NCBI GenBank assembly: GCA_964484505.1 | Contig: CAZAFB010000002.1 | Coordinates: 9,679 to 73,678, forward strand | Reading direction: 5' to 3' | DNA length: 64,000 nt | From: an uncultured Bdellovibrionales bacterium | GTDB taxonomy: Bacteria > Patescibacteriota > Minisyncoccia > Moranbacterales > GWC2-37-73 | In this document: piece after piece, positions 1-64,000 of the stretch | How the letters are laid out: every line of letters starts with the position of its first letter | Position numbering within the stretch: the first letter of the stretch is position 1 | Notes under the pieces: model-generated | The model's input: only the letters and a program-made list of their open reading frames with translations | Told to the model about the DNA's origin: nothing | The model's database searches: none | Position numbers and translations under genes: made by a program

Positions 1-1594
1 CAGCCACAGTAAGGGCTTGACCGAAGCTAGAGCTGCTTTCTCCGGTAATATAAACATTAGCATCGGATCCTGCGATCATCGTTGAACTGTAACCCCCTCC
101 GGAATTTTGATAAAACAAATAAGTTCTACCCGCACTTGAACTATAACTCCTTGCTCCCACTACCAAATCAATTTTACCGTCTGAATTAAAATCTCCCGAA
201 TTAACAAAATTACCAAAACTCGATGAGCTTTCTCCTGTTACGATTACATCCGCAGAATTAGCAGTGTCAGGATATGAATCATCATTATAAAAGATATACG
301 CACGTCCATAGTCTGTATTATAAGTATAAGCTCCTACCGCAAGATCGGTTTTTCCATCGGAATTGAAATCGCCCTTAGTCAAAGCTGTTCCAAAATTGGA
401 AGCTGCCTCTCCAGTTATTATCACATCAGCCCCTATTACACCTTTGGAAGAAATATTATTATTGTAAAATACATATACCCTGCCAGCACTTGAATTATAA
501 GCTGGCGCTCCTATTACAAGATCAATTTTTCCATCTGAATTATAATCACCCACTTCCATAAAACCAGATCCGATCATTGACCCACTCTCCCCATTTATCA
601 CCGTCGCAGTTGTACTTTGACCGGGCGCGGTGAATGAAAGCGTCGGATCAAGGGCGATAGGATAACGCTCGGTTTTGATGTTCAGTTCGACAGCAATGGT
701 GGAATTGATGTCATCAATGAGCCAATCAGAATAATCCTTGGTACCATATTTGTCGATGAAAAACGGCCTGGGGATGATGAAGTCGGGAGCTTGATCTTCT
801 TGGGTTGAATTGCTATTTTTCAGATCTTCAGCCACCACTTTTTGGGCACGTTCAAGGAGACTCGGATCTACTTGGGCTTTTGCTTGTTCGTTTTGTTGGT
901 CCTGGTCACTGAAATAATACACTTCGACTTCCCCATCCTCATTGAGTTTTAGTTTGGCATTCTTGAAAGCATAGGCTTCTTCTTCGTGTCCGTTGCCTTT
1001 TTTATATACCAACCAGTTTTTGAGTTTTCTTTCACCTGAAGTCTGTTCTTTCTGGTAACCATAATAAAGCGCTTTTCTGTCGTCTTTAGTTTGGTACTTG
1101 ATGTATTGTTTTTCGTTTTTGGCTTCTTCGATTTTCGTAAGATCTTGATCTGCTTGCTGGCTTGGTGTCGGACTTTCCATGGTAAGTGTTTTTGCGGAAA
1201 TTCCTTGGGAATTTTTATCTTCCATGAAGATGGAACGTTGGCTGTCCAGCTTGATTTCGACAGGCTCTGCGTAGTTTTTGGGAAGATTTACAGAAAAATT
1301 TGCTTTCTTCTCTTCTTGCTGCTGGTCAGCATAGTGAATTTCCAATCCTACACTGCCATCATCTTTTATTTGATAATATTTGCCATCTTCGGAATCTCCA
1401 ATTTGAACGGTTGGAATTTGGTTGAAATCATTAATAATTCTATCCTTTATCGGCTCGACGGATTCCAATTCGGTCTGCAAAGTAAGCGGTTTGTCCTGAC
1501 GATTCCACATTTTAACCACCACAAAAACCAACACGCCAATAACAGCGGCAATTCCCAAGAAAGACAGCAATATTTTTTTATTTATATGCTCCAT
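1..1594 (-). CDS. FG-GAP (integrin-alpha beta-propeller) repeat protein, N-terminal part; C-terminus lies beyond window start
   Basis: ATG at 1592-1594 (minus strand) gives MEHINKKILLSFLGIAAVIGVLVFVVV, an N-terminal TM anchor. The same frame further in gives repeated DFNSDGKxDLAVGA / YIFYNDD / GESSSSFG units typical of FG-GAP repeats. Spot checks of the frame found no stop codons. It is absent from the ORF track because it runs off the window edge. Confidence 0.6.
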   Translation of the reverse strand, partial: MEHINKKILLSFLGIAAVIGVLVFVVVKMWNRQDKPLTLQTELESVEPIKDRIINDFNQIPTVQIGDSEDGKYYQIKDDGSVGLEIHYADQQQEEKKANFSVNLPKNYAEPVEIKLDSQRSIFMEDKNSQGISAKTLTMESPTPSQQADQDLTKIEEAKNEKQYIKYQTKDDRKALYYGYQKEQTSGERKLKNWLVYKKGNGHEEEAYAFKNAKLKLNEDGEVEVYYFSDQDQQNEQAKAQVDPSLLERAQKVVAEDLKNSNSTQEDQAPDFIIPRPFFIDKYGTKDYSDWLIDDINSTIAVELNIKTERYPIALDPTLSFTAPGQSTTATVINGESGSMIGSGFMEVGDYNSDGKIDLVIGAPAYNSSAGRVYVFYNNNISSKGVIGADVIITGEAASNFGTALTKGDFNSDGKTDLAVGAYTYNTDYGRAYIFYNDDSYPDTANSADVIVTGESSSSFGNFVNSGDFNSDGKIDLVVGARSYSSSAGRTYLFYQNSGGGYSSTMIAGSDANVYITGESSSSFGQALTVA

Positions 1595-1628
1595 TTGAAA
1601 TTTTTTGAGGACCGGTTCCTTTTTTTAA

Positions 1629-4600
1629 CTATTTAGCAAGGACAAAGGCGGCACTTTTTGCAGTTATTGTGCCGTCAGTATTGGTTTGACACACATACAC
1701 CTCATATTGTCCCCCGGCAAAATCCTTGCTTAATGATATTTCCCAGTTGCCATTATTGTCAGCAATCGTACCGGCAGTTGAAATTTGGCCATCCGAACCA
1801 TAGACGAAAACCGTAATTGAACGATTGCTAGGCACTGTTCCTGTCGCACTCAAAATAACATTGGCGGTTTCATTCTCCACAAATGCGGCATTGATGATAA
1901 TGAAATTATCATTGATTTCGCCTGAAAATTTCGGGTTGGAAAAACTTATTTTATCCCCTTTGTTTCCGTCGGAAGCTTCCAATGGATTATAACCATAGCG
2001 AAGTTCATCGCCATCTAGGAAAGTGTCACCATCGGTATCATATGAATAGGGATTCGTGCCGAGGCGATTTTCTTCTTCATCCACAAGCCCGTCTCCATCA
2101 GAGTCTACCGGCCCGTTGAAAGATTCGGTTGTTTGCGTTTTGACTGTTGGCACCGCTTCGGTCTCGTCCTTGCTTTCCACAATCCACCAGTCGAATGAAA
2201 TATCTTCCGTCACATTACCCTTAACTGAAACAACAAATCCCTCGCTTGGTTTCTTTTGGGTTACGGCGAGCGGATATTCGGCTGCCACTTTTGCCGTTAC
2301 GAATATCTTGGAATTATCAGTGACCGCCTTGGTTTTAATTTCCACATTGCTATTGTTTGCCCTGATGACAGCTTCCCCTATGGTTTTGGCTTCCGGATCC
2401 GTAATTTTAACCGTAAACACTCCTGCAACCATTTCTGCAGCGGTAATTTTGCCATCGAGCAAATCAACATTTCCTATTTCGTCTTTGTATATCATCTTTT
2501 GCACATCAAGCGCAATGGCGAAATCGAGAATTGCTTGATTTTGAGCATTGATCAGTTCCATTTGACTTTCCAATGTGGTGATTCGATTAACTTGGGCATT
2601 GAGCTGACTGCTCAAATCAGCAACTATCGTAGATTGGGATGCGATCGATTGTGTCAACTGAGCTTGAGCCTCGGTTATAATTCTGTTTACCTTGTCCTCA
2701 ACATCCATTTCGGCGATTCTTTGAGATACTTCTTCTTCCACCTTTTCCACGGTGAGCGATTTATTTCTGCGAGAGATGAGCACTTGGATAATTCCTTCTC
2801 CTTGTTGGATAGGCTCAAGAGCAACACCGACAGTAGAATCGCCGGAGTTTGCTTTCATAACATACCCTGGCTTGGTGGCTGCAGTAAGAGAATCTCCCGG
2901 ATTAATCTGTCCGTTTTCTGTGGATACTTTGGCGGGAACTTGTCCGAGCATACCGACGATGACGTAATTGTTGTCGAATTCCCTGCCCGGCTGAGCATTA
3001 CCCAACACTGAAGGAGAAGTGGAGACAATGCCCATAAGGTCAGGATCTTCTGCTCGAGTACAGCGCTTAACAGCATTGGAATTGTTGGTGTCTACGCATA
3101 CTGCTTCCCCAGGAGCAAGATCATGATCTTTTGTTTTGAAGAATTCGGCGTAGTCCGCGCTTCCATTAGTCCAAGCGTTGGAGTTATTAACATAAGCAGG
3201 GCTGGTACCGTCGCTATTCCAGTCTACATAGAACTTATAGGTGGCAGGGCTGGTTACGCCGATTCCCACGTTTCCTGAGCCGTTGATGGTTAGATAGGTA
3301 TTTGATCCTGCAGCTGCGCCGGAACCTATTTTGAAGAAGTCATCGGTATCATCTTGTCCTACATAGAAATCACGGGTGTTGCCGTCAAAGAGAACCAGTT
3401 GATCAGTGGCTGTTCCAGCTCCGAGGGTAATTGATGATTGACTAGTATCGGAACTGGTCATGGTCAAGATGCCGGTATTTCCGGTTGATAGGTTAGCGTA
3501 GTTGGAAGAATTGTAGGAAAGTCTGAGGCCATTGGTTGTGCCAAATATATCCAAGCTTGCTCCTGGCGTGGTGGTGCCAATGCCGAGGCGGCTATTGGTA
3601 TCATCCCAATACATTGTGGAGAATGCAGTCCAGGTACCGGCATTATTATAGAGCATCTGACCTTCTGTTCCGGAAGGCATACCGGATCCTGCCGCTGCCC
3701 AATATCCAGCCCCTGTTCCATCGGAAGTCCATACTTGACCGGAGGTTCCGGCAGAGCCAATGAAATATGCTCCGTAGGTGGATATGTCATAGCCATCGAC
3801 AGTACCGGAGATAATAAGATTGCCATTGATATTTGTATTTCCATTTACATCAAAAAGATACCCTGGGTCGCTGGTTCCGATTCCTACATTGCCATCTTGT
3901 TCTATAACTAAACGATTCAAACCACTGGTAAACATATTGATTCCATAATATCCGGAAACATAAGCTCCACTTTCGCTACCTGCATATGGTGTCGGGCGAT
4001 GAAATCCAAAACCGTAATGGTTCAAATACAATCCATTATAGGTAAAGTCATCATCAGATGTATTTGTGATACCGGGAGAATCATTATCCGTAGCACTTGC
4101 TCTGGAAATCTTGAGAATTCCGTTATTCAAATCAAGTTTTTCTCCCGGACTTGTCGTGCCAATGCCGATATTTGTTCCATTGTCATATATATTGGAATTT
4201 TCCAGGGCACTCGTTCCATTGAAGCGTGGAATGTAATTGTCTGTTCCGGAAATGGATGAAGCGGTTGCGTAATATGAACCATGTTGTCCATCGAGGAGGT
4301 CGGCGTTGAGGTTGGTATTGAGTGTTGTTGAGGTTACGGCTAATGGAGCTGTTCCTGTTGCCAGAGTTGAGGTGAGTTGTCCAGACATATTTAGTGTAGT
4401 GATTCCGGAAATCGCTCCTGCGCTTGAAATGTCCCAATCATTGCTATTGATAGCAATATCATCACCGCCGTCACCGAGTACCACTTGTCCATTTGCAGTA
4501 AGGGTTCCGTTGGACGTCAAGTTCGTGATAGCTGTAATTCCTGCCGGAAAAGTAACGTTCTTGTCTCTATCATAATATTCAGCATTTCTTCTTGCCGCTG

Positions 4601-7600
4601 GATAACCGCCCATCCACTCTATTCCATACAAAGTAAACGGATTCGCATATGTGGCAGATGCAATTGAAAATGTAATTCTAACTTGACCATATTGGGATGC
4701 GTTTGCGCTATACCATATAGGTGTATGAGGTATATAAACATGTCCAGGCCAGTTTGAAGTAGTACCATTGGTTATTTCCGTCCATCCATTGGTATTGTGA
4801 TAAGCTTCAATCTTGAAATTAACATTGTTTCCATTGGTTGAACAATATACATATAAGGCATTAAGAGAAATATATCCTGTACCGCCAGCCGCGTAGTCCC
4901 AAGTTAATCTATAATATCCCGAGCCACCAACGCTTGGCGCAGGTATGGCATTAACACTAGTTGATTGGCCTTCTCCAATCATCAAGTCTTTTAGATTATT
5001 TGTTGAAAGTCTTGTTGATGGCGTCCAAGTAGAACCATCTGCAGATTCTTCCTGCGAATATGCCGGTATAAATCTGAATTTATTATTGAATTGTCCATGG
5101 AAAAGCGCCATTTCTTCTACAGTTGGCGTTCCAAGATTGCTAGTTACGGTATTGAGAGCATTTTTCACTCCGGTTATTGTTCCGTTTACGGTCAAGGTTC
5201 CATTTACAGTTAACAAGTTACTATTAAGAGAAAGGAGGTCCGTATCAGAAGTATGACCTATGTTGGTGCCATCCAATCTTATATTATCAATAGTAGCAAT
5301 AGATCCAGTGTAGGAATTAGAAGTATTTGATAAAGTTAGAGCGTTGCTATATGTTCCAGAAAGCGAAGCATTAAGCAATAAGCCTGAGCCATCAATACCG
5401 TGCGATGTGTCGTCAACATAAAGACCTCCATCAGCCCTAAAATATTGTGGCGTATATATGTTCTTGGCAATATTCTGGTTAATTCTGAACCAAGTAGTGT
5501 CAGTGGAAGTCAATTCACCAACTTGAGTTGTGCCGTTATAGACTTTAATTGTTCCATTGGTATAAATATTGCCATTAACCGAAAGTTTTTCTCCCGGACT
5601 TGTCGTGCCAATGCCGATATTTGTTCCATTGTCATATATATTGGAATTTTCCAGGGCACTCGTTCCATTGAAGCGTGGAATGTAATTGTCTGTTCCGGAA
5701 ATGGATGAAGCGGTTGCGTAATATGAACCATGTTGTCCATCGAGGAGGTCGGCGTTGAGGTTGGTATTGAGAGTGGTTGAAGTCACGGCAAATGGCGCCG
5801 TGCCGGTTGCCAGAGTTGAAGTGAGTTGTCCAGACATTCCGATTGTCGTAACTCCGGAAAATGCTCCAGCGGTTGAAACGTCCCAGCTACTGGAATTTAC
5901 CGCAATAGTGTCTCCTCCATCTCCAATAGTTAGCGCTCCGGTAGTCGTCAAAGTTCCGGAAATATTATTGCTTCCGATTGTTCCTCCAGAAATCGTGATG
6001 GTATCGGCAACATATCCGTCAGCAATCGCATTACCACCCCAGGTTGCGTTCGAAATAGTCGAACCATTTATTGATATGAAACTGCTATTGGAATATATCC
6101 TCAGTGTACCATCAGCATCCAAAGATTGAATACCAGCTCTAAATGTTCCGCCGCTAGTTCCAGAAATGAGCCAAGTAGCTGAAGAGCCTGTGCCCATGGT
6201 AACATTCATACCTCCAGTATCTATACCATTGGTTGATCCCCAGCTACTACTGCGACCAGTTGTATAAACTCTGGAAAATGTCGGGCTGCTTGTTGTGAGG
6301 ACTGCTTGATTTAAATATGAAGCAAATTGATTACCATCCCAAAGATCAGCATTAAGATTGGAGACCAAAGTGGTTGAGGATACTGCTAACGGCGCCGTGC
6401 CAGTTGCAATTGTCGAAATCAATTGATTGTCAGTCCTGATTGCCCCACCGACAACATCAATTTTTGTCCCAGGACTTGTCGTTCCAATTCCAACATTTCC
6501 AGAATTTTTTATGGTCATCTTGACATCAGACATTGACACATTCGTGCCGTCCAGTACACCATTTAACGCAAAATGAAGATCACCAGTACCCCAAGTTCCA
6601 GTCCTTTGATGGTATATGGCTGATTTTATTGAATTTCCTCCTGCCACATATCCCTGAAAACCAATACCAGTCACTTCATTAGAAGCCAAAGGAGCCCCGA
6701 TCACTAATCCCACTTGGTTAGTGTTTGTGTCAACAATATGAGTTTTTGCTATCGAACTCGTCGTTCCAATTCCCACACTGCCCCCTACCGGATTAAGAGC
6801 GAGACTTCCATCATTAGCTATCCCTGTGTGCTTAGACTGAATGAAAGAATAACCAGCAGAACCCGCTCCCGCCACCGCACCAAGTTTGACTCCAACGTCA
6901 TTTAGTCCAGAATCAGTATCGAAACTCATTATTCCATAAGTAGTAGCATCTCCGGAAGTTCCAAGAATTTGTAACTTAGCCTGTGGACTCGTCGTTCCAA
7001 TTCCGACATTACCACTCGAATCTATACGAAGTCTTTCCGTACCGCCGGTTGAAAGTCCCAATGTGTCGGCAATCGGATTATAAATTCCCGTATTCTTGTC
7101 TCCCGTAAAAGTGAGGCTTGGAAGCGCTGCTGTTCCGGAGCCCATTCCGACGGTTCCGTTAAGATAAAGACTTCCGTTTTGGATAGCACTTGATGTCGAA
7201 TCAACGAGACGGGTAATGTCTGTGCGATAATAATCCTCAAATTCTCCGCGATTGTAGTACAATTGGGTCTGCTGTTCAGGAGTTAAATAGGCATCAAAAA
7301 CAGCCAAGCCCGCAATTTGAGCGTTTGCTTGATATGCGCCAGCATCATCCGAACCGATATACAAAGTTTTTCCCGTCGGATCTTGCGGTGTCCAACTGGC
7401 ACTTGAAGTATAACTGTTTCCATTAAGATAACAACGATTGTAGTTCCAATACCATCCGCAAGAAAGATGATTCCAGCCGTATCTGGTCACATCAGTCGTT
7501 GAAGTCGTTGATGTGGTCACCCATGCAGAACCGTTCCAATGATCGATAGAGAAACGATCATTCGTCGCATCCAAACGAACCCGTAATTCATTGGGGATGT

Positions 7601-10600
7601 ATAAAAGATATTTATCCGTATTATCACTTGTGATTGCGCGAGTCCATTGAGGCTTGAACCAGAAAGAAAAACCTCCCTTTTCTGATTTATAACTTGCCGG
7701 TACTGGGTATGACAATTTTTCTCCTGCGCGTGTAATTTCAGCAGTCGTGGTTGGGACATATGTTGTCGGAAAATATACGCTGCCGTTCGCCGCACTACGT
7801 TCAACTTGGATTCCATCAATATAAATGTTGCGGCTGGCGGATGGAAAATAAACTCCCACATCCCAGTTATTTGCGGCAGTGCTATCAAATTCACCGGTCA
7901 AACGATACCAACCATCCCCCAAAGGAGTGTAAGTAGTGGAAAGCGCGGTCAATCCATCATCTGTTCTAGCATAAAGACTTGCTATGGTCGAAGACATGTC
8001 AGCCCCCCAATAGCTTGTTTCATTTCTCCAGACATATGCTGAAACTTGGTGCTTCGTACCGGCAGTAACCTCTGAAAGATCGACTGTTTGGAAAACGCGA
8101 CAGGCAGCAGTGGAAGTCATATTTCCCGAATAAGTGCCATGCAGTGATTTGCCGGTCGATTGCGAAACAGAACATCCGGAACTTGCACTCCACTCACTTG
8201 GCGTCGATTCAAAAGAAGAATTTAGCAAAATATTCTTGCGCGATTCTTCCATATATATACCGAAATTTCCAGTCTTTGTTCCGGTGTCATAATAATAGTT
8301 ATTGGAATCAAACCCGCGATCTATTCGAGGCTCATTGGCGTTCTTGCTGACATATTTCAAACTGTTTTCATCAAGCGCCACCGCGCTACCGCTTGAAGCA
8401 TCAGTTCTTTGGAATGTTCCTACTTCTTTGCGAGAACCATCGATCGTGCCTTCGAAAGGAAGATGCAAGACGATATGCGATGAGAAATTGGAAGAGTTAT
8501 TGAGTCCGACATATCCGGTGTTTATGTATGAAGTGGAAAGAGTCCCTGTACTCACCGAACCTCCATACAATTCGCCTGATACACGTATACTTCCTCGCTG
8601 ATATGTGCGATTGCTTTGCTGAAGCATCACCAAATCACTCCTTTGATAATCCTCTATCGGCGCTTTGTCATTGTATATCTGAAGCACTTCGGCTTTGGTA
8701 AGACTACGACCAAAGATGGCAAAATCGGAAATCAAGGAATCAGCTCTGCCGCCCGCACTTGATTTGCTTCCCACATATAGCAGCGTATTTGTAGCCAACT
8801 GCTGAGTCTGGGCTGTCCATGAGGTCGCCGTAGCGACATATTCAATCCCGTCGAAATTTAAAACAAGTCCGGAAGTTGCATCCCATCTTACCGATACATA
8901 ATGATCTGTTCCGCCAACAAATGTTTGTGCCGGGGAGGAAACGGAAACTGTGGTCCAATTACTGCCGTTATACATCTGCGCATAAACCTTATCATCAGCC
9001 GCGCTATAGAAAATCTGAATAACATTCGGAACCTGCATAAGATAAAGGTCAGTTGCTGGCTTGTCATATGGCCACTCCGGTCTCCACCAAAATGACACTG
9101 TTCCTTTTGCAGGATCGATCAAAAAGTCGCTGCTCTCCGTGTTGCCGGTTCCGCGCCAGGCGTAATAATAGAGTGTTTCCTCGCCGCGGTTTCTTTGATT
9201 TGTGCCATTATTATAGATAAGTGAAGTTTCATATGGCACACCATTGGTGGTGTTGTAATCCGCTTCAATTTGACAACCATCCAATTGAATTTGTTTGCTC
9301 GCTTTGACGTTTACTCCATAATTAATCGCTCCGCCTGTTCCCGTGACTGTTCCCGAAATCTTATACCACCCACCCTCAACAGGTTTATATGAAGTAGCTA
9401 TAGCGCCATTGGCATAAAGCTCAACCACGGAGGAATCAACTGCACTGCGCACTGATCCTGATGTCGTATTTAACGCATAACAATAAAAGGGATAGCTTTG
9501 TCCGCTGGTAAGCGTATGCGAACGATAAGCGTTTCCGCCGGTAGCATTGGTATCACCAAGCGTAGCGGAATATGATTGGTGCTTCTTGTAGCCTGTCGTG
9601 GTGGTGAAAGTTTCCAAACCGCTGTTTGTCCATCCGCTTATTGAGCCACCGTCTTCAAATGAGGCATATTGGAAAAGATTACGTCTGCCGTTTTCCACCC
9701 AAACACCTTTGCCAATGTTTGTTTTTTCAAAGCGCGGAGTGTTGTTATATACATAATCATGGGTTATATATCCTGAGTCTGCAGTATAGGTAGCAGATGA
9801 ACCACTGGAAGTATCCGTTCTGGTATAATAGTCAGTATTTCCGCGAGATGATGAAAGTGAGTTTTGCATCGGCAAATAGAAAAGCAAATCATCGGCAATC
9901 ATTGAATTAGATAATCTCTGACCAGTTGGCAAATCGATATATGTGGAGCCTACTTTCAATCCGAGGTTTGTGTTGTCGCCGACAATATTGAGCAATCCTT
10001 CCGGGTTGGTCGTTCCAATGCCAACGCTTCCTGAAGCGCTGATCCGAAGACGTTCCGTTCCTGCCGTGGAAAAATTCAAAGTGTCATCGCCAGAGCTGAA
10101 CATTCCCGTGTTGGCATCGTTGTTGAAAGAAAAATTTGCATTTGACGCGCTTCCCTGATTGCTATATGCATATATATTGCCTACGCTCGTGATATCATTT
10201 GCGCCAAAGGTGATGTTGCCATTGGCAACCTCCAGGCTGGAACTTGGACTGGAAGTTCCGATTCCGAGTCTTCCGTTTAAATTATCCCAAAAAAATGAAC
10301 CGTTGTTTTGAGTGAGAAGTCCCCCGGTTCCGGCAAAAACCACTGATCCTTGCGTAAATCCGGTGGGAGTTATTGCCCCGGCAATGTTCGTGGCATACAC
10401 GTTTGCCCAACGATATGTGCCTGATCCTAAATTATATGTGTTATCAGCATCCGGTCCGAGATTTCCGGCAATCTGCAACTTGAAATTCGCCGGATTTGTC
10501 GTCCCAATGCCTAGATTTCCTGTACTTTGCTGCAGGAAGACTTGCCCGGAATTGAAGTTAAAATCTCCTGCACTGCCTACTGTCAACCTGGTCGTATCCG

Positions 10601-13600
10601 CTGTTTCCAAGTTTATACTATTGGCAGTACTAGTACCGAGATACATCGTATTGTCAGAATATATGTTAGCACCTGTGCCAAGTCCGCTTCCGGCAATATA
10701 TATGTTATATGTATCAGTAACTTGAAATCTTTTAGAGGGGTTTGTCGTTCCTATTCCGATATTCGTTCCATCGTTATATAGCAACGAATTCGCAACCCAT
10801 CCGGAACCATTGTTGCGTAAGGTTTGCCCGCTTGTGCCGCTTGGCAATGCGCCGCCGCCAGTTAAGTTAACTCCGTTCCAATATAGGTTTCCGCTGACGT
10901 TATACATCTTGTCGGTCACTGTTCCCGGTGCAGTCGTCTGCGCAAGACGAAGGCGACCATTTACATCAAGCGCCTCGGCAGGAGAAGTTGTGTTTATTCC
11001 AACCAAGCCATTATTCAAAACCAAAACGTCGCTATCCCATCCGGCAGCTCCTCTTGTTCCAAACTGCAGTCTAGCATAAGCATTTGTTGTATCGTAATAT
11101 ACTGCGCTTATACCGGCAGCGATGCTTCCGCTAGAAGTGCCTCTGAAGCCTATCCCGGACCACGTGTTATTTGTTCCGTTGGAATTTCTTATTATCAATT
11201 CCTCACCTCTTCCCCAAAGACTCGTGCTCGAATCTGATTTATTCACCTCCAATACAGCAATTGGATTTGTGGTACCAATACCGACATTGCCACCGTTGAA
11301 AGTAAAACCTTGTGTCTGGTTAGTATTGAATTGGAATTGATTGGAACCATATATGATATTGTTACTCGTGTTATTAAAATACAGATTCGCACCACTGCCA
11401 TCACCAATTTGAAGCGATCTGGCCAGACCGGACAAGATAACGTCACCATTGACATCCAATTTCTTTCCCGGACTTGTCGTCCCGATTCCCACATTGCCTT
11501 GAACATAAAGTCCGTTTGTGGGCGCACTATTTCCATAGTCACTCGTTATAGCCAAAGAGCCAACCTTTACAGGCAGTGCCGACCCGCCATCAGAAAAGAA
11601 TCCCGCATATGTTCCAGGTGAATAAATTTGACCGCCGATTCTGATTGCGCCATTTACATCCAAAGTGCGCGCGGGACTCGTTGTCCCAATTCCGACATTG
11701 CCACCAAAATATGATTTTGTTGAACCGGCGGTATAAATTGCAAAATTATTCGTCGAGCCTTTAACTAAATCAAAAACATATACACCATATTGCGTTCCGA
11801 TCGTTCCGGCACCGCTACCGTCATTGACCATCAGGCCATATGCATTGTTAGTAACATGTCCTGCTCCCGAATCAACTCTTGTCCAAAGAGCATGCGCATA
11901 ATCAGTTGTTCCACCGCTTCCATTGTTCCCTATCAACGACAAAACGCCCGTAACCGAGCTTACAGTTCCGCTTGTTATATTTGAACCGGTATTCAATCGC
12001 AAACCTTGCTTAAGTCCGGTATCTGCAATACCAAATGCTGTGTTGATAAATGCTCCATATTGTTCACTGGCGACAGCGGTTGAATATGTCTTCGAAACAG
12101 CAAGCATTGCTCCCGGATTTGAAGTTCCGATTCCGAAATTGCCTCCCATAAAATAACTGTTTCCATTTGTACTTATCTTGGTAGCAACGCCAGAATCGCT
12201 TGTTATATTTAGATATGCATCACCATTGTTTTCCAGTCCGAGACCGCCTCTGAAATTATCCCCACTGTTTTCAAATATTCTGAATGCATAGGTATTATCT
12301 ACTTGAGCTTGAATAGTTCCTTCTACATCAAATTTGTAAGCGGGACTTGTCGTTCCGATTCCCACATTGGTTCCGTTGTTATACAAAACCGAATTTGCAA
12401 TCCATGAAGTTCCGTTGTGACGGAGAGTTTGTCCGCTCGTTCCACTAGGAAGCGCGCCACCGCCGGAAAGATTGACTCCGTTCCAATATAGCGCGCCACT
12501 GACGTTGTAAAGTTTATCGGTCGTCGTAGCAGGCGCGGTTGTCTGCGCAAGACGAAGGCGACCGTTAACATCCAGAATTTCAGCAGGTGATGTTGTGCCG
12601 ATTCCAACGTTGCCACTGAAAAATCCATCTACACTAAAAATATCTCTCCATCTCAAAGAATCACTGCCCAGATCTCTTGTATCATTAGCACTTGGATAAA
12701 TACCGTTGGAAGTAAAATTTAATCTGTTAAATCCAGCAACATATACTTGTAATGTATCGTCTGCGCTTTCATAAAATCCAGTATCTCCATCGCCAAAGGA
12801 AAGTCCGCTCGCAGAAAATGTATAGCTCGTATCACTGATATGAAATCTAGTTGCAGGACTCGTCGTTCCGATTCCCACACGATTATTTGTCGAATCGATG
12901 TTTAAAATGCTGGTGCCGGATGCGTTTTGGAAATTTAGCGCGCTTGTTCCATTTGCCAGCATCCAGGGTTGCGGTTGCATCAGAGTCACTCCGCCGGCTG
13001 CATCCAAAACAACATCTCCGTTGTTAAAAGTGCGCAGCGTCAAATCATTTGATTCGAAAAGTTCGCCAACTTCGATCGTGAACGGCGCATTGGTTTTGAT
13101 ATTCGAAGCAGTTTGATTTGTGAAAATCAAATCATATGCCATCGAAACATCCCCGGAAGCAGTGAAAGAAGTCGGCACATTGAAAGATGCCTGAGTTGAA
13201 GAAATCGTCATCACGTCCGTGCCGCTCGCATTGAGCGTCAAAAGATTCCCGGTTCCATCGGAGCGAATGAAGAGACCTCCGGCGGCAGCACCCGTGTTGG
13301 AGTTATAGAAATTCGCGGCATAATCATTTACCGAAACATCAAGATCAATCGGGCCGTTCAGGTCAAGCGTGCCATTGACGGTCAACATATTACTCGCAAG
13401 ATTCAAAAGGTCGGTGTCAGAGGTGTGTCCGATTGTCGTGCCGTTAAGATAGAGATTATCTACCGTTGCGGCAGTTATATTTTGCAGTGCGCGAGCGGAA
13501 GTCAAAACGCTCGTGCCTCCCATGCGAAGTTCCGCACTGCCGATGATGTCAACATAGCTTGCGCCAGTTGCCAAATATGTCGAAGAAAAAGTCGTTACAT

Positions 13601-14330
13601 CACCGATCGCTCCAGCATTGATATCGATTCCATTGATAGTCTCATCAGTATTCAAAACCATCTGCCCTGACTCGTTGACGTAATATGAACTGGATTGGAA
13701 ATTCAAATTGCCGGTTGGATTCAAGGTCAAGGTTGTTGTTGAGTTTATGTCTCCACCGTTCACATTCACATCTCCGCTAACTGTCAAATTACCGGAAGTG
13801 TCAGTTGTCACAATGTGCGCATTAGCGCCACTAGTGGCACTGTCCAACCCATCAAGCAAATCAGAATTGAAAGCATATCCCGAAGCGCCGACTTTTTTTC
13901 TGGGACTCATCTCACTGTCTGATCCAACTTTGATGCCTAAATAATATGTCGAGTTAAAATCAAGATTGATCGCATTGTCACCGGCAACAGTATCACCGAT
14001 CATGATGGAGAAAATTCCATTGGTAACAGTTACAGCTCGCGCTGTCGGACTTCCGACCGTGCCGCGAGCAGTCCAAACGGGAGTGCCGCCACTAGCCGCG
14101 GCATACAAACTAATGACCATATTGTAACTGCCATCAGCAACCGCAACGCCCGAAGAATTTGTTAATTTTCCCTGATAACTAATTTCTTTCGTGATTGCAG
14201 CATGCGCATATTTTGAATAGACATATACGGAAACAATAACCAAAGACAACGACAAAAAACTTGCTACCATCTTTCGCAATCGAATTTTTTTTGCGTATTT
14301 GCTATTGTTTTTTATATTTCTTTCGTTCAT
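1629..14330 (-). CDS. Giant (4233 aa) membrane-anchored surface protein: phage tail-fibre-like repeats (about 40 copies of N[VI]GIGTTSP), LDGxxxxxY tail-fibre motifs, coiled coil, thrombospondin-type-3-like Ca-binding repeats, C-terminal Ig-like domain
   Basis: Single uninterrupted ORF with an N-terminal hydrophobic anchor (MVASFLSLSLVIVSVYVYS). It has periodic GNVGIGTTSP / LDVNG / LYxNG motifs and two LNADLLDGQHGSYYATASSISGTDNYIPRF segments. Towards the C-terminus there is a coiled coil (SQLNAQVNRITTLESQMELINAQ) followed by DSDGDGLVDEEE...TNPYSYDTDGDTFLDGDEL (DxDxDG Ca-binding). Confidence 0.85.
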   Translation of the reverse strand: MNERNIKNNSKYAKKIRLRKMVASFLSLSLVIVSVYVYSKYAHAAITKEISYQGKLTNSSGVAVADGSYNMVISLYAAASGGTPVWTARGTVGSPTARAVTVTNGIFSIMIGDTVAGDNAINLDFNSTYYLGIKVGSDSEMSPRKKVGASGYAFNSDLLDGLDSATSGANAHIVTTDTSGNLTVSGDVNVNGGDINSTTTLTLNPTGNLNFQSSSYYVNESGQMVLNTDETINGIDINAGAIGDVTTFSSTYLATGASYVDIIGSAELRMGGTSVLTSARALQNITAATVDNLYLNGTTIGHTSDTDLLNLASNMLTVNGTLDLNGPIDLDVSVNDYAANFYNSNTGAAAGGLFIRSDGTGNLLTLNASGTDVMTISSTQASFNVPTSFTASGDVSMAYDLIFTNQTASNIKTNAPFTIEVGELFESNDLTLRTFNNGDVVLDAAGGVTLMQPQPWMLANGTSALNFQNASGTSILNIDSTNNRVGIGTTSPATRFHISDTSYTFSASGLSFGDGDTGFYESADDTLQVYVAGFNRLNFTSNGIYPSANDTRDLGSDSLRWRDIFSVDGFFSGNVGIGTTSPAEILDVNGRLRLAQTTAPATTTDKLYNVSGALYWNGVNLSGGGALPSGTSGQTLRHNGTSWIANSVLYNNGTNVGIGTTSPAYKFDVEGTIQAQVDNTYAFRIFENSGDNFRGGLGLENNGDAYLNITSDSGVATKISTNGNSYFMGGNFGIGTSNPGAMLAVSKTYSTAVASEQYGAFINTAFGIADTGLKQGLRLNTGSNITSGTVSSVTGVLSLIGNNGSGGTTDYAHALWTRVDSGAGHVTNNAYGLMVNDGSGAGTIGTQYGVYVFDLVKGSTNNFAIYTAGSTKSYFGGNVGIGTTSPARTLDVNGAIRIGGQIYSPGTYAGFFSDGGSALPVKVGSLAITSDYGNSAPTNGLYVQGNVGIGTTSPGKKLDVNGDVILSGLARSLQIGDGSGANLYFNNTSNNIIYGSNQFQFNTNQTQGFTFNGGNVGIGTTNPIAVLEVNKSDSSTSLWGRGEELIIRNSNGTNNTWSGIGFRGTSSGSIAAGISAVYYDTTNAYARLQFGTRGAAGWDSDVLVLNNGLVGINTTSPAEALDVNGRLRLAQTTAPGTVTDKMYNVSGNLYWNGVNLTGGGALPSGTSGQTLRNNGSGWVANSLLYNDGTNIGIGTTNPSKRFQVTDTYNIYIAGSGLGTGANIYSDNTMYLGTSTANSINLETADTTRLTVGSAGDFNFNSGQVFLQQSTGNLGIGTTNPANFKLQIAGNLGPDADNTYNLGSGTYRWANVYATNIAGAITPTGFTQGSVVFAGTGGLLTQNNGSFFWDNLNGRLGIGTSSPSSSLEVANGNITFGANDITSVGNIYAYSNQGSASNANFSFNNDANTGMFSSGDDTLNFSTAGTERLRISASGSVGIGTTNPEGLLNIVGDNTNLGLKVGSTYIDLPTGQRLSNSMIADDLLFYLPMQNSLSSSRGNTDYYTRTDTSSGSSATYTADSGYITHDYVYNNTPRFEKTNIGKGVWVENGRRNLFQYASFEDGGSISGWTNSGLETFTTTTGYKKHQSYSATLGDTNATGGNAYRSHTLTSGQSYPFYCYALNTTSGSVRSAVDSSVVELYANGAIATSYKPVEGGWYKISGTVTGTGGAINYGVNVKASKQIQLDGCQIEADYNTTNGVPYETSLIYNNGTNQRNRGEETLYYYAWRGTGNTESSDFLIDPAKGTVSFWWRPEWPYDKPATDLYLMQVPNVIQIFYSAADDKVYAQMYNGSNWTTVSVSSPAQTFVGGTDHYVSVRWDATSGLVLNFDGIEYVATATSWTAQTQQLATNTLLYVGSKSSAGGRADSLISDFAIFGRSLTKAEVLQIYNDKAPIEDYQRSDLVMLQQSNRTYQRGSIRVSGELYGGSVSTGTLSTSYINTGYVGLNNSSNFSSHIVLHLPFEGTIDGSRKEVGTFQRTDASSGSAVALDENSLKYVSKNANEPRIDRGFDSNNYYYDTGTKTGNFGIYMEESRKNILLNSSFESTPSEWSASSGCSVSQSTGKSLHGTYSGNMTSTAACRVFQTVDLSEVTAGTKHQVSAYVWRNETSYWGADMSSTIASLYARTDDGLTALSTTYTPLGDGWYRLTGEFDSTAANNWDVGVYFPSASRNIYIDGIQVERSAANGSVYFPTTYVPTTTAEITRAGEKLSYPVPASYKSEKGGFSFWFKPQWTRAITSDNTDKYLLYIPNELRVRLDATNDRFSIDHWNGSAWVTTSTTSTTDVTRYGWNHLSCGWYWNYNRCYLNGNSYTSSASWTPQDPTGKTLYIGSDDAGAYQANAQIAGLAVFDAYLTPEQQTQLYYNRGEFEDYYRTDITRLVDSTSSAIQNGSLYLNGTVGMGSGTAALPSLTFTGDKNTGIYNPIADTLGLSTGGTERLRIDSSGNVGIGTTSPQAKLQILGTSGDATTYGIMSFDTDSGLNDVGVKLGAVAGAGSAGYSFIQSKHTGIANDGSLALNPVGGSVGIGTTSSIAKTHIVDTNTNQVGLVIGAPLASNEVTGIGFQGYVAGGNSIKSAIYHQRTGTWGTGDLHFALNGVLDGTNVSMSDVKMTIKNSGNVGIGTTSPGTKIDVVGGAIRTDNQLISTIATGTAPLAVSSTTLVSNLNADLWDGNQFASYLNQAVLTTSSPTFSRVYTTGRSSSWGSTNGIDTGGMNVTMGTGSSATWLISGTSGGTFRAGIQSLDADGTLRIYSNSSFISINGSTISNATWGGNAIADGYVADTITISGGTIGSNNISGTLTTTGALTIGDGGDTIAVNSSSWDVSTAGAFSGVTTIGMSGQLTSTLATGTAPFAVTSTTLNTNLNADLLDGQHGSYYATASSISGTDNYIPRFNGTSALENSNIYDNGTNIGIGTTSPGEKLSVNGNIYTNGTIKVYNGTTQVGELTSTDTTWFRINQNIAKNIYTPQYFRADGGLYVDDTSHGIDGSGLLLNASLSGTYSNALTLSNTSNSYTGSIATIDNIRLDGTNIGHTSDTDLLSLNSNLLTVNGTLTVNGTITGVKNALNTVTSNLGTPTVEEMALFHGQFNNKFRFIPAYSQEESADGSTWTPSTRLSTNNLKDLMIGEGQSTSVNAIPAPSVGGSGYYRLTWDYAAGGTGYISLNALYVYCSTNGNNVNFKIEAYHNTNGWTEITNGTTSNWPGHVYIPHTPIWYSANASQYGQVRITFSIASATYANPFTLYGIEWMGGYPAARRNAEYYDRDKNVTFPAGITAITNLTSNGTLTANGQVVLGDGGDDIAINSNDWDISSAGAISGITTLNMSGQLTSTLATGTAPLAVTSTTLNTNLNADLLDGQHGSYYATASSISGTDNYIPRFNGTSALENSNIYDNGTNIGIGTTSPGEKLDLNNGILKISRASATDNDSPGITNTSDDDFTYNGLYLNHYGFGFHRPTPYAGSESGAYVSGYYGINMFTSGLNRLVIEQDGNVGIGTSDPGYLFDVNGNTNINGNLIISGTVDGYDISTYGAYFIGSAGTSGQVWTSDGTGAGYWAAAGSGMPSGTEGQMLYNNAGTWTAFSTMYWDDTNSRLGIGTTTPGASLDIFGTTNGLRLSYNSSNYANLSTGNTGILTMTSSDTSQSSITLGAGTATDQLVLFDGNTRDFYVGQDDTDDFFKIGSGAAAGSNTYLTINGSGNVGIGVTSPATYKFYVDWNSDGTSPAYVNNSNAWTNGSADYAEFFKTKDHDLAPGEAVCVDTNNSNAVKRCTRAEDPDLMGIVSTSPSVLGNAQPGREFDNNYVIVGMLGQVPAKVSTENGQINPGDSLTAATKPGYVMKANSGDSTVGVALEPIQQGEGIIQVLISRRNKSLTVEKVEEEVSQRIAEMDVEDKVNRIITEAQAQLTQSIASQSTIVADLSSQLNAQVNRITTLESQMELINAQNQAILDFAIALDVQKMIYKDEIGNVDLLDGKITAAEMVAGVFTVKITDPEAKTIGEAVIRANNSNVEIKTKAVTDNSKIFVTAKVAAEYPLAVTQKKPSEGFVVSVKGNVTEDISFDWWIVESKDETEAVPTVKTQTTESFNGPVDSDGDGLVDEEENRLGTNPYSYDTDGDTFLDGDELRYGYNPLEASDGNKGDKISFSNPKFSGEINDNFIIINAAFVENETANVILSATGTVPSNRSITVFVYGSDGQISTAGTIADNNGNWEISLSKDFAGGQYEVYVCQTNTDGTITAKSAAFVLAK
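4134..4322. repeat. Intragenic duplication copy 1 (189 bp, identical to 5583-5771); similarity extends to about 4125-4470
   Basis: Base-by-base comparison with 5583-5771 shows identity. It encodes the repeated protein segment SGQLTSTLATGTAP(F/L)AVTSTTLNTNLNADLLDGQHGSYYATASSISGTDNYIPRFNGTSALENSNIYDNGTNIGIGTTSPGEKL. Confidence 0.8.
5583..5771. repeat. Intragenic duplication copy 2 (identical to 4134-4322); similarity extends to about 5575-5920
   Basis: Same evidence as copy 1. Identity decays gradually on both flanks. Confidence 0.8.
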
Positions 14331-14353
14331 TTTTCCGTTGATGCAAATCCTTT

Positions 14354-14496
14354 CTCTATTTTCGTCTTTCCTAAACCACTCTCTTTTTTTCTATCAAACT
14401 CATTTCCTAGAAAATAGTTACATGGATAAATGAAAATGGTTCAAGAAAATGGAAAGAAGAAACATGAATCATTTTTCTATTTTCGTCTTTCCTAAA
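14354..14496. promoter_or_regulatory. Two direct repeats of about 22-60 bp (core ttctattttcgtctttcctaaa at 14354-14375 and 14475-14496) in the 5' leader/promoter region of the giant gene
   Basis: Exact 21/22-bp core repeated 121 bp apart. Both copies are followed by similar T-rich tails (ttttttctatcaaactcatttcc vs ttttcttttttctgcttaacaaatttc). They lie immediately upstream (minus strand) of the start codon at 14330. Confidence 0.4.
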
Positions 14497-14542
14497 ACGA
14501 TTTTCTTTTTTCTGCTTAACAAATTTCTTATTTACTAAAATT

Positions 14543-14983
14543 TCATTCCTTCGGTACAACGTTTATCGATCTTACTTTTTGATTCGTGTCCACATAGATA
14601 TTCAAACTTCCGTCATCATTCTGTTCGATTTGATAGGACCCCTTTATTCCGTTTATTTGCTTACTTTTCTCACTGTTGCGAAAAATCAAAAATCCTCCAA
14701 TCATCAAACCAACCAATAAAATCAAGATTGCCACATAACGCCAAGTCAACCTATTCGCTTTTTCCTTTTCCGTAATTTTTTCCTCAATTATTTCATGTTG
14801 CACTTCAGCTTTGTCCGAGACCCTTTCCAGATATTCCAAAACGTCTTCTCTGGTAACCATCCATTTGCCATCTTTTTTGATCGCTCTGAGACGCTTCTTT
14901 CGTACCAAAAGACCCAGATAATTTGAGTCATATGGGGTCAGCTTTTCAGCCTCTTTAAGTGTGATATATGTCTTTTCCTGCAT
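14543..14983 (-). CDS. Small membrane-anchored DNA-binding protein: N-terminal excisionase/MerR-type helix-turn-helix, central TM helix, C-terminal extracytoplasmic tail
   Basis: ITLKEAEKLTPYDSNYLGLLVRKKRLRAIKKDGKWMVTREDVLEYL resembles HTH_17/excisionase-family DNA-binding domains. It is followed by a hydrophobic stretch WRYVAILILLVGLMIGGFLIF. Confidence 0.55.
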   Translation of the reverse strand: MQEKTYITLKEAEKLTPYDSNYLGLLVRKKRLRAIKKDGKWMVTREDVLEYLERVSDKAEVQHEIIEEKITEKEKANRLTWRYVAILILLVGLMIGGFLIFRNSEKSKQINGIKGSYQIEQNDDGSLNIYVDTNQKVRSINVVPKE

Positions 14984-15086
14984 TTTGCTTTATAAAAGCC
15001 TTTATTTAATTAAATTCAATACTGATTCAATACCCATTCAATACCATATTGGGTACAATTTTCCATGCTCAAATTATACCAAAAAA

Positions 15087-15107
15087 AACGGCTTTTTTAA
15101 AGCCGTT
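15087..15107 (-). terminator. Rho-independent terminator downstream of the LamG giant gene (9-bp stem aacggcttt/aaagccgtt, 3-nt loop, A-run 15081-15086 on plus strand, which is the U-tract on the minus strand)
   Basis: Perfect 9-bp inverted repeat at 15087-15095 / 15099-15107. It is flanked by an A-run on one side and T-rich sequence on the other. Confidence 0.5.
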
Positions 15108-15203
15108 AAACCAAGTTATCCACAGTGAGGGAAACGAATCAAAACGAAACAAATTCACGAATTAAAAACGAATAAAATTGCACGAACATGAAAATTCGTG
15201 TCC

Positions 15204-18200
15204 CTAATTACCGAAGCGTAGCGCACTTCCTTCGTTCATGACATTCTTGATTTGTTGGTCAGTAAGGGCATAATTATACACACGCACATCATCAAATTGA
15301 CCTGACGCATTCTGGGTTCCTGATTGAGTGTAGCCAGCAACTGTGATAAATGTTCCCGCTGTACTGTCAGTAAAGGTCAAAGGACTTCCCGTTGGTATTC
15401 CATCCGCATAAGCCTGACAATAGGAAGTCCCTCCAGAAGTCCACCATTTCAATGCAACATGCTTCCATATATTTGCAGAAGGTGCACTTGTTGAAGTGGG
15501 AAAAACAGCCGGATTACCTTTGACGAAACCAATGGTGCTGCCAGCAATACTTATGTAAGTCCTAAAATTAGCATCTGCCCTAAAAATATAATTTCCCACT
15601 CCAGCTGCAGGATTCTTAACCCATAACGCAACAGTTCCGTTTAACGGCGATACTGTCATATTTCTTGTTGCATAATCATCCGTTCCGTCAAAATTTAAAC
15701 TGGAATTGAATTTTCCACTTGTGCCATTACCCCAAGCAGTCCCTGAATTAGTGCATGTCCCCGCAGAAGTCTGCGTCCCACCACTTCCTATGTTTATTGT
15801 TCCATTATTACCATTTCCCGAAGAATCATAGGCTGTACCGCCTTGGCATTCGTCAAACTTCCACCAACCCACCGGTGCGCCACGATTGTAGTCATATGCA
15901 ACTTGCGCAGGTGTGCGGCCGTAATTATAAACCATAACATGGTCTATGGAACCATTGAATTCATCACCCGTAGCATCAGTTACATAACTTTCATAACCGC
16001 CGCCTATTCTGTTTATGCCCCTGTTTGATGAAAATGTAACAGTTCCGGAATTATCCAATTTACCATCCAGATAAAGTGCTACTGCACCACTTGTGTTGTG
16101 GGTTGCAACAATATGATGCCAATTTCCATCATTAACATTGGCAGTGCCGTTAACACTTGCCCAAGCGGAATTATAATGCATATATTGTATTTTTCCTCCA
16201 GTCAAACCAAAACCAAGACCTACCCCATTGGTATTATCCCCAATGACATTTTGCGCCGCATTTCCAGTATACGTTTTTGTACTATCGGAACTTGTGGACT
16301 TAACCCAGGCTTCCAAAGTAATTCCAGAGGAACCAAGATCGAATCTTGAGATACTTGCATAGTCATCAGTTCCATCAAAATTCGCTGCCGATCCTTTTTT
16401 GCCAACCACCCAAGTCGGACCGTTTGTTAGTGTTGCATTTCTGCCTCCAGAGCCGGTATCACTAACTGTTGTCCCGTTTTTTTCGTCAAACTTCCATTCC
16501 CCAACCGGCGCACTGCAAGATGTTGAGTCACCGGGCACGCAATATTCGGCATTTGCACTGCCATCACCAACGCCCCCAGCGCTCATTCCAGCAAATGACA
16601 TTACCGCAGATTTTCCTTGATTATAATCGGCTTCAACTTCTTCTTCGGAAAGCGCGGCATTGTAAATTTTCAGTTCATCAATAATTCCATCGAACGCATA
16701 TGTTCCTATTGAACCGGAGTATAAGTTATTATCATGAGAATAAATCGAAGCAGTGAAAGTGGTTGCATTTTTAAGAACACCATCAATATATATTTTCATC
16801 AATCTGTTATCATAAACTCCGACAACATGGTGCCAATCGGTCCAATTTGAAATAGCGCCACCATTAAGTATTTTTCCACTAGTCCAACAATCTGTTGCTG
16901 CAATATTGAAAGAAAAGCTATTGTTTGAATTTGCAACCAACCCACTATGACATCCTGATCTACCTAAAATAACACGCTCACCTCCAGCTTGGACACCATC
17001 CGGCTTCACCCAAGCGGAAATAGTAAACCTTCCGCTTTCACTTCCGTTTTTTAAAATGGCATTATCGGAAGAATTATATACATAATCATCGCTTCCATCA
17101 AAATGAACGGCCTTATTAAATTTGCCGGAATTTTCCCACTGTGGTGTTGCCGTGCTTGTTGCCAAGGAAAGATTCATGGAACTTCCTTTGAAGCCCACGT
17201 TATTTGCAGTAGTTCCGCTCCCTTCATCAAATTTCCAATATGCCAAAGGCTCCACTGTGCCACCACCTGAATCCGCATCGCTTCCGCCACCGCTCATATC
17301 TTCAACAATCTGGTCTGTCGTGCGGGCATAATTGTAAATTTTCACATCGTCAATCATTCCAGCATAAGTATCCAAATCGCCAGAATTTCTTCCTAGACGC
17401 AAAGGATTAACATCATCCGTCTTAAGGACTCCAACATCGGATGCGCTGCCTTTTAGAACTCCATTAACATATATATAGGCTTTTGTACCATCATACACGC
17501 CAGCAAAATGATACCAATCGCCGGCAACGATGTCTCCCGCCGTACCTCCTGCATTAGCCCATGCTCCTCCGCTTTTAGAATAATAAAATCTAGGCAAACC
17601 ATTAGCTTCCACAACTATCCAATATGCGCCACTGCTGCCATCCCCCTTTCCTACAATATGCGGCCTGTCCGAAAGAGAATCAAACTTTGCCCAAGCTTCC
17701 ACAGTCACATAGGCAGGATTAAGCATGGCTGTATTATTAACATTTACGTAATCACTGGTTCCTGCAAATTTCACGGCGCTCCCATATTTTCCTTGCGTCC
17801 ATGTCGGCGAGTTTACCATATTTCCATTTATGCCATTGCCGCTGAAATCACTTGCGGAAGTTCCTGCATTTTCATCCAATTTATAATGTAAAACCGGGCC
17901 CGGTGCCCAATCATAGAGTTTGCGGACTTCTTCCGGCGAAAGCGCGCGATTGTATGTTCGTGCTTCATCTATTTTCCCGTTGAAATAATATGATTCGTTG
18001 GGGCTGTTGCCTATTTGAAAATTATCAGAAGTGCTTGTCCAATTAACACTAGTGTTTGTAGAATTTGCTTGCTGCTGTCCATTGACATATATTTTGGCAT
18101 TCTTGGTTATTCCATCATAAACAGCCACCACATGGAACCAATCGCTCGTATTTAAAAGCGAGGGAGTTGCCGCAGTAAGCTGATTGGAGTTTAAACGAAA

Positions 18201-20540
18201 TGAGATTGTGTCATTGCTTTTTGCCAAGCGATAACCGCCATAGCCCTTTCCGATTATGTGTTCAAAACCTGAAAGGTCATTTGTTTTTATCCACGCGCTC
18301 ATGCTGAAACTGCTGGTATTTATGAACTGATAGTGTGTAGGATTTCCCATGTTGACATAATCATCCGTTCCATCAAAAATTCCGCCATTGCCAAACTTGG
18401 CATAGGCAGTCGTAGCTCCTCCGGAAGAAGTTCCATTATTTCCAACACCGCTTGCATCCTTCACTTCTCCAGTCGTTCCGTTCCAACTTGCCTCATCCAT
18501 CTTCCAATGTCCAACCAGGCCATCATTAAGCCATTTGTCAGATTTGCCGCCAAATGCTTGCGCCGATCCTTCTGCTGCCCCGCTTCCTGCAAGTCCGGAA
18601 TTATAATCCATTTTGATTTGCTCGCCGCTTCGCGCGAATGGATAGACTTTTACCTCATCAATATATCCTTTAAAAGTATATGTGCCTGGCGCCATTCCCA
18701 TTCCTCCAATTGCGCTATTATAACTTGCTGCAGTTCCCACACCCAATGTAGAACTTTGAGAAGCAACTTCCCTTCCGTTAACATAAAGGCGCATCACATC
18801 ACCATCATAAGAAAAGGTTACTTGAGTCCATTGGTTAAAGGGAAAACTATTAGGATCAGTAACCGCTGCCGAGGTGGAATTCCAAATCGTGCCACTTAAT
18901 CTCCCTCCTGCTATGCGTAATTCGATTCCATTATATGCTCCGCAGCAATCTCTTGCATTGCTATATATATACCCATATGAATAGCTGGAATCTCCTTTAT
19001 AGTTAACCCATGCTGAAACGGAGAAATTAGAAGGATTTAATTTTAAAGAGTTTCCCAAATTCACATAATCACCAGAATTTTGTCCATCAAAATAAAGACA
19101 ATTTCCGTTAAGACACTCCGAGCTATTTTTCCATGCAGCGCCAGTTATTGTGCCGTTAAAACCATTGGAAGTAGAGTCATTAGTAGTGGTTCCATTTCCC
19201 TCATCAAATTTCCAATAAGCTACGGGCGCAGGCGCCTGTTCTTCATTTCCCACATTTGATGAATTGGCTCCATATGTGCTTCCCTTGACTTTCATCTCAT
19301 CAATTCCCCCGTTTCCCGCGAACGTCCCATATCTTATTTGTCTGCTGCCTCCTGCTGAAAAAGCTTCGGAAGTTGAGTAGTTTGTTTGAAAATAGGAATT
19401 TTGCGCACTGGTGTAACCATGATGCCAATCGGAATTATTTTTATTAATAATCGTTCCGCCATACCTTCCATCAGCAGTCCATCTTTGTCCAAACCAATTA
19501 TCACCAAGATCAGCTTGATACAAGGTTCCGGAATCCGCAGCTTGATCAACAAGCGTCTCACTACCATTTACCCATACGGAATTGCGGGTAGCGGTGTCGA
19601 AATTTAAGTAATAATAAAGATTTTCAGTTCCCGAAGCATTGTAATTCATATACACCATCTCTTCCACGAATCCGTTACGGAACATTTTAACAATAGTACC
19701 GAAAGAACTATAGCTTCCATAATTTGTATCTTCATATTTAACTTCCACAAACATGGGACCTTGTGAAAGCAGTGTCCTTGAAAATTGCCTGTCATCCCAC
19801 CAATTTCCCGGGTAACTGTCTGTATAACGATACGTTCCATTAACGCCAAGGTTGGTCCCGTCTTTACGCATATCCGAAATCTTACCATAAGAAGCATTGG
19901 TGCTATATCCATAACCATCTTTCATTTCCACGGTTTCGCCATCATTAACAACACTGGAAACATCACTCGCAAAGTTCTGCGCAAGCGCCTGCTGATTGCC
20001 ATAGTAAATGAAATATGCTGCTGAATTTTTTGCATCAACATTGCCTTCTATCCATATGCCCGTAGTTGAAGTGTTCAAAGTGCTTTTCTCCAATTGAAAA
20101 CGAACGCTTTTTCCATTTATATCAACGACCCGCAAATCGCTCCCGTCGCTTTTCATCTTTCCAGCAGAAATTAGAGACTGGGTATCCAAAATCACGCGAT
20201 AAGGAATGTTTGATGCGACATAAGTGCTATTATTGCTGACAGTAATGCTTTTCCGATATGCCCATGAATCATTCCACCAAGCGGCTTGCGACTTTGGTCC
20301 GCGCAAAAAGGCAAACCAAATTGAACCAGAAAGAATGGCGATGATTATGATCAGTGAGGTTGAAGCGGCCCAATATGGGTGTTTGCGATTGAAATCCTTT
20401 TTGACAAAACCCACCGGATTGCGTTTAATCAGAAAACGCAAAAAATCAGCAGCTCTGTCCAACCACCAATCAGAACCAGACATGTTTAAACATGTCTTTT
20501 TAACTTTTCTAAGCAAAGTCTTTGCCATATTATGTGACAA
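15204..20540 (-). CDS. 1778-aa membrane-anchored protein: N-terminal TM, DUF2341-like motif (WWNDSWAYRKSITV), then about 8 tandem LamG / concanavalin-A-like lectin (Laminin_G_3-type) domains
   Basis: Repeated units of the form PxAYWKFDEGSGTTxxD.SGNGxNGT...DYVxV...FTISAWVK...WHHVVGVYDG...KIYIDGxL. N-terminal hydrophobic segment SLIIIIAILSGSIWFAF. Confidence 0.8.
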   Translation of the reverse strand: MSHNMAKTLLRKVKKTCLNMSGSDWWLDRAADFLRFLIKRNPVGFVKKDFNRKHPYWAASTSLIIIIAILSGSIWFAFLRGPKSQAAWWNDSWAYRKSITVSNNSTYVASNIPYRVILDTQSLISAGKMKSDGSDLRVVDINGKSVRFQLEKSTLNTSTTGIWIEGNVDAKNSAAYFIYYGNQQALAQNFASDVSSVVNDGETVEMKDGYGYSTNASYGKISDMRKDGTNLGVNGTYRYTDSYPGNWWDDRQFSRTLLSQGPMFVEVKYEDTNYGSYSSFGTIVKMFRNGFVEEMVYMNYNASGTENLYYYLNFDTATRNSVWVNGSETLVDQAADSGTLYQADLGDNWFGQRWTADGRYGGTIINKNNSDWHHGYTSAQNSYFQTNYSTSEAFSAGGSRQIRYGTFAGNGGIDEMKVKGSTYGANSSNVGNEEQAPAPVAYWKFDEGNGTTTNDSTSNGFNGTITGAAWKNSSECLNGNCLYFDGQNSGDYVNLGNSLKLNPSNFSVSAWVNYKGDSSYSYGYIYSNARDCCGAYNGIELRIAGGRLSGTIWNSTSAAVTDPNSFPFNQWTQVTFSYDGDVMRLYVNGREVASQSSTLGVGTAASYNSAIGGMGMAPGTYTFKGYIDEVKVYPFARSGEQIKMDYNSGLAGSGAAEGSAQAFGGKSDKWLNDGLVGHWKMDEASWNGTTGEVKDASGVGNNGTSSGGATTAYAKFGNGGIFDGTDDYVNMGNPTHYQFINTSSFSMSAWIKTNDLSGFEHIIGKGYGGYRLAKSNDTISFRLNSNQLTAATPSLLNTSDWFHVVAVYDGITKNAKIYVNGQQQANSTNTSVNWTSTSDNFQIGNSPNESYYFNGKIDEARTYNRALSPEEVRKLYDWAPGPVLHYKLDENAGTSASDFSGNGINGNMVNSPTWTQGKYGSAVKFAGTSDYVNVNNTAMLNPAYVTVEAWAKFDSLSDRPHIVGKGDGSSGAYWIVVEANGLPRFYYSKSGGAWANAGGTAGDIVAGDWYHFAGVYDGTKAYIYVNGVLKGSASDVGVLKTDDVNPLRLGRNSGDLDTYAGMIDDVKIYNYARTTDQIVEDMSGGGSDADSGGGTVEPLAYWKFDEGSGTTANNVGFKGSSMNLSLATSTATPQWENSGKFNKAVHFDGSDDYVYNSSDNAILKNGSESGRFTISAWVKPDGVQAGGERVILGRSGCHSGLVANSNNSFSFNIAATDCWTSGKILNGGAISNWTDWHHVVGVYDNRLMKIYIDGVLKNATTFTASIYSHDNNLYSGSIGTYAFDGIIDELKIYNAALSEEEVEADYNQGKSAVMSFAGMSAGGVGDGSANAEYCVPGDSTSCSAPVGEWKFDEKNGTTVSDTGSGGRNATLTNGPTWVVGKKGSAANFDGTDDYASISRFDLGSSGITLEAWVKSTSSDSTKTYTGNAAQNVIGDNTNGVGLGFGLTGGKIQYMHYNSAWASVNGTANVNDGNWHHIVATHNTSGAVALYLDGKLDNSGTVTFSSNRGINRIGGGYESYVTDATGDEFNGSIDHVMVYNYGRTPAQVAYDYNRGAPVGWWKFDECQGGTAYDSSGNGNNGTINIGSGGTQTSAGTCTNSGTAWGNGTSGKFNSSLNFDGTDDYATRNMTVSPLNGTVALWVKNPAAGVGNYIFRADANFRTYISIAGSTIGFVKGNPAVFPTSTSAPSANIWKHVALKWWTSGGTSYCQAYADGIPTGSPLTFTDSTAGTFITVAGYTQSGTQNASGQFDDVRVYNYALTDQQIKNVMNEGSALRFGN

Positions 20541-20680
20541 TTATAGCATAATGAGCTAAGCTAACCTAGTTTAGGAAATTTAGAGCCACAGCAATTCAAA
20601 GACCCACCCCTCTAGCGAGGACTGGGTCTCTTTTTATATTCGCCCTATTCGTGCATTTTTTATTCGTATAATTCGTGTAT

Positions 20681-21379
20681 TTACAGTTTCGCTGTTGCCG
20701 TATAGGTTATAATGTTGGAATAAGGTCCGGATTTCTGAGTTGGCGGAGCATCAACTTTGTATTCAATAGTCGTGTTATCACCACCACTGGAATATCCTGT
20801 TTTGGTATGAATAATCGCAGGCGTTAGAGGGAATGACGCATACTTATAATTTGGATTGCTGCCCCATTTCGAATCAACACCTGTTCCCGAAGCAATCGTG
20901 AAGCCAAGCCCCACACCAGACCACACACACGGCGCAATAATAAAACAAGAATAATCCGGGAGAGTAGTGACAGAATCAGAATGCAGCATTGAATGGTTTT
21001 CACTTGCATAAATATCATAACCACCCCAAGAATCAGTGGTGACTGTTATTATGGACTGACCAGTCCTTGCGATTCCAGGAGTAAGCGAACCCAGATTCAC
21101 CGTATTTGAATTAATCGACATGGAAAGTGAATAATTTATCATATACCAAAAACCCTGCTGAGCTGAAAAAGTTTCACTCTGCCCAATGCCAATAACCGGT
21201 TCGCCCAGAGTATCTGTCAACCTGAAAGATTCTGAGGTACCCAAATCACCCGCACTTCCAATAACATCGGAATTGATGCTATATGTCTCGCTGGACATGG
21301 CGGCATAACAATGGCTACTGATTAACAGCCCTGCCATCAGAAAGCCCGCGTATATTAATTTGTTTACTTTGTTTTTCAT
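20681..21379 (-). CDS. Small secreted beta-rich protein, paralog 3 of a three-member family (WxL-like surface protein candidate)
   Basis: Signal peptide (MKNKVNKLIYAGFLMAGLLISSHCYAA). Shares NLGSLTPG, GLGF(T/R)(I/V) and a C-terminal Y.VD.PPTQKSG.Y...ITY.ATAK motif with 24032..24715 and 24799..25449. Confidence 0.6.
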   Translation of the reverse strand: MKNKVNKLIYAGFLMAGLLISSHCYAAMSSETYSINSDVIGSAGDLGTSESFRLTDTLGEPVIGIGQSETFSAQQGFWYMINYSLSMSINSNTVNLGSLTPGIARTGQSIITVTTDSWGGYDIYASENHSMLHSDSVTTLPDYSCFIIAPCVWSGVGLGFTIASGTGVDSKWGSNPNYKYASFPLTPAIIHTKTGYSSGGDNTTIEYKVDAPPTQKSGPYSNIITYTATAKL

Positions 21380-21450
21380 CGAGGTCTAAAAAGAAATATG
21401 TTTCATGGAAAAAAGAAATTTGTTCAGGAAAGGTGAGGGTAACGTCAGAA

Positions 21451-22065
21451 TCACAACACTACCATTCTCTTCTTACGACGATTTAGATCATACACCGTCT
21501 TTTTATGCATCCATGCCAGAATAATTACTATTATTACTCCAGCTGCTATTGTTTTATTACCATCAATCCGAGAAAAGAAATGTGTCACGGCCCCGTCTTT
21601 CTCAATCAAATCAGAAACCACCATGCGCGAATACCTTCCAGAGGAGTCTGTCACAAATAAGCCATAACAATATTTCATTCCCGCAAGCGTAGTTTCATCC
21701 TGATATGAATCTCCGTTTCCGCGATATAATTCCGCGCCATCTCTGGGAAGCAAGGGACATCTATTTTCACTGCGCACAAGCACGACAGCTTCCGTTTCCT
21801 GCAAAGAAATCTTTTTCCAACTTATATACACCCCCCTAAGCAGCTGCTTCACTTGCAAATCTTCAACCCGTGAGGCTTCGTCAGCAGCAGCTTTTCCTGG
21901 AACTGTCGGAAGATCCTCCAAATTTATGGTTTGTGCCGAAACAGGAACAGTAATGGATACGATAATGAAAAAAAGTATGCCCGAAAAAACCGAAGCTGAA
22001 TCGGTAATTACTTTTTTTCCATAGGCATATTTTTCAGGACTGTTTTTTTCTGAAACACAATCCAT
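21451..22065 (-). CDS. Hypothetical membrane protein (N-terminal signal/TM, C-terminal TM)
   Basis: ORF with a hydrophobic N-terminus (SVFSGILFFIIVSITVPVSAQ) and a C-terminal TM (IAAGVIIVIILAWM). Its start overlaps the upstream gene by 32 nt. Confidence 0.45.
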   Translation of the reverse strand: MDCVSEKNSPEKYAYGKKVITDSASVFSGILFFIIVSITVPVSAQTINLEDLPTVPGKAAADEASRVEDLQVKQLLRGVYISWKKISLQETEAVVLVRSENRCPLLPRDGAELYRGNGDSYQDETTLAGMKYCYGLFVTDSSGRYSRMVVSDLIEKDGAVTHFFSRIDGNKTIAAGVIIVIILAWMHKKTVYDLNRRKKRMVVL

Positions 22066-23029
22066 ATCCTGTTTTTGTTATAACAATTAATACCGCAATA
22101 AAACCTAAAATGGTTACGAATGAATATTTTCCGAAAAGCATTTTTTTTGTTTGGTGAGCTCTGCCATCTCCGTCAGTGAAAGAAGCTTGAGCAACATACA
22201 CGCCAAAAAGTGATTTCACATTCCACTTAGCGGCGAAAGAATATTTTTTTCCAGGAAAAACAAAATGTTTTTCCAATTCAACCGTTTCAGTCTTTCTGGT
22301 GAAAAAATTGCGAACACTTATCTCTCCGTGCGGTATATAGTGAATCGTACCATTATTGGCAAATTCAGTATTGAAAACAACATCTTTATCCGCAACCAGT
22401 GGGGCATCAAATTTTGTAATCTTGCCGGCACCGGACTTCTCCCCAAGCACATTTATCAAAACATAAATTCCTACGCGCCCGCTAACTATCGTGGTTTGGA
22501 AATTGTCCACATTTATTTCCGGAAAAGCGCGCAACATTACTGCACCATAATGACTGCCCACAACGGCATCTTTGGGAACAACTATTGAAAATTCAATTTC
22601 TCTCGTTTCATTGGGGGAAAGCAACCAAGGATCAACCGGAATTTCCAGCCAGGATCGCATCCCATATGCTTCATTATCTCCATCGATAAAAGTTATCTCA
22701 TTATTGTCCGCGACCGAAAAATCTTGTTTTTCAGCTGACATTCTTTGTTCATTGGCGGAAATATTAACCACATTTACTTTGAATTTTTTTTCCTCTCCCT
22801 GAGCCAGATCGAAAGCGAAAGCGGATTGATCAATTGATATACCAACAATTTCGTCAGCAGAAGTCTCTTGAGCAAGGGCTTTTTTTGCTACGCAAAGCGC
22901 GCTGCATGTCATGATGACAAGAAGCGCGCAGAAAGGCACTAACCCTTTTTTCCCGAAAAAAATCATAGGCTTGAATTTCAATGACAGCAAAGCAGAAAAT
23001 ACAATTTCATCATACCACATTCCAGACAC
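22034..23029 (-). CDS. Cell-surface protein with signal peptide and C-terminal TM anchor (DUF916/DUF3324-like topology), paralog A
   Basis: N-terminal signal sequence (probable start at internal MIFFGKKGLVPFCALLVIMTCSALCVAKKALAQE), beta-rich body and C-terminal TM (FVTILGFIAVLIVITKTGYGLCF) followed by a basic tail. Topology is shared with 23039..23998. Confidence 0.5.
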   Translation of the reverse strand: MSGMWYDEIVFSALLSLKFKPMIFFGKKGLVPFCALLVIMTCSALCVAKKALAQETSADEIVGISIDQSAFAFDLAQGEEKKFKVNVVNISANEQRMSAEKQDFSVADNNEITFIDGDNEAYGMRSWLEIPVDPWLLSPNETREIEFSIVVPKDAVVGSHYGAVMLRAFPEINVDNFQTTIVSGRVGIYVLINVLGEKSGAGKITKFDAPLVADKDVVFNTEFANNGTIHYIPHGEISVRNFFTRKTETVELEKHFVFPGKKYSFAAKWNVKSLFGVYVAQASFTDGDGRAHQTKKMLFGKYSFVTILGFIAVLIVITKTGYGLCFRKKQS

Positions 23030-23038
23030 TCATGGTTT

Positions 23039-23998
23039 CTATTCATTCTCCTTTCTCTTGATTTCAAATTTGGTCGTGAATATCTTCCATCCAAGCCATA
23101 GGATTACGATAGCCAAAATGATAAGTACGGTTGTTTTCCAAGGAATAACCCAGAAAGTGGCTATTTTTTCCATCCTGATTTCTTGATCATCAGAAGCTAA
23201 TTGCATCTTCGCTTTATAATAACCGTAAGACCAGGGTGAAAAATTCCAAGAATTTTCATAATTACGATATCTTTCCGGATAAAGTATTCTTTCCGGGATC
23301 TCTTCTTCATTAACCTTCCTACCAAAAAGATTGGTTATTTCCAGTTTTCCGGTTGCCTTATAGTGAAGATTTCCACTATTATAAACTTCCGCTAACAACT
23401 CTGCCGGTTTATCCCAAAATATTTTCTTTTTTGCCTCAAACTTCCTGATTTCACCTGAGCGGCGAATTGGCTCATCACCCTTAACCGCCATTACCAACAA
23501 AACGCCCACGCGCTGATGGATGATAACTTTCGAAGTACGTCCGTCATCTTGCTCACCGGTGTTATTGGTCGTCTTGAAAAATATCGCTCCGTAATATCCA
23601 CCTGTAGGCATTTTTTCCGGCACATTCACTTTGAAAGAAATGTCTTTCCCTTCTCCGGGAGCAAGAGTTAGTTTTCGCGGTACATCAATCCAATTTATTA
23701 CATCCCAGGCTTTAAGTGGATGACTGTCCGTAGGCACGAAAAATCGAGCTTCAAAAGAATCATCAGAAACATAGAAGTCCTCTATCTCTACATCGACATC
23801 ATAGGGAATATCGGAATAATTTTTCAAGTTTATAACACCCGTCCTTCCCTCTCCATCATTAAAATCCCAGGCGAAACGAACCGGCGAAACCTGCACGCCA
23901 GATCCTATTCCATCATCCTGAGCCAAAACCGTGCTTGCATAAACCGATCCCAAAAAAATCAAGCCGGCCAAAACGGTAACTGAAATACTCTTTTTCAT
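23039..23998 (-). CDS. Cell-surface protein with signal peptide and C-terminal TM anchor (DUF916/DUF3324-like topology), paralog B
   Basis: MKKSISVTVLAGLIFLGSVYASTVLAQ signal peptide. C-terminal TM TTVLIILAIVILWLGWKIF followed by a KRKENE tail. Length (319 aa) and architecture match the adjacent 331-aa protein. Confidence 0.5.
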   Translation of the reverse strand: MKKSISVTVLAGLIFLGSVYASTVLAQDDGIGSGVQVSPVRFAWDFNDGEGRTGVINLKNYSDIPYDVDVEIEDFYVSDDSFEARFFVPTDSHPLKAWDVINWIDVPRKLTLAPGEGKDISFKVNVPEKMPTGGYYGAIFFKTTNNTGEQDDGRTSKVIIHQRVGVLLVMAVKGDEPIRRSGEIRKFEAKKKIFWDKPAELLAEVYNSGNLHYKATGKLEITNLFGRKVNEEEIPERILYPERYRNYENSWNFSPWSYGYYKAKMQLASDDQEIRMEKIATFWVIPWKTTVLIILAIVILWLGWKIFTTKFEIKRKENE

Positions 23999-24031
23999 AA
24001 TAGCTGTAAATATAATCTTAGGACTGTCTTT

Positions 24032-24715
24032 TTATGGTTTCGTCGTAGCCTGATAAGTTATTGTACCGTTATATGAACCGGATCTTTGCGTTCCGGGAAC
24101 ATCCACTCTGTATGCAACAACAACTGCAGTTGAGGTTGCACTATATGAGTCATGATCCATTATTGTGGCATATGTGCTAGGAAAACCCGCAAAAAGAGGA
24201 GAAGCATCTGTTCCCCACCAAGTTTGATTATGAGTAGCCGTTGTTCCTGAAACGGCAACACGAAATCCCAAACCTGTACCAGTCCAGGCAGCAGCATTTG
24301 GCGTGCCAGGTGTCCAAGCTGTTTTATCTGTTATGTTTGTAGCAGCATCAGTAGTGTGATCCATTGTCGTATCCCCATCGTCACGCCTTACCGCGAGATC
24401 ATATCCGCTTTCCGCATTGGTTGTTGTAGTGCAAGTGGAAGTGCCGTTTACGGGTGTTCCCGGAGTGAGTGTTCCCAAATTGACATCGGCGCCGCAATTT
24501 AATGATATGTTTTGGGCAACCGTAAGCGAAAGCGTAACTTGATCAGTTGTCGTTATGGCCCCGTTAATACAATTTAAGGGAAAAAGAATTGCAGCAGAAA
24601 AAATAACCAGGCCATATAACGCCACGAGAAGCTTAAATGTTTTATTTTTAATTTTTCTGTTTTTTTTCTCGAAAATAAACATGTTTATACAACGCATATG
24701 ATCAATCAGCGCCAA
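24032..24715 (-). CDS. Small secreted beta-rich protein, paralog 1 (WxL-like surface protein candidate); true start probably internal (MFIFEKK... or later)
   Basis: Near-identical N-terminal mature region to 24799..25449 (AITTTDQVTLSLTVAQNI(S/T)LNCGADVNLGTLTPGTPV). C-terminus is VDVPGTQRSGSYNGTITYQATTKP. Confidence 0.6.
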   Translation of the reverse strand: MALIDHMRCINMFIFEKKNRKIKNKTFKLLVALYGLVIFSAAILFPLNCINGAITTTDQVTLSLTVAQNISLNCGADVNLGTLTPGTPVNGTSTCTTTTNAESGYDLAVRRDDGDTTMDHTTDAATNITDKTAWTPGTPNAAAWTGTGLGFRVAVSGTTATHNQTWWGTDASPLFAGFPSTYATIMDHDSYSATSTAVVVAYRVDVPGTQRSGSYNGTITYQATTKP

Positions 24716-24798
24716 ATAGAAATATCCACGTTTATATCTAAAAGGAGGCAGGGTTTAAATTAATCCAGCGTATTTTAAAAATAATTATTTATCGCATA

Positions 24799-25449
24799 TT
24801 AAGGCTTTGTCGTAGCTTGATAAGTAATGGTACCATCATAAGCTCCCGATCTTTGAGTTCCTGGAACATCTACTTCATAGCAAACAACCGTGTTTGTCGA
24901 TGAAGAATTGTAACTGTCATAATCCATAATCAAAGTATAAGCAGTGGGAAAACCTGCATACTTTTGAGCTGCCTCAGTACATGCAGCACCAGTTCCCCAC
25001 CAAGTTGTATTTTTTGAACCTGTGGAGCTTAGCACTCCGAATCCAAGTCCTGTACCGGAATATGCCGCAGCGTTACCAGCGCCAGCGCTTGCTGTCGGAT
25101 CCCAAACAGTCTTGTCGGTAATATTATCGGAAGCACTTGTGGTTTTATCCATCGTTGTGTCGGCATCATCACGTCTTACCGCAAGATCATATCCAGCTTC
25201 CGAATTAGTTGTAACAGTACATGTTGAGCTTCCCGTAACTGGCGTACCAGGGGTAAGAGTTCCCAAGTTTACGTCAGCTCCGCAATTCAATGTAATGTTC
25301 TGAGCTACCGTTAATGATAACGTTACCTGATCGGTTGTAGTAATCGCCCCCTTGCTGCCTCGATCAAAAATCAATATATCCGCAGCAAAAATGATGGTGA
25401 TAACAGCCACGACAGCTATCAATCTCAACTGTTTCTTTCTGTTTTTCAT
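24799..25449 (-). CDS. Small secreted beta-rich protein, paralog 2 (tandem duplicate of 24032..24715)
   Basis: Signal/TM (LRLIAVVAVITIIFAADILIF). Body is largely identical to the neighbouring paralog. C-terminus is VDVPGTQRSGAYDGTITYQATTKP. Confidence 0.6.
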   Translation of the reverse strand: MKNRKKQLRLIAVVAVITIIFAADILIFDRGSKGAITTTDQVTLSLTVAQNITLNCGADVNLGTLTPGTPVTGSSTCTVTTNSEAGYDLAVRRDDADTTMDKTTSASDNITDKTVWDPTASAGAGNAAAYSGTGLGFGVLSSTGSKNTTWWGTGAACTEAAQKYAGFPTAYTLIMDYDSYNSSSTNTVVCYEVDVPGTQRSGAYDGTITYQATTKP

Positions 25450-25574
25450 CTTGTTATGTTTATTTTTATCTTAAAATGATGGCAATTATCTTGAATTTAA
25501 TCACTAACAATTTTCCCTATCTTTATTATAAAACATACTTATCAGAAATAAAAGTAACATGACTTATCCACAGG

Positions 25575-25886
25575 TTACTTTTTCTTTTTTTCGCCATCTA
25601 TCTTTCTCACTAAATCACGCATAGTATACATTCCAGCAAGAAAAACTACGCTAAAAATAACTTTTGATCCGGTGAAATATAAGGCAAATCTGCCTTCCGG
25701 CAAACCACCAAATATAAAGATGGCTTCGGCAATTGCGAGAAAAACTATAGCCATCAAAAACAACTTATAGGAAATATCCAATTCCTGTTCCACTCGCCAA
25801 ATCACCCCGATTGCATAAATAATCGAAAGAAGCAGGCAAGCGAAGATAACTGATTCCATTATTATTAATATTTGTTCTGTGCTCAT
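25575..25886 (-). CDS. Small 3-TM membrane protein
   Basis: 103-aa ORF with three hydrophobic helices. Its ATG overlaps the stop of the upstream gene (atga at 25883-25886), suggesting translational coupling. Confidence 0.45.
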   Translation of the reverse strand: MSTEQILIIMESVIFACLLLSIIYAIGVIWRVEQELDISYKLFLMAIVFLAIAEAIFIFGGLPEGRFALYFTGSKVIFSVVFLAGMYTMRDLVRKIDGEKKKK

Positions 25887-27325
25887 TTCAACACCTCCTT
25901 TCTTTTGGTTACAAATCCCTCTTTTTCCAAATCCATATCGAAAACATTCCTAAGTGCGTGCCTGTAAAGCCAGTACTCTATCAACAAAAGAATCAAGAAA
26001 ATCAAAAGTATCAGCAATAAAATAATAAATATCCAGCCAAGATTGGCAACAAGAGTTTCATTGGTAAGCAATATGCCGCCGCCAACACCAATGAAAGGAT
26101 AGTCTCGAATTAAAAAGAAATCTTCTGCAACGAAATTATTATTTTTCATTTGTGCAAAAAGACTTATTTTATATCTTCCCGGACCCATAAATACCGGAAG
26201 TTTGATATTTTTTTTCACATGCTCATCTGAAGTGATTTTTATTTCTTCTTTCAACTCATGCAGAAGTTTTGATTTGGAATCGAATATCCGATAAGTAAGC
26301 CAGGTTACATTTTCCGACCCTGACTTCCCTATATTTTTCAGAAAAACATCCAAAAAAAGTTCCTGTCCCCTAAAAACCAATTTTTCTTTATTAAGAACAG
26401 CTACCGAAACGCTTCCTTGCTTTCGCTCCATCGACATGGCGGGAGCAAGTTTTCCTTGCGGACGAACCAACTGCGTATAATTTTTATTTCCATGTTCATG
26501 ATCATCCTCATCAGATGTTGTTTCTTTAACTATTTCAAAAGACAATGAGGTTGTGCTCATGCGCATCTGATTATCATGATCGGTCGCGGTGACATAAATA
26601 ACATACGAACCAAGCGGCAAGTCTGCTGGAATGTTCCAATACCAATAACCATTAACATTGGCGAAAGTATCCGCCGCTATTATCGGTCCGGGATATAAGG
26701 ATATAGCTATTACAGCATTTGCCAAATTAGTCGTTCCTGTTATTAAAGGATTTTTGTTTTGAGTTTTAACAAGACCGACACTTTGCGTCAGATCAATCCC
26801 ATCGAAAGAAATAATTGCACATTGAGGCTGGGGGGGTGGCGGTGGCTCGCATATTCCCGTGGAAACAGCGGCCTCGTTAGATTGCGCATTACCCAACGGA
26901 CCATAAGCAACAACATAATAAGTATAGGAAGCATTCTGTTCTATGTTCGTGTCTGTATAGTAATTCGTAGAAATACCCGAAATTAAAATTTCCCCGTTCC
27001 TATATAAATCATAGCTGTTTGCATCCGGAGAAGCCGTCCAATTCAGCCAAATAGCAAGATTTCCCTTGTCACATTGTTCATAGCCGCTAAGCACAGGTAC
27101 TTCTGGCGGTCCCGGTATCCATAAACTCAGAGAAACGGCATCTGCAGCAAAGGCATATTTGTTTTTCATATCTCCCAGAAGCAATTCGGGACCCAACAAT
27201 AAACCGCTTGATATATATGCCACAAAAACCAAGCACGTTATTGCTGAATGGATTTTTACCGCGATATGCAGTTTTGTCTTTTTTGGCTTTGTCTTTTTCG
27301 GTTTTTTCTTTTTATTCATCTTCAT
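25883..27325 (-). CDS. 480-aa surface protein: N-terminal TM, fibronectin-III-like domain, PPPPPQPQ linker, Ig-like domain(s), C-terminal TM
   Basis: Lys-rich N-terminus then a TM (AITCLVFVAYISSGLLLG). FN3-like segment (PEVPVLSGYEQCDKGNLAIWLNWTASPDANSYDLYRNGE...YTYYVVAYGPLGN). C-terminal TM (IFIILLLILLIFLILLLIEYW). Confidence 0.6.
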   Translation of the reverse strand: MKMNKKKKPKKTKPKKTKLHIAVKIHSAITCLVFVAYISSGLLLGPELLLGDMKNKYAFAADAVSLSLWIPGPPEVPVLSGYEQCDKGNLAIWLNWTASPDANSYDLYRNGEILISGISTNYYTDTNIEQNASYTYYVVAYGPLGNAQSNEAAVSTGICEPPPPPQPQCAIISFDGIDLTQSVGLVKTQNKNPLITGTTNLANAVIAISLYPGPIIAADTFANVNGYWYWNIPADLPLGSYVIYVTATDHDNQMRMSTTSLSFEIVKETTSDEDDHEHGNKNYTQLVRPQGKLAPAMSMERKQGSVSVAVLNKEKLVFRGQELFLDVFLKNIGKSGSENVTWLTYRIFDSKSKLLHELKEEIKITSDEHVKKNIKLPVFMGPGRYKISLFAQMKNNNFVAEDFFLIRDYPFIGVGGGILLTNETLVANLGWIFIILLLILLIFLILLLIEYWLYRHALRNVFDMDLEKEGFVTKRKEVLK

Positions 27326-27396
27326 ATTTAAACGATGCGCTTAATTTTAAATTCTTTCCTGTTTGCACATTACCCATTCACCCTATTCATATGCCC

Positions 27397-30300
27397 TTAT
27401 TTTATCTTTGCCCAACCGAATATCTCTTGAAAATTGTTTATGATCAATTGGACGATATTTTCTTTTTTCTTTGGAGTAAGCAAAGCAAATTCACCCGAAG
27501 TACTTTCGTTTCCGGATTGATCTTTCGATTTCACCTTGAAATAATAGACTGTTCCGGGCTTAAAAATAGTAACCACAACGATATGCGTCTGGGAGGAATT
27601 CCCTTCTGTCATTATTTCTTTTTCTTCCCCATTGCGCCTTTCCTTATATGAAAGAACTGTTGTCGCTGGTTCATTTGTCGTCCAAGAAATTATGGACTGC
27701 ACTTTGTCATTCTGAGTAAGCGCATTCTCTGTTTTTATTTTATCTATTTTCGGCGCCGTATCATCTTTTCCTGTAGAAAAAGTTACTACTTGGGATTTTG
27801 CCTCATTGCTCTGTTCATCGCGAGCGATTACGGACAAATTATAAGCTACTCCCGATTCCAAATTTTCCAATTCCACTTCGTGTGAAATGGCCAGATCAGG
27901 CTTACCTTGCGTTCCTGAATTGGCAGGATTGCCTTGATCAATATAGGAAACAAGGGCATCTGTGGGAACATTGGTGGAAAACTTAACCACAGCACCATTC
28001 TCCGTAACTGACTCGACAGCTATATTGGAAATTTGCGGAGGAGCTTTGGATTCGAAAGTATAATCAGATGAAGAATACAAAGTTCCTTTCTGATCTTTAC
28101 CTTTTACTCGAAAATGATACGTTTGCGCCGGTTGCAAACCGGAAACTACCAGCTCATGATTTTTAACATAAGAGCCACTTTCTTTTATTTCACCATATGA
28201 ATTAGAAAGTCCATATTCGATTATTGAAGTAGTGGCTTGGTTGGTGCTCCAGGTTATTGTAGCTTCGTTGATGGATGTGGGAACAGCCTTGATTGAAGAT
28301 AGTGATGAAGGAGATTTGGTCGCAAAAGTTGATTGCGCCGATTCGGTTATGTTGCCGGCAACATCATATGAAACAACCGAATAATAGTATTTAGTATAAG
28401 GTACTAGTCCGGAAATCACTACCGAGTGAGAAGTGGAAAAATTATCCACACTGGTATTTACCAAATTATCACCTTCCATGCGCATATTCTTAGAATCAAC
28501 GCCATATTTTACCAGGCTATTCGCCTCTTCGTCAGTGGTCCAAGAAATGGTTACGGAGTCACCCGTAGAAGCAGACGTCTTGATACTACTTATTTTGGGA
28601 GCAATATCATCATCTCCAGTGCCGCTTCCTCCGCCTGATCCTGCCTGCTGCTGCGAAGTAACAAAAGAATACTCATCGGAAGAAATCGTGGTACTGAGAT
28701 TATCCTGACAAGTTACTTTGTAATAATAAGTCGTTTCAAAAATGAGTCCTGCAAGATGAATTGAATGCGTCTTGTCATAAGTAGCTTCAGAAACTGGAAC
28801 CTCGGTGTAATTTCCTGATTGAGTTCCAAATTCGATTGTACACTCCGCTTCCTGATCAGTATCAAAAGAAACAACAGCTTTGGTATCCGTTATTACAGGA
28901 GTGGAGACATTATCGATAGAACCAAGCGGGTCATGTTGTTGTTCGGTTGGTTTTTCTGTGGTGAAATTTCCCGGTGACGATGTGCCTGCATTGCCATATG
29001 CATCAGTCGCAGTAATTGTAAATAAATAACTATCATCAGCATTAAGACCGGAAAGCAACACGAAATGATCCGTGGCGTAGTTTGTCATATTCACATTGTT
29101 TGTAAGAGGCATTTCTGTTCCATATAAAACCAAGCTCCTGGTTGCTTTGTCCGTATGCCATGAAATTAGCGCGCTATCAGAAGCAAGTTCCTCCACTGTT
29201 ATAGCGGAAATTACCGGATCGGAATCATCATGCCCGGTAGCGAAAGAATCATTGGTTGAATACCCTGTATTGCCACTACTATCTTGTGAAAATACTCTGA
29301 ATTGATATGTGTTATCAGCACCAAGATCATGAGGTAACTCAATCGAATGAGAAGTGGAAAGGTCACTGCTTCCATACACTCGACCATAAGCAACCGTTGG
29401 TCCGAATTCCACAAATGAAGAAGCGGCTTCATCGCTGTCCCAAGTTACCAACACTGTTTGCTGATCCGCTCCGGAAACAGCAGCTGCAACATTGGAAATC
29501 ACAGGTGCAACACTATCATCACCTCCCGACAACGTGCTGAAGTTGTTTTCTGCAGAGACGGCTTCATTTCCCATTGCATCTCGCGAATGTACCCGATAAT
29601 AATAAGTGGCGCTTGAGGAAAGTCCTGACAGCGTAACTGAATGCGAGGTAACCATGTCGTTTGTACCCAACAGCAATCCGGCAGGAAAACCTTGAGTTAA
29701 TGAATACTCCACAAAAGAATTGGAAGATTCATCGGTATCCCAAGTTATGGTAGCAGCGTCTTCGGTCGTTATGGCATTCAAGGAAGAAATGGCCGGAGGC
29801 GTAGAATCCAAGGGGTCCGTGATGAAAGGAGCCTGAGAATCATCAATTCCGACATTACCATATTGATCAGCTGATTTTACTTGGTAGTAATAGGTTTGTC
29901 CAGGCGTAAGTCCGGTAAGTGTAACGCTGTGTTCCGTACCCATAGTCGTAACTCCTATCTCGGAAGTAAAATCCCCCGAAACAGTTGAAAAACCGACAGT
30001 AGCATTAGCAAGAACATCGGTTTGCCAATTTAGTTGAGCCGTGGTTGTTGTCACGTTCGAAATCTGTATATTCGATATCACAGGAGGAATAGAACTAACT
30101 TCACCATTACCATCTGGTATATCACTGGTAATGTTGGAAAAGGCCGAAATACTGCCGTTCACATCTTCTGCTGTAATTTTGTAATAATATCTGGTTTCAG
30201 CAACAAGATCAGCATCCAGATAATAATTAGTCAATCTGTCTTCATTGGTTGCCACAGGAGTTGAGCCATAATTGATTCCATCACTGCTTCGCCAAATATT

Positions 30301-33300
30301 ATATTTGGCGAATCCGGCTCCGGATTGCCCTCCATCAATAACATCCCAAACAATAAGCTCGCGATATTTATCATTGTCAACATCCGAAGCGTCATAATAT
30401 ATAGTATTCAGAGGTTTTGCCGGCGTAGTTACGGAGATATCGGTATAATTTCCATAGGCATCGCCTATTCTCAAATATACCGTGGCGGGATCATCGGTAA
30501 GATTGCCATATACATACGAAGACTGAAATGCTTGGTATGAGGTATCGTTAAAATCAGCAAAGTTGGAAACCATCATTTGATAAGAAGAATCATCGATCGG
30601 AGTATCTAAAGACAAAAGATTTTGAGTATGATCTATGGAAAAGGCGACATTTGTCGGATTCTTGGTATCAATGATAAAAACATTCGAGGAGTTGTATCCC
30701 AAATTATTTGCACCCTCAGAGTCATTGGCTTTTACTCTGACCTTAAAATTAGAACCATTGAATTGCTGTGGATAATCAATTTTTGGATTCCATGTAAGCT
30801 GATAAGTGCTCCAATTAACTTCCTGAACCGCTATCCCGGCGCCCACATTTCCACCAACCGTAGCGGCATCAACCCATGTCTCGCTTCCAGCTGCGCTGCA
30901 ATTGGCGCTGCAATATTGCAGGGATATTTCAACATTGCCTGGAGTAGCGCCGGAAAGAGTGTCGGTATCGCGAGTTTCGTAATTTACAGTAACGATTCCA
31001 TTACTTCCTTGTGATGCTGAAACGTTACGCAATTCCGGTGGCGCATTAACCACATACTGCATGGTCACATCGGATAGATTTGGAGCGCTTAAGCCATCAG
31101 AAACAAGGAATGCTCTGTATTGAATCCATTGATCATCCAAGCCATCCCTCAGGACACTTGGCATTGATTCTCCGCCATTTTTATCAGTAAAATAGCTCGC
31201 ACCTGTTCCATCCGGACCCATCCAAGAAGTCCAGGTACCAGGAATACTTCCGTCATGCACCGCCGTACGTACTTGAAATCTCACATCAGTTCCAGACGGA
31301 ACAGTTTCATTCCATCTTATCTTCGAAAGTATGTTAGCACCATCAGATGTGTTATACATCGTGGAAGTAAGCGTCATGGGCGAAGGGTAATATTCGTAAG
31401 AAATTGTGGCTTGCTGGAATCTTGGTGTTGCCGTATCGTCAGTAGTCGTAAAATTAACCCTATATTGATAATAGCGATGCTGCCCCAAGCTGGATATATC
31501 TCCTCCTTGAGAAACATCGACTATCCAAGAAGTCCAAGTGCCATCGGGTGTGCCATTATCACCTGCACGTACATCCAGGGTAACCGTACTTCCTGCTGGC
31601 GCATCGTACAAATAAGCCATAGTAGTATAAGTTTTGATACTCCCGGTATCCACAACTACCGAAGAAAATGATCCCGCCGTATTGTAATGAGTTACGCCAA
31701 GCACCAAGGTTCCTGAAGCTGCACCCCATACTTTTAAAGGTAATGATTTATCATAATAATTATTCGTGCCAAGCTGTCCGTAGTTGTTCATGCCCCAATT
31801 CCAAACAGAATTTCCATCGGTTGACAAACTGGCAGTGGAACCATATCCGGCAGTAATTGCGCCTATGCTGGACAAATTACCCGTTCCCGCAGAATCAAGG
31901 GCTTGAACCGGATAGTTTTTATTTATTGAAGAGTTATCACCTAATTGTCCGTAGCCGTTCCAACCCCAAGCCCACACGGTGTTGTCAGTCTTCATTGCAA
32001 CCGTATGCGCATTGCCGCAAGCAACAGAAGAAACGTCGTTGAGAGTGCCACTGCCTCCCGCTCCAACAACCTGACTTGGCATATGAGCATCAACAATAGT
32101 TCCATTACCAATTTGTCCATTGCCATTCCAGCCCCAAGCCCAAACAGTTCCATTGTTCATAAGTGCAACCGAGTGCAAATAGCCCGCAGAAATTGATGAT
32201 ATGTTTTGCAAATATCCGCTACCCGTAGAATCGAATACTTGAATCGGGGCAGATTCATTTTGAGTGGTATTATTTCCCAGTTGACCGTTACTGTTATATC
32301 CCCAAGACCAAACAGTACCATCGTCTTTAAGCGCCAGAGAATGTTTTTCTCCTCCCGCAACCTTGGATACTCCAGACAAATAACCCAGTCCGCCTGGACC
32401 GACCACTTGTACTGGAATCATTTTCATATTGGTTGTATTATCCCCGAGCTGACCGTTTGAATTGTTTCCCCAAGTCCAAACTGTGCCATCGGTTTTCACC
32501 ACAAGCGTGAAGGTGTTTCCACAAGCAATAGATTCCACATCAGTAAGATAGCCTATGCCGTCTGAATCTGTAACCTGCGTCGGGGTGTATCTGTTCATTG
32601 TTGAATTATCGCCAAGTTGACCATAGCCGTTCCAACCCCAAGCCCAAACGGTGCCATCTGATTTTAAGGCAAATGAATGAGAATATCCCGCAGCAATCGC
32701 AACCACATCAGTAAGATTGCCACTTCCACCCGAACCCAGAACCTGGATCGGGGTTAACCTATTGGTTGTCGTGTTATCACCCAGTTGACCGTTTCCATTC
32801 CAGCCCCACGCCCAAACTGTTCCATCATTCTTCAAAGCAAGTGTGTGTGAATATCCGGAAGCTATTTTGGAAACATTAGAGAGAAATCCGCTGGCTGGAC
32901 CCCATGTTTGCAGAGGTAATCTTGATCCCGTAGTAGTGTTATTTCCAAGCTGTCCGCTGACATTATCGCCCCAAGTCCATAATGTTCCGTCATTTTGAAA
33001 AGCATATGAATTATCATGACCTCCTGTTATAAATTTAACATTGGCAAGATTTCCGGTTCCCAGATTGTCCATAACTTGACTGGGAAGATAACGATCAACG
33101 AGCGTATTATCAGCCAATTGTCCTGTTCCGTTATAACCCCAGGCCCAAGCATTTCCACTTGAATCTATCGCCAGTGAATGTTTAAATCCTCCATTGATAC
33201 TGATGATATTTGAAAGATTTGCCAAGCCGGAAGAATCCAAAACCTGAACTGGCAAATGTTTTTCTATTATGGTGTTGTCTCCGAGCTGGCCTCTATCATT

Positions 33301-34950
33301 CAATCCCCAAGCACGCACCGTTCCGTCAGTCATAACGCCAAGTGAATGATTTGAACCACTGGCAATTGCCGTTACCCCGCCAAGAAAATCATCACCGGCT
33401 TCATTTAATACTTGTACAGGCGTCGACTTGCTGATTATAGTATTATCACCCAGCTGTCCATTAGCGTTCAAACCCCAAGTCCAAACAGTGCTGTCGGATT
33501 TTAAAGCAATCGCGTGAGACCCTCCTGCCGAAATATTTTGGATACCACTAAGTGTTCCCGCGCCACCAGTTCCAAGGACTTGTACGGGAAGATGTTTGTC
33601 AACAACTGTTCCGTCGCCCAATTGACCGCTTGTGTTCAAACCCCAAGCCCAAACGGTGCCATCTGATTTTAAAGCAAGTGAAAATCTATCTCCCGCAGCT
33701 ATGGCTACAACATCCGTAAAATCGCCAGCACCATCAGAATCCACAACTTTTATGGGAGAATTTTTTTGAGCAACCGTATTATCTCCGAGTTGACCATGAT
33801 CATTATTTCCCCAAGCAAAAACCGTGCCGTCAGCTCTTAGCGCAAGCGAATGAGAACTTCCTGCGCTGACCGCTTCGATCTCCTCGAGATATCCAGCGCC
33901 GCCTTCACCCAAAACTTGCACCGGTGTATAGCGATTGGTAATTGTACTTTCACCAAGTTGCCCATTACCGTTCGCTCCCCATGCCCAGACAGAATCATCC
34001 GCCCTGATTGCCAACACATGGGTTTGACCGGCAGACAATGCCGCAACGCCGGCAAAACTCATTTTGACTCCAGCAGTAGCACCAGCACCAAAAACTTTAG
34101 TATTGGTATTTGTTCCGGAGTTGAAACCGCCTGAGTTATGGGTGTCTTCCTCGCCGGTACTTGATGTTTGCAGTGAAGACTCGGCGGTCCACGCAACCGA
34201 AACATCATTGCCGCCATTGATAATATCCGTATTCGCATCTTTTGCGAAATACTCATTCCAACTTGTCTGGTTAGCTGGATGCGCGGCATAATTGGCAGTC
34301 GCTCCGCCGGACCAGCTGGTTTGCTGCCAAGTATAAGTGGCTCCCTTGGTGTAACTATAATTATTCAAAAAAGCCGTAATGACTATAATAAATATAACCA
34401 AAAAGGAAACAGCTCTTTTGGCAAAAGTTTTTTGAGAAAAAGTTTTTATAAATTTCTTTTTTTCAATTAAACATGCTTGCTGGAATTTTTTTATGAAATT
34501 TTCAAAACTAAAATAACCATCTTTCAAAACCACACTGGCCATTTTTCTCAACAAAGAATCGTTTCTTACCATGCGTGTCGAAAGAGAGTTTCTTGAAATA
34601 GAAAATCGGCTCTTGCTTAGCTTTAATTTTCTTTTTCTTTTTTTCAAAATAAGTTTATCCGGCAAGCTGCGGAAATTTTCAAAAACTTTCCTTGCCTTAT
34701 TTGATGTAAATGCAACTAGCGACAAAATGTTGATGAAGATGTGCGAAACACAAAATGTTGGTTTTTGTCTTCTTGCAATATTATTTCTTTGCTCAATGCG
34801 TCTAAAGCCATCCATTGAACCACGGTGAAAACCGCCCTTCTTCAGAGAGGCATAAGAAATTACTTCACCTGCAATTTTTCTCGTCGATTTTTGTTTTATT
34901 TTTTTCATTCCGGCGCTGAACACCTTGTTTTGAGAGAGAAAAATTATCAT
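27397..34950 (-). CDS. Giant (up to 2517 aa) membrane-anchored surface protein: about 20 RCC1-type beta-propeller repeats followed by about 10 FN3-like repeats; true start probably internal (ATG at 34572 or 34542)
   Basis: Repeated WAWGxNxxGQLGDNTxxxxxxPxQV blades (RCC1 / alpha-tubulin suppressor family). The C-terminal half has repeated PPVISNIQISNVTTTTAQLNWQTD...HSVTLTGLTPGQTYYYQVKSADQYGN FN3-type units. TM helix AVSFLVIFIIVITAFL precedes the repeats. The first roughly 126 codons are basic, low-complexity and lack domain signal. Confidence 0.8.
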   Translation of the reverse strand: MIIFLSQNKVFSAGMKKIKQKSTRKIAGEVISYASLKKGGFHRGSMDGFRRIEQRNNIARRQKPTFCVSHIFINILSLVAFTSNKARKVFENFRSLPDKLILKKRKRKLKLSKSRFSISRNSLSTRMVRNDSLLRKMASVVLKDGYFSFENFIKKFQQACLIEKKKFIKTFSQKTFAKRAVSFLVIFIIVITAFLNNYSYTKGATYTWQQTSWSGGATANYAAHPANQTSWNEYFAKDANTDIINGGNDVSVAWTAESSLQTSSTGEEDTHNSGGFNSGTNTNTKVFGAGATAGVKMSFAGVAALSAGQTHVLAIRADDSVWAWGANGNGQLGESTITNRYTPVQVLGEGGAGYLEEIEAVSAGSSHSLALRADGTVFAWGNNDHGQLGDNTVAQKNSPIKVVDSDGAGDFTDVVAIAAGDRFSLALKSDGTVWAWGLNTSGQLGDGTVVDKHLPVQVLGTGGAGTLSGIQNISAGGSHAIALKSDSTVWTWGLNANGQLGDNTIISKSTPVQVLNEAGDDFLGGVTAIASGSNHSLGVMTDGTVRAWGLNDRGQLGDNTIIEKHLPVQVLDSSGLANLSNIISINGGFKHSLAIDSSGNAWAWGYNGTGQLADNTLVDRYLPSQVMDNLGTGNLANVKFITGGHDNSYAFQNDGTLWTWGDNVSGQLGNNTTTGSRLPLQTWGPASGFLSNVSKIASGYSHTLALKNDGTVWAWGWNGNGQLGDNTTTNRLTPIQVLGSGGSGNLTDVVAIAAGYSHSFALKSDGTVWAWGWNGYGQLGDNSTMNRYTPTQVTDSDGIGYLTDVESIACGNTFTLVVKTDGTVWTWGNNSNGQLGDNTTNMKMIPVQVVGPGGLGYLSGVSKVAGGEKHSLALKDDGTVWSWGYNSNGQLGNNTTQNESAPIQVFDSTGSGYLQNISSISAGYLHSVALMNNGTVWAWGWNGNGQIGNGTIVDAHMPSQVVGAGGSGTLNDVSSVACGNAHTVAMKTDNTVWAWGWNGYGQLGDNSSINKNYPVQALDSAGTGNLSSIGAITAGYGSTASLSTDGNSVWNWGMNNYGQLGTNNYYDKSLPLKVWGAASGTLVLGVTHYNTAGSFSSVVVDTGSIKTYTTMAYLYDAPAGSTVTLDVRAGDNGTPDGTWTSWIVDVSQGGDISSLGQHRYYQYRVNFTTTDDTATPRFQQATISYEYYPSPMTLTSTMYNTSDGANILSKIRWNETVPSGTDVRFQVRTAVHDGSIPGTWTSWMGPDGTGASYFTDKNGGESMPSVLRDGLDDQWIQYRAFLVSDGLSAPNLSDVTMQYVVNAPPELRNVSASQGSNGIVTVNYETRDTDTLSGATPGNVEISLQYCSANCSAAGSETWVDAATVGGNVGAGIAVQEVNWSTYQLTWNPKIDYPQQFNGSNFKVRVKANDSEGANNLGYNSSNVFIIDTKNPTNVAFSIDHTQNLLSLDTPIDDSSYQMMVSNFADFNDTSYQAFQSSYVYGNLTDDPATVYLRIGDAYGNYTDISVTTPAKPLNTIYYDASDVDNDKYRELIVWDVIDGGQSGAGFAKYNIWRSSDGINYGSTPVATNEDRLTNYYLDADLVAETRYYYKITAEDVNGSISAFSNITSDIPDGNGEVSSIPPVISNIQISNVTTTTAQLNWQTDVLANATVGFSTVSGDFTSEIGVTTMGTEHSVTLTGLTPGQTYYYQVKSADQYGNVGIDDSQAPFITDPLDSTPPAISSLNAITTEDAATITWDTDESSNSFVEYSLTQGFPAGLLLGTNDMVTSHSVTLSGLSSSATYYYRVHSRDAMGNEAVSAENNFSTLSGGDDSVAPVISNVAAAVSGADQQTVLVTWDSDEAASSFVEFGPTVAYGRVYGSSDLSTSHSIELPHDLGADNTYQFRVFSQDSSGNTGYSTNDSFATGHDDSDPVISAITVEELASDSALISWHTDKATRSLVLYGTEMPLTNNVNMTNYATDHFVLLSGLNADDSYLFTITATDAYGNAGTSSPGNFTTEKPTEQQHDPLGSIDNVSTPVITDTKAVVSFDTDQEAECTIEFGTQSGNYTEVPVSEATYDKTHSIHLAGLIFETTYYYKVTCQDNLSTTISSDEYSFVTSQQQAGSGGGSGTGDDDIAPKISSIKTSASTGDSVTISWTTDEEANSLVKYGVDSKNMRMEGDNLVNTSVDNFSTSHSVVISGLVPYTKYYYSVVSYDVAGNITESAQSTFATKSPSSLSSIKAVPTSINEATITWSTNQATTSIIEYGLSNSYGEIKESGSYVKNHELVVSGLQPAQTYHFRVKGKDQKGTLYSSSDYTFESKAPPQISNIAVESVTENGAVVKFSTNVPTDALVSYIDQGNPANSGTQGKPDLAISHEVELENLESGVAYNLSVIARDEQSNEAKSQVVTFSTGKDDTAPKIDKIKTENALTQNDKVQSIISWTTNEPATTVLSYKERRNGEEKEIMTEGNSSQTHIVVVTIFKPGTVYYFKVKSKDQSGNESTSGEFALLTPKKKENIVQLIINNFQEIFGWAKIK

Positions 34951-35110
34951 AAACTAAGACAGACAATTAGAACTGTCCCATAGTATAAATTATACTATCT
35001 CCTCACATTATTCGCAAAGTTTAACAAGCGCCCTGTTTTTGCTTTCCTTAGCGTTTTTCTAAACAAATACACCGCAATGATTTTGGCAAGAAATTTTATA
35101 TTTTTCTACA

Positions 35111-35142
35111 AAAAAATCCGGCTCTTTCAGCCGGATTTTTTA
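35111..35142 (-). terminator. Bidirectional rho-independent terminator just 3' of gyrB (stem atccggct/agccggat, loop ctttc, A-run on the left, T-run on the right)
   Basis: Perfect 8-bp inverted repeat at 35116-35123 / 35129-35136. It is flanked by aaaaaa (35111-35115) and ttttt (35137-35141). gyrB stops at 35170 on the minus strand. Confidence 0.6.
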
Positions 35143-35169
35143 TAAGTTTTGATTGTAAATCATCTTTTT

Positions 35170-37366
<2,197 letters not shown>

Positions 37367-37406
37367 TGAAATTCATAAAATAATAACTTTACAAAACGCA
37401 CTTTTT

Positions 37407-37781
37407 TTATCTTCTTGTTAGGAAATAAAGTTCAACCAATAGCACCCCCGCCACAACCAGCAGTCCATCCCACCAAGTCAACACTCGATAACTCTGCAAT
37501 AACAAAATTATCGCTGCCAAAATAGCAAGCAAAATTCCTTGCCGGAAACCGGTACCCAAAACTACCGCCATGTTTTCCCGATCATGATCTAATTTCAAAC
37601 GTGACCAAGTGAGAAAAAGAATGAATATGCCACTTAGCGCCAGCATCAGACTGCCATAAAACAGTGCCTGCCCTGCCAAACCAGAGACTTCTGGATCGAC
37701 AAAAAACAGTACTGTGGCGAATGCGCCGACAGACAAAAGCGTCCCTATCCTGATCGCCCACAGGTACGTTTTGAGGGTCAT
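37407..37781 (-). CDS. Hypothetical 4-TM membrane protein
   Basis: 124-aa ORF consisting almost entirely of four hydrophobic helices. Confidence 0.4.
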   Translation of the reverse strand: MTLKTYLWAIRIGTLLSVGAFATVLFFVDPEVSGLAGQALFYGSLMLALSGIFILFLTWSRLKLDHDRENMAVVLGTGFRQGILLAILAAIILLLQSYRVLTWWDGLLVVAGVLLVELYFLTRR

Positions 37782-38050
37782 GATTGGTTGTATTATTCGT
37801 TTTTGTTATTTATCCTTCTTTTGTCATTTTAACGCAAAACAAAGCTTCTGGCAAGCAAAAAACAGCATCTGAAATGCTGCATTATTGCGGGGCATTGTGA
37901 ACGACATTAGGATTTTCTTTGAGACAGAGAACAACTTGAACTTTGCTCCCCTCAACAAAGACTAATTTTAAAAACATTCGGAAATACAAAACCCCTCGAT
38001 GGGGGGAGGGGGTCTAAAATATGGGACATAGCCAGAAATGCTTCTTAAAA

Positions 38051-38581
38051 TTACATTAAATCTTTCTCAAATAGGGGTAAAGCATTTAGATATGCTTCTC
38101 TATTTTCATAGAAAGCAGTAGAATTCATAGATTCAAATATTTCTTTCATTTTTTTATCTAAAATCAAATCTGAATTCTTACAATAAAACCATATTTTAAA
38201 CAACTTAATCAGTGGTAAGTTTTCCTGAGTTATACTTTGATATAATTCGCAACAATCATAAATTAAATACTCCGAAAGAACAGCGTCAAATTTTATAGTT
38301 TTATCCTGGTCTTCCCTGTTTGCGTGTTTGAAGAAATTTTTGGCATTATGAAAAACACCATAAATCTCCTTTTGCCTCTCCTTTTTTATATTATTTTTTA
38401 TCCAATCATTTATGGCTGATTCTTTATTCTGTTTTTTGGCAAGGTCATTCAGAATATTGTGCGATGCCCCTGCTAAGGTATGAATAGCCACCACATCTCC
38501 ATATCTAAAAAACAATCTTATTGCGATTTCGAGCTGTCTTTTAGCGGCGTCTATTTTTGAAATATAAATATGATTCGACAT
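38051..38581 (-). CDS. Hypothetical protein (island cargo)
   Basis: 176-aa ORF in an AT-rich region with no recognisable motifs. Confidence 0.4.
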   Translation of the reverse strand: MSNHIYISKIDAAKRQLEIAIRLFFRYGDVVAIHTLAGASHNILNDLAKKQNKESAINDWIKNNIKKERQKEIYGVFHNAKNFFKHANREDQDKTIKFDAVLSEYLIYDCCELYQSITQENLPLIKLFKIWFYCKNSDLILDKKMKEIFESMNSTAFYENREAYLNALPLFEKDLM

Positions 38582-39078
38582 AATTTTTTTAAAGCTATGA
38601 GCGGTGGAAATTCAAATAAGCACTAGCCAAAAATATCAATTGCGACTTTTGAGCCGTTTTTTTTATTGGATTTTCTTTGGGGATACCACTTGGTCAAAGA
38701 ACCATTTATGAGAATACAAACTATAACCCTATACTTGCGTGTGCTTGCATAAGGAAACAGATTTATTCTGCGAAACAAGGTTAGCCTTTAACTTGGTCGA
38801 TGGAATATTGGCACTGTGCGTTATACTCCGAGGTTGAGTTTTCCCCTTCCTATGGCAGGGTTATTCTTTTCAACGTCTTTTTGGGTCAGTGCGGTGAGGT
38901 TCGGCTTTCCAGCCGTCCTCGTTTAGTCGAGGGACTTTTTACAAGAAAGAACTAATTGCCCTCTAAATGGCTTTTGGTTCAGTTATACCCGCATCCTTTC
39001 GGATACTTGTTTCGGTTTCTTTGAAGTCGTTTTTATTATAGCGTGCTTTTATCTAAAGGTAAAAAATATTAGTTGAAA

Positions 39079-39684
39079 TCAAATATTGCCGTAAACCCTG
39101 AGTGCTAAAAATGAAATTCCAAGCAGGGCAATTATTATTTCAGCCACAAAAAGCCTGCTATTTATTTTAGAGTCTGGATTTATTTTTTGATTGTTAAAGT
39201 TTATTGCTTGTTGAATTGCTAACAATGGAAAAATTCTTAAAAATGTAATAAGAAAAACCAGATTATCAGCTCGATTGAAAAGAATAGCAAAAATGTAAAA
39301 AAGATATAGCCCCAATATTGAGAAGTTGGTTTTATATCCTAATTCTTTCGCTGATTTGATAATCCTACCAAACAGGCTATAGCAATAAAAAAGGTTAAAA
39401 ATCGGCAAGGCTCTTATTCCAGCAGACATACTAAAAAATGCTTTTTCTTTTTTTTCTTGAGCAAATATTTTCTGCCAATTTTTGTAAAACCAATAAAAAT
39501 CGTAAAGTCCGAGTGAAATAATAGACATTATGGCTAACTTTATTAGAGATACTGAAAAATATTCTATTGCTGTGGAATTTTTCTTTTCAAGTGATTCCTT
39601 TTCTTCCTTCTGCCATTCTCCACAAAAACGACATTTCGTGGCTTCTGATTGAATTTGTTCTCCGCAAAATTTACAGGTTTTCAT
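39079..39684 (-). CDS. Zinc-ribbon domain membrane protein (island cargo)
   Basis: N-terminal CxxC...CxxC zinc ribbon (MKTCKFCGEQIQSEATKCRFCGEW). Followed by several hydrophobic helices. Confidence 0.45.
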   Translation of the reverse strand: MKTCKFCGEQIQSEATKCRFCGEWQKEEKESLEKKNSTAIEYFSVSLIKLAIMSIISLGLYDFYWFYKNWQKIFAQEKKEKAFFSMSAGIRALPIFNLFYCYSLFGRIIKSAKELGYKTNFSILGLYLFYIFAILFNRADNLVFLITFLRIFPLLAIQQAINFNNQKINPDSKINSRLFVAEIIIALLGISFLALRVYGNI

Positions 39685-39707
39685 TTTTTTTATTAAAATT
39701 ATTTTAG

Positions 39708-40091
39708 TTAATTTCCAAATGGTCGTGGCTCTGGCGGTGGTTCACTTGGGATATTATCTGGAAAATAATCAAATCCAACGCCAGCATAAATATCATCTCC
39801 TCTTTTCCAATTTTCGCATTCCACCTTTAGCCTAATGTAGACAGGATTATCCTTTTTTAAGTAGCAGGCAATTCCCATTGCTTCCATTGTTTTTTTCTTT
39901 TGCTCATTCCATAATCTCGTCTCTTTCCCATCAGAAGTAAAGTATGGCTTATAGGCATATGTGTAAATAATGGGAATGGTTAGAATGCAAATCAACCAAA
40001 TAAACACTAGGCGTGTTTTTTTATCTAGCGTGTTTTTCGATTTAAAAAAGGCGAAAGTCAGCAGAATAATAGCAAAAAATAATGAACCCAT
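39708..40091 (-). CDS. Hypothetical membrane protein (island cargo)
   Basis: 127-aa ORF with two N-terminal TM helices and a Pro-rich C-terminus (PSEPPPEPRPFGN). Confidence 0.4.
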   Translation of the reverse strand: MGSLFFAIILLTFAFFKSKNTLDKKTRLVFIWLICILTIPIIYTYAYKPYFTSDGKETRLWNEQKKKTMEAMGIACYLKKDNPVYIRLKVECENWKRGDDIYAGVGFDYFPDNIPSEPPPEPRPFGN

Positions 40092-40357
40092 ATTTTTAAA
40101 ATTATTTTTTAACCAAACAAAAAAGGACAGCCGAGCTGTTCAACCATAACGTTCATCCCAAGGGAATCCCGATTACGGAACTCGGACTGCCCCTTACTAC
40201 CCACAATCGGGCGTAAAGACACAATCTCCCTTAGGAAATTTAGTTATGGTTGAACACTTATAGCTTACTATAGATAATCAGCAAAAACAAGGACTTCCAA
40301 GATTGCTTCTGAACGTAATTTGGGGTAAATTAAAGATACAGAAATAACAATAAAACT

Positions 40358-41047
40358 ATGGATTTAACACCAGACCAACGAAGAAAATGGGTTATTGAAA
40401 AAATTGTAAATAATTTTAAGAATTATCCCAAAATAAGTAGCAAGACTTGGTATAAAGTCGACACCCAAGAAAGCGACCCCCCACCAGAAACACAAAGAGA
40501 TATTGTTGAAAAAATATTGGAGGTTTTTGAAGCCATAAAAATTTTAAGCAGAAAAGAATCAAGAAGTGGAAAAAAAACCAAAAAAGAGGAAACGAACTGG
40601 TATGACATTGAAATTGTAAGTCCAAAATTTGATGAACTATGTGAAGAATATGGCATAAAATTTGAGAGGCGTATTAACAAAAAAGACTGCTACTATGTGA
40701 GCATACTGGCAACCAGAGTAATCGCATTAAATGATAAATACAGACTTTCAAAACCGAATGTCGAATCAGAAAATGACCATTTTTTTAATTATGTCTTCCA
40801 CAATCCTAATAAGTTGATTTTAAGGGAAGAGATTGAGAGAAATGAGAACGCAACCATAGGAAAAGATTTTCATCACATATTAAATGACCTTGGATTCAGA
40901 AATGAATTACGAAAATTATTTTTTGAAGTTTCTAAAAATGCTGTAAAATTTAGAAATTTCATTCCAAAAAATAGAATGGAAGAATTTGGGATAGATTCAA
41001 ATAAACTTACTAATAATATTTCAAAGCTAAAAAGCATTGGTGAGTAA
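40358..41047 (+). CDS. Hypothetical protein (island cargo)
   Basis: 229-aa ORF, plus strand, preceded by a long non-coding structured region. Confidence 0.4.
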   Translation: MDLTPDQRRKWVIEKIVNNFKNYPKISSKTWYKVDTQESDPPPETQRDIVEKILEVFEAIKILSRKESRSGKKTKKEETNWYDIEIVSPKFDELCEEYGIKFERRINKKDCYYVSILATRVIALNDKYRLSKPNVESENDHFFNYVFHNPNKLILREEIERNENATIGKDFHHILNDLGFRNELRKLFFEVSKNAVKFRNFIPKNRMEEFGIDSNKLTNNISKLKSIGE

Positions 41048-41346
41048 GAAACATTAAGAAGTATTAAGAAATACTATTGAATAATTAAGAAGTAGCAAGA
41101 TTAAAAGGTAAAATATTTTCACTTAAAGTAGGCTAGATATAGTCTACTTTTTTAATTTTCTAAAATTCTATGCAATTGACCGCCGAACAAGTGAATAGCT
41201 ACAGACTTCTGCACAAAAAGCTTTTCGGTGTGGAAATTAGCGAAGACGAAGCCTATGAACAAGGAATGAATCTTGCCTGTTTCTTTGAGTTTCTCTTGAA
41301 ACCCACTGACAGCAACAAGGAAAACTAATTATTAAAAATCAAAAAA

Positions 41347-41652
41347 ATGGAAAACATTAGTCAGGAAAAAATAATTGAAAATCTAAAAAGATGCTCGCAT
41401 TTTGAAAGATGCTCGCAAAATCTTTGCCCGCTTGATTTAGAGCTTTCACTGCGGGTTGGGGCTACACGAGATGAATGCCGTTATATGCGAAGACCTAGGC
41501 AGGTAAAAATTGGCGGTAAGGAATTTGTATCAGGAGGCACTGTTGCTCCAGATGCTGTCCTAAATTTTACGCCTAGCGAGAACTTAGACCGCCTAAACGA
41601 GTCGTCAAAAAAGAGATGGGAAGAACTTAATAAATTAAAGCCAAAAAAATGA
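41347..41652 (+). CDS. Hypothetical Cys-containing small protein (island cargo)
   Basis: 101-aa ORF with CSHFERCSQNLC. Its stop overlaps the start of the next ORF (atga at 41649-41652). Confidence 0.4.
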   Translation: MENISQEKIIENLKRCSHFERCSQNLCPLDLELSLRVGATRDECRYMRRPRQVKIGGKEFVSGGTVAPDAVLNFTPSENLDRLNESSKKRWEELNKLKPKK

Positions 41653-41981
41653 AAATAAACTTCACCGAACTGGAAGTCAGAATTAAAAAGGTTGCCGACA
41701 AAGCCAAGCACCCGAATCTTCTAGCCTATGTAACCGTTATTTTAAGAAATGATACGGGCGACTACCTTTCAATCACTGGCTTCACTGTATGGAAGAGCAA
41801 GTTTGAAAATGGCGGGCTAAATGTTGAAGAGCCAGGCAAACGAGGGTTTAAATATGTTTTATCTGAAAAATCATTCGAGGAAAAATTGAAAAGAGAAATC
41901 TTGGCAAAATATGAATATGCAGAAATTCCAATAGTGGGAGAAAGCCCAAATGATGAAATAAACATTGATGAAATTTTCTGA
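41649..41981 (+). CDS. Hypothetical protein (island cargo), translationally coupled to 41347..41652
   Basis: 110-aa ORF with a 4-nt overlap with the upstream gene. Confidence 0.4.
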   Translation: MKINFTELEVRIKKVADKAKHPNLLAYVTVILRNDTGDYLSITGFTVWKSKFENGGLNVEEPGKRGFKYVLSEKSFEEKLKREILAKYEYAEIPIVGESPNDEINIDEIF

Positions 41982-42102
41982 TTCGTTCGCTTACATTCCC
42001 TATAGTTTATTACTAGATATAATCTATAGTCTTATTTCCCTCTAAATGTAAGAGAAATAAACTAAATTGCTAAACTGAAACTAGAACTACTAAGCAGTTA
42101 TT

Positions 42103-43728
42103 ATGAGCAAAAGAATATCGGACGAGAAAATTAAATACTTTGCCTACATCCGTAAAAGTAGCGATAGGGACGATGCACAGACTTTGAGCTTAAAAGCCCA
42201 AAGACGAGAATTGAAAAGTTTTGCGGAAAAACACAATCTGAAAATCGTGGCTACTTTTGAGGAGTCCGCATCTGCTTATAAAATAGGTCGTCCCCAATTC
42301 AACAAGATGCTTGCGGAAATCGAGAAAGGCAAAGCTAACGCTATCCTGGTTTATCACCTTACCCGTATTGCCAGAAACAGCTTTGATGGTGGCAGGGTAA
42401 TTTATATGATGGACGAGGGGCTTATCAAAGAAATCAAGACACCCGAAAAGGCGTATTGTGCCAGTATTGGAGATGACAAATTTATAATGCAAATTCATTT
42501 CGCTATGGCGAAAAAATCTTCGGACGACACCAGCCAATTCGTGAAACGAGACATTCAAAGCAAAATTCTCAAAGGCGAATACCCAGTTTCCGCACCCATC
42601 GGATATTTGAATTTAGACGAGTTCGGAAGAATAGCTGGAAAGCGTTTTGATAATAAAAAACAAGAGCTAATAGAAAATTGCATCAAGACGGAAAAAAGGA
42701 AACCAAAAAGAATCGAGCAAGACCCGATTTTAGCTCCGATAATCAAAGAACTATTTCAACTTTACGCCAGTGAAAAACATTCGCTGGACAACTTGCGATA
42801 TAAATCACTGGAATTGGGAATCAAGGGGGTTAGAAACGACAATCAACTCACGAAATCGACTCTGGTCAGAATGTTAACAAATCCTATTTATTACGGGGCT
42901 ATACCTTGGAAAGGCGAAATTCACGAGCCAGAACAACTCCCAGAAGAAAGCAGGCATATTCCGATTATTGATAAGAAACTTTTTTCAGAAGTTCAATCTA
43001 TACTCAACAATAAATCCAGACCACGAGGGCAAGTCCATAATTTCGAATACACGGGACTTATGCGATGCGGTGAATGTGGGTCAATGATAACCGCCGAAAC
43101 CAAAAAGGGCTTCATTTATTACCGATGCACGAAGAAACGAGGCATCTGTTCCCAAAAATACCTTCGAGAAGATGAGCTTGAAAAACAACTCCACAACAAT
43201 ATGCTCGAATACATTATCCCCCAGGAATTTGCACAATGGGCTTTGGAAGTTCTAAACACCAATAATGCCAATGAGGACAGGAAAAGGAAAGCTATCTTGC
43301 TTCAACAAAGAAACCAGCTCACACACATTGAGCAACAACTTGGAAACCTCCTCAAGCTTAAAATTTCGCCCAGCAATATGAACGGCGAGCTTATTTCAGA
43401 CGAAGAGTATATAGACCAGAAGAGCGTATTGCTGTCCGAAAAAAAGACCATAAACGAAAAACTTTCTGATATTGAGCAGAATATGGAAAATTGGCTCGAA
43501 CAATGCGAGCAATTCTTTGATTTGGCTGTAAATTGCGAAAAAAAGTGGAATCAGAACAATCCTGGCAACAGAAAAGGAGTTTTTGCTTTTATGTTCGGCT
43601 CGAACAGCCTTTTAATAGACCAAAAAGTCCTATTTAAAGCCAAAAAGCCGTTATTTAAAACAGCTCTTTTAGCTAAATCGTCTAATTGGCGGGAGCGACG
43701 GGACTCGAACCCGCGACCTACTGCGTGA
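42103..43728 (+). CDS. Large serine recombinase (resolvase-type N-terminal catalytic domain, recombinase domain, zinc-ribbon, coiled coil)
   Basis: N-terminal YIRKSS...DAQTLSLKAQ...LVYHLTRIARN (catalytic Ser / resolvase fold). Central recombinase region, CGECGSMITAE...YYRCTKK zinc ribbon and a C-terminal coiled coil. The last 14 codons overlap tRNA-Asp on the opposite strand. Confidence 0.8.
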   Translation: MSKRISDEKIKYFAYIRKSSDRDDAQTLSLKAQRRELKSFAEKHNLKIVATFEESASAYKIGRPQFNKMLAEIEKGKANAILVYHLTRIARNSFDGGRVIYMMDEGLIKEIKTPEKAYCASIGDDKFIMQIHFAMAKKSSDDTSQFVKRDIQSKILKGEYPVSAPIGYLNLDEFGRIAGKRFDNKKQELIENCIKTEKRKPKRIEQDPILAPIIKELFQLYASEKHSLDNLRYKSLELGIKGVRNDNQLTKSTLVRMLTNPIYYGAIPWKGEIHEPEQLPEESRHIPIIDKKLFSEVQSILNNKSRPRGQVHNFEYTGLMRCGECGSMITAETKKGFIYYRCTKKRGICSQKYLREDELEKQLHNNMLEYIIPQEFAQWALEVLNTNNANEDRKRKAILLQQRNQLTHIEQQLGNLLKLKISPSNMNGELISDEEYIDQKSVLLSEKKTINEKLSDIEQNMENWLEQCEQFFDLAVNCEKKWNQNNPGNRKGVFAFMFGSNSLLIDQKVLFKAKKPLFKTALLAKSSNWRERRDSNPRPTA

Positions 43729-43762
43729 CAGGCAGTCGCTCTAACCAGCTGAGCTACGCCCC
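43687..43762 (-). tRNA. tRNA-Asp (anticodon GTC)
   Basis: Reverse complement gives GGGGCGTAGCTCAGCTGGTTAGAGCGACTGCCTGTCACGCAGTAGGTCGCGGGTTCGAGTCCCGTCGCTCCCGCCA. Cloverleaf has anticodon stem ACTGC/GCAGT, loop CTGTCAC, a T-arm GGTTCGAGTCC and an encoded CCA. Confidence 0.85.
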
Positions 43763-43786
43763 CATCATTAACCCCTCACACCTTTG

Positions 43787-43860
43787 TACCAGGGGAGAGA
43801 TTCGAACTCTCGACCCCAGGCTTATGAGTCCTGTGCTCTAACCAACTGAGCTACCCTGGC
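43787..43860 (-). tRNA. tRNA with CAT anticodon (elongator Met, or Ile2/lysidine type)
   Basis: Reverse complement gives GCCAGGGTAGCTCAGTTGGTTAGAGCACAGGACTCATAAGCCTGGGGTCGAGAGTTCGAATCTCTCCCCTGGTA. Anticodon loop CTCATAA, T-arm GAGAGTTCGAATCTCTC, G1-U72 wobble and no encoded CCA. Confidence 0.75.
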
Positions 43861-43893
43861 TCAAAAATGCGAAGGGGTAATTTTTAACTTTGT

Positions 43894-43966
43894 TGCGGGG
43901 GGCGGATTCGAACCGCCGACCTCGTGGTTATGAGCCACGCGAGCTGCCAGACTGCTCCACCCCGCT
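43894..43966 (-). tRNA. Initiator-like tRNA-fMet (CAT)
   Basis: Reverse complement gives AGCGGGGTGGAGCAGTCTGGCAGCTCGCGTGGCTCATAACCACGAGGTCGGCGGTTCGAATCCGCCCCCCGCAA. It closely resembles the E. coli initiator tRNA (CGCGGGGTGGAGCAGCCTGGTAGCTCG.CGGGCTCATAACCCGAAGGTCGTCGGTTCAAATCCGGCCCCCGCAACCA), including the mismatched 1-72 pair. Confidence 0.75.
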
Positions 43967-44087
43967 ATATAAAAATAACGCTTTTTTTCAAGCATTTCCC
44001 ATTATACACCAACTTCCATGACTGTCAATATCAACAGCTCTATAAATTTCCGTATTTTTCCGTAAATTCCAGTATTTTTCTGTACGT

Positions 44088-44636
44088 TTATAAGAATTCC
44101 AGATACCTCAAGAAAGTTTCGAAAGTCTTAATGGTAGATTCAGCCAGATCACGATCCACTTTGAACGTTTCGTCATGCACGATACGGTTACGAACTTCGT
44201 GTACCCGTTGCAAATCATCAGTCATATAATCAAGTTGATCCGGCCTGATTGTAGCCAAACGTTCGCCCATATTGGCACCTTTGTACCCGATTCCCGCCAA
44301 AATCTCATCAGCGATAGCGTCCGCTTCAATTATTGCAACTTTATATTGGGATTCATTTCCATCTCCAAGCCTAGCAATGACTTTGTCCCAACGTTTTTGC
44401 ATTTTACTTTTGGAAGCAAGTGGGATATCCGATCCTCTCATAGTCACGCGATAATTTGCTGTCACTCCGCGCATCATCAAAAGCATCACCAGATTTATAA
44501 ACACGATGATTGTATATGCCATTAAAAATATTTTAATGACAATCAAAATCCAGGAATGAGAAAACCATTCCCAGCCGTTTAATACTGAAAAAAATATCGA
44601 TTCCGCACCTGGTTGATTTGCGCTAGAAAAATCCAT
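44088..44636 (-). CDS. Hypothetical membrane protein
   Basis: 182-aa ORF with an N-terminal hydrophobic region (WILIVIKIFLMAYTIIVFINLVMLLMM) and a soluble C-terminal domain. Confidence 0.4.
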   Translation of the reverse strand: MDFSSANQPGAESIFFSVLNGWEWFSHSWILIVIKIFLMAYTIIVFINLVMLLMMRGVTANYRVTMRGSDIPLASKSKMQKRWDKVIARLGDGNESQYKVAIIEADAIADEILAGIGYKGANMGERLATIRPDQLDYMTDDLQRVHEVRNRIVHDETFKVDRDLAESTIKTFETFLRYLEFL

Positions 44637-44744
44637 ATGTTACGAACTACGAATTTAAATTCTACGAAATACGAATTTTTGCAAATGCACGAAGCCTAAA
44701 ATCTCACACGTTTGTACTTTCGTATTGTTCGTAATTCGTAGAGA

Positions 44745-46208
44745 CTAACTAATTTCGTACGCGTGCACAGCATTCAAAAGCCCTTCTTCATCAAACCACT
44801 TGCCCATCAACTGCCCTCCGATTGGCAATCCGCCAGCTGGCGGATTGCCATCCGTTGGGACTGTGCCGATCGGGAAAGATATGGCTGGCACACCGGCAAG
44901 ATTAGCAGTGATTGTATAAATATCGGACAAATACATCTTGAGAGGATCGTTTGTTTTTTCGCCAAACTTAAATGCGACTTCTGGAGCAGTCGGGGAATAA
45001 ATGAAGTCAACTTTTTTAAATGCTTCTTCAAAATCTTTTCGGATAAGCGCGCGAACCTTCTGCGCCTTAAGATAATAAGCATCATAATATCCGGCGCTGA
45101 GCGCATATGTTCCGAGCATGATACGGCGCTTAACCTCATCACCAAGCCCAATTTTTCTTGTATCCAAATATGTTTCCAAAAGACTGCGAGGAATACCGCT
45201 TTCCGGAACATCGGAATCAACCTGATCATTGACTCGCATGCCATACTTTATTCCATCAAATTTTGCCAAATTGGAACTAACTTCGCTCGTCATGATAATG
45301 TAATACACAGGCAAGGAATATTTCACGTTTGACAAGCTTATAATTTCAACCGTAGCTCCCAATGACTTAAACTTTTCAACCGATTGCTCGAATACTTTTT
45401 TTATATTTTCATCCAACCCCTCCATATATTCCTGCGGGATGCCAATTTTTTTTCCTTTGATTTCTCCGGTTAAATATTCTTCATAACTTTTTTCGGAACT
45501 TTGTGCGGAAGTTGCATCTTTTTTGTCTTCTCCTGCGATAGCACTCAAAACAATAGCAGCATCCTCGGCTGTTTTTGTCAGTGGACCTATCTGATCAAGG
45601 CTCGAGCCCATAGCGATAGCACCATAGCGAGAAACTCTTCCATATGTTGGTTTCAAACCTACTAAACCACAAAAAGACGCAGGCTGACGTATCGACCCTC
45701 CTGTGTCGGTACCGAGTGCCCACACTGCTTCACCAGCAGCTACTGCTGCCGCACTTCCGCCCGAAGATCCTCCTGGTACACGTTCCGTATCGACCGGATT
45801 TTTAGTAACTTTATAGGCACTACTTTCAGTGGAAGAACCCATGGCAAACTCGTCTTGATTAACTTTACCTAAAATGACAGCTCCTCGCTCCTTCAGTTTT
45901 CTGATTACTGTCGCATCATAAGGAGCGATATAATTATCAAGTATTTTCGATCCAGCCGTAGTTCTCACCCCCTCTATGCAAATCATGTCTTTGATTGCCC
46001 CAGGAATTCCTTCCAATAATCCTATTTTTTCTCCACGTGCGATTTTTTCGTCAACAAAGACGGCTTGCTGCATTGCAAGGTCTCTGGTCAATGTTAAATA
46101 TGCTCCAATCTCACCATCCTTTTTTTCAATCGCATCAAAATATTGCTCCGTAAGTTTTACGGATGTTATTTCTTTGTTTATAAGTTTGTTATGAAGTTCT
46201 TTAATCAT
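44745..46208 (-). CDS. gatA: Glutamyl/aspartyl-tRNA amidotransferase subunit A (amidase family)
   Basis: Amidase signature GGSSGGSAAAVAAGEAVWALGTDTGGSIRQPASFCGLVGLKPTYGRVSRYG. Its length and the upstream gatC support the call. The ORF track starts at 46232, but the likely start is MIKELHNKLINKEI (46208). Confidence 0.85.
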   Translation of the reverse strand: MIKELHNKLINKEITSVKLTEQYFDAIEKKDGEIGAYLTLTRDLAMQQAVFVDEKIARGEKIGLLEGIPGAIKDMICIEGVRTTAGSKILDNYIAPYDATVIRKLKERGAVILGKVNQDEFAMGSSTESSAYKVTKNPVDTERVPGGSSGGSAAAVAAGEAVWALGTDTGGSIRQPASFCGLVGLKPTYGRVSRYGAIAMGSSLDQIGPLTKTAEDAAIVLSAIAGEDKKDATSAQSSEKSYEEYLTGEIKGKKIGIPQEYMEGLDENIKKVFEQSVEKFKSLGATVEIISLSNVKYSLPVYYIIMTSEVSSNLAKFDGIKYGMRVNDQVDSDVPESGIPRSLLETYLDTRKIGLGDEVKRRIMLGTYALSAGYYDAYYLKAQKVRALIRKDFEEAFKKVDFIYSPTAPEVAFKFGEKTNDPLKMYLSDIYTITANLAGVPAISFPIGTVPTDGNPPAGGLPIGGQLMGKWFDEEGLLNAVHAYEIS

Positions 46209-46307
46209 TTCGCATGGGCTACAAACATACAAATTTTTACAAAAATACGAAAAGTTGAACGCGAAATTTTGTATTTTTGTAATTTTTTGTAATTTCGTAG
46301 TGATATT

Positions 46308-46595
46308 TTACAACACACTCTTAACCTTAATGTAGCCGTCTTTCGTCTCTGGTGCGTTCTCGAGAATCGCATCCTTGCCGATTGAACCAAAATCTTCAGC
46401 TTCGTCGTGGCGCATACGGTCGGTCATGCCCGTAATGTGCCCTATCGACTCAACATCATCCGTATCCAATTCTTCCAACTGTTTGAAATAATCCAAAATC
46501 GCCGAAAGATCTTTCTGATATGATTCGACATCCGCCTCATGCAAGCCTATACGGGCAAGCGCAGCAATATTTACGATTTCATCACGTGTTAACAT
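46308..46595 (-). CDS. gatC: Glutamyl/aspartyl-tRNA amidotransferase subunit C
   Basis: 95-aa protein MLTRDEIVNIAALARIGLHEADVESYQKDLSAILDYFKQLEELDTDDVE, immediately upstream of gatA. Confidence 0.8.
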   Translation of the reverse strand: MLTRDEIVNIAALARIGLHEADVESYQKDLSAILDYFKQLEELDTDDVESIGHITGMTDRMRHDEAEDFGSIGKDAILENAPETKDGYIKVKSVL

Positions 46596-46640
46596 AAGCT
46601 AAAAAATTTCAAACTTACTTTCAGTAATTCACCAAATTTA

Positions 46641-46750
46641 TAATTCACCTAATTCATCTAATAAAATGTCAAATTCACAAATGTCTAAAGCATGCCCTAT
46701 TTGATTATTTGGAATTTTATTAGGTGAATTAGGCAATTAGGTGAATTTTG
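46641..46750. repeat. Palindromic MITE-like intergenic repeat, copy B (arms taattcacctaattcatctaataaaat / attttattaggtgaattaggcaattaggtgaatt), with an additional partial arm at 46771-46790
   Basis: Same arm sequences as copy A at 37271-37366, with a different internal spacer. It lies between the ligA stop and the gatC start. Confidence 0.7.
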
Positions 46751-46810
46751 AATTCAAAATATGATAAATTGATAATTAGGCGAATTTGTTTAGCAATCAA
46801 ATGTTGCTAA

Positions 46811-49021
<2,211 letters not shown>

Positions 49022-49104
49022 TTATACCCCGTACTTCAAAACAAGGGAATAAAAAAACAAAAGTCGCCACAAGGACGACTCCTGAGTGTTTTCTTTTTTG
49101 TAGC

Positions 49105-49659
49105 TTAAGTTGGCAATTTGGTCCAATTTCTCAGAGAAACTGTCGATTGCACAGCCATTAATCCAGCATCCTGAACATCAACCAGGGATGATATCGTAAC
49201 CCTTCCGGCACTCGATGCAGTCGGCAAAAGAACCCTGAAATTTACATATCCTCCCGATCCCATATTTTCCACTAAAGTGCTTGTTGGCGTCACACTTTCA
49301 TTCTTGCAGTCATTAATACTAGTTGATGCGCCAACGCCCATTTTTAGTGCTCCGCTAACATAACTATAAACAATGCAGGCACTGGTACTTTGCGAATGAT
49401 CGTACACCTTCAACTGTTGAGTATCTCCTGAAGTAGCCATGTTGACAACCGTACTTGTCCTGATAACTTTAGTCATGATATTCATGGCCTCATTGGATTG
49501 CTCCAGCGCTTTTTGTTGAGCCCTCACCACTCGAAAAGTCTTGAAAAAACTGGCAAAAGTTCCTGAAATCATGGTCATAGCCAAAGTGAACACAAAAAGA
49601 GAAACCAACACCTCTATCAGGGTAAAACCTTTTAATATTTTTGTTTTTTTATGATTCAT
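49105..49659 (-). CDS. Minor (pseudo)pilin with prepilin N-terminal cleavage/methylation motif
   Basis: KGFTLIEVLVSLFVFTLAMTMISG matches the type IV prepilin leader/GFTLIE motif. Confidence 0.6.
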   Translation of the reverse strand: MNHKKTKILKGFTLIEVLVSLFVFTLAMTMISGTFASFFKTFRVVRAQQKALEQSNEAMNIMTKVIRTSTVVNMATSGDTQQLKVYDHSQSTSACIVYSYVSGALKMGVGASTSINDCKNESVTPTSTLVENMGSGGYVNFRVLLPTASSAGRVTISSLVDVQDAGLMAVQSTVSLRNWTKLPT

Positions 49660-49688
49660 TGAAATAATTTAACTGTTCTTCGTTATTT

Positions 49689-50276
49689 TTATTTCTCAAT
49701 AATGGTTTTGTATGCGACACATTTTTTGGCCAAAGAGCAATCAGACTCAGGTGGATAAGAACCATTCCAGCTTACAACACTTATTACCACTTTTTTGTCG
49801 GAACTTCCTTCATCAGTTATTGAAATCCTGCGACTGAATTTTGTGGCAATTCCAGTTGAAGAACTACCATAGAAACCGGTTGCCTGATTTAAATACAAAG
49901 CATATGGACCACCGCTGCTGGTGCCCTTATTACAAAAGCTTGCGGATGAAGTGCCCCAGGAATCAAGATCGCTATCAGCAAATATCACACACTGATCGCT
50001 CCCGGAAACTTCTTCCAGGTGCAAAAATTGGTCCGATGCGCTAGAAGCTATATTATTGTCCCTAATAAAACGTACCAGTTCCGTACCTTCTTGGGCAAGT
50101 TGAGAGGCAACTATCTGGTCACGACTAAGCATGGTTGTCTTAAGATTATTGGACATCAGAGACAGGACTCCTAGCAAACCGATCAATATAACGAAAATTG
50201 AAATAACCACCTCCAACATGGAGAAGGCTTTTTTATTCCCTATTTTTTTTATTTTTTTGATAATTTTATTTTTCAT
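49689..50276 (-). CDS. Minor (pseudo)pilin with prepilin-type N-terminus
   Basis: KKAFSMLEVVISIFVILIGLLGVLSL is an (A/G)F(S/T)(L/M)(L/I)E prepilin motif followed by a hydrophobic helix. Confidence 0.55.
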   Translation of the reverse strand: MKNKIIKKIKKIGNKKAFSMLEVVISIFVILIGLLGVLSLMSNNLKTTMLSRDQIVASQLAQEGTELVRFIRDNNIASSASDQFLHLEEVSGSDQCVIFADSDLDSWGTSSASFCNKGTSSGGPYALYLNQATGFYGSSSTGIATKFSRRISITDEGSSDKKVVISVVSWNGSYPPESDCSLAKKCVAYKTIIEK

Positions 50277-50285
50277 ATAGAAATA

Positions 50286-50843
50286 TTAAGGGCAAGTTGC
50301 ATTACCCTCTAGTTCTACAATATTTCCCGTGCTGGAATTTATGCACAAAGTCCATTTTTTGCTATTATCAGAAGTGGATTGAAGTACTATTTTCCCACCA
50401 CCGGTTATTGAAGCTCTGGGAGCATTAAAAGAAATGGCTTGCGTGTCTGTTGCTCCACTATCATAATTTACACCACTTATCTCGCCCGACAAATCATAGC
50501 TTCCCGTAGCACCGGAACACGTACCACTATTGGACAATGTATATTGGGAATTATACGAAAGCTTTCCCGAAGCATTTACTATATTAATGGTAAAGCGACA
50601 TGCAATCTGATCATTACTCGGTCCAACCATTTTGCCGGCAAGAGAATCGTTTTGAACCTGTCTAACCAAGGCGGCAAGCTGGCGGGCAGCGACCTCCACG
50701 GTCTTTTGCGGCTTTACTCCTTGAAGACTAACGATAGTTGCAGCAGTCATTATTCCTATGATTGCCATAACCACAATCAATTCAACCAGGCTGAATCCTT
50801 GCTTATTTAATAAATATGTTTTTTGTTTTTTTATATTTTGCAT
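50286..50843 (-). CDS. Minor (pseudo)pilin (FimT/GspH-like) with prepilin N-terminus
   Basis: KQGFSLVELIVVMAIIGIMTAATIVSL. Confidence 0.6.
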   Translation of the reverse strand: MQNIKKQKTYLLNKQGFSLVELIVVMAIIGIMTAATIVSLQGVKPQKTVEVAARQLAALVRQVQNDSLAGKMVGPSNDQIACRFTINIVNASGKLSYNSQYTLSNSGTCSGATGSYDLSGEISGVNYDSGATDTQAISFNAPRASITGGGKIVLQSTSDNSKKWTLCINSSTGNIVELEGNATCP

Positions 50844-50940
50844 ATATTTGCGAATAATTCACATGCTTCCAAAAATTCGCGCTTATTTATTGGCGACAAT
50901 TCGCATGTATTTAAAATTTGCATCTATTCGCATCCTAATT

Positions 50941-51738
50941 TTACATCAAAAACAAGAAATTTTCAAATTGAGGAAACATTTGCGGCAGCATAATTGCAAG
51001 CAACATACCCACGACAAGAAACGGCGCGAACGGCACTTGGCTCTTCACTGTTTTTCTACGTAAAAAAACCAGGATCATACTTACTACAGCTCCTACTGTA
51101 AATGAAAAAAGCAATGCCAATAATATGCCCGGCCAACCCATGATCAAACCTGCCAAAAGACCAAGATAAGCGTCTCCCATGCCCATCCAGGTTTCTTTCG
51201 AGGCAGCTGCCAAAACAAAGAAAAAAAGAAAGGCCACGATACCCGCAATCAGACTTGAAATTAAATTAAGTGAAAGCAAGCTATCTGCCGTGCCGAATTG
51301 ATTCCAATCAGCAATCAGAGAATACACAACAGCTACAGCTACGCCAGCCCAAAGAATAATCATTGGTATTTCCATATACTTAAGGTCGTAAATGAAAATA
51401 ATAATCAACAGCGAAAATTCAGCCATTAAATAAAGCGTGGTAAGCCAAGAAAACATATCAGCTTGAACAAAGAAATATGACCCGATCATAGCAAAAACAA
51501 TCCCCGTCATCAATTCAACAGCGGGATATTGCCAAGAAATCTTCTCTCCGCAATCACGACATCTGGCACTCAGCACGATGAAGCTAAGCAGCGGAACGTT
51601 GTCAAACCAACGAATCTTTTTCTTACAATGTGGGCAATGCGACCGCTCCCAAAGCGACTCGACAGCATCAAGGCGATATACAACGGCATTTAAGAAGCTG
51701 CCGATAATCAGACCTAGGATGAAGAAAATTATAAACAT
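50941..51738 (-). CDS. pilD: Prepilin peptidase (A24 family)
   Basis: N-terminal GLIIGSFLNAVVYRL, Cys-tetrad region CPHCKKKIRWFDNVPLLSFIVLSARCRDCGEKISWQYP and multiple TM helices. Confidence 0.8.
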   Translation of the reverse strand: MFIIFFILGLIIGSFLNAVVYRLDAVESLWERSHCPHCKKKIRWFDNVPLLSFIVLSARCRDCGEKISWQYPAVELMTGIVFAMIGSYFFVQADMFSWLTTLYLMAEFSLLIIIFIYDLKYMEIPMIILWAGVAVAVVYSLIADWNQFGTADSLLSLNLISSLIAGIVAFLFFFVLAAASKETWMGMGDAYLGLLAGLIMGWPGILLALLFSFTVGAVVSMILVFLRRKTVKSQVPFAPFLVVGMLLAIMLPQMFPQFENFLFLM

Positions 51739-51845
51739 AGAAAATTTATTGCCATATTCTTTATGCCACTATTGTACAACAGAAAATAAAAATAAACCAG
51801 CCAGAGACAATCTCTGGCTGGTTTTAATCAACTAAATATAGGTTT

Positions 51846-52253
51846 CTAACAACCTGTAAATATTACGCCTGCCTGAGTAAACGTTACACCTGTGCAAGTA
51901 CCAGCTGGCCAACCTGCAGTGACGGTAATATCAAATGTTCCCGCTCCATTTGGTCCACAATCGTCATTATTAGGAGCAGTTTCCGAAATAGCTATGCCTG
52001 TAGTATTCGGGTTTGGCAATGGAATGTCTCCAGAAATATCCGTAGTTCCATCCAAAGCACCGTCACAAGCTATGATTGCACCTGCTTGCATTGAAGAGAT
52101 CTGCGACTTGAAATTAGCAACCTGCGCTTTTGTTCGCGCGTTGCTCAAACTGACAAGCACCACGGATGCCAAGATACCGATGATCGCAATAACGATCAAG
52201 AGTTCGATAAGCGTAAAGCCTCTTTTTGTTTTTCTCATTATGTTCCTCGGCAT
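51846..52253 (-). CDS. pilA: Type IV major pilin (PilA-like), copy 1 (probable start at [12 protein letters not shown], 52238)
   Basis: [56 protein letters not shown]: prepilin leader and conserved alpha-1 helix. Confidence 0.75.
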
Positions 52254-52387
52254 TCATTCTTTACCTTTTAAAATAAAACAAGTATGCCGATTTTTAAAAT
52301 TATTAAACCAAATAAATAGGAAAGACCAACAAAATCAAAGATTTCATATGTCTGCCAAAATAAATCAGCAGACAAGAAAATCTTCGA

Positions 52388-52807
52388 TTAACATCCCGTG
52401 AAAGTCACACCTGTTTCAGTATATGTGGTAGCTGTACAAGCTGCAGGCCTGCCTCCTGTAATGGAAACACTAAACGTTCCAGCTCCAGTGGGTCCGCAAC
52501 TTGAAGCGGTAACATTTACAGTAATGCCGGATCCAGCAGGAGTAGGCACATCTGCGTTGGCAATATTGATTCCCGGAGCACCATCACAAGCGATAATCGT
52601 ACCCGCTTGCATCGAAGAAACTTGCGATTTGAAATTAGCAACAGTTGCTTTTGATCGCGCATTGCTCAAACTGACGAGAACTACTGACGCCAAAATACCG
52701 ATGATCGCGATAACGATCAAAAGTTCAATCAAAGTAAAGCCTCTTTTTTGTGTCTTCTTCATAAAAAACACCTCCTTTCTTTTTTGGAAAAGCGTTTTCA
52801 AAAGCAT
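52388..52807 (-). CDS. pilA: Type IV major pilin (PilA-like), copy 2 (probable start at [13 protein letters not shown], 52762)
   Basis: [56 protein letters not shown] is nearly identical to copy 1 in the N-terminal 55 residues. The C-terminal globular part diverges. Confidence 0.75.
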
Positions 52808-52984
52808 GATACCCTATCTTTTCTTGCATTATGCCTTCGGGGTCGCTTTCCGCTTGTTTATATTTTATATCCTTTATCAACTCTACACAACAACCTTATC
52901 CACACAACATCGGTACCGTCAATAATTCACATGTTTCTCTATTCGCATCCATTCACCTTTATCATTCGTGAAAATTCGCATATG

Positions 52985-54196
52985 CTATTTTATTTGCCCT
53001 GCTATATTGTATATCGGCATAAGGATTGTGAAAACCAATATTGCCACACCGATACCAAGAATCACAATCAAAATCGGTTCAATCAAGGTTGTCATGTTAC
53101 GCGTCATGCGATCAGTTTCCCTTTCATAAAACTCGGCAACGTTTTTGAGCACCTCTTGAATTTTTCCCGAATCCTCACCGATTTTGATCATGCGTGGAAT
53201 AATCGGCGGAAACTCCCGGGAGCGAGCGAAGACCAAACTCATCGCACCACCCGTCTTTACCTCATCAGCAGCGCGCAAAATTACTGACTTATACACATCA
53301 TTGTTCACCACATCCGCCACAATAATCAAGGCTCGCACAACTGGAATACCTCCCGTTAGGAGAACAGCGAGATTTTCAGCGAAGCGCACCATATATAAAT
53401 CGCGAAAAAGAGCCCCAAATACGGGGATTTTTAACTTCCACTGATCCCATTCCCGCTTACCAGAGTCTGTTTTTATATAATACATTACCCCTAAAACAGC
53501 TCCGATAATCAATATAACAATCAACCACCAATAATGTCTGGCAAAATTACTGGAAGATATAATCATTTTAGTATACCAAGGCAATTCTATTTCCATATCA
53601 GCAAAAATGGCGGTAAGTTTTGGGATTACAATGGTAAAAACAATAAAACCGATAATCACGGCTGCAGTCAGAATAAATCCGGGATAAAAAAGCGCGCTTT
53701 TTATTTTATTGGTTAGTTCATAGTTTTTCTCGGTATTTTCCGCAAGAAATGCCAATGATTTCTGGAGATTTCCGGAAACTTCTCCAGCACGCACCATGCT
53801 TACCATCAACTGAGTGAAAACTGTCGGATGCTTTGATAAACTATCGGAAAGCGACATACCATCTTTTACATCAAGCACTATCTCATCTATCACCAACTTG
53901 AAATATTTGTTTTCCGTCTGTTCACCTATGGTCTGCAAAGATGTGACTACAGGCACCTTGGCATCGATAAGAGTGGCAAATTGCCTGAGAAAAACGGCCA
54001 ATTCTCTTTGACTAGCACCCTCCCAGATTCTTTTTATATCCTTTATGACATCAGAGTTCTTTTTTTCCTCTTCAATGGAAAGCGGGATCAAGCCGTTACT
54101 TTGAAGGATTTGTGCCACAGCCTCGCGACTCATGGCTTCGACACTGCCTTCTCGAACTTCCCCCGTGGAACCCTTGGCTTTGAATAAAAATTTCAT
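52985..54196 (-). CDS. pilC: Type IV pilus inner-membrane platform protein PilC (GspF family)
   Basis: 403 aa with two T2SS-F-type domains and three TM segments. It lies between pilT and pilA, as is typical. Confidence 0.8.
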   Translation of the reverse strand: MKFLFKAKGSTGEVREGSVEAMSREAVAQILQSNGLIPLSIEEEKKNSDVIKDIKRIWEGASQRELAVFLRQFATLIDAKVPVVTSLQTIGEQTENKYFKLVIDEIVLDVKDGMSLSDSLSKHPTVFTQLMVSMVRAGEVSGNLQKSLAFLAENTEKNYELTNKIKSALFYPGFILTAAVIIGFIVFTIVIPKLTAIFADMEIELPWYTKMIISSSNFARHYWWLIVILIIGAVLGVMYYIKTDSGKREWDQWKLKIPVFGALFRDLYMVRFAENLAVLLTGGIPVVRALIIVADVVNNDVYKSVILRAADEVKTGGAMSLVFARSREFPPIIPRMIKIGEDSGKIQEVLKNVAEFYERETDRMTRNMTTLIEPILIVILGIGVAILVFTILMPIYNIAGQIK

Positions 54197-54289
54197 AAAA
54201 CTCGCGAATGCGGAGCCAATGACAACGAATTAAAGCAAATATTCGCACCCATTAGCCTTTATTCGCTCTTTATTAGCGAGTTACTTGTT

Positions 54290-55369
54290 TTACTTTTTTG
54301 AAATAAGCATCTGTAAATATTCCCTATTCTTTGCATACACGAAAGCATCATCAGCCGTAATTGTGCCGCGCATAACCAAATCAGCCAGAGCCTTATCCAG
54401 AGATATCATGCCTTCACGCATACTCGTTTCGATAACCGAATCTATTTGATATGACTTGTTTTCACGGATAAGATTCTCCACGGCATGATTCTTGATCATA
54501 ATTTCCATTGCCGGAACACGTCCACCGCCAACCTTGGGAACCAAGCGTTGAGAAACAACGCCAACCAAAACGCTTGCCAGCTGGGAGCGGATTTGGTTTT
54601 GTTGATGAGCAGGGAAAACATCAATGATACGATCGATGGTCTGGGTCGTATCATTCGTGTGCAGAGTTCCCAAAATCAAATGCCCCGTTTCAGCAGCCGT
54701 CATGGCAGTACCGATGGTGTCCAAATCACGCATTTCACCAATAAGCACCACATTGGCATCTTCGCGAAAGACCGCACGTAAGCCCTCTTTGAAAGACTTT
54801 GTATCCCTTCCCACTTCGCGCTGATTGATGATACATCGATCTTGTTCGTAGATATATTCAATCGGATCCTCGATTGTGATAACATGTTTGTCCTGCGAGT
54901 GATTGATAAAATCAATCATCGCCGCAAGCGTAGTGGATTTTCCGTGACCAACCGGTCCGGTAACCAAAAGCAAACCTTGGGTAAGATGCATGAAATCATA
55001 AAGCATCGGCGATATATTCAATTCCTCCAGAGTTCTGATCTTGCCGGAAATTTGACGCATCGTAACACTAATATTGCCTTTTTGAAAAAAAATGTTGGTA
55101 CGAAAGCGAGCCTTATCTTCAAAATTGTATGAGAAATCAACCTGCCCTTCGTCAAGCAGTTTCTTTTTATTATCTTCGCTCAAGATGGCATCGGAAAGAT
55201 TTTTAGTATCTTCCGCAGTAAGCATGCTCTCTTGGGTAATCGGATAAAGTTTTCCGTCTAAACGCAAAGTAGGATACCTGCTTACAACCAGATGAAGATC
55301 GGAAGCGCCCTGCTGACACACTATTCTCAGCAGATTTTTCATGCGCTGTTCATTGTGCAATGTATCCAT
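54290..55369 (-). CDS. pilT: Twitching-motility/retraction ATPase PilT
   Basis: LLVTGPVGHGKSTTLAAMIDFIN (Walker A), VVLIGEMRDLDTI, ETGHLILGTLHTNDTTQTIDRIID, and a length of about 359 aa. Confidence 0.85.
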   Translation of the reverse strand: MDTLHNEQRMKNLLRIVCQQGASDLHLVVSRYPTLRLDGKLYPITQESMLTAEDTKNLSDAILSEDNKKKLLDEGQVDFSYNFEDKARFRTNIFFQKGNISVTMRQISGKIRTLEELNISPMLYDFMHLTQGLLLVTGPVGHGKSTTLAAMIDFINHSQDKHVITIEDPIEYIYEQDRCIINQREVGRDTKSFKEGLRAVFREDANVVLIGEMRDLDTIGTAMTAAETGHLILGTLHTNDTTQTIDRIIDVFPAHQQNQIRSQLASVLVGVVSQRLVPKVGGGRVPAMEIMIKNHAVENLIRENKSYQIDSVIETSMREGMISLDKALADLVMRGTITADDAFVYAKNREYLQMLISKK

Positions 55370-55429
55370 AATTTATTTTTTATTTTTTATCGTTTTTTTT
55401 GTTTTATTGATATTCGTATTGAACAAACT

Positions 55430-55813
55430 TTAGCATACACTGATAGCAGCCCTGATCTTTTCCACAACTTCCGAGGGAGTAAAGTGTGATTTAATAATGT
55501 AATCATTTACTCCCCGTTCCAAAATCTCATTAACACGATCTTTTTCGGAAAGGTTGGTCAACATTATTATTTTGAGATTTTTCCACTCTTCTTTTTTCTG
55601 AATTTTTTCCAGTACCTCGATTCCATCCATATATGGCATGACCATGTCCAACAAAACCAGATCCGGCAAATCTTCTTCGAGATATTTAATCGCTTCCACA
55701 CCGTTAGTTGCACAAGTAACATCAAATCCTTCTTGCTTCAATTTGAGATTATAAATATCCTGCACAAAAACATCGTCCTCAACCAACAATATTTTTTTCT
55801 TATTTGCTTCCAT
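55430..55813 (-). CDS. Stand-alone response-regulator receiver domain (CheY-like) embedded between pilB and pilT
   Basis: KKILLVEDDVFVQDIYNLKLKQEGFDVTCATNGVEAIKYLEEDLPDLVLLDMVMPYMDGIEVLEKI, with the conserved DD...D...K pattern. There is no output domain. Confidence 0.75.
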   Translation of the reverse strand: MEANKKKILLVEDDVFVQDIYNLKLKQEGFDVTCATNGVEAIKYLEEDLPDLVLLDMVMPYMDGIEVLEKIQKKEEWKNLKIIMLTNLSEKDRVNEILERGVNDYIIKSHFTPSEVVEKIRAAISVC

Positions 55814-56011
55814 ATTATTGTTATTTATAAAATGAGAACCCGTCTTTTCAGAACTTACGCGTTTGAATTTTTAAAATTTCAGCAAATATTGTTTTTTGCG
55901 CACTGCCGGCCGACCCGAGAGGGAAAGGCAAGCAAAAAATATATATTTGCTTGAAATTTATGCAAATGCTTAACTCCTATTATTATAAAATAGAGGCGCG
56001 TCTATTGCAAA

Positions 56012-57724
56012 TCAACCACGATCATCGTCAACATCGCCACCGATACTAAGACTTCCCTCAGTCACTCTTTCCACTTCCGCAAAAGTGGTAAGACCTTTTA
56101 AAACCTTCAACATACCATCTTGTTTCATGGTTACCATTTTAGTGCTTTCTGCATATTTTTTAACAAATACTTCTTCGCCATGATGCTCTGAAATTATTTC
56201 CTTCAATTCAGCATTCACTTCAAGAACTTCAAAAATAGCAACACGCCCCTTATATCCGGTCTTTGCACATGCTTCACATCCTTTTCCTTGATATATTCTT
56301 ATGCCTTCATTGATATCAACCCCATATTTAGCCAACTCTTCAGAATCAATCCTGGAGAGTTCGTTTTTAATGAATTCTTTGATAGCATTAGAAACTTCCA
56401 CTTCTTCTTTACATTCTTGACATATACGCCTAACCAAACGCTGAGCTGCTACCGCTTGCAATGAAGATGAAAGAAGGAATGGTTCTATACCCATATCGAT
56501 CAAGCGCGGAATAGCTCCTATTGAGGTGTTGGTGTGTAATGTGGAAAAAACAAGATGTCCCGTAAGGGCGGCGTGTATGGAAAGCTCCGCGGTCTCCGTA
56601 TCTCTAATTTCACCCACCATTATTACATTCGGATCTTGACGAAGAATGGAGCGCAAACCACTGGCAAAAGTATATCCGATTTCCGGTTTGATCTGACTCT
56701 GGTTTACTCCTTCCACGGAATATTCAACAGGATCTTCCAAGGTCACAATGTTTCGCTCTTCCTTATTGAGAATTTGCAAGAAAGAATAAAGAGTTGTTGA
56801 TTTCCCGCTCCCAGTAGGTCCGGTTATCAGAATTATGCCATAAGGCTCTCTTATTCTTTTTAATAATATATCCCTGTTACTTGCAATAAGCCCCAGTGTT
56901 TCCACATCAATCATTTTATCACCCTTGTCCAGAAGTCGCAGCACTGCCTTTTCCCCCTCCACCACGGGCAAAGTCGAAACGCGAAAATCTACAGGCTTGC
57001 CGTTTTCCACCACCCTGAAACGACCATCCTGAGGTTTTCTTTTCTCATCTATTTTTAAATTGGAAATTATCTTAATACGGGAAACCACCGCTCGACCAAC
57101 TTCCTTGGGAACAGCAAACGATGAATGTAAAACACCGTCAACCCGAAAACGTATTCGATATTCCTTATCCATGGGCTCAATATGAATATCGCTGGCTTTA
57201 CCTTCAATTGCATGCTTAATTACAACACTAAGCAGTTTGGTGATTGGAGCATCCTGAATAGCCTCCTTTTTTTCTACTGTCTGATCTTTTTCAAAAATAT
57301 CGCCAAAATCATCGCCTTGCAATGATTGCATGGCTTCCTGAATAGCCTTTTCCGTATTGGAATATTGCCCCAAAACCCCCTGAAAAACTTCTTCACCGAT
57401 AAGATAAACTTCGAATTCTATTTTTGCGTTTTCCGCGATGAATCTCAAAATATTCATGGCACCCAAGTCATCCGGGTTGACGATTCCCAATTTCACGACA
57501 TTGCCTTTTTTTTCCAATGGCACCATCTTGTGTCTCTTGGCTATATCTTCAGAAATTATATCCAAAACAGCCTTGGGAACTTTCGGCGCTTCCAAAATCA
57601 AAGGAAGGCGATATTTATCCGCCTTTTCCTGCAGTTCCTTATTGGGAGTATCTTTTGCTTCATCTTGCAAGCTGGCAGCAGAGATAATCCCATTATCCTT
57701 TTTTGCGTCTTTCTTCCCCTTCAT
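56012..57724 (-). CDS. pilB: Type IV pilus assembly (extension) ATPase PilB (GspE family)
   Basis: N-terminal GSPII_E_N-like region, Walker A ILITGPTGSGKSTTLYS, the Asp box, TGHLVFSTLHTN and the Cys tetrad CxxC...CxxC near the C-terminus. Confidence 0.85.
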   Translation of the reverse strand: MKGKKDAKKDNGIISAASLQDEAKDTPNKELQEKADKYRLPLILEAPKVPKAVLDIISEDIAKRHKMVPLEKKGNVVKLGIVNPDDLGAMNILRFIAENAKIEFEVYLIGEEVFQGVLGQYSNTEKAIQEAMQSLQGDDFGDIFEKDQTVEKKEAIQDAPITKLLSVVIKHAIEGKASDIHIEPMDKEYRIRFRVDGVLHSSFAVPKEVGRAVVSRIKIISNLKIDEKRKPQDGRFRVVENGKPVDFRVSTLPVVEGEKAVLRLLDKGDKMIDVETLGLIASNRDILLKRIREPYGIILITGPTGSGKSTTLYSFLQILNKEERNIVTLEDPVEYSVEGVNQSQIKPEIGYTFASGLRSILRQDPNVIMVGEIRDTETAELSIHAALTGHLVFSTLHTNTSIGAIPRLIDMGIEPFLLSSSLQAVAAQRLVRRICQECKEEVEVSNAIKEFIKNELSRIDSEELAKYGVDINEGIRIYQGKGCEACAKTGYKGRVAIFEVLEVNAELKEIISEHHGEEVFVKKYAESTKMVTMKQDGMLKVLKGLTTFAEVERVTEGSLSIGGDVDDDRG

Positions 57725-57735
57725 ATTTTACTATT

Positions 57736-58536
57736 TTATGGCAAAAAAGGATTCGCCTTTCCCGCGCCTGAAGCTTCCAAATTAGGCATAACCGTAGCAA
57801 CATTTTCTCTCAACTTATCGACAGTGGAAAAATCATATACCGATCTTAAGAACAAGGGATGGCTATAGCCATTACTGATATTAACCATAGGCAAACTTGC
57901 AAAATTAATAGCTATCTTAGCCTCCAATGTTTGTCCGGAAGCATCTTTTGCCGTTTCCGTGGAAATATGGGCCGCCTTTTGAGAAGTGCTGCCGGCACGT
58001 GAGATAACAACAGAATCAAGAGAGCTTAGCATTTCCATATTATGCAGATTACTCAAAAAAGTCATAATAGATTCATAGGAACCGGACAGTAAAATTGTAC
58101 CTTTTGTATAACTAACCACAGGCGTTTTAACTGTCGCCTCAAGTGAAGGGTCTGATAAGCCATCACCATTGCCTGAAACATCGGCAGCTACCCCTGCTGC
58201 AACAAGAGGTGTTTCTTCTTTAACATTCTCCAAATTAATGTTAAAGAGTATCAGTCCGTTGGAAAGATAATTGATTGAGTCAATAATCCTTTCCTCGGAT
58301 CTATTCTTAGGAACATATCTCTCCGCATAACTCACTCTGTCAACATTTTTTTCAATATCGCTAAGGAGACTTCCCGCATTGCGACTTTTTTGATTCATAT
58401 CAGCAAGCGTCGCTGCCAATTTATCTCCCTCCTTCCTGGCGACTTTTATTTCCTCCCACTGTGGAACGATGAAACTGAGCACTAAGGTGACGGAGACAAG
58501 TAACATTAACGGAAAAAATAGAAGTTTCAAGCGCAT
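57736..58536 (-). CDS. pilO: PilO-like pilus assembly protein (N-terminal TM plus coiled coil)
   Basis: TM (LLFFPLMLLVSVTLVLSFIV) then a coiled-coil / periplasmic domain. It sits between pilN-like and pilB. Confidence 0.45.
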   Translation of the reverse strand: MRLKLLFFPLMLLVSVTLVLSFIVPQWEEIKVARKEGDKLAATLADMNQKSRNAGSLLSDIEKNVDRVSYAERYVPKNRSEERIIDSINYLSNGLILFNINLENVKEETPLVAAGVAADVSGNGDGLSDPSLEATVKTPVVSYTKGTILLSGSYESIMTFLSNLHNMEMLSSLDSVVISRAGSTSQKAAHISTETAKDASGQTLEAKIAINFASLPMVNISNGYSHPLFLRSVYDFSTVDKLRENVATVMPNLEASGAGKANPFLP

Positions 58537-58592
58537 ATTTTTTGTTCGAGAAAACTTTTCTAATCAGAAAAGTCTGCTCTGTTTGTATTTAA

Positions 58593-59123
58593 TTATTTGT
58601 TTTTGAAATTACCGCTTATTTTAAAAATTATGCCCTTTTCTGTCCTTTTCATATCCTTCACAACCAAACTATCGATATTTCCGGAACTCTTGAAACTAAG
58701 GACCTGTTTAGCAATTGAAAGAAAATCATTGGCAATAAAATCTATCTCTAAAAGCTTGTTCTCATATGAAAAAGAATCGACATACACACCTGGCAACATA
58801 GAATTTTTGATTGCATCCATCATCTTATTGGCATCTTGCCTTGTTGTAAAATTTTCTTTGATAACATCCAGCCGTTGTTGCAAATCGACCATCCTGTTAA
58901 CCTTATCCTTGGAAAAACTTTGCTGCAGTTGAACTATCTGCTCGTTCATTTGCTCATTATTATGCACAGTCCTGTAATGGAAAAATTTAAAGCCGCCCCA
59001 AACCAGCAACGTCACCACCAAAACTCCTATGGAAATAAAGAAGCCTTTATCAGCGACAGCGTTCCTGTTGTCTGACTGGCTCAATTCATCCGTAGATGAC
59101 TGATGAAAATTAATCGATGTCAT
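58593..59123 (-). CDS. pilN: PilN-like pilus assembly protein
   Basis: Short cytoplasmic N-terminus, single TM (FFISIGVLVVTLLVWGGFKFF) and a coiled-coil periplasmic part. It is immediately downstream of pilM. Confidence 0.45.
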   Translation of the reverse strand: MTSINFHQSSTDELSQSDNRNAVADKGFFISIGVLVVTLLVWGGFKFFHYRTVHNNEQMNEQIVQLQQSFSKDKVNRMVDLQQRLDVIKENFTTRQDANKMMDAIKNSMLPGVYVDSFSYENKLLEIDFIANDFLSIAKQVLSFKSSGNIDSLVVKDMKRTEKGIIFKISGNFKNK

Positions 59124-59211
59124 ATTTTTTATTTTTTATTATATTTGTTATATTTATGAATTTTCTAGTTGTTTGCAGTCAAAAATTCGCACAAGCATGT
59201 TCACAAAAATT

Positions 59212-60309
59212 TCATTTTCTTTGATATTCTTCTACTCCGCGCAAAGCAAGTCCTACGGCAACGGTAAAAGCTGATCCCAACTTCTCCACATGAGGCAACA
59301 CTGACTCGTCACAAACAATTCTTCGCCAAGGATTACCTAGGGTTGATTTAATACCAAGAGCCTCAGCGAAATACTGCTCAGCCCCTTTCATATGCGCCGC
59401 CCCTCCTGAAAGTATCACTCCATCTATTTTAGCTTGCTGATTATTAGATTTATATGATCCAATCATCCTGTTCGCTTCATCCACAATCATGCCAATAACC
59501 GGCAACACAATTGTTGAATCTTTGGAATTAAGCAGGTCTTTTTCGCCTTTTTTGAATATTTCCGCACGAGACTTGGAAATATTCATACCCTCAGCTATCG
59601 CCTTTGTGATCTCACTGCTTCCAGCATCCATATTTCTGCTTATTCTCACGATACCTTTTTCCACCAGTATTATGTTGGTGGAACGAGCCCCCATGTCCAA
59701 AATAAGGAATGTGCCAGCATCATCGCCTACCAAAGCTCTGGCTATGGAAAAAGTTTCCAATTCTATAGCGCCTATTTCCAATCCTGCAGAATTTATCAAC
59801 CCTTCATATTTGGCAACTTCTTTTTTGGGCGCAGCAACAAGCAACACTTGTAACTTGTCAATCGTGTCTTTTTCATCATTTTTCAAGATAGAGTGATTGT
59901 TTTTCCCGACAACTTCCCAACTAAGAGCTATCTCCTCGACAGTCGCCGGTATATATTTATGCGCCTCAAACTGAATAGCACTCTCCAATTCCTCATTACT
60001 CATTTCCGGAAGCTCAATAAGAGTTATCAATCCGCTGAATCCTGGCAAAGCTACAAAAGATGGCGCCTCCTTCTTGACCCCAGTCTGCTGGCAAAGTTCT
60101 TTGAAACATTCTTTAAGTTTATCCTCGTAGGATTGAAGCTTCATTTCTTTGACATCTTCTACTTGCAAAACCGCATCAAGATCTATCCAACCATAATTGA
60201 TCAGATGAGGACGCTGTTCTTTATATGTTAGTTCGACGATTTTAATCGCAGAAGTGCCGAAATCCACACCAACAAAGTGATTTTTTTTACTTGAAAATAT
60301 ACCTAACAT
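59212..60309 (-). CDS. pilM: Type IV pilus assembly ATPase-fold protein PilM (actin-like)
   Basis: N-terminal VGVDFGTSAIKIVEL phosphate-1 motif of the actin/HSP70 fold. Internal GGAAHMKG and the length of 365 aa also fit. Confidence 0.8.
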   Translation of the reverse strand: MLGIFSSKKNHFVGVDFGTSAIKIVELTYKEQRPHLINYGWIDLDAVLQVEDVKEMKLQSYEDKLKECFKELCQQTGVKKEAPSFVALPGFSGLITLIELPEMSNEELESAIQFEAHKYIPATVEEIALSWEVVGKNNHSILKNDEKDTIDKLQVLLVAAPKKEVAKYEGLINSAGLEIGAIELETFSIARALVGDDAGTFLILDMGARSTNIILVEKGIVRISRNMDAGSSEITKAIAEGMNISKSRAEIFKKGEKDLLNSKDSTIVLPVIGMIVDEANRMIGSYKSNNQQAKIDGVILSGGAAHMKGAEQYFAEALGIKSTLGNPWRRIVCDESVLPHVEKLGSAFTVAVGLALRGVEEYQRK

Positions 60310-60497
60310 TTATTTTTGTCTTAACAGTATTTTTTATGAAAACCCTTTGTTAAAATTATACCACGACATCGATATGACCACAACCAACAGTAAGGAGCAA
60401 CTATTCTTCTTCAAAATCAACATTGACAGTCTGACTTATAAAAAACTAAACTAAATACGTGTTTTAAGCTTACTTTATTATACAACTTTTTGAACTC

Positions 60498-61301
60498 ATG
60501 TTAAAGCTCGCTATTTTTTCAGCTATGCACAGTTTTATTCTAGACACCCTTTTCCCTGTCCGTTGCATCTCCTGCCGCAAATATGGGGATTGGCTATGTG
60601 AAAAGTGCCTCAAAAACATCAAGCTTATCAGTGAGCACTCCTGTCCGCACTGCGAAAAAGTTTCCACTAACTCCGGCACTACTTGCCTTGATTGCCGTGA
60701 TAATTTCTCACTTGATGGCCTGGTTAGTGCCGCCTCTTATCATGATGACACCGTTTCCGAGGCGGTGCATTTTTTCAAATATCGTTTCGTTGAGGATTTA
60801 GCGACGCCACTTGCCGAGTTGATGGCACGATCTTATGTTGATTCCAATAATCCCCTTCCTGACATGATTGTGCCTGTACCACTTCATCCTCGCCGCCTGC
60901 GTTGGCGCGGTTTCAATCAAGCGGAACTACTGGCAAGAGAACTAAGCGCAAAACTAGCGCCGGGAATAAACATAGGGTTTGATAATAATTTAATTGTTCG
61001 CAAAAAATATACGCGACCACAGATGAAAATCAAAAAATATCGCGACCGCATCGCCAATATGCGCAACACGTTTTCCTCTGCGGATGATGTGTCGCTTGTA
61101 AATAAACATATTTTATTAGTAGATGACATTGCCACCACCGGAACCACGCTTTTGGAGTGTGCCAAAATCCTGAAAAAGCTCCATGCGCGCAAAGTAACAG
61201 CGCTCATCATCGCCCGCCAAGAGCTCAAAAAAGATAAGTTTAGGTTTAAGCTTAACACAGCCAAGAACCACCATACCCTTGCTTTTTTCGGCGAAAAGTG
61301 A
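60498..61301 (+). CDS. comF: Competence protein ComF (ComFC-type phosphoribosyltransferase with N-terminal zinc finger)
   Basis: N-terminal CISCRKYGDWLCEKC...CPHCEKVS...CLDC zinc-finger. The C-terminal PRTase motif is HILLVDDIATTGTTLLECAKIL. Confidence 0.8.
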   Translation: MLKLAIFSAMHSFILDTLFPVRCISCRKYGDWLCEKCLKNIKLISEHSCPHCEKVSTNSGTTCLDCRDNFSLDGLVSAASYHDDTVSEAVHFFKYRFVEDLATPLAELMARSYVDSNNPLPDMIVPVPLHPRRLRWRGFNQAELLARELSAKLAPGINIGFDNNLIVRKKYTRPQMKIKKYRDRIANMRNTFSSADDVSLVNKHILLVDDIATTGTTLLECAKILKKLHARKVTALIIARQELKKDKFRFKLNTAKNHHTLAFFGEK

Positions 61302-61364
61302 TATAATGTAAAACTGGTAAATTAACAAATTTTCATTAATCTTTCTTCCCAAAGGAGGTACGAC

Positions 61365-61700
61365 ATGGACTATGACCTGTTGCGTCACCTGGAGATTGAA
61401 ATTGAGAAAGCGGCCGGCAAAGCGGGGAAAAAAATTCCCTTCAATGCCATAAAGAAGAAAGTTATCAATTGTCACGCCAGAGAACTGGGGAATGAACTAC
61501 ATATATATGAAAAAGTAATCTCCTCGGACTTTGGCAAGAAAGGCGGCAGGGCTGCCGCCGAGAAAATATTAATTAAGCAATTCCTGCGTTCGACTCAAAT
61601 AGAAGAGAGTCATGAACAAGAATTGTTTGATATGATCCGCCACGGCGACGTGGAAATAACAGCCGACGGCGATACACTCCCCTTGTATAACGGGGAGTGA
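61365..61700 (+). CDS. Hypothetical small protein
   Basis: 111-aa ORF preceded by a strong Shine-Dalgarno (aaaggaggt) 7 nt upstream of ATG 61365. Confidence 0.5.
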   Translation: MDYDLLRHLEIEIEKAAGKAGKKIPFNAIKKKVINCHARELGNELHIYEKVISSDFGKKGGRAAAEKILIKQFLRSTQIEESHEQELFDMIRHGDVEITADGDTLPLYNGE

Positions 61701-61712
61701 AGGATAGAAAAC

Positions 61713-61744
61713 AAGGGTGTTTGCGTCAATACGCAAACACCCTT
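61713..61744. terminator. Bidirectional intrinsic terminator between convergent genes (13/14-bp perfect stem aagggtgtttgcgt / acgcaaacaccctt, loop caat)
   Basis: Perfect long inverted repeat with U-rich flanks on both transcripts. It lies between 61365..61700 (+) and the histidine kinase (-). Confidence 0.6.
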
Positions 61745-61759
61745 TTGCATTCAAAAATA

Positions 61760-62908
61760 TTATTCGATATTTTCGATATTAAGGCATGGGAGATATATTC
61801 TAAATTCCGTGCCCTCCCCTTCTTTGGAAGAGAAACGAAGATAACCACTATGCCTTTCCACGATTTTAATAGCTGTGGTTACTCCAATTCCTGTGCCCTC
61901 TTTTTTGGTTGTGAAATATTTTTCAAACAACCTCCTTTGGGTTTCTTCATTCATGCCGCAGCCAGTGTCAGAAATGCTAAGTCGGACGTATTTTCCCTTG
62001 GGGACTTCCGCACCGTCTTCATCCAGATCGAAATTTTCCGTGGAAATTACAATTTCCCTGATCTCGCTTTCTTCAACCGCTTGTTTGGCATTTGTAACAA
62101 TATTCAGCACAACGCTGGTTAACTCTCCATAGCTTCCCATGATAAAATAAACTGGCTGCAATTTTCTGCAAATCGAAATTCCCCTTCTGTGAGCATCATT
62201 CATACTCATAGCATAAATATCCTCAGCAATATCATTGATATCCAGAGGATTCATGGAATATCCTCCTTTTGCCATGCGAAGCAAGTTATTTGACAGTGCG
62301 CATACCTTTTCTACACCATTGACTATCATATGGGCAAAATGTTTGTCCTTCTCGGAAGCGTCAGGAGAAGCTTCCAACAGAGAAGCAAAACCCATTATGG
62401 ATGTCATGAAATTCCGGATATCGTGAATAATGCTATCCACTATCATTCCAAGAGAATCGGCGGTTTCCATTCGCATTAATCTTTCCTCAGCCTCAGCAGC
62501 TTCCTTTTCTCTCTTCTTTCTTTCAGAAATATCCCGCACAAACCCGATTGCACCCCAAGTACCGTCATCAAAAGGCAACTTTGATAAGGAAAGTTCGATA
62601 GGAAATTCCTCGCCGTTTTTGCGCAAACTCACCCATTCTGTGGTCTTATCAATAGTCATCCCCTGCCCGGTTTCTTGAAAATATCTAACCCCCTTATCAC
62701 AAGAAGCATGCAGTTCCGTAGTTGCGATAAGCTCGTGAATATCTTTACCCACAGCTTCCTCCGTTGAATATCCGAACATGTCCTCGGCACGCGGATTGAA
62801 ATATATTACCTTATTATCCTTGTCGGTAATAATGATGGCATCTGGTGCCATGTAAAAAATCTTTTCCAAAGCGATACCCAGATCAATCCCACCAAGTTTT
62901 TTTCGCAT
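61760..62908 (-). CDS. Sensor histidine kinase with N-terminal PAS domain (cytoplasmic, no TM)
   Basis: PAS (APDAIIITDKDNKVIYFNPRAEDMFGYSTEEAVGKDIHELI), HisKA (DSIIHDIRNFMTSIMGFASLL) and HATPase_c (SISDTGCGMNEE...GTGIGVTTAIKIVERHSGYL). Confidence 0.8.
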   Translation of the reverse strand: MRKKLGGIDLGIALEKIFYMAPDAIIITDKDNKVIYFNPRAEDMFGYSTEEAVGKDIHELIATTELHASCDKGVRYFQETGQGMTIDKTTEWVSLRKNGEEFPIELSLSKLPFDDGTWGAIGFVRDISERKKREKEAAEAEERLMRMETADSLGMIVDSIIHDIRNFMTSIMGFASLLEASPDASEKDKHFAHMIVNGVEKVCALSNNLLRMAKGGYSMNPLDINDIAEDIYAMSMNDAHRRGISICRKLQPVYFIMGSYGELTSVVLNIVTNAKQAVEESEIREIVISTENFDLDEDGAEVPKGKYVRLSISDTGCGMNEETQRRLFEKYFTTKKEGTGIGVTTAIKIVERHSGYLRFSSKEGEGTEFRIYLPCLNIENIE

Positions 62909-63134
62909 TTTTTTACCCTCCTTTTGTCCTATCAGGTTCGTAATATATTTTTTGAGAATATTTTTAAATAACTTTTTATCGTGCGATTTTATTCTCCTTT
63001 TTGCGTTTTGTCAATACAAACATCACTGATATTGACACTTTTTTTCATTCGTGTAATAATGGTTTTTCACGGCAATATCCGTGTTTTTGTTTTGAATACA
63101 ACACACCAAACGCAAAAAAAAGGGGGGTTAGCTA

Positions 63135-63479
63135 ATGTCTTGGAAAGATTTTTATCTCTTTTTGGCAACATTCAACAGCTTCTTAGATTCATACCTCGGA
63201 AGCCGTCAAGAAATTTCAAGGCTTAATCTGGCACAGGGAGTAACAGTTGTGCATGAAAAATGGGGCTTCTCCGTGTACGTATGCGAGAACCTTTGGGAGG
63301 TGGTGATGGACACCCAGGGTATCAAGAGGATGCTAGGTGATTCCATAAGAAGAATCGACATTTGCGGCAGCAGTATGGATCTGCATGCTCTCGTCTCCAA
63401 ACATCTTCGTCCCAAAAAAATCAGCGGCGGAAAAAAAAGTTTTCAAAATAACGAAGCTCAAGTCGCCAAAGCGGCTTAA
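63135..63479 (+). CDS. Hypothetical protein
   Basis: 114-aa ORF with a strong SD (aaggggggt) just upstream of ATG 63135. Confidence 0.45.
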   Translation: MSWKDFYLFLATFNSFLDSYLGSRQEISRLNLAQGVTVVHEKWGFSVYVCENLWEVVMDTQGIKRMLGDSIRRIDICGSSMDLHALVSKHLRPKKISGGKKSFQNNEAQVAKAA

Positions 63480-63556
63480 GCCAAAACGCTGCAAAAAAGC
63501 AAAGAGCTCTCAGCAAAAGTTGAGAGCTCTTTTTATTTTGTAAAATATTCAAAGCC

Positions 63557-64000
63557 CTAGGCATGCAGCGCTTCTTTGTATACACCGATCACGTCTTCCA
63601 GATTTGCCGTGCGCGGATTGGTAAATGAACAAGCATCTTTCATTGCATTCATTGCCATTTTTTTCAAGTCCCTTTCTTTAACTCCAAGCGCTTTTAAGTT
63701 TACCGGGATACCGATATCTTCGGATAATTTTTTAATTGACTCGATTGCAACTTCTGCAGCCTCTACGACGGAAAGTCCTTCCACATTCTCACCTAAGGCA
63801 ATAGCAATATCGGCAAATCTTTCTTCCTTGGCAATCAGATTAAATTTGGAAACATGCGGCAAGAGAATTGCATTACAAACTCCGTGCGGCAAATCATAGA
63901 AACCTCCTAATTGATGCGCCATCGCATGCACATATCCGAGCGATGCATTATTAAACGCCATCCCGGCCAAAAATTCCGCATAAGCCATTTGGTCGCGCGC
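63557..64000 (-). CDS. Iron-containing alcohol dehydrogenase (FucO/lactaldehyde-reductase-like), C-terminal part; N-terminus beyond window end
   Basis: GYVHAMAHQLGGFYDLPHGVCNAILLPHV is the Fe-ADH signature. The ORF runs off the window edge. Confidence 0.75.
   Translation of the reverse strand, partial: ARDQMAYAEFLAGMAFNNASLGYVHAMAHQLGGFYDLPHGVCNAILLPHVSKFNLIAKEERFADIAIALGENVEGLSVVEAAEVAIESIKKLSEDIGIPVNLKALGVKERDLKKMAMNAMKDACSFTNPRTANLEDVIGVYKEALHA

What the first reader, a model, noticed from the sequence alone, without database searches (positions are those of the whole stretch)
1..34950. 35-kb uninterrupted minus-strand supercluster of exported and giant surface proteins (candidate host-attachment system)
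More than half the window is a single co-oriented array of exported and surface-protein genes. In order it holds an FG-GAP protein, a 4233-aa tail-fibre-like giant, a membrane-anchored HTH protein and a 1778-aa DUF2341+LamG lectin-repeat giant. A WxL/DUF916-like mini-locus with three secreted paralogs and two anchored proteins follows, then a 480-aa FN3/Ig protein and a 2517-aa RCC1+FN3 giant. Gaps are short and several start/stop codons overlap. Three giant adhesin-like proteins of different folds (beta-helix/tail fibre, lectin, beta-propeller) next to a WxL-type locus is not a described operon type. In a reduced episymbiont-like genome it plausibly encodes the host-cell attachment apparatus. 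That functional reading is inference. The gene order and domain content are seen directly in the sequence.
Basis: partly seen in the sequence, partly recalled or inferred. Interest (0 to 1): 0.8.

Follow-up and report, generated by a model that had tools for sequence, protein, structure and literature searches.

The report
Pam-like pilus operon with giant adhesins
This 35-kb block of a Moranbacteria-like (CPR) genome encodes a small chaperone-assembled pilus, related both to the newly described Pam pilus and to Gram-positive WxL loci, flanked by giant membrane-anchored adhesins that stay next to it in related species, so it is probably the cell's host-attachment kit.

Summary
Positions 1-34950 contain 13 co-oriented genes (97% coding) for exported or membrane-anchored proteins, and the stated domains are there. 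Co-orientation itself is window-wide strand bias and does not show an operon.

The central "WxL/DUF916-like mini-locus" is best read as an usher-less, chaperone-assisted donor-strand pilus of the Pam family (bioRxiv 2026).
- The three secreted paralogs model confidently as chaperone-usher-type pilin folds and hit NCBIfam Pam pilin/PamT models below cutoff.
- The 232-aa paralog connects to PamT through intermediates.
- The two C-terminally anchored proteins fold like E. faecium WxLIP and like PapD-class chaperones.
- No WxL motif, LPXTG or usher is present.

Synteny across about 25 independent loci supports a functional unit. The order tip pilin, shaft pilin, two chaperones, FN3 anchor, HTH protein, tail-fibre-like giant recurs. 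Each of the other giants recurs in its slot in one or two other species. In the wider family (1206 clusters), about half of the best 150 matches are proteins of roughly 320-3800 aa that end in this pilin domain.

This is a new variant of a known kind. It suggests, without proving, that Pam pili and WxL clusters are one system class. The attachment function remains inference.

The parts
1..1594 (-). FG-GAP repeat protein, N-terminal part only (the gene runs off the window's left end), with an N-terminal TM or signal segment
   Evidence: Pfam FG-GAP 5e-25 and FG-GAP_3 7e-15; hydrophobic segment at residues 7-25. An FG-GAP-like 1194-aa protein follows the pilus operon in L031.
1629..14330 (-). 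4233-aa tail-fibre-like giant. It has a signal/anchor segment, a conserved N-terminal domain (about residues 20-195), then mosaic repeats, one LamG, a TSP3 repeat and a C-terminal Ig-like domain.
   Evidence: PHROG tail-fibre families 2e-30 and 3e-24; Pfam Laminin_G_3, TSP3_bac, Big_13. Only the N-terminal ~175 residues are conserved (E 1e-37 to 1e-65) in the same-strand syntenic giants of 12 Moranbacteria-type loci (L007, L010-L015, L017, L018, L032, L033, L035); L020, L023 and L029 match it more weakly (1e-8 to 1e-11). That domain has no phage or PDB sequence match.
14543..14983 (-). 146-aa bitopic membrane protein: cytoplasmic HTH_17, one TM, short extracellular tail. It forms a conserved partner gene immediately upstream of the tail-fibre-like giant.
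   Evidence: Pfam HTH_17 8e-7; TM 83-101. Homologs sit directly before the giant in L007, L010, L011, L014, L018, L032 and L033. Family alignment shows a conserved extracellular motif.
15073..15107 (-). Terminator-like hairpin (9-bp stem plus T-run) overlapping a promoter-like site, in the gap between the LamG giant and the HTH gene
   Evidence: It is the strongest minus-strand terminator-like site that falls in an intergenic gap of 14000-33999, and the site counts there barely exceed shuffles, so it is suggestive only.
15204..20540 (-). 1778-aa DUF2341 plus 6x LamG lectin-repeat giant, type II membrane-anchored (TM 61-79 after a basic N-tail)
   Evidence: Pfam Laminin_G_3 7e-148 (6 stretches), DUF2341 3e-6; TM. 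An 1811-aa DUF2341+LamG giant occupies the same slot in L032.
20681..21379 (-). 232-aa PamT-like candidate tip pilin: signal peptide, three S-x-x-[YF]-x-[IL]-type repeats (consensus S-x-N-Y-x-[IL] in the family) in place of a donor strand, then the pilin domain
   Evidence: NCBIfam CPR_pilus_PamT E 2.5e-13 (50 bits, cutoff 240) and CPR_Pam_pilin_C 9e-6. The subfamily alignment A5 retrieves ~243-aa proteins that match the PamT model end-to-end at 1e-14 to 1e-18. 38% identical to the 216-aa pilin.
21451..22065 (-). 204-aa protein: signal/anchor segment, one FN3-like domain, C-terminal TM. Candidate PamR-like membrane anchor.
   Evidence: TMs at 20-38 and 173-191. Conserved in L007, L010, L014, L018, L032 and L033 right after the chaperones; family alignment. 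Only weak FN3 similarity (i-E 0.04-0.07), so the fold is suggestive, not shown.
22034..23029 (-). 331-aa chaperone candidate 2: DUF916/WxLIP-like, two beta-sandwich domains, C-terminal TM
   Evidence: Pfam WxLIP_PGBD 1.3e-5; paralog of the 319-aa protein; C-terminal TM 299-317; A3 profile E 3e-75.
23039..23998 (-). 319-aa chaperone candidate 1: signal peptide, two beta-sandwich domains with a long flexible hairpin, C-terminal TM helix
   Evidence: AF2 model pLDDT 91.2. Foldseek vs PDB: EfmWxLIP1 9i1y/9i25 E 1e-11, then CfaA, Caf1M, CsuC, EcpB, YadV, CupB2 and RbmA. Family profile vs PDB sequences: EfmWxLIP1 E 2e-5. One homolog is named 'P pilus assembly chaperone PapD' by JGI.
24032..24715 (-). 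227-aa (221 by gene callers) shaft pilin paralog with an N-terminal donor-strand-like segment
   Evidence: 68% identical to the 216-aa pilin; NCBIfam CPR_Pam_pilin_C 1.2e-5.
24799..25449 (-). 216-aa shaft pilin: signal peptide, conserved 'TDQVTLSLTVAQ' segment, then a single Ig-like pilin domain that ends at the C-terminus
25575..25886 (-). 103-aa small polytopic membrane protein; its start overlaps the stop of the upstream p480 gene by 4 nt (coupled to p480)
   Evidence: Hydrophobic segments; 4-nt overlap. Conserved with p480 and the RCC1 giant in L016 and L031.
25883..27325 (-). 480-aa protein: signal/anchor, short conserved hydrophobic strand, FN3, Ig-like (Big_13) and a third domain, then a C-terminal TM. 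A second PamR-like anchor candidate.
   Evidence: Pfam Big_13 1e-4; FN3 match 1.7e-8 to the giant's FN3 profile; TM 438-456; conserved 'LSLW[IV]'/'LSVYV' strand before the FN3.
27397..34950 (-). 2517-aa RCC1 beta-propeller plus ten FN3 giant, type II anchored (TM 177-195 after a 176-aa basic tail)
   Evidence: Pfam WD40_RLD 3e-226, RCC1 6e-148, fn3; ten FN3 repeats 1548-2492; TM. Homologous giants sit in the same position in L016 and L031.

Best explanation
The block is a surface 'adhesion island' of a Moranbacteria-type CPR bacterium, built around an usher-less, chaperone-assisted donor-strand pilus of the Pam family.

Proposed mechanism (inferred from the Pam and chaperone-usher models except where marked shown). 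All components are exported by Sec; N-terminal hydrophobic segments are shown. The two membrane-anchored two-domain proteins (319 and 331 aa) act as PapD/WxLIP-like chaperones. They cap the open groove of the single-domain pilins (216 and 227 aa) at the membrane surface. The pilins then polymerise by inserting their conserved N-terminal 'TDQVTLSLTV' strand into the groove of the preceding subunit. The 232-aa PamT-like subunit lacks that strand and sits at the tip. An FN3 protein with a C-terminal TM (p204, and/or p480 with its extra N-terminal strand) terminates the fibre and anchors it.

Around this core sit giant adhesins anchored in the membrane by their N-termini. They are the tail-fibre-like giant with a constant N-terminal domain and a variable distal part, paired with a membrane HTH protein; the LamG lectin giant; the RCC1/FN3 giant with its p480/tm103 partners; and the FG-GAP protein. 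Together these supply the binding specificities for the host-cell surface.
For: Shown here.
- Chaperone fold and topology. The AF2 model (pLDDT 91.2) has two beta-sandwiches and a C-terminal helix. It matches WxLIP at E 1e-11, then CfaA, Caf1M, CsuC and EcpB.
- Sequence links. All three pilins hit NCBIfam Pam pilin/PamT models at significant E-values, though below the curated cutoffs. pil232 reaches PamT through intermediates that cover the full model. In L036 the PamT-like gene lies with a TM-anchored chaperone, a 492-aa two-domain pilin, a second chaperone (E 8e-55 to the window's family) and a TM protein. That is a Pam-like gene set.
- Donor-strand candidate. It lies immediately after the signal peptide, has alternating hydrophobics (V42, L44, V46, V48) and is conserved (0.63 against 0.70 for the domain and 0.26 for the signal peptide). 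It is absent from the tip paralog.
- The pilin domain ends within a few residues of the C-terminus in nearly all of the top 150 family representatives, as in chaperone-usher subunits.
- No usher-like protein is encoded in the block.
- Synteny. A G4233-like giant is adjacent to the operon in about 15 loci: on the same strand downstream in 13, divergent in L020 and L023. The HTH gene lies between them in 7. The RCC1 giant, p480 and tm103 recur in L016 and L031, the LamG giant in L032, and an FG-GAP-like protein in L031.
- In relatives, giants with LamG, beta-propeller and filamin modules are fused to the pilin domain.

From the literature. Pam filaments are real pili assembled by strand exchange, with TM-anchored PapD-like chaperones, a TM-anchored FnIII terminator, no usher and a co-localised tail-fibre-like protein (bioRxiv 10.64898/2026.03.03.709456).
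Against: - All Pam-model scores are far below NCBIfam's curated cutoffs (20-50 bits against 55 and 240). No NCBIfam model recognises the chaperones, p204 or p480.
- The pilins are single-domain, unlike the two-domain PamA/B/E.
- Polymerisation, the donor-strand role of the N-terminal segment and the anchor role of p204/p480 were not modelled, because no multimer prediction was available. DSSP assigns no beta-strand to residues 28-51 in the monomer model.
- The window's giants have no pilin domain. No physical link to the pilus is shown, and they could act independently.
- Some relatives have the pilus module without any giant (L008/L009, L034, L036/L037).
- The syntenic loci are mostly from one order, so part of the synteny is shared ancestry.
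- No expression or imaging data exist.
Confidence: 0.62

Rival explanations
1. It is a WxL/Csc-type static cell-surface complex, not a filament. The DUF916-like membrane proteins permanently hold the small secreted proteins at the surface by strand insertion. These in turn dock or organise large adhesins, as proposed for WxLIP-WxL in enterococci and lactobacilli.
For: The best structural and only PDB sequence match of the anchored proteins is EfmWxLIP1, and Pfam gives weak WxLIP_PGBD hits. The locus composition (two WxLIP-like plus three small secreted proteins) satisfies the numerical cluster rule of PMC10599100. In relatives, large proteins carry the small protein's domain at the extreme C-terminus, as large WxL proteins do. 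WxLIP is predicted to complete the WxL sandwich with a strand.
Confidence: 0.2
2. It is only a juxtaposition of unrelated surface-protein genes. Strand bias and gene-order inertia in a small genome place a small pilus operon next to giant adhesin genes that function independently.
For: Co-orientation is window-wide. A terminator/promoter candidate splits the block. The giants lack pilin domains. Several relatives have the pilus module with no giant. The position of pil232 and the set of giants vary between loci.
Against: The adjacency of the G4233-type giant (usually with its HTH partner) persists across about 15 loci. In the 13 same-strand loci the pilins are only about 47-65% identical to the window's, despite internal rearrangements. 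Each other giant recurs in the same slot in at least one other species. In more distant lineages equivalent adhesin modules are covalently fused to the pilin domain. The Pam study independently reports a tail-fibre-like protein as a central neighbour.
Confidence: 0.13
3. It is a phage-derived or mobile module: a domesticated tail-fibre cassette or prophage remnant, given the tail-fibre similarity and a nearby recombinase.
For: PHROG tail-fibre hits for the 4233-aa protein, a 'virion structural protein' PHROG (phrog_8510) for the LamG giant, and RCC1-type PHROGs of other categories for the RCC1 giant. A relative's giant carries Peptidase_S74. A serine recombinase next to tRNAs lies at 42.1-43.9 kb.
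Against: No capsid, portal, terminase or tail-tube genes are in the block. The conserved N-terminal domain has no match in 50,697 phage records. All proteins carry Sec-type signal or anchor segments. GC content matches the surrounding chromosome, unlike the low-GC island at 38-43.7 kb, which is separated from the block by gyrB. The PHROG matches are to generic LamG, RCC1 and fibre repeats.
Confidence: 0.03

Closest known systems
Pam pilus system of CPR bacteria (Ca. Mycosynbacter amalyticus PamA/B/E/T, PamC/D, PamR; bioRxiv 10.64898/2026.03.03.709456)
   Same: A Sec-exported Ig-like pilin domain at the C-terminus. A strandless tip subunit homologous to PamT (E 2.5e-13 directly, and full-length through intermediates). 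Two paralogous PapD-like chaperones that carry a C-terminal TM helix. FN3-type proteins with a C-terminal TM as candidate terminator/anchor. No usher. A tail-fibre-like protein as conserved neighbour. CPR host.
   Different: The shaft pilins are single-domain (about 170-aa domain, no N-terminal beta-sandwich), so the donor strand would be an N-terminal extension rather than an interdomain linker. Scores are far below NCBIfam's curated cutoffs. The lineage is Moranbacteria-like (by the source names of relatives), not the Saccharimonadia and Microgenomatia highlighted in the preprint. No ATP-synthase, CorB or MFS neighbours were seen among the window genes that were scanned. Three additional giant adhesins and an HTH membrane protein are present. 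The chaperones are detectably DUF916/WxLIP-like, a link the preprint does not mention.
WxL / Csc cell-surface clusters of Firmicutes (small WxL, large WxL, WxLIP = DUF916+DUF3324+TM; PMC10599100, PMC9772566; PDB 9i1y, 9i25)
   Same: A membrane-anchored two-Ig-domain protein homologous to WxLIP. Several small secreted single-domain proteins. In the wider family, large multidomain adhesins carry the same domain at the extreme C-terminus. Strand insertion by the anchored protein is predicted to complete the partner's sandwich.
   Different: None of the secreted paralogs has a W-x-L motif or matches the Pfam WxL domain. DUF3324 is not detected by Pfam. There is no LPXTG (CscD-like) protein. The secreted proteins are related to Pam pilins and fold like donor-strand pilins. 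WxL proteins are described as peptidoglycan-bound, not filamentous.
Chaperone-usher pili of Gram-negative bacteria, especially archaic (Csu, CupE/SCPU) and alternate (CFA/I) classes
   Different: No usher and no outer membrane. The chaperones are tethered by a C-terminal TM helix. There is no significant sequence similarity to Pfam fimbrial families.
Chaperone-free donor-strand fibres (TasA of Bacillus, archaeal TasA-like TLP, threads, cannulae)
   Different: Those systems lack dedicated PapD-like chaperones. Here two chaperone paralogs are conserved in the operon.
Phage tail fibres / long modular fibrous adhesins
   Same: The 4233-aa giant has a constant N-terminal domain and a mosaic, variable distal part. 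It matches tail-fibre PHROGs, and a relative ends in a Peptidase_S74 intramolecular-chaperone domain.
   Different: It has a Sec signal/anchor and sits in a chromosomal context without virion genes. Its N-terminal domain is not found in phage records.

Membership tests
Pam pilus system (CPR) | [quoted passage not shown] | tested here: inconclusive
   All three paralogs hit the model over its full length (E 9e-6, 1.2e-5, 3.6e-4) but score only 20-26 bits, below the cutoff. The fold is pilin-like. This indicates remote homology, not membership by the curated rule.
Pam pilus system (CPR) | PamT: a single-domain tip pilin without a donor strand (NF058579, cutoff 240 bits) | tested here: inconclusive
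   pil232 scores E 2.5e-13 at 50 bits, covering model positions 11-128. Its subfamily profile retrieves ~243-aa proteins matching positions ~4-241 of 241 at 1e-14 to 1e-18, still below the cutoff. It lacks the shaft pilins' N-terminal strand.
Pam pilus system (CPR) | [quoted passage not shown] | tested here: not met
   The 216- and 227-aa pilins have only a signal peptide, a short strand and one domain. Two-domain and much larger versions do exist in the wider family.
Pam pilus system (CPR) | Two PapD/FimC-like chaperones, each with a C-terminal TM helix | tested here: met
   The 319- and 331-aa proteins are paralogs. The model shows two beta-sandwich domains plus helix 287-310. Fold matches include CfaA, Caf1M, CsuC, EcpB, YadV and CupB2. 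C-terminal TMs are present. Direct comparison with PamC/D sequences was not possible.
Pam pilus system (CPR) | PamR: an FnIII protein with a C-terminal TM and an extra N-terminal strand (terminator/anchor) | tested here: inconclusive
   p480 has FN3 (1.7e-8) plus Big_13, a C-terminal TM and a conserved short hydrophobic strand before the FN3. p204 has a signal segment, a weakly FN3-like domain and a TM. Neither was modelled nor compared with PamR.
Pam pilus system (CPR) | No usher or trans-envelope machinery; a tail-fibre-like protein in the neighbourhood | tested here: met
   None of the 13 proteins gives a usher or secretin hit. The 4233-aa neighbour matches tail-fibre PHROGs and is syntenic in about 15 loci.
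Pam pilus system (CPR) | Filament formation by donor-strand exchange | not testable with these tools
There is only indirect support from the conserved N-terminal strand and the fold class.
WxL / Csc cluster (Firmicutes) | At least one WxLIP (DUF916 PGBD + DUF3324 HBD + TM helix) | tested here: inconclusive
   PGBD gives weak Pfam hits below the gathering score (25.7 and 20.8 against 27.3 bits), but the family profile hits EfmWxLIP1 at 2e-5 and the fold match is 1e-11 over both domains. Many homologs carry PF06030. DUF3324 was not detected by Pfam.
WxL / Csc cluster (Firmicutes) | At least two proteins with a WxL domain (dual Trp-x-Leu motif; Pfam WxL) | tested here: not met
   None of the three secreted paralogs contains a W-x-L tripeptide. 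No Pfam WxL hit was found in 53 family members at E<=10. No WxL structure is among the top fold matches.
WxL / Csc cluster (Firmicutes) | A small LPXTG-anchored protein (CscD) in the cluster | tested here: not met
   No LPxTG-like motif occurs in any protein of the block.
Chaperone-usher pilus | An outer-membrane usher | tested here: not met
   No usher-like protein is encoded in the block. CPR bacteria are monoderm (established knowledge; also stated).
Chaperone-usher pilus | An incomplete Ig-fold subunit and a PapD-fold chaperone | tested here: met
Phage tail fibre | Part of a virion gene module, attached to a baseplate or tail | tested here: not met
   No virion genes are in the block. The N-terminal domain is absent from phage records. 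A Sec signal/anchor is present.

The most novel reading that the evidence does not exclude
Pam pili of CPR bacteria, the WxL/Csc clusters of Firmicutes and this large, unannotated family (1206 clusters at 50% identity) may be one ancient system class of monoderm envelopes. In it, a membrane-tethered PapD-like chaperone (DUF916/WxLIP = PamC/D) completes, and then hands over by strand exchange, small Ig-like subunits. The main job of those subunits would be to carry or organise giant modular adhesins, either fused to the subunit domain or encoded next to it as here.

The window's locus would be a linking form. Its chaperones are sequence-homologous to WxLIP, while its subunits are sequence-homologous to Pam pilins. 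If so, WxL proteins may also be strand-exchanged fibre or stalk subunits rather than merely peptidoglycan-bound proteins. CPR cells would then use this machinery, with tail-fibre-like giants of constant base and variable tip, to determine host range.
Probability: 0.3. Interest if true: 0.8.

Novelty: new variant of a known kind. Interest (0 to 1): 0.6.

Why it matters
How ultrasmall CPR episymbionts find and hold their hosts is largely unknown, and the Pam pilus was identified only in 2026, in one cultivated species.

- This locus extends the Pam principle to a different, uncultivated lineage in a stripped-down form, with single-domain pilins.
- It shows that the pilin domain family is large, and that the domain is often the C-terminal module of very large adhesins.
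- It shows that giant tail-fibre-like, lectin and propeller proteins are kept next to the pilus genes across species. That gives concrete candidates for host-range determinants.
- It provides a sequence-level bridge between the Pam chaperones and the WxLIP/DUF916 proteins of enterococci, listeriae and lactobacilli. If confirmed, this would recast WxL virulence and adhesion loci as relatives of chaperone-assembled pili, and would make the question testable in genetically tractable Firmicutes.

Tried and rejected
- WxL identity of the secreted paralogs: rejected. No motif, no Pfam hit, no structural match.
- Pilin domains or chaperone domains hidden in the window's giants: none found with unfiltered hmmsearch.
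- Sequence matches of the pilin family to solved structures: none. A 3-sequence profile gave only a chance hit, 4z48 at E 1.3. PamA/B (25PZ, 25QA) appear not to be in the PDB copies searched.
- NCBIfam recognition of the chaperones, p204, p480 or their counterparts in L036/L037: none. The mid-sized two-domain family members also miss the Pam models.
- The distant 'Saccharibacteria'-labelled loci L025-L028: not canonical Pam by NCBIfam, only weak hits.
- First genome scan with the 53-sequence alignment: failed for lack of a conserved stretch. It was repeated with a 25-sequence alignment.
- Promoter and terminator scan: counts barely above shuffles, and only one site is worth mentioning.
- Phage origin of the giant's N-terminal domain: no tblastn match. 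No PDB sequence match either.
- Exact taxonomy of the window's genome: not obtained.
- FN3 nature of p204: only weak partial matches.
- Co-orientation as evidence of an operon: rejected, because strand bias is window-wide.
Full report
**1. The observation**

The ORF map reproduces the finding gene for gene. Thirteen minus-strand genes fill positions 1-34950 at 97% coding density. Gaps run from -32 to 220 nt, and there are two overlaps.

Pfam confirms the domains:
- FG-GAP (5e-25).
- Laminin_G_3, TSP3_bac and a weak Big_13 in the 4233-aa protein.
- HTH_17 in the 146-aa protein.
- DUF2341 plus six Laminin_G_3 in the 1778-aa protein (7e-148).
- RCC1-like propellers (3e-226) and FN3 in the 2517-aa protein. 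There are ten FN3 repeats at residues 1548-2492.
- Weak, sub-threshold WxLIP_PGBD (DUF916) in the 331- and 319-aa proteins.

PHROGs supports 'tail-fibre-like' for the 4233-aa protein (2e-30 and 3e-24).

Every protein has an N-terminal hydrophobic segment. ch319, ch331, p204 and p480 also have a C-terminal TM. The 1778- and 2517-aa giants have basic N-tails of about 60 and 176 residues before a single TM, so they are type II membrane-anchored.

Co-orientation is not informative. The minus-strand run continues past gyrB to 40091. Almost the whole window is minus-strand, with negative GC skew in 29 of 32 2-kb bins.

The same gene order occurs in six near-identical contigs from other samples. The window matches a 117-kb NCBI/JGI contig that carries no names.

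**2. The central mini-locus**

NCBIfam gave the key lead. The 232-aa paralog hits 'CPR-type pilus protein PamT' (E 2.5e-13). All three small paralogs hit 'Pam pilus system pilin subunit' (9e-6 to 4e-4). All of these scores are below the curated cutoffs.

The Pam pilus was described in a 2026 preprint on Ca. Mycosynbacter amalyticus (10.64898/2026.03.03.709456). Cryo-EM there shows filaments of Ig-like pilins joined by donor-strand exchange. The operon has a strandless tip pilin (PamT) and two PapD/FimC-like chaperones that carry a C-terminal TM helix (PamC/D). It also has an RbmA-like FnIII protein with a C-terminal TM and an extra N-terminal strand (PamR, the proposed terminator/anchor). There is no usher, and the neighbourhoods contain a 'tail fibre-like protein'.

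Structure predictions from family alignments are confident:
- The 319-aa protein model has pLDDT 91.2. It shows two beta-sandwich domains with a long flexible hairpin and a C-terminal helix.
- Its best matches are the E. faecium WxLIP structures 9i1y and 9i25 (E 1e-11). Next come the chaperones CfaA, Caf1M, CsuC, EcpB, YadV and CupB2, and RbmA.
- The chaperone family profile also finds EfmWxLIP1 by sequence (E 2e-5). Many homologs carry PF06030, and JGI named one 'P pilus assembly chaperone PapD'.

The secreted paralogs, however, are not WxL proteins. None of the three contains a W-x-L tripeptide, there is no LPXTG partner, and there is no Pfam WxL hit in 53 family members at E<=10. Instead, 24 of the 53 weakly hit DUF4402.

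**3. Donor strand, tip and anchor (partly inferred)**

Directly after the signal peptide the shaft pilins carry a segment with the family consensus A-T-D-T-D-Q-V-T-L-S-V-T-V. It has alternating hydrophobics and is conserved almost as well as the folded domain. The mean top-residue frequency is 0.63, against 0.70 for the domain and 0.26 for the signal peptide; L44 is invariant in the 25 closest sequences and nearly so across the 53-sequence family. This is the signature of an N-terminal-extension donor strand, but it was not modelled in a multimer.

The 232-aa subfamily replaces this segment with three S-x-N-Y-x-[I/L] repeats. A profile of that subfamily retrieves 936 proteins. Among them are ~243-aa proteins that match the PamT model end-to-end (1e-14 to 1e-18). 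That gives a chain of homology from pil232 to PamT.

In one such genome (L036) the PamT-like gene lies in a Pam-like set:
- a TM-anchored chaperone;
- a 492-aa two-domain pilin;
- a second chaperone, at E 8e-55 to the window's family;
- a protein with a signal peptide and a TM.

For the anchor there are two candidates. p480 has a conserved short hydrophobic strand, FN3, an Ig-like domain and a C-terminal TM. p204 has one weakly FN3-like domain and a C-terminal TM. Both fit the PamR idea, and neither was tested structurally.

**4. Are the giants part of it?**

I compared the window's proteins with the ORFs of 29 further loci from genome and metagenome collections.
- In Moranbacteria-type genomes the order pil232-like, pil216-like, ch319-like, ch331-like, p204-like, HTH146-like, G4233-like giant recurs in L007, L010, L014, L018 and L033. 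L011 has the same order without a detectable p204-like gene. L012, L013, L015, L017 and L035 have shorter or partial versions.
- About 15 loci have a G4233-type giant next to the operon. It is downstream on the same strand in 13 and divergently transcribed in L020 and L023. In 7 of them the HTH gene lies between.
- L032 has a DUF2341+LamG giant in exactly the window's slot.
- L016 and L031 have the RCC1 giant, p480 and tm103 upstream.
- L031 has an FG-GAP-like protein downstream.
- Some lineages have the module without giants (L008/L009, L034, L036/L037).

Among the syntenic giants only the N-terminal ~175 residues are conserved. They score E 1e-37 to 1e-65 in the Moranbacteria-type loci, and 1e-8 to 1e-11 in the distant L020, L023 and L029. 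The rest is a mosaic of shuffled repeats. One relative ends in Peptidase_S74. This is the constant-base, variable-tip logic of tail fibres. Yet the N-terminal domain has no phage match and no PDB sequence match.

An exhaustive profile search found 1206 representative clusters (409 at E<=1e-10). About half of the best 150 are proteins of roughly 320-3800 aa with the pilin domain within a few residues of the C-terminus. Examples carry LamG, beta-propeller, filamin and Flg_new modules. L027 and L028 show such giants directly upstream of two small pilins and a chaperone.

So adhesin modules of the kinds seen in the window are fused to the pilin domain elsewhere. In the window they are separate, membrane-anchored and adjacent. 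No pilin domain was detected in them, so a physical link to the pilus is not shown.

**5. Transcription units**

Consensus scans barely exceed shuffles. The one notable site is a 9-bp hairpin with a T-run at 15107-15087 (-), overlapping a promoter-like site at 15101-15073. It lies between the LamG giant and the HTH gene. This fits the conserved HTH-giant pair being its own unit.

**6. Comparison with known systems**

The locus works like a Pam pilus. It meets the chaperone, no-usher and tail-fibre-neighbour features. It fails the curated score cutoffs and the two-domain pilin architecture, so I file it as a remote, minimal variant rather than a member by NCBIfam's rule.

It shares with WxL clusters a homologous anchored protein, and the 'small plus large protein with a C-terminal domain' logic. 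The WxL papers describe WxLIP inserting a strand that completes the WxL sandwich, and WxL as always C-terminal. It lacks the defining WxL domain.

It shares fold classes with chaperone-usher pili but has no usher.

In the searchable literature no paper connects WxL/WxLIP with donor-strand or chaperone-usher systems. The Pam preprint does not mention WxL or DUF916.

**7. Verdict**

An attachment apparatus is plausible and the synteny supports a functional unit, but the core is a recently described kind of system, not an undescribed operon type.

The best explanation is a Pam-family usher-less pilus plus linked giant adhesins, at confidence about 0.6. Its novelty is that of a new variant of a known kind.

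The most novel reading not excluded is that Pam pili, WxL clusters and this large family form one monoderm chaperone-only strand-exchange class devoted to displaying giant adhesins. I put that at about 0.3.

Noticed in passing
window 49105-60309 (-): A complete type IV pilus gene cluster: five prepilin-type (N_methyl) genes, prepilin peptidase, PilC, a PilT-like ATPase, PilB and PilM. The window therefore encodes two different pilus systems about 15 kb apart. T4P genes also flank the small pilus module in L008/L009.
   Followed up: partly
window ~38000-43970: A low-GC stretch (0.335-0.341 against about 0.41) of small unannotatable ORFs, plus a large serine recombinase (42103-43728, +) whose 3' end abuts tRNA-Asp, tRNA-Met and tRNA-Met (43687-43966, -). 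It is probably an integrated mobile element at a tRNA site, separated from the adhesin block by gyrB.
   Followed up: partly
L027 2-9286 and L028 1-3843: Giant proteins (at least 3094 aa and at least 1280 aa, both cut by the contig end) that end in the pilin-like domain. They sit directly upstream of two small pilins and one DUF916-like chaperone, which is a fused 'adhesin plus pilin domain' arrangement.
   Followed up: partly
L007 1-3873; L008 13605-17881; L009 13089-17345: Sets of ATP-grasp/RimK-like genes lie next to the pilus module in two other lineages. In L008/L009 they come with 7TM_transglut and MATCAP genes. They might modify the pilins post-translationally; the Pam study saw a modification on PamA.
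   Followed up: no
protein P0246: A 3017-aa protein with 38 separate matches to positions 50-99 of the pilin profile. It looks like a tandem array of a pilin sub-fragment, and its meaning is unknown.
   Followed up: no
window 14543-14983 and homologs in L007, L010, L011, L014, L018, L032, L033: The HTH+TM protein family has a conserved short extracellular motif, F-[VI]-P-E-E-I-x-K-[VI]-P-N-E-x-G-G-Y-D-V-Y. It is degenerate in the window's copy (NDDGSLNIY). This suggests a membrane-bound sensor/regulator, or a partner of the giant's N-terminal domain.
   Followed up: partly
L036 9351-11736 and L037 9360-11747: A minimal PamT-like plus TM-anchored-chaperone pair lies next to comEA/comEC-type competence genes and is preceded by a ~210-aa polytopic membrane protein. 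No giant is adjacent.
   Followed up: partly
window 61760-62908 (-): A PAS-domain histidine kinase lies just beyond the type IV pilus cluster.
   Followed up: no
window 1-7543: The window extends about 7.5 kb beyond the start of the 91.9-kb JGI contig that otherwise matches it. A 117-kb NCBI/JGI contig carries the same proteins, so the FG-GAP gene and whatever lies beyond it could be read from that record.
   Followed up: no

What the first reader, a model, noticed from the sequence alone, without database searches (positions are those of the whole stretch)
1629..14330. 4233-aa giant protein built from phage tail-fibre-like modules
The protein has an N-terminal membrane anchor and then about 40 periodic GN[VI]GIGTTSP units. 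It also has LDGxHGSYY motifs of the kind found in phage tail fibres and endosialidase-like proteins. A region near residue 3700 (GIVSTSPSVLG...VIVGMLGQVPAKV...PGYVMKA) resembles intramolecular-chaperone / S74-like C-terminal domains of tail fibres. A coiled coil, thrombospondin-type Ca-binding repeats (DSDGDGLVDEEE, DTDGDTFLDGDE) and an Ig-like domain follow. A cellular protein that reuses tail-fibre architecture at this scale is notable. It could be an adhesin, or the remnant of a domesticated phage receptor-binding protein.
Basis: partly seen in the sequence, partly recalled or inferred. Interest (0 to 1): 0.7.

Follow-up and report, generated by a model that had tools for sequence, protein, structure and literature searches.

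The report
Giant phage-fibre-like surface adhesin
This 4233-residue gene of an ultrasmall (Patescibacteria) bacterium encodes a secreted surface fibre built from the same modules as phage tail fibres, and it belongs to a large, undescribed family of such fibres that these bacteria probably use to hold on to other cells.

Summary
The ORF (window 1629-14330, minus strand, 4233 aa) is real. There are 20 GIGTTSP-type modules, not about 40. The N-terminus looks like a cleavable signal peptide. The chaperone-like region is of the phi29 gp12 / Peptidase_G2 type (D-Y-A-E at 3726-3729), not S74, and has no Ser-Lys dyad.

The shaft modules match solved Bdellovibrio MAT fibres (8ond, E 4e-12) and annotated phage tail fibres. 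The context is cellular (gyrB, ligA, surface-protein genes), with no phage morphogenesis genes.

The protein is one member of a big family, mostly from Patescibacteria. Members have a signal peptide, a conserved 120-aa N-domain, a variable shaft, one or two G2-like domains with invariant D-x-A-E, and a conserved coiled coil plus beta domain. Sizes run from about 330 to 6890 aa, so this gene is large but not unique.

In viral contigs the same domain is strictly C-terminal. Here about 390 residues follow it.

Best reading: a trimeric host-attachment fibre whose C-terminal cassette registers the three chains and is then cut off. That cleavage is inferred, not shown.

A membrane-anchored HTH_17 protein is encoded just upstream, and is fused to relatives.

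This is a new variant of a known kind, of moderate interest.

The parts
1629..14330 (-). Whole ORF, 4233 aa plus stop: the giant fibre protein.
   Evidence: The identical product is on JGI contig Ga0248168_1000272.
14199..14330 (-). Residues 1-44: basic n-region, hydrophobic core (19-40) and AHA|A. Probably a cleavable Sec signal peptide.
   Evidence: Hydropathy scan. An AxA-type site is conserved in front of the N-domain in homologues. Inference; no predictor was run.
13836..14198 (-). Residues 45-165: conserved N-domain (ISYQGKLT...NGIFSIMIGD...EMSPRKK...GYAFNSDLLDG), a beta-sandwich. Proposed to be the cell-proximal retention domain.
   Evidence: Alignments A2 and A3. AF2 model with pLDDT 81.9 and core above 90. 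396 relatives in species-representative genomes and none in viral contigs. No close PDB or BFVD fold match.
12930..13835 (-). Residues 166-467: N/T/G-rich beta-rich shaft segment without capping-loop motifs. It includes a 41-aa unit (288-328) that is repeated at 3012-3052.
   Evidence: The unit is shared with a Pelagibacter phage tail fibre (P0067) and with 'bactofilin-like' annotated proteins.
9978..12929 (-). Residues 468-1451: array of 12 fibre modules (spacing 68-147 aa, mostly about 81). Each ends in a capping-loop motif, xG(I/V)GT(T/S)xPxxxL.
   Evidence: Internal duplication of 573-672 and 1108-1207 at 78% identity.
8526..9953 (-). Residues 1460-1935: globular insert A. An N-terminal jelly-roll-like part (the sugar-binding-module look is inferred only) followed by a Laminin_G_3 domain (about 1730-1882).
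   Evidence: Pfam Laminin_G_3, 33.4 bits against a cut-off of 27.6. No PDB sequence hit.
7131..8525 (-). Residues 1936-2400: globular insert B, a paralogue of insert A (about 27-33% identity), with Laminin_G_3 at 2221-2353.
6411..7130 (-). Residues 2401-2640: three modules most like the solved trimeric beta-helix of the Bdellovibrio MAT fibres.
   Evidence: PDB sequence hits 8ond (Bd2133) E 4.1e-12, 8oml 6.9e-6, 8ojn 1.1e-5, 8on4 5e-4.
5169..6410 (-). Residues 2641-3054: shaft with two ATGTAP...NLNADL(L/W)DG collar motifs (2658, 2857-2871) and one capping loop.
   Evidence: Residues 2564-2687 are 41.7% identical to the Thermus phage MN1 distal tail fibre.
4461..5168 (-). Residues 3055-3290: globular insert of unknown fold (W/Y-rich, beta-rich look). 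A candidate ligand-binding domain.
   Evidence: No Pfam or PDB sequence match. The assignment is inference only.
3195..4460 (-). Residues 3291-3712: recent duplicate of 2802-2930 (83% identity, includes the second LDGQHGSYY), followed by four more capping-loop modules up to the predicted cleavage site.
2811..3194 (-). Residues 3713-3840: Peptidase_G2-like intramolecular-chaperone / autoprocessing domain.
   Evidence: Close homologues carry PF11962. This protein scores E 6.1e-5, 23.0 bits against a cut-off of 25. A family HMM against phi29 gp12 gives 24.1 bits. Viral relatives exist at 28-40% identity.
3144..3155 (-). Residues 3726-3729, D-Y-A-E. The predicted autocleavage site is A3725|D3726, which aligns with S691|D692-F-A-E695 of phi29 gp12.
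   Evidence: D-x-A-E is present in 165 of 173 domain copies of relatives and in every copy in the genome loci. Mature phi29 gp12* ends at 691 (PMC6542822).
2526..2810 (-). Residues 3841-3935: predicted coiled coil, part of the conserved post-chaperone cassette.
   Evidence: Composition and heptad count. Conserved with the next domain in 176 of 225 relatives.
2136..2525 (-). Residues 3936-4065: conserved beta-rich domain (...DWWIVE...) that ends the family-wide C-terminal cassette.
   Evidence: The Moranbacteria 725-aa homologue P0020 ends here. There is a weak K1-lyase_C hit, E 0.049.
2001..2135 (-). Residues 4066-4110: two bacterial TSP3 (Ca-binding type) repeats.
   Evidence: Pfam TSP3_bac, 32.2 bits against a cut-off of 25. 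Not found in the other 224 relatives examined.
1632..2000 (-). Residues 4111-4233: Ig-like domain (Big_13-like, below threshold).
   Evidence: Pfam Big_13, 23.1 bits against a cut-off of 27. Specific to this protein among the relatives examined.
14543..14983 (-). 146-aa HTH_17 protein with one transmembrane segment (78-105), encoded 212 bp upstream on the same strand. A conserved partner of the fibre gene.
   Evidence: Pfam HTH_17, 29.7 bits. TM segment. The same adjacency occurs in at least 7 related loci, and HTH_17 is fused N-terminally in at least 7 relatives.
14346..14530 (.). Intergenic duplicated 64-nt unit (14346-14409 and 14467-14530, 77% identity) with an exact 21-nt core, TTTAGGAAAGACGAAAATAGA, present twice. 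Possibly regulatory.
   Evidence: (0 of 100 shuffles reach 2 matches).

Best explanation
The gene encodes a secreted cell-surface fibre of a Patescibacteria (CPR; probably Moranbacteria-related) bacterium.

Proposed mechanism:
1. The protein is exported through Sec and loses its signal peptide.
2. Its conserved 120-aa N-domain keeps it on the cell envelope. The partner may be the membrane-anchored HTH_17 protein encoded just upstream.
3. Three chains are brought into register by the conserved C-terminal cassette: the G2-like chaperone domain, a coiled coil and a beta domain.
4. The long shaft then folds from the C-terminus towards the N-terminus as a phage-tail-fibre-like trimeric beta-helix. 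It contains 20 capping-loop modules, interrupted by globular, probably ligand-binding inserts (two jelly-roll + LamG modules and one unknown domain).
5. The chain cuts itself at A3725|D3726 (D-Y-A-E). This releases the 508-residue C-terminal fragment and leaves a stable fibre roughly 0.1-0.2 micrometres long that binds the surface of a host or partner cell.

What is shown: the ORF, its modular make-up, homology of the modules to solved MAT fibres and to phage tail fibres, homology of the chaperone domain to phi29 gp12, the family-wide architecture, and the cellular context.

What is inferred: trimerisation, self-cleavage, which end is anchored, fibre length, and the adhesin role.
For: - Tail-fibre module homology: PHROG tail-fibre families at 2.3e-30 and 2.6e-24. 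Phage tail-fibre tblastn hits sharing both signature motifs.
- Four solved Bdellovibrio MAT fibre chains match, up to E 4.1e-12. Their capping-loop consensus is V-G-G/N-pi-x-x-P-x-x-x-L (PMC10769870).
- Chaperone domain: PF11962 in close homologues. A family HMM aligns D3726 to D692 of phi29 gp12, whose mature form ends at 691. D-x-A-E is kept in 165 of 173 copies.
- Conserved architecture in 30 of 77 genome loci and 147 cluster representatives.
- A 725-aa Moranbacteria homologue consists of just the N-domain region fused to the C-terminal cassette. The giant is therefore an expansion of the variable middle, helped by internal duplications.
- Cellular surface-gene context and conserved synteny.
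- CPR giant surface proteins are already proposed to be host-attachment factors (PMC8080830).
Against: - There is no experimental or structural evidence here for trimerisation or cleavage. The AF2 model of the chaperone region was unusable (pLDDT 48.8).
- This protein's own PF11962 score is below Pfam's cut-off (23.0 against 25).
- Unlike phage versions, the domain is not C-terminal, and many relatives carry two tandem copies. That is awkward for a simple fold-then-discard model.
- The TSP3 + Ig tail would be thrown away on cleavage, although it looks like an adhesive or Ca-binding module.
- The ligand and the partner organism are unknown.
- Homology of the N-domain to the MAT N-domain could not be tested.
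Confidence: 0.62

Rival explanations
1. It is the same surface fibre, but the G2-like domain no longer cleaves. It serves as a permanent trimerisation knot, and the C-terminal coiled coil, beta domain, TSP3 repeats and Ig domain form the distal adhesive tip.
For: - About 390 residues follow the domain here, with a median of 399 in relatives. In viral contigs the domain is terminal.
- The post-domain cassette is conserved.
- The TSP3 and Ig domains are typical extracellular binding modules.
- Tandem double copies occur in 26 of 147 relatives.
Against: - Near-invariance of D and E of D-x-A-E in both tandem copies and across the whole family is what a retained catalytic site would give.
- Both ends of the family are conserved while the middle varies. 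That fits a disposable assembly cassette better than a host-specific tip.
- The TSP3 + Ig tail is unique to this protein.
Confidence: 0.22
2. It is a prophage, tailocin or other phage-derived particle tail fibre (or its decaying remnant) rather than a cellular surface protein.
For: - Modules and both signature motifs are shared with phage tail fibres.
- The chaperone domain has viral relatives.
- A serine recombinase island lies about 24 kb away.
Against: - The ORF is intact at 12.7 kb and carries a Sec signal.
- The N-domain is absent from IMG/VR viral contigs but was found 396 times in cellular genomes.
- There are no capsid, portal, terminase, tube or baseplate genes among the neighbours.
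- The chromosomal synteny with gyrB and small surface proteins is conserved across several MAGs.
Confidence: 0.04
3. It is a non-adhesive structural coat: the fibre is a component of the fibrous envelope or S-layer-like matrix of the cell, giving spacing or protection rather than specific host recognition.
For: - CPR cells show thick fibrous surfaces attributed to giant proteins (PMC8080830).
- The locus encodes several other giant or repetitive surface proteins: LamG x6, RCC1/fn3 and FG-GAP.
Against: - LamG-type and other globular inserts, and the extreme variability of the shaft between relatives (333 to more than 3500 aa in one family), are typical of diversifying recognition proteins.
- The closest characterised cellular relatives (MAT fibres) bind prey glycans (PMC10769870).
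Confidence: 0.12

Closest known systems
Bdellovibrio bacteriovorus MAT (mosaic adhesive trimer) fibres, e.g. Bd2133 (PDB 8OND), Bd1334 (8OML), Bd3182 (Caulton et al. 2024, PMC10769870)
   Same: [quoted passage not shown]
- Both have a long shaft of tail-fibre-type beta-helix modules with the VG(x)G..P...L capping loop. Direct sequence similarity to four solved MAT chains reaches E 4e-12.
- Both are mosaic and variable in length, and occur in an organism that lives on other bacteria.
   Different: - MATs end in an S74 chaperone or a non-S74 tip. This protein has a G2-type domain followed by a conserved coiled coil and beta domain.
- Published MATs are 417-1915 aa. This one is 4233 aa and relatives reach 6890 aa.
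- Globular LamG-type domains are inserted within the shaft.
- The host lineage is Patescibacteria, which is not listed in that paper.
- Homology of the N-domains could not be tested.
Bacillus phage phi29 gp12 pre-neck appendage (tailspike) and its C-terminal autochaperone; Pfam PF11962 Peptidase_G2 / MEROPS G2
   Same: - Same motif series: W..|D-(Y/F)-A-E-(Y/F)-F, G(I/V)(V/I)S, V(V/I)G(L/M)LGQ.
- D3726 aligns with D692, the first residue of the released phi29 fragment.
- Viral homologues with D-x-A-E exist.
   Different: - In phi29 and in 19 of 21 viral contigs the domain is the extreme C-terminus. Here 393 more residues follow it.
- The phi29 domain has an insertion of about 55 aa that is absent here.
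- Similarity is weak: 23-24 bits, and there is no tblastn hit in 50,697 phage records.
- Cleavage is untested, and so is the ATP dependence reported for phi29 (recalled from memory, not checked here).
S74-type intramolecular chaperones (K1F endosialidase, T5 L-shaped tail fibre pb1, MYRF)
   Same: The logic is the same: a C-terminal domain that drives trimerisation of a triple beta-helix and then removes itself. The capping-loop motif upstream is shared (PMC10769870).
   Different: There is no PF13884 hit and no Ser-Lys (SDxxxK) dyad. The catalytic motif and sequence family are different.
Phage long tail fibres with GNVGIGT..P and NLNADLLDGxH motifs, e.g. Thermus phage MN1 distal tail fibre, cyanophage tail fibres, PHROG 9942/18345
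   Same: Modules of 40-120 aa are shared at 40-67% identity.
   Different: The phage proteins have no signal peptide or N-domain, are encoded in virion modules, and are much shorter (MN1: 1547 aa).
Giant surface proteins of CPR bacteria (e.g. Vampirococcus lugosii, 1392-4163 aa; PMC8080830)
   Same: Same lineage-level theme: very large envelope proteins thought to mediate attachment to the host.
   Different: Those were described by generic adhesion domains (WD40, PKD, integrin, fibronectin). In the literature I could search, no tail-fibre/G2-chaperone architecture was reported for them.

Membership tests
MAT (mosaic adhesive trimer) superfamily | N-terminal Sec signal peptide | tested here: met
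   Basic n-region, an 18-22-aa hydrophobic core and AHA|A. An AxA-type site is conserved in homologues. This is a motif-level test only; no SignalP was run.
MAT (mosaic adhesive trimer) superfamily | Conserved beta-rich domain of about 130 aa immediately after the signal peptide, homologous among MATs | tested here: inconclusive
   A conserved beta-sandwich of about 120 aa is in exactly that position. Like the MAT domain, it has no PDB homologue. It also occurs fused to S74 termini (P0062). No Bdellovibrio MAT N-terminal sequence or AFDB library was available for a direct comparison.
MAT (mosaic adhesive trimer) superfamily | Shaft of tail-fibre-like beta-helix modules with capping loops (V-G-G/N-pi-x-x-P-x-x-x-L) | tested here: met
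   20 modules. Sequence hits to 8ond, 8oml, 8ojn and 8on4. The motif here is one residue longer (VGIGTTSPxxxL), as it is in Bd2133 and Bd1334 themselves.
MAT (mosaic adhesive trimer) superfamily | Homotrimeric fibre displayed on the cell surface | not testable with these tools
   No multimer modelling or experiment was possible.
Peptidase_G2 (PF11962; phi29 gp12-type intramolecular chaperone) | Match to the Pfam model at its gathering score | tested here: inconclusive
   This protein scores 23.0 bits against a cut-off of 25, E 6.1e-5. Five of 10 close homologues match (best 5.6e-8), and three carry PF11962 in precomputed annotation. A family HMM against phi29 gp12 gives 24.1 bits.
Peptidase_G2 (PF11962; phi29 gp12-type intramolecular chaperone) | Conserved Asp and Glu (D-x-A-E) at the cleavage boundary | tested here: met
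   D3726-Y-A-E3729 aligns with D692-F-A-E695. The motif is kept in 165 of 173 copies of relatives. The catalytic role of these residues is recalled from the phi29 literature, not tested.
Peptidase_G2 (PF11962; phi29 gp12-type intramolecular chaperone) | Domain lies at the extreme C-terminus of a tailspike or fibre | tested here: not met
   393 residues follow the domain. 140 of 147 relatives have at least 150 residues after it. The viral versions are terminal.
Peptidase_G2 (PF11962; phi29 gp12-type intramolecular chaperone) | Autoproteolytic release after trimer folding | not testable with these tools
   Needs expression and mutagenesis, or proteomics.
Peptidase_S74 (endosialidase/T5 pb1/MYRF-type chaperone) | PF13884 match and the Ser-Lys catalytic dyad (SDxxxK) | tested here: not met
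   No PF13884 hit at E<=1 in ten overlapping tiles. The only SDxxxK is at 2235, inside a LamG module.
Phage virion tail fibre | Encoded within a phage morphogenesis module and attached to a virion | tested here: not met
   Neighbours are gyrB, ligA, gatA and surface-protein genes. There are no structural phage genes by Pfam or PHROGs. The N-domain is absent from viral contigs.

The most novel reading that the evidence does not exclude
The fibre and the membrane-anchored HTH_17 protein encoded directly upstream form one contact-sensing unit. In relatives the HTH_17 domain, one transmembrane helix and the giant fibre are a single polypeptide. That would be a ToxR-like membrane-tethered DNA-binding protein whose 'sensor domain' is a fibre 0.1-0.2 micrometres long. 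Binding of a host cell, or self-cleavage of the fibre, would then be transmitted to gene expression in these ultrasmall cells. The duplicated 21-nt core upstream of the fibre gene would be its operator. More modestly, the G2-cassette fibres could be the main, previously unrecognised host-attachment organelle of many Patescibacteria.
Probability: 0.1. Interest if true: 0.85.

Novelty: new variant of a known kind. Interest (0 to 1): 0.52.

Why it matters
How Patescibacteria (CPR), perhaps a quarter of bacterial diversity, recognise and hold on to their host cells is largely unknown beyond type IV pili.

This gene is a window onto a very large and apparently undescribed family:
- 541 clusters at 50% identity reach E<=1e-30 with the chaperone-domain profile, and 8,551 reach E<=1e-10. 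The weaker matches probably include phage proteins.
- The family combines a cell-specific N-domain, a freely expandable phage-fibre shaft, and a phage-type self-processing cassette in a non-phage arrangement.

It extends the Bdellovibrio MAT concept from predators to episymbionts. It shows that the second (G2) type of tailspike chaperone is also used by cells. It gives concrete handles for experiments: the D-x-A-E site, the LamG-type inserts and the HTH-TM partner.

For this particular window the finding is a well-explained member of that family rather than a singular oddity.

Tried and rejected
- A whole-protein homology search timed out, so I searched by region instead.
- The AF2 model of the chaperone region from a 10-sequence alignment was too poor to use (pLDDT 48.8), so I made no fold claim for it.
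- tblastn of the chaperone domain against 50,697 phage records found nothing.
- A PDB profile search gave only a marginal hit, to 'chaperon domain D4 of tailspike Dpo31', at the DYAEYF motif (E 0.4).
- hhalign against a single phi29 sequence gave only 13% probability. A richer family HMM was needed.
- NCBIfam gave no hit.
- PDB sequence searches of insert A, the 3055-3290 insert and the post-chaperone cassette found nothing.
- The S74 reading was rejected, and so was the prophage reading.
- 'Bdellovibrionales' and 'Gammaproteobacteria' labels on some related MAG contigs looked like a link to Bdellovibrio. I discounted them: L004, labelled Bdellovibrionales, carries a gyrB fragment 81% identical to the window's gene, L004/L005 share the same surface-gene cluster, and one 'gammaproteobacterial' chromosome is only 886 kb.
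- The direct repeats upstream of the gene are not conserved in relatives.
Full report
**1. The observation**

Window 1629-14330 (minus strand) is one uninterrupted ORF of 4233 codons. The identical protein is called on an independent JGI metagenome contig of 105,865 bp. Flanking genes of the window are also found on an NCBI contig of 117 kb. The internal repeats are at most 83% identical at the protein level. An assembly artefact is therefore unlikely.

Composition is G/T/S/N-rich.

- The strict GN[VI]GIGTTSP motif occurs 5 times.
- A looser motif occurs 19 times.
- A module HMM finds 20 copies, not about 40.
- LDGQHGSYY occurs twice, and a degenerate third copy sits at 2658.

TSP3 repeats pass Pfam's cut-off. 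The Big_13 Ig-like hit is below threshold.

**2. Context**

The window is cellular. It contains:
- gyrB (35170-37302), ligA and gatA;
- a pilin-like gene;
- a 2517-aa RCC1/fn3 protein and a 1778-aa protein with six LamG domains;
- two WxL-interacting-protein-like genes;
- an FG-GAP protein downstream of the giant gene.

No phage morphogenesis genes were found by Pfam or PHROGs.

The best relatives of the N-terminal region and of the neighbouring genes are MAGs labelled Moraniibacteriota, Falkowbacteria, Uhrbacteria and 'Patescibacteria group'. The organism is therefore a CPR/Patescibacteria bacterium, probably related to Moranbacteria.

**3. Anatomy (residue numbers)**

| Residues | Feature |
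|---|---|
| 1-44 | Signal peptide (AHA\|A; AxA-type site conserved in homologues) |
| 45-165 | Conserved beta-sandwich N-domain (AF2 pLDDT 81.9) |
| 166-467 | Beta-rich shaft without capping loops |
| 468-1451 | Twelve fibre modules, mostly about 81 aa apart, each ending in the xGIGTTxPxxxL loop |
| 1460-1935 and 1936-2400 | Two paralogous globular inserts, each ending in a Laminin_G_3 domain |
| 2401-2640 | Three modules closest to solved MAT fibres |
| 2641-3054 | Shaft with ATGTAP...NLNADLLDG collars |
| 3055-3290 | Globular insert with no detectable relatives |
| 3291-3712 | A recent duplicate of 2802-2930, plus four more modules |
| 3713-3840 | Chaperone-like domain |
| 3841-3935 | Coiled coil |
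| 3936-4065 | Beta domain |
| 4066-4110 | TSP3 x2 |
| 4111-4233 | Ig-like domain |

**4. Are the modules really of the tail-fibre kind?**

Yes.
- The whole protein hits PHROG tail-fibre families 9942 (E 2.3e-30) and 18345 (E 2.6e-24).
- tblastn of residues 2401-2940 finds 31 phage records. These include the distal tail fibres of Thermus phages and cyanophage tail fibres.
- The Thermus phage MN1 fibre reads SDGNVGIGTTVPSEKLEV...NLNADLLDGYHASDF.
- Residues 2401-2640 match four solved chains of the Bdellovibrio bacteriovorus MAT fibres: 8ond/Bd2133 at E 4.1e-12, 8oml, 8ojn and 8on4.

In those crystal structures the unit is a trimeric, intertwined beta-helix. The VG(G/N)...P...L segment is a 'capping loop' shared with S74-type tailspikes (PMC10769870). 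The repeated motif is therefore a known structural element of trimeric fibres.

**5. The chaperone-like region is G2-type, not S74**

Against S74:
- No tile hits PF13884 at E<=1.
- No SDxxxK dyad occurs in the C-terminal part.

For G2:
- Close homologues of residues 3641-3864 carry PF11962 (Peptidase_G2, IMC autoproteolytic cleavage domain).
- This protein's own hit is just below threshold (23.0 bits against 25; E 6.1e-5). Five of ten homologues match.
- An HMM built from 221 domain copies of the family scores phi29 gp12 at 24.1 bits. It aligns D3726-Y-A-E3729 with D692-F-A-E695, and IVGMLGQ with VVGLLGQ.
- Mature phi29 gp12* ends at residue 691 (PMC6542822). The aligned boundary is therefore the phage cleavage site.

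The predicted cut here is A3725|D3726.

**6. The family**

*N-domain.* A scan of one genome per species with the N-domain found 396 relatives. Of the 77 best loci, most are Patescibacteria. ORFs carrying the domain range from 333 to 3426 aa when complete. Five run beyond the 10-kb flank, so they exceed 3476 aa. Thirty of the 77 also carry the G2-like domain, often twice in tandem. Every copy has D-x-A-E, and 127-514 residues follow each copy.

*Chaperone domain.* An exhaustive profile search with the chaperone core found:
- 21,580 clusters at 50% identity with E<=1e-3;
- 8,551 with E<=1e-10;
- 541 with E<=1e-30.

Among the 147 best:
- median length is 1271 aa and the maximum is 6890 aa;
- 41 are at least 2000 aa and 7 are at least 4000 aa;
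- 140 have at least 150 residues after the last copy (median 399);
- D-x-A-E is present in 165 of 173 copies.

*C-terminal cassette.* The coiled coil plus beta domain is conserved in 176 of 225 relatives. The TSP3 + Ig tail is unique to this protein.

*A minimal member.* A complete 725-aa Moranbacteria homologue (P0020) is simply the N-terminal region (residues 26-230) joined to the C-terminal cassette (residues 3688-4052). The giant is thus an expansion of the variable middle, partly through internal duplication.

Homologues are not uniformly giant, but giants, including larger ones, are common in the family.

**7. Relation to viruses**

In IMG/VR viral contigs the chaperone domain occurs in 21 loci at 28-40% identity, with D-x-A-E. 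In 19 of the 21 it is the extreme C-terminus, with 1-27 residues after it. The N-domain was not found in viral contigs. It has no convincing viral or PDB structural counterpart.

So the shaft modules and the chaperone are shared with phages. The N-terminal 'presentation' end and the extended C-terminal cassette are cellular features. The direction of transfer cannot be told from these data.

**8. Mechanism**

The best-supported reading follows the MAT and phage precedents:
1. Sec export.
2. Retention on the envelope through the N-domain.
3. Chain registration by the C-terminal cassette.
4. Folding of a trimeric beta-helical fibre from the C-terminus towards the N-terminus.
5. Self-cleavage at D-x-A-E, releasing the cassette.
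6. Ligand binding by the inserted LamG-type and unknown globular domains, or by the shaft surface.

Bd3182 (922 aa) is modelled at about 550 Å. Scaling that to about 2,500 shaft residues gives very roughly 0.1-0.2 micrometres. This is an extrapolation.

The main rival is that the G2-like domain is a permanent knot and the C-terminal domains are the tip. The conservation of D and E, and the pattern of conserved ends around a variable middle, argue against it. The non-terminal position and the tandem copies argue for it. Only an experiment will tell.

**9. A partner gene**

A 146-aa protein with an HTH_17 domain and one transmembrane helix is encoded 212 bp upstream of the giant gene.
- The same adjacency is seen in at least seven related loci.
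- In at least seven other members the similar HTH-type region is fused to the N-terminus and followed by one transmembrane helix. These include P0307 (3105 aa), where Pfam scores HTH_17 at 29.5 bits. In these members the fusion replaces the signal peptide and N-domain.

This gene-fusion link suggests that the HTH-TM protein is the membrane anchor of the fibre, or part of a contact-sensing device.

The intergenic region is a duplicated 64-nt unit with an exact 21-nt core that occurs nowhere else in the window. It is not conserved in relatives.

**10. Comparison, novelty and verdict**

Already published:
- cellular reuse of tail-fibre architecture, as MAT fibres (PMC10769870);
- giant CPR surface proteins (PMC8080830);
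- G2 chaperones in phages.

Not found in the searchable literature (and the table of MATs in other organisms):
- this Patescibacteria-wide family;
- the use of a G2-type cassette by cellular fibres;
- its non-terminal, sometimes doubled arrangement;
- the HTH-TM linkage.

I rate it a new variant of a known kind. The window's gene itself is a typical, if large, member.

Noticed in passing
window 14543-14983 (-); related loci L003, L005, L006, L007, L008, L016, L077; proteins P0307, P0238, P0212, P0324, P0312, P0226, P0286: An HTH_17 + single-TM protein is encoded immediately upstream of the fibre gene. The adjacency is conserved in related genomes. In other giants that carry the chaperone domain, the HTH_17 and TM are fused to the N-terminus in place of the signal peptide and N-domain (P0212 has two HTH copies).
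   Followed up: partly
window 14346-14409 and 14467-14530: The 212-bp intergenic region upstream of the giant gene is a duplicated 64-nt unit (77% identity). Its exact 21-nt core, TTTAGGAAAGACGAAAATAGA, is present twice and nowhere else in the window. It may be an operator or promoter duplication. It is not conserved in relatives.
   Followed up: partly
window 20681-25449 (-); L004, L005, L006, L008, L014, L018: This is a cluster of small secreted or membrane proteins. Two are WxLIP_PGBD-like proteins (319 and 331 aa) with C-terminal TM segments. Three are paralogues (216, 227 and 232 aa) ending in ...GTQRSGxYxGTITYQATTKP. One is a 204-aa protein. The cluster is syntenic with fibre genes and gyrB in several Patescibacteria MAGs. 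It resembles the WxL cell-surface-complex loci of Firmicutes.
   Followed up: partly
window 15204-20540 (-) and 27397-34950 (-): Two further giant surface proteins lie in the same locus: a 1778-aa protein with DUF2341 and six Laminin_G_3 domains, and a 2517-aa protein with RCC1 propeller repeats and many fn3 / purple-acid-phosphatase-N domains.
   Followed up: no
window 2-1624 (-): The gene immediately downstream of the fibre gene encodes a membrane-anchored FG-GAP repeat (integrin-like) protein that runs off the window start. A homologue lies downstream of the fibre gene in L009.
   Followed up: no
window about 38000-44000 (recombinase at 42103-43728, +): A low-GC stretch (0.34 against 0.41) with reversed strand bias contains a large serine recombinase (Resolvase + Recombinase + Zn_ribbon_recom) and several ORFs without family matches. 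It is probably an integrated element, about 24 kb from the fibre gene.
   Followed up: no
L010, L015, L022, L032, L034, L036, L040, L045, L052, L055, L064, L066, L072, L073 and others: Many family members carry two tandem G2-like domains about 140-270 residues apart, each with its own D-x-A-E. The first copy is usually D-L-A-E and the second D-(Y/F)-A-E-R-Y. Two successive self-cleavage sites in one fibre have no phage precedent that I know of.
   Followed up: partly
L004, L005, L017, L015 and other 'binchicken' TPA MAG contigs: Contigs labelled 'uncultured Bdellovibrionales' or 'Gammaproteobacteria' look like Patescibacteria. L004 (labelled Bdellovibrionales) carries a gyrB fragment 81% identical to the window's gene, L004 and L005 share the same surface-gene cluster, and one 'gammaproteobacterial' chromosome is only 886 kb. 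The taxonomic labels are probably wrong.
   Followed up: partly
P0066 (419 aa, 'Candidatus Diapherotrites archaeon'), P0062 (561 aa), P0161, P0165: The N-domain also occurs in a DPANN archaeal MAG, where it is joined to GIGTTSP modules. In other bacteria it is joined to Peptidase_S74, phage tail-collar or collagen termini. It seems to be a general presentation domain with swappable fibres.
   Followed up: no
P0007 (297 aa, Patescibacteria, partial): An intein-splicing domain (PF14890) lies directly upstream of the shaft/chaperone region in one partial homologue. This suggests an intein inside, or next to, a fibre gene.
   Followed up: no

What the first reader, a model, noticed from the sequence alone, without database searches (positions are those of the whole stretch)
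4134..5771. Perfect 189-bp intragenic duplication, with a 112-aa protein repeat, 1449 bp apart inside the giant gene
Positions 4134-4322 are base-for-base identical to 5583-5771. Identity decays gradually on both flanks. Differences are not enriched at adenines, so this is not DGR-style mutagenesis. This is a signature of recent gene conversion or duplication within the giant gene. Alternatively it could be a collapsed or mis-assembled repeat. Either way it is a hotspot for length variation of the surface protein.
Basis: seen in the sequence. Interest (0 to 1): 0.5.

Follow-up and report, generated by a model that had tools for sequence, protein, structure and literature searches.

The report
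Gene-conversion tract inside giant surface-fibre gene
Two old copies of a roughly 120-residue tail-fibre-like module in a 4233-residue surface protein gene of an uncultivated Moranbacteria-like bacterium have been made identical over 189 bases, most likely by gene conversion; this is an ordinary event for repetitive surface genes, and another public assembly of the same strain still lacks it.

Summary
The core observation is exact. Window 4134-4322 equals 5583-5771 (189 nt), offset 1449 nt (483 codons, in frame), inside a minus-strand 4233-aa ORF (1629-14330).

One detail is wrong. Identity decays only on the high-coordinate side, which is upstream in the gene. On the other side it falls at once to background, where homology ends.

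The two copies are old paralogues, not a fresh duplication. Just upstream of the tract, dS is 0.63 and then 1.49, and the 1.26 kb between the copies is unrelated.

The main new result comes from JGI contig Ga0248168_1000272. It is the only other public record that spans both copies.
- It matches the window over 14,981 nt except at 10 sites.
- All 10 are synonymous third-codon positions, and all lie in copy B of the "perfect" tract (4161-4239).
- So the two-copy arrangement is reproduced, but the perfection is not.

Best reading (about 0.7): a 79-189-nt A-to-B gene conversion that is polymorphic among near-clonal populations. A consensus or assembly artefact in the window's assembly remains possible (about 0.2).

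No length variant was found. Relatives carry similar in-frame repeats with perfect runs of 49-127 nt, so this is common in the gene class. The segment between the copies holds a CBM32-like domain. Interest is low to moderate.

The parts
1629..14330 (-). Giant ORF of 4233 aa. Read directly from the sequence: an N-terminal hydrophobic signal or anchor, and a C-terminal coiled-coil. Detected: 14 'NVGIGTTSP' motifs, two Laminin_G_3 stretches, three tail-fibre-like modules, a CBM32-like domain, TSP3 repeats and a Big_13 domain.
   Evidence: Homologues of the C-terminal third carry PF11962 (Peptidase_G2 autoproteolytic cleavage domain) or PF13884 and are named from Moranbacteria and other Patescibacteria.
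5583..5948 (-). Module copy A (aa 2795-2916): GDGGDxIAxNS...MSGQLTSTLATGTAPFAVTSTTLNTNLNADLLDGQHGSYY...NIGIGTTSPGEKL
   Evidence: Weak PHROG tail-fibre matches: phrog_8443 (4.5e-5) and phrog_5342 (5.1e-5).
4134..4499 (-). Module copy B (aa 3278-3399), 483 codons downstream of copy A. 105 of 122 residues are identical to copy A.
5583..5771 (-). Perfect tract in copy A, the inferred donor. It is identical in the window and in the JGI contig.
4134..4322 (-). Perfect tract in copy B, the inferred recipient. Its 3' end in the gene (4134) coincides with the end of homology.
4161..4239 (-). The ten sites where JGI contig Ga0248168_1000272 differs from the window: 4161, 4164, 4167, 4173, 4218, 4224, 4230, 4233, 4236, 4239. 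All are synonymous third-codon positions. This span is the minimum conversion tract.
4323..4436 (-). Upstream part of copy B that is still diverged from copy A (5772-5885). There are 23 differences, mostly synonymous in the 57 nt nearest the tract. dS is 0.63 and then 1.49 further upstream.
6273..6458 (-). Third, much more diverged copy of the same module core (aa 2625-2686: LISTIATGTAPLAVSSTTLVSNLNADLWDG).
5196..5582 (-). X1 segment between the copies (aa 2917-3045). It resembles the phage virion structural family phrog_19195 (7e-15).
4599..5156 (-). X2 domain between the copies (aa 3059-3244). It is a beta-sandwich predicted with pLDDT mostly above 90. The best structural matches are CBM32 / F5-8 type C carbohydrate-binding modules and a phage tailspike.
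   Evidence: The domain is 43-65% identical in 30 homologues, several of which have a copy of the module directly after it.

Best explanation
The 189-nt perfect repeat is the footprint of intragenic, non-reciprocal homologous recombination (gene conversion). It lies between two anciently duplicated copies of a ~120-aa tail-fibre-like connector module in one giant surface-fibre gene of a Moranbacteria-like (Patescibacteria/CPR) bacterium.

Proposed sequence of events:
1. Copy A (5583-5948) served as template. A heteroduplex or repair tract of at least 79 and at most 189 nt overwrote copy B (4134-4322).
2. This erased ten synonymous differences that copy B still carries in another public record of the same strain.
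3. The tract stops at 4134 because homology stops there.
4. dS falls stepwise toward that end: 1.49, then 0.63, then 0.27 in the unconverted allele, then 0 in the window. The unconverted allele already has an 83-nt perfect run. Both points indicate repeated, nested conversions, not a single event.

Shown:
- The identity and its statistical excess.
- The old age of the paralogy.
- The existence of a second allele that differs only at those ten sites.
- The same two-copy arrangement in a second record.
- The frequency of similar repeats in related genes.

Inferred:
- That the window's allele exists in real cells and is not made by its assembler.
- The A-to-B direction.
- A RecA-type mechanism.

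The protein is unchanged by the event, because all ten differences are synonymous. The only consequence is a longer perfect direct repeat flanking a 1.26-kb segment that encodes a CBM32-like putative glycan-binding domain.
For: -: exact 189-nt identity, in frame, with an abrupt end on the 3' side in the gene.
- dS gradient (1.49 / 0.63 / 0); Fisher p = 1.4e-6; run-length permutation p about 5e-6 for the window and 0.003 for the 83-nt run in the JGI allele.
- JGI 3300022666 contig Ga0248168_1000272 is identical to the window over 14,981 nt except at 10 sites. All are in copy B at 4161-4239, all are synonymous, and at all of them the window's B equals A.
- background difference between the window and other public assemblies of the strain is 0 in 22,293 nt, 0 in 2,709 nt and 2 in 22,133 nt. 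Ten differences in 79 nt are therefore not ordinary SNPs.
- no third template for the JGI-type patch exists in the window.
- Inference from how de Bruijn graph assemblers work: a mosaic of B-upstream variants, A-type patch and B-downstream flank needs k-mers that link site 4161 to the unique base 4133, 28 nt away. Such k-mers arise at k above 27 only if reads contain them.
- MAGs of Moraniibacteriota, Shapirobacteria and others carry in-frame dispersed intragenic repeats of 86-99% identity, with perfect runs of 49-127 nt, in homologous genes.
Against: - No reads were available, so the window's allele is not verified at read level.
- The origin and assembly method of the window are unknown.
- Only one other record spans the tract, and it disagrees with the window exactly there. 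That is also what an error in one assembly would look like.
- The two records may come from overlapping or sister read sets, so "independent" is not proven.
- The direction of conversion rests on parsimony.
Confidence: 0.7

Rival explanations
1. Assembly, consensus or polishing artefact. Only the JGI-type allele (copy B with ten private synonymous variants) exists in cells. The window's assembler or a polishing or bubble-collapsing step replaced the B patch with the A sequence, creating a falsely perfect 189-nt repeat.
For: - The only other record that spans the tract disagrees with the window exactly and only there.
- The window comes from a different, unidentified assembly: it extends 1349 nt beyond the JGI contig end and was absent from every collection searched.
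- Other assemblies of this strain break inside the giant gene, so the gene is hard to assemble.
Against: - The mosaic keeps B-specific variants upstream (4323 onward) and the B-specific flank downstream (4133 and below). Only 27 nt of shared sequence separate the last converted site from unique sequence, so graph mis-threading at usual k (33 or more) would give a 1449-nt deletion or chimera, not this mosaic (inference).
- Reads carrying ten mismatches would not be mis-mapped onto the wrong copy by a polisher.
- The arrangement itself is reproduced.
Confidence: 0.2
2. Conversion in the reverse direction or from an unseen donor. The window's homogenised allele is the older state. The JGI allele acquired its ten synonymous differences by patchy conversion from a third paralogue elsewhere in the genome or from a co-occurring strain, or the JGI contig is a chimera of two strains.
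For: - The JGI allele is itself a mosaic: perfect runs of 83, 44 and 27 nt separated by two dense patches.
- Related strains at 98-99.5% identity exist in other runs.
Against: - No sequence in the 64-kb window matches the JGI patch better than copies A and B do.
- The patch divergence (dS 0.27) fits the divergence of the adjoining unconverted part (0.63) and so looks ancestral.
- This reading needs an additional unobserved donor that encodes the identical peptide.
Confidence: 0.08
3. Recent segmental duplication. The second copy was created recently, and the identity simply has not yet decayed.
For: Perfect identity over 189 nt.
Against: - The same module is 17-52% diverged at the nucleotide level immediately upstream, with dS 0.63-1.49 and dN up to 0.30.
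- The sequences flanking the two copies are unrelated on both outer sides.
- The [X2 domain + module] order is shared with distant homologues at about 40-55% protein identity.
- The JGI allele has private synonymous variants in copy B.
Confidence: 0.01
4. Functional constraint or programmed switch. The perfect identity is maintained because the two tracts act as a recombination substrate for reversible in-frame excision or duplication of the 483-codon cassette that carries the CBM32-like domain. That would be length or phase variation of an attachment fibre. Alternatively, the DNA or RNA of the tract has a function of its own.
For: - The repeats are direct, in frame, and bracket a discrete putative ligand-binding domain.
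- High DNA identity between repeats is the proposed basis of length variation in Periscope Proteins (PMC8201768).
Against: - The near-clonal JGI allele lacks the perfection without any change in the protein, so the perfection is not required.
- No length variant was found in any record.
- No Rfam family matches, and no site-specific recombinase is adjacent; the nearest is 38 kb away in a separate island.
- Only two copies exist, and they are not in a tandem array.
Confidence: 0.07

Closest known systems
Concerted evolution by intragenic recombination in repetitive bacterial surface-protein genes (Periscope Proteins such as SasG, Aap, Rib and Sgo_0707; PMC8201768)
   Same: A large secreted or surface protein. 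Repeats are kept highly identical at the DNA level by homologous recombination. In-frame direct repeats could change protein length.
   Different: There are only two dispersed copies (plus one diverged third copy), separated by 1.26 kb of unrelated coding sequence, and not a tandem array of near-identical domains. Only the 3' half of the module is homogenised. No length variation was observed. The organism is a CPR bacterium and the repeat is a tail-fibre-like connector, not an Ig, SHIRT or G5-type stalk domain.
Phage tail-fibre / tailspike-like proteins with a C-terminal intramolecular chaperone (Pfam PF13884 Peptidase_S74, PF11962 Peptidase_G2), including the 'peptidase G2 autoproteolytic cleavage domain-containing' proteins annotated in Patescibacteria MAGs
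   Same: The module matches PHROG tail-fibre families. Homologues of both the inter-copy region and the C-terminal third carry PF13884, PF11962 or PF07880. The modular, shuffled architecture is typical of fibre genes.
   Different: The gene sits in a cellular genome next to gyrB, ligA, gatCA and a type IV pilus cluster, not in a phage. It is 4233 aa long with an N-terminal hydrophobic anchor. Pfam did not detect the chaperone domain in this protein itself.
Antigenic variation by gene conversion from silent cassettes (Neisseria pilE/pilS, Borrelia vlsE; own knowledge, and reference 4 of PMC8201768)
   Same: Short, non-reciprocal conversion tracts between paralogous coding segments of a surface structure.
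   Different: Here donor and recipient are both parts of the same expressed ORF. The event homogenises rather than diversifies, and it is silent at the protein level.
Diversity-generating retroelement (DGR) template/variable repeat pairs
   Same: Two similar ~100-150-nt repeats associated with a ligand-binding surface protein.
   Different: There is no adenine-specific mismatch pattern. No reverse transcriptase was found among the 21 larger ORFs scanned. Both repeats are coding parts of the same gene, and in the window they are identical.

Membership tests
Intragenic gene conversion between paralogous repeats | The two copies are older paralogues: the flanks within the homologous unit are clearly diverged. 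| tested here: met
   dS is 0.63 (aa 2832-2854) and 1.49 (aa 2802-2831), against 0 in the tract. The outer flanks are unrelated.
Intragenic gene conversion between paralogous repeats | The run of identity is significantly longer than expected from the divergence of the rest of the alignment. | tested here: met
   Fisher p = 1.4e-6; permutation p about 5e-6.
Intragenic gene conversion between paralogous repeats | An unconverted allele exists in a close relative, and the converted allele equals the donor copy at every differing site. | tested here: met
   The JGI contig differs at 10 clustered sites, and at all of them the window's B equals A. There are 0 other differences in 14,981 nt.
Intragenic gene conversion between paralogous repeats | The converted allele is verified in primary reads, not produced by the assembler. 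| not testable with these tools
   No read access. Exact look-ups of guessed Logan fragment proteins failed. DNA scans found nothing.
Periscope Proteins (variable-length surface proteins) | A tandem array of long, highly identical repeats that form a stalk. | tested here: not met
   Only two similar copies, 1449 nt apart, with unrelated sequence between them. No other high-identity repeat exists in the gene.
Periscope Proteins (variable-length surface proteins) | Repeat-number or length variation between strains. | tested here: inconclusive
   The two records that span the region have the same length. No further spanning record could be found.
DGR target gene | A template/variable repeat pair whose mismatches fall at template adenines, with a nearby reverse transcriptase. 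| tested here: not met
   Differing sites show no A bias. No reverse-transcriptase domain was found in the 21 larger ORFs scanned; the window was not scanned exhaustively.
Tail-fibre-like proteins with a C-terminal intramolecular chaperone (PF11962 / PF13884) | Sequence homology of the fibre modules to phage tail-fibre families. | tested here: met
   PHROG tail-fibre and virion-structural hits for the module, X1 and the C-terminal part. There are hundreds of homologues, many with PF13884, PF11962 or PF07880.
Tail-fibre-like proteins with a C-terminal intramolecular chaperone (PF11962 / PF13884) | The chaperone/autoprotease domain is detectable in this protein. | tested here: inconclusive
   Pfam gave no PF11962 or PF13884 hit on this protein even at E up to 5. 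Homologues aligned to aa 3400-4000 do carry PF11962.
Assembly artefact (spurious or collapsed repeat) | The arrangement is not reproduced in another assembly. | tested here: not met
   JGI contig Ga0248168_1000272 has both copies at the same spacing, and its copy B carries its own variants.
Assembly artefact (spurious or collapsed repeat) | The sequence of one copy is overwritten by the other in one assembly only. | tested here: inconclusive
   This is exactly the pattern seen, but real polymorphism predicts the same pattern. Reads are needed.

The most novel reading that the evidence does not exclude
The homogenised direct repeats are a maintained recombination substrate. They would let this episymbiont-type bacterium excise or re-duplicate, in frame, a 483-residue cassette that carries a CBM32-like glycan-binding domain. 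The result would be a recombination-based length or specificity switch of a giant tail-fibre-like attachment protein in the Candidate Phyla Radiation. The allele difference between sister metagenomes would then be a snapshot of that system being re-armed.
Probability: 0.07. Interest if true: 0.55.

Novelty: new member of a known kind. Interest (0 to 1): 0.25.

Why it matters
The direct importance is small. The event is silent at the protein level, and this kind of repeat homogenisation is expected in modular fibre and surface genes.

It has two uses:
- It is a clean natural example of a short conversion tract (79-189 nt). It was caught as the only difference between two near-identical population genomes of an uncultivated CPR bacterium. 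That indicates intragenic recombination outpaces point mutation in these giant genes.
- It is a practical warning. The sequence of such repeats differs between public assemblies of the same strain, so repeat-level claims about giant CPR genes need read-level checks.

The perfect direct repeat does bracket a putative glycan-binding domain. If deletion alleles were found, that would bear on how these episymbionts vary host attachment.

Tried and rejected
Searches that returned nothing useful:
- Whole-protein homology search with the 4233-aa query timed out.
- The exact giant protein is not in the clustered protein collection.
- The genome-contig scan found only distant relatives, at most 77% nt identity. 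So there is no recent horizontal transfer of the module and no closer strain for a copy-number comparison.
- I tried to reach read-level evidence through Logan contigs by guessing the k=31 break points, looking up C-terminal fragments that start at aa 3390, 3377 and 3391. None is on record. Logan contig ends do not follow within-window repeats, so the guesses were unreliable.
- The ligA look-up failed.
- Other contigs that carry the neighbouring genes stop at window 7544 or 8236 and do not reach the repeat.
- Literature search for the sample and run accessions gave nothing, and so did a search for CPR giant tail-fibre proteins.
- PDB sequence search of the region gave only noise.
- Rfam found only the three tRNAs.
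- The AF2 monomer model of the module itself is poor (pLDDT below 50), so I make no fold claim for the module.

Readings rejected:
- DGR.
- Recent duplication.
- A larger 1449-nt tandem unit; the flanks are unrelated.
- An ordinary SNP cluster.


Full report
**1. Observation**

Window 4134-4322 and 5583-5771 are identical over 189 nt. The offset is 1449 nt, or 483 codons. Both tracts lie in a single ORF on the minus strand, 1629-14330, 4233 aa. Apart from a 34-nt pair in another gene, these are the only repeated 31-mers in the window. They form the only repeat above 85% identity in a self-comparison of the window.

In gene orientation, the homologous unit is a ~120-aa module:
- Copy A is aa 2795-2916 (window 5948-5583).
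- Copy B is aa 3278-3399 (window 4499-4134).

Nucleotide identity rises from background through 31/60, 43/60 and 50/60 to 189/189. It then drops at once to 19/60 after the codons for ...GEKL. The decay is therefore one-sided, not two-sided as reported.

**2. More than chance, and not a young duplicate**

Nei-Gojobori estimates between A and B:

| Region (aa) | dS | dN |
|---|---|---|
| 2802-2831 | 1.49 | 0.30 |
| 2832-2854 | 0.63 | 0.02 |
| 2855-2916 | 0 | 0 |

- Synonymously changed codons are 9 of 22 just upstream against 0 of 62 in the tract (Fisher p = 1.4e-6).
- A permutation of third-position differences gives p of about 5e-6 for a 189-nt run.
- Sequence outside the module is unrelated on both sides, and so is the 1.26 kb between the copies.
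- A third, far more diverged copy of the module core lies at aa 2625-2686.
- Distant homologues at about 40-55% protein identity share the order [X2 domain, module].

The paralogy is therefore old and the identity is secondary.

**3. A second public record lacks the perfection**

An exact-protein look-up found JGI metagenome 3300022666, contig Ga0248168_1000272, 105,865 bp. Its last 14,981 nt align to window 1350-16330 without gaps. There are exactly ten mismatches.

- The mismatches fall at window 4161, 4164, 4167, 4173, 4218, 4224, 4230, 4233, 4236 and 4239.
- All lie in copy B of the tract, and all are synonymous third-codon positions.
- At every one, the window's copy B carries the copy-A base.
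- Copy A is identical in the two records.
- In the JGI allele, the perfect A/B runs are 83, 44 and 27 nt. The 83-nt run is itself longer than expected (p about 0.003).

The window is not that contig: it continues 1349 nt beyond the contig's end.

Other public assemblies of the same strain give the background difference from the window:

| Record | Window span | Differences |
|---|---|---|
| Logan SRR6476076 | 8236-30528 | 0 in 22,293 nt |
| Logan SRR6476074 | 13858-16566 | 0 in 2,709 nt |
| JGI 3300022663, Ga0248167_1000297 | 25170-47302 | 2 isolated SNPs in 22,133 nt |

Ten differences in 79 nt are not ordinary polymorphism. They are one event.

**4. What the event is**

Three things fit intragenic gene conversion from A into B with a tract of 79-189 nt, superimposed on earlier conversions:
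- a mosaic recipient that keeps its own flanks;
- a donor-identical patch;
- a boundary at the end of homology.

The dS staircase and the patchy JGI allele point to those earlier conversions.

The alternative is that the window's assembler or polisher wrote the A sequence into B. I consider this less likely (about 0.2) for two reasons, both inferred:
- Only 27 nt of shared sequence separate the last converted site (4161) from unique downstream sequence (4133). At any usual k, the chimeric path needs k-mers that exist only if reads carry them. A mis-threaded repeat would give a 1449-nt deletion or chimera instead.
- Reads with ten mismatches are not mis-placed onto the wrong copy by mappers.

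Without reads this cannot be closed.

The reverse polarity, where the JGI patch was imported from an unseen third copy or strain, is possible but needs an extra donor. None exists in the window.

A mis-assembled arrangement is excluded. The JGI contig has both copies at the same spacing, and its copy B has private variants.

**5. Context and function**

The window is cellular. It carries:
- gyrB, NAD-ligase and gatC/gatA;
- three tRNAs;
- a type IV pilus cluster (PilM, PilB, PilT-like, PilC, prepilin peptidase) and a ComFC-like gene;
- a PAS histidine kinase;
- further giant proteins, one of 1774 aa with six Laminin_G_3 stretches and one of 2517 aa with RCC1 and fn3 domains.

GyrB is 80-82% identical to proteins named from Candidatus Moranbacteria / Moraniibacteriota, so the organism is a Patescibacteria (CPR) bacterium.

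Features of the giant protein:
- an N-terminal hydrophobic segment (read from the sequence);
- 14 'NVGIGTTSP' motifs;
- Laminin_G_3, TSP3 and Big_13 domains;
- PHROG tail-fibre and virion-structural similarities in the module, X1 and the C-terminal part;
- homologues that carry PF13884, PF11962 or PF07880, some of them named 'peptidase G2 autoproteolytic cleavage domain-containing protein' or 'T4-like proximal tail fiber' in CPR MAGs.

The segment between the two copies contains a strongly conserved ~190-aa domain, 43-65% identical in 30 homologues with 34 invariant columns. AlphaFold2 models it confidently as a beta-sandwich. Its best PDB matches are CBM32 / F5-8C carbohydrate-binding modules and a Klebsiella phage tailspike. 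The module itself is not modelled as a monomer (pLDDT below 50), which would be expected if it is part of an oligomeric fibre (inference).

The likely role of the protein is attachment to a glycan-bearing surface. This is inferred from the domain content and was not tested.

**6. How ordinary it is**

Homologous giant genes in unrelated MAGs contain in-frame dispersed repeats of 86-99% nucleotide identity, with perfect runs of 49-127 nt. Examples are Moraniibacteriota (L005), Shapirobacteria (L035) and others (L037, L047).

Homogenisation of repeats in surface-protein genes by intragenic recombination is well described. In Periscope Proteins, high DNA identity is proposed to enable gain and loss of repeats (PMC8201768).

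This locus does not meet that family's definition. It has two dispersed copies, no tandem array, and no observed length variation. DGR mutagenesis is excluded: there is no A bias and no reverse transcriptase among the ORFs scanned.

**7. Verdict**

- The core observation is exact. One flank description is wrong.
- The perfection is allele- or assembly-specific.
- Best explanation: a recent, protein-silent gene-conversion tract between old paralogous modules, polymorphic among near-clonal populations (0.7).
- Main rival: a consensus artefact in the window's assembly (0.2).
- The "length-variation hotspot" claim is unsupported by the data found here.
- Novelty: a new instance of a known phenomenon. 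Interest is about 0.25.
- The most novel reading not excluded is a recombination switch that excises or duplicates the CBM32-like cassette. Its probability is about 0.07.

Noticed in passing
window 37264-37389 and 46635-46770: A ~130-nt AT-rich intergenic element occurs twice at 78-82% identity. It is internally palindromic (CCTAATTCACC.AATAAAAT ... ATTTTATTAGGTGAATTAGG). One copy sits just upstream of, and overlapping, the gyrB start; the other lies between ligA and gatC. It has no Rfam match. It could be a REP/MITE-like element or a shared regulatory hairpin.
   Followed up: partly
window ~38000-43970: A low-GC stretch (0.33-0.34, against about 0.41 elsewhere) with an AT-skew flip. It holds small ORFs with no Pfam match and a large serine recombinase (42103-43728, +) whose 3' end overlaps tRNA-Asp, next to two tRNA-Met genes. 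It looks like an integrated element at a tRNA cluster. It is also present, 99.99% identical, in JGI 3300022663.
   Followed up: partly
window 7544 and 8236 (inside the giant gene): Two other public assemblies of the same strain end inside the giant gene at these positions: JGI Ga0248167_1000297 and Logan SRR6476076_18330. Neither end coincides with any repeat in the window. The cause is unknown; strain heterogeneity, a coverage drop, or a repeat elsewhere in the genome are possibilities.
   Followed up: no
window 27397-34950 (-): A 2517-aa protein with four RCC1-like beta-propeller regions and about seven PurAcPhosph_N/fn3 repeats. It contains the only other repeated 31-mer in the window (32634-32667 and 33639-33672).
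   Followed up: no
window 15204-20540 (-): A 1774-1778-aa protein with DUF2341 and six Laminin_G_3 stretches (with Toxin_R_bind_N similarity), directly upstream of the giant gene. In a related strain (Logan ERR14964770, L058), the neighbouring gene at this position is unrelated, although the small HTH gene next to it is 99.5% identical.
   Followed up: partly
window 10720-11010 and 12325-12615: A second, older in-frame intragenic repeat in the N-terminal half of the giant gene: 72% nt identity, offset 1605 nt, motif RLRLAQTTAP...YWNGVNL...GTSGQTLR. It shows no conversion tract.
   Followed up: no
window 50941-60309: A type IV pilus gene cluster (prepilin peptidase, PilC, PilT-like ATPase, PilB, PilM), with a ComFC-like gene at 60498-61301. 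This is typical of CPR bacteria and may be relevant to DNA uptake or host attachment alongside the giant fibres.
   Followed up: no
window 24032-24715 / 24799-25449, and 52056-52227 / 52577-52748: Tandem paralogous small genes at 65% and 83% nt identity respectively. One of the first pair (24035-24715) was scanned and has no Pfam family; the others were not scanned.
   Followed up: no
L005 1-240 vs 2800-3039 (Moraniibacteriota MAG JAAXWW010000007.1): A homologous giant gene in another MAG has a 240-nt in-frame repeat at 98.75% identity, with a 127-nt perfect run, 2799 nt apart. It has five copies of the same module. This suggests that module homogenisation is general in this gene class.
   Followed up: partly

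What the first reader, a model, noticed from the sequence alone, without database searches (positions are those of the whole stretch)
14543..14983. Membrane-anchored excisionase/MerR-type HTH protein sandwiched between two giant surface-protein genes
The protein has an N-terminal HTH_17-like DNA-binding domain, a single TM helix and about 45 extracytoplasmic residues. A one-component, membrane-tethered transcription factor at this position suggests direct signal-dependent control of the giant genes. The function is inferred. The architecture is read directly from the sequence.
Basis: partly seen in the sequence, partly recalled or inferred. Interest (0 to 1): 0.5.

Follow-up and report, generated by a model that had tools for sequence, protein, structure and literature searches.

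The report
Membrane-tethered regulator of giant surface gene
A small membrane-anchored DNA-binding protein of an uncultured ultra-small (CPR) bacterium sits at the head of an operon with a giant secreted surface protein and very probably binds a conserved palindrome at its own promoter. In related bacteria the same DNA-binding module is fused directly to giant surface proteins.

Summary
ORF 14543-14983 (- strand) encodes 146 aa. It has an N-terminal HTH_17 winged helix (above Pfam's gathering score; AlphaFold pLDDT about 95), one strongly hydrophobic helix (residues 83-101) and a 44-residue tail.

- **Family.** The protein belongs to an unnamed family found in CPR/Patescibacteria metagenomes (600 relatives). 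The HTH module is always N-terminal, and 76% of the best 152 relatives have a TM helix after it.
- **Synteny.** In at least 10 divergent lineages the small gene lies immediately upstream of a very large secreted-protein gene on the same strand. In other relatives the module is fused to proteins of up to 4,384 aa.
- **Operator.** A 13-bp palindrome, C(A/G)ATAY-N-RTAT(C/T)G, lies just downstream of the -10 box of the small gene's promoter in nearly all lineages. In the window it is at 15039-15051, with the right half-site tripled at 11-bp spacing.
- **Covariation.** Base 2 of the half-site covaries with residue 21 of the recognition helix (Asn with A, Asp/Glu with G).

It is therefore most likely a transmembrane autoregulator of the operon holding itself and the 4,233-aa giant. 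There is no sign that it controls the upstream 1,778-aa gene, and signal dependence is untested. I file it as a new variant of a known kind (transmembrane transcription regulators).

The parts
14543..14983 (-). Gene for the 146-aa HTH_17-TM-tail protein (stop codon 14543-14545)
   Evidence: ORF list. 600 homologues. Purifying selection against L004.
14822..14968 (-). HTH_17 winged-helix DNA-binding domain (residues 6-54). Recognition helix about residues 18-28, basic wing RKKRLRAIKKDGKW.
   Evidence: Pfam 29.7 bits against a cut-off of 27. pLDDT about 95. Foldseek matches to BldC, TraN, Xis, RacA and MerR family members. A12, Y18, Y22, R28, W41 and Y51 are at least 90% conserved in 133 relatives.
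14681..14737 (-). Single transmembrane helix (residues 83-101)
   Evidence: Hydropathy 2.75. Modelled as part of one continuous helix 45-109. A TM helix follows the HTH in 116 of 152 relatives.
14546..14677 (-). Tail of 44 residues, presumed extracytoplasmic, with a conserved mini-domain of three strands (Y-x-I/V-x-x-D/N...G-N/S-L-x-I-x-V...V-x-V-x-P-K-E)
   Evidence: Strands 117-121, 127-131 and 139-142, pLDDT 57-71. The motif is conserved in WIN, L004, L008, L010, L011, L017-L021, L028 and L029.
15073..15101 (-). Promoter-like site with extended -10 (TGgTATAAT; -10 at 15078-15073)
   Evidence: Consensus scan, 10 of 12 matches with TG. A TGnTATAAT-type box stands at the same place in L004, L005, L017, L018, L021 and L033.
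15087..15107 (-). Terminator-like hairpin plus T-run. It ends the upstream LamG gene's transcript and overlaps the -35 region of the small gene's promoter.
   Evidence: Conserved with a wobble change in L004.
15039..15051 (-). 13-bp palindrome CAATATgGTATTG, the candidate operator, about +15 to +27 from the inferred transcription start
   Evidence: the only site in the window. Across 149.7 kb of related loci, 11 of 12 pattern matches lie within 160 nt upstream of the small gene.
15013..15045 (-). Three tandem 11-bp repeats (GGTATTGAATg / GGTATTGAATc / aGTATTGAATt). The first is the right arm of the palindrome.
   Evidence: GTATTGAAT occurs 5 times in the window against 1.08 expected, three of them here. 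The triplet is kept in L004 although the flanks have diverged.
15116..15124 (-). Perfect DnaA-box 9-mer (TGTGGATAA = complement of TTATCCACA), 37 nt upstream of the -10
   Evidence: The same 9-mer lies 104-141 nt upstream of the small gene in L004, L012, L017, L023 and L025.
14331..14542 (-). 212-nt spacer between the small gene and the giant gene. It holds two copies of a 64-nt repeat (14346-14409, 14467-14530). No promoter-like or terminator-like site was found in it.
1629..14330 (-). Downstream 4,233-aa giant secreted protein, the probable operon partner. Signal peptide with AHA|A site, then a conserved N-domain (residues about 45-161, nt 13848-14198, 'ISYQGKLTN...').
   Evidence: The N-domain is 40-48% identical to the gene downstream of the small gene in L005, L008, L012 and L013. 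It is 36% identical to residues 201-316 of the fused protein P0129.

Best explanation
The gene encodes a transmembrane transcription regulator built on an HTH_17 (excisionase/MerR-like) winged helix.

**Proposed mechanism.**
1. The N-terminal domain stays in the cytoplasm. It is held about 25 residues from the membrane by a helix that continues into the single TM segment. The protein probably pairs through that long helix.
2. The pair binds the palindrome CAATAT-g-GTATTG and its 11-bp-spaced repeats. These lie just downstream of the -10 box of the protein's own promoter.
3. From that position it most likely represses an operon consisting of itself and the downstream 4,233-aa secreted fibre or adhesin gene. 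This would be negative autoregulation.
4. The conserved tail outside the membrane, about 30 residues in three strands, is the likely input. Its most plausible contact is the conserved membrane-proximal N-domain of the giant protein. That would resemble ToxR-ToxS or VtrA-VtrC, where the partner is encoded immediately downstream.

**Shown here.** The domain, the TM helix, the conserved synteny, the fusions, the conserved palindrome at the promoter, and the covariation between protein and site.

**Inferred.** Actual binding, dimerisation, the sign of regulation, co-transcription, topology, and the nature of any signal.
For: **Domain and fold.**. The basic patch RKKRLRAIKKDGKW on helix 2 and the wing is conserved across the family.

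**Family architecture.** Among the 152 best relatives the HTH module is always N-terminal. 116 have a TM helix a median of 35 residues after the last HTH, and 120 carry 2-3 tandem HTH domains. 101 of 133 hit Pfam HTH_17.

**Synteny.** Across proteins only 26-45% identical, the small gene lies -4 to +44 nt upstream of a giant gene on the same strand (212 nt in the window).

**Fusion.** P0129 (Candidatus Vogelbacteria) is HTH-HTH-TM joined directly to the same 'INYQGK' N-domain that opens the window's giant.

**Operator.** C[AG]ATAY-N-RTAT[CT]G lies 8-32 nt after the -10 box in most lineages. 11 of 12 occurrences in 149.7 kb fall in the 2% of sequence immediately upstream of the small gene. It occurs once in the 64-kb window.

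**Covariation.** Asn21 goes with CAATA half-sites in 8 of 9 loci. Asp/Glu21 goes with CGATA half-sites in 8 of 10 loci (Fisher p = 0.001). L017 and L018 carry Asn21 and CAATA-type half-sites (L017 also one CGATA-type) but nest inside the Asp21 clade, also in a tree built from residues 45 to the end. So the switch happened at least twice. The covarying bases are 10 bp apart, one helical turn, as expected for a dimer. Asn-adenine and Asp/Glu-cytosine contacts are standard recognition pairs (my own knowledge).

**Spacer.** No promoter or terminator was found between the small gene and the giant.
Against: - No binding experiment exists, and another factor could bind the palindrome.
- The covariation rests on about 19 loci and few independent switches.
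- The site lies in the transcribed leader. Doubled palindromes (L029, L033) could also fold as RNA hairpins.
- Positive-inside charges do not fix the topology.
- In the window the spacer is 212 nt with a duplication, so a separate promoter for the giant cannot be ruled out.
- The fused relative P0129 shows no clear copy of the palindrome upstream.
- Conservation of the HTH across proteins with very different ectodomains would also fit a shared ligand that is not an operator.
Confidence: 0.6

Rival explanations
1. The protein is a structural tether, not a signal-responsive switch. It is the detached membrane anchor of the giant fibre, and its tail holds the signal-peptide-cleaved giant at the membrane. 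Its HTH pins the operon's DNA to the membrane so that the 12.7-kb message is transcribed, translated and exported in one place (transertion).
For: In relatives the same module is the physical N-terminal anchor of giant proteins (P0129, P0032, P0112). The split-form giants have AXA-type cleavable signal peptides, so they would need an anchor. The tail is a conserved mini-domain. The operator sits at the start of the operon, which suits tethering as well as repression.
Against: A site overlapping +1 to +50 is the classic position for repression. In some loci (L010, L019, L021, L028) the downstream gene lacks the INYQGK domain.
Confidence: 0.2
2. The HTH_17 domain is used for protein-protein contact, as RodZ's HTH binds MreB or the MerR-like CbpM binds CbpA. 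The conserved palindrome is bound by some other regulator.
For: CbpM and DafA appear among the fold matches. The HTH core is nearly invariant across proteins with unrelated ectodomains. Architecture censuses count RodZ-type HTH_25 proteins as transmembrane regulators although they are cytoskeletal (plus my own knowledge of RodZ).
Against: The covariation of residue 21 with the half-site base is hard to explain if the protein does not read the DNA. The basic helix-2 and wing patch is retained. The closest fold matches are DNA complexes.
Confidence: 0.1
3. It is an excisionase (recombination directionality factor) of an integrated mobile element, and the 11-bp direct repeats are its binding sites in an attachment site.
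For: The domain family is the excisionase family. Xis proteins bind closely spaced direct repeats (my own knowledge). A large serine recombinase lies at 42103-43728.
Against: A TM helix is conserved. No integrase is adjacent, since the recombinase is 27 kb away. Synteny with chromosomal surface-protein genes holds across lineages 26-45% identical. The NCBIfam excisionase model scores below its cut-off.
Confidence: 0.03

Closest known systems
Transmembrane transcription regulators with a co-component: ToxR/ToxS, TcpP/TcpH, VtrA/VtrC, CadC
   Same: N-terminal cytoplasmic DNA-binding domain, a single TM helix and a short domain outside the membrane. The partner is encoded immediately downstream in the same operon. 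The regulator acts from the membrane (PMC10269533 and the PMC9214523 abstract).
   Different: The DNA-binding domain is HTH_17, not the OmpR-type Trans_reg_C. The organisms are CPR bacteria, not Gamma-proteobacteria. The putative partner is a secreted protein of 750 to over 4,000 aa, not a small periplasmic protein. The site lies downstream of the -10 box, which suggests repression rather than activation.
BldC, lambda-type and mycobacteriophage Xis, TraN (small HTH_17/MerR-like DNA binders)
   Same: Same fold, rmsd 1.3-1.9 A over about 50 residues. These proteins bind closely spaced repeats, and TraN has two such domains in one chain, like the tandem-HTH relatives (my own knowledge, plus PDB titles).
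   Different: These proteins are soluble, and none has a TM helix or an ectodomain. No sequence-level match to any PDB chain was found for the HTH part.
MerR family regulators
   Same: A winged HTH followed by a long helix. The whole-length Foldseek match is to HiNmlR, a MerR protein without a sensor domain.
   Different: There is no MerR or MerR_1 Pfam hit for this protein. There is no effector domain. The long helix ends in the membrane. The operator is not in a 19-20-bp -35/-10 spacer.
RodZ
   Same: Cytoplasmic HTH, a single TM helix and an extracytoplasmic domain.
   Different: RodZ has HTH_25 and DUF4115, and its HTH binds MreB. Neither domain is found here, and a candidate operator exists here.
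HTH_17-Fic proteins and 68-80-aa 'excisionase family DNA-binding proteins'
   Same: They are the nearest sequence relatives of the HTH outside the TM family (E = 1e-9 to 1e-18 with the family profile).
   Different: They have no TM helix, carry a Fic domain or nothing else, and come from other phyla.

Membership tests
Pfam HTH_17 (PF12728), excisionase/MerR-like winged helix | Profile match at or above the gathering score | tested here: met
   29.7 bits against 27, residues 6-54 covering profile positions 1-49 of 51. 101 of 133 relatives also match.
Pfam HTH_17 (PF12728), excisionase/MerR-like winged helix | Fold: strand, helix, helix, two-strand wing, helix | tested here: met
   AlphaFold2 model with pLDDT about 95. 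Foldseek local matches to BldC, TraN, Xis, RacA and CarH at rmsd 1.3-2.1 A.
Transmembrane transcription regulators (operational class of Demey et al. 2023, PMC10269533) | A recognised DNA-binding domain plus at least one TM region in one polypeptide | tested here: met
   HTH_17 accounts for 151 of 50,302 such proteins in that census, and Patescibacteria are not mentioned in it.
Transmembrane transcription regulators (operational class of Demey et al. 2023, PMC10269533) | Sequence-specific DNA binding and control of transcription from the membrane | not testable with these tools
   Indirect support only: a conserved palindrome at the protein's own promoter, and covariation with residue 21.
ToxR-like receptors | OmpR-type Trans_reg_C DNA-binding domain | tested here: not met
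   No Trans_reg_C hit even at E <= 10.
MerR family | MerR or MerR_1 profile match, and an operator within an overlong -35/-10 spacer | tested here: not met
   No MerR-family Pfam hit for the query, and 1 of 133 relatives hits MerR_1. The palindrome lies 21 nt downstream of the -10 box.
Excisionase / recombination directionality factor | TIGR01764 match above its cut-off, and association with an integrase and attachment sites | tested here: not met
   14.8 bits against 28.8. The neighbours are surface-protein genes in all lineages.
RodZ | HTH_25/XRE-type HTH plus a DUF4115 ectodomain | tested here: not met
   Neither family is found.

The most novel reading that the evidence does not exclude
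CPR bacteria have a family of 'adhesin-coupled transcription factors'. In these, a sequence-specific HTH_17 domain in the cytoplasm is either fused to a giant surface fibre, as (HTH)2-TM-ectodomain of up to about 4,000 residues, or split from it as a small partner. The state of the surface fibre (assembly, load or host contact) would then be read out directly at the fibre's own promoter. That would be a one-protein, Notch- or ToxR-like route from host contact to gene expression in episymbionts that have few classical signalling systems.
Probability: 0.3. Interest if true: 0.8.

Novelty: new variant of a known kind. Interest (0 to 1): 0.6.

Why it matters
CPR/Patescibacteria are thought to live attached to host cells, and giant surface proteins are thought to mediate that attachment. 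How those costly genes are controlled is unknown, and these genomes have few recognisable regulators. This work gives three things.
- **A defined family.** Its members are single or tandem HTH_17, a TM helix and an ectodomain of variable size.
- **A concrete cis-element.** It comes with a predicted specificity rule: Asn21 reads A and Asp/Glu21 reads G.
- **A conserved genetic link to giant genes.** The link includes natural fusions.

Together these make the question directly testable with a gel shift and a reporter. If the fused forms do bind DNA, a surface protein of thousands of residues carrying its own DNA-binding domain would be an unusual signalling design for bacteria.

Tried and rejected
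- **Genome-collection scan.** The scan with the 29-sequence alignment failed for lack of a conserved stretch. The narrower alignment found only 2 loci.
- **PDB sequence search.** The family profile gave only TM and coiled-coil noise and no HTH relative.
- **Tail-to-giant contact.** I tried to test it by folding a chimera of the tail, a linker and the giant's N-domain.
- **The 64-nt repeats in the spacer.** I considered them as binding sites. They are absent from L004 and all other lineages, so I dropped them as operators.
- **Spacer comparison with L004.** Only the ends align.
- **Excisionase and RodZ readings.** Both were rejected on the membership tests.
- **Organism names.** None could be retrieved for window proteins. 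The lineage is inferred from relatives named Parcubacteria, Moraniibacteriota, Vogelbacteria, Minisyncoccales and Patescibacteria.
- **Literature.** Searches found no description of this family.

Full report
**1. The observation**

The ORF at 14543..14983 (- strand) starts with ATG and encodes 146 residues. Pfam HTH_17 matches residues 6-54 at 29.7 bits, above the gathering score of 27. The NCBIfam excisionase model matches only below its cut-off.

One 19-residue window reaches a Kyte-Doolittle mean of 2.75 (residues 83-101), and 44 residues follow it.

An AlphaFold2 model built on 29 relatives gives pLDDT 95-97 for residues 11-50. Its order is strand, helix, helix, two-strand wing, then a helix that runs unbroken from residue 45 through the TM segment to 109, then three short strands in the tail.

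Whole-chain Foldseek E-values are weak because of the long helix. The local matches are uniformly MerR/excisionase-type DNA binders: BldC, TraN, CarH, RacA, Pukovnik Xis, SoxR and MtaN, at rmsd 1.3-2.3 A over 45-59 alignment columns.

The flanking genes on the same strand are a 4,233-aa protein downstream (Laminin_G_3, TSP3_bac, Big_13) and a 1,778-aa protein upstream (six Laminin_G_3 domains, DUF2341).

**2. The family**

An exhaustive phmmer search found 600 relatives at E <= 1e-3. Among the best 152:
- The HTH module is always at the N-terminus (median first residue 7.5).
- 120 carry two or three tandem HTH copies.
- 116 (76%) have a hydrophobic helix a median of 35 residues after the last HTH.
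- The part beyond the TM helix ranges from 8 to 4,063 residues.

Pfam sees HTH_17 in 101 of 133 relatives and almost nothing in the ectodomains. Long members carry adhesin- or fibre-type domains. P0112 (4,384 aa) has Laminin_G_3. P0032 (2,077 aa) has collagen repeats and Peptidase_S74.

Named sources are all CPR/Patescibacteria metagenome-assembled genomes, and all entries read 'hypothetical protein'. With the family profile, the nearest relatives outside the TM family are HTH_17-Fic proteins and 68-80-aa excisionase-family DNA-binding proteins. No curated family covers the full-length protein.

**3. Genomic context**

In every lineage for which flanking DNA could be read, the small gene lies just upstream of a very large gene for a secreted protein, on the same strand.

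| Locus | Gap to next gene | Next gene |
|---|---|---|
| L012 | -4 nt | at least 2,334 aa |
| L013/L015 (Moraniibacteriota) | 36 nt | 1,967 aa |
| P0014 contig | 28 nt | at least 2,851 aa |
| L008 (Parcubacteria) | about 26 nt | at least 1,072 aa |
| L023 | 4 nt | 756 aa |
| L017, L018, L005 | 10-22 nt | runs off the contig end |
| L019 | 33 nt | at least 1,988 aa |
| L021 | 106 nt | 1,726 aa |

In eight of these lineages, counting the window, the downstream protein opens with an Ala-X-Ala signal peptide followed by the same 'I/F-N/S-Y-Q-G-K/R-L-T' domain as the window's giant. That domain is 40-48% identical.

The small secreted proteins and the WxLIP_PGBD-like proteins with C-terminal anchors at 20681-25449 are also conserved in L008, L012 and L013. 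The upstream 1,778-aa LamG gene is not.

In L004 (82% identical protein) two selfish ORFs, 23S_rRNA_IVP and GIY-YIG, have inserted on either side of the small gene without breaking the order.

P0129 (Candidatus Vogelbacteria, partial) is HTH-HTH-TM joined directly to that same N-domain, at 36% identity to the window's giant. This is a natural fusion of the two window genes.

**4. A candidate operator**

In the window, a terminator-like hairpin (15107-15087) ends the LamG transcript. An extended -10 box (TGgTATAAT, 15080-15073) follows. Twenty-one nucleotides further on lies CAATATgGTATTG (15051-15039). Its right arm is repeated twice more at 11-bp spacing, with GTATTGAAT at 15044-15036, 15033-15025 and 15022-15014.

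In L004 the triplet is intact while the sequence between it and the -10 box has diverged.

The same kind of 13-bp palindrome lies 8-32 nt after a TGnTATAAT-like box in other lineages.

| Locus | Palindrome |
|---|---|
| L005, L012 | TCAATACAGTATTGA |
| L008 | CGATACCGTATCG |
| L019 | CGATACAGTATCG |
| L021 | CGATACGGTATCG |
| L028, L029, L033 | doubled palindromes |
| L010, L013, L017, L018, L023 | variants |

The pattern C[AG]ATAY-N-RTAT[CT]G occurs 12 times in 149.7 kb of loci. Eleven of these fall in the 160 nt upstream of the small gene. The twelfth, in L011, lies in the spacer after the small gene, next to a DnaA-box 9-mer. In the 64-kb window the site is unique.

**5. Covariation**

Residue 21, in the first turn of helix 2, is Asn where the half-site is CAATA. 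This holds in 8 of 9 loci: the window, L004, L005, L012, L023, L025, L018 and L031. It is Asp or Glu where the half-site is CGATA, in 8 of 10 loci: L008, L010, L013, L019, L021, L028, L029 and L033. Fisher p = 0.001, without phylogenetic correction.

L018 (Ser-Ala-Asn) and L017 (Ser-Ser-Asn) nest within the Asp21 clade in neighbour-joining trees. This also holds in a tree built from residues 45 to the end only. Both carry CAATA-type half-sites, and L017 also keeps one CGATA-type half-site, so it looks like a hybrid. The switch therefore happened more than once.

The covarying bases are positions 2 and 12 of the 13-mer, 10 bp apart. That is the spacing expected for two recognition helices in successive major grooves. 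Asn-adenine and Asp/Glu-cytosine are common contacts (my own knowledge). This is the strongest argument that the protein itself reads the site.

**6. Mechanism**

The most economical reading is a membrane-tethered, probably dimeric, autoregulator. It would sit on its operator at about +15 to +52 and throttle an operon made of itself and the giant gene. No promoter-like or terminator-like site was found in the 212-nt spacer.

The tail is conserved as a small three-strand unit across proteins that are otherwise 30-40% identical, which suggests it has a partner. The obvious candidate is the membrane-proximal N-domain of the giant, because the two are covalently joined in P0129. That would make this a 'co-component' system in the sense used for ToxR/ToxS and VtrA/VtrC (PMC9214523 abstract).

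None of the following could be tested here: binding, dimerisation, the sign of regulation, the signal, or tail-giant contact.

**7. Rivals**

- **Non-regulatory tether.** An anchor for the cleaved giant that also pins the locus to the membrane fits the fusions and the cleavable signal peptides. I cannot separate it from regulation by sequence alone (0.2).
- **Protein-binding HTH**, like RodZ or CbpM. This is disfavoured by the covariation (0.1).
- **Excisionase.** This is excluded by the TM helix and the chromosomal synteny (0.03).

**8. Comparison and novelty**

Transmembrane transcription regulators are a known and widespread class. HTH_17 makes up 151 of 50,302 such proteins in the census of Demey et al., which does not mention Patescibacteria. 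Four literature searches found no description of an HTH_17-TM family tied to giant genes.

The protein is a member of Pfam HTH_17 and of the operational transmembrane-regulator class. It is not a ToxR-like, MerR-family, RodZ or excisionase protein by the tests above.

I rate it a new variant of a known kind. What is new is the DNA-binding domain type, the lineage, the conserved pairing and fusion with giant surface proteins, and the operator with its specificity rule.

**9. Verdict**

Confidence in the autoregulator model is 0.6. Interest is 0.6.

Noticed in passing
window 15116-15124, 25564-25572, 52896-52904 (all - strand); L004, L012, L017, L023, L025: The perfect DnaA-box 9-mer TGTGGATAA/TTATCCACA stands 26-37 nt upstream of TATAAT-like boxes at three intergenic sites in the window (5 copies against 0.75 expected). 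It also lies 104-141 nt upstream of the small HTH gene in five other lineages, in either orientation. It could be a DnaA-controlled or otherwise shared promoter element of these bacteria.
   Followed up: partly
window 14346-14409 and 14467-14530: Two copies of a 64-nt segment (77% identical, 21-nt exact core TTTAGGAAAGACGAAAATAGA on the - strand) lie 121 nt apart in the spacer between the small gene and the giant gene. This is a local duplication of the giant's leader and is absent from L004 and other lineages.
   Followed up: partly
window 20681-25449 (- strand): A conserved accessory cluster. It holds three proteins of about 204-232 aa that look secreted, one more of 216 aa, and two of about 320-330 aa with weak WxLIP_PGBD matches and C-terminal anchors. 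Homologues accompany the HTH-TM gene and the giant in L008, L012 and L013. The cluster resembles the WxL/Csc cell-surface-complex loci of Firmicutes.
   Followed up: partly
L004 3515-3916 and 4784-5092: In the 82%-identical relative, a 23S_rRNA_IVP (four-helix-bundle) ORF and a GIY-YIG nuclease ORF are inserted just upstream and downstream of the small gene. The promoter, the operator and the gene order are all preserved.
   Followed up: no
L011 about 660 and 737: In this lineage the DnaA-box 9-mer and the palindrome (CGATACGATATCG) lie after the small gene, in the spacer before the next gene. This suggests the regulatory module can drive the downstream gene alone.
   Followed up: no
window 14984-14994; L004, L019, L028, L029, L033: The nucleotides just before the start codon are conserved as AAAGCAAA(T)-ATG across divergent lineages, with no Shine-Dalgarno-like sequence at the usual distance. 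This may be an unusual translation-initiation leader.
   Followed up: no
window 42103-43728 (+) and 43687-43966 (-): A large serine recombinase gene (Resolvase, Recombinase and Zn_ribbon_recom domains) ends inside a cluster of three tRNA genes (Asp, Met, Met). This may be the edge of an integrated element.
   Followed up: no
window 27397-34950 (- strand): A third giant gene: 2,517 aa with 14 RCC1 repeats followed by many fn3 and purple-acid-phosphatase-N-type domains. It lies 7 kb upstream of the cluster, next to gyrB (35170-37302).
   Followed up: no
relatives P0171-P0261: The closest non-membrane relatives of this HTH are N-terminal domains of Fic-family proteins of about 310 aa, from many phyla including archaea. 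This is a recurrent HTH_17-Fic architecture.
   Followed up: no
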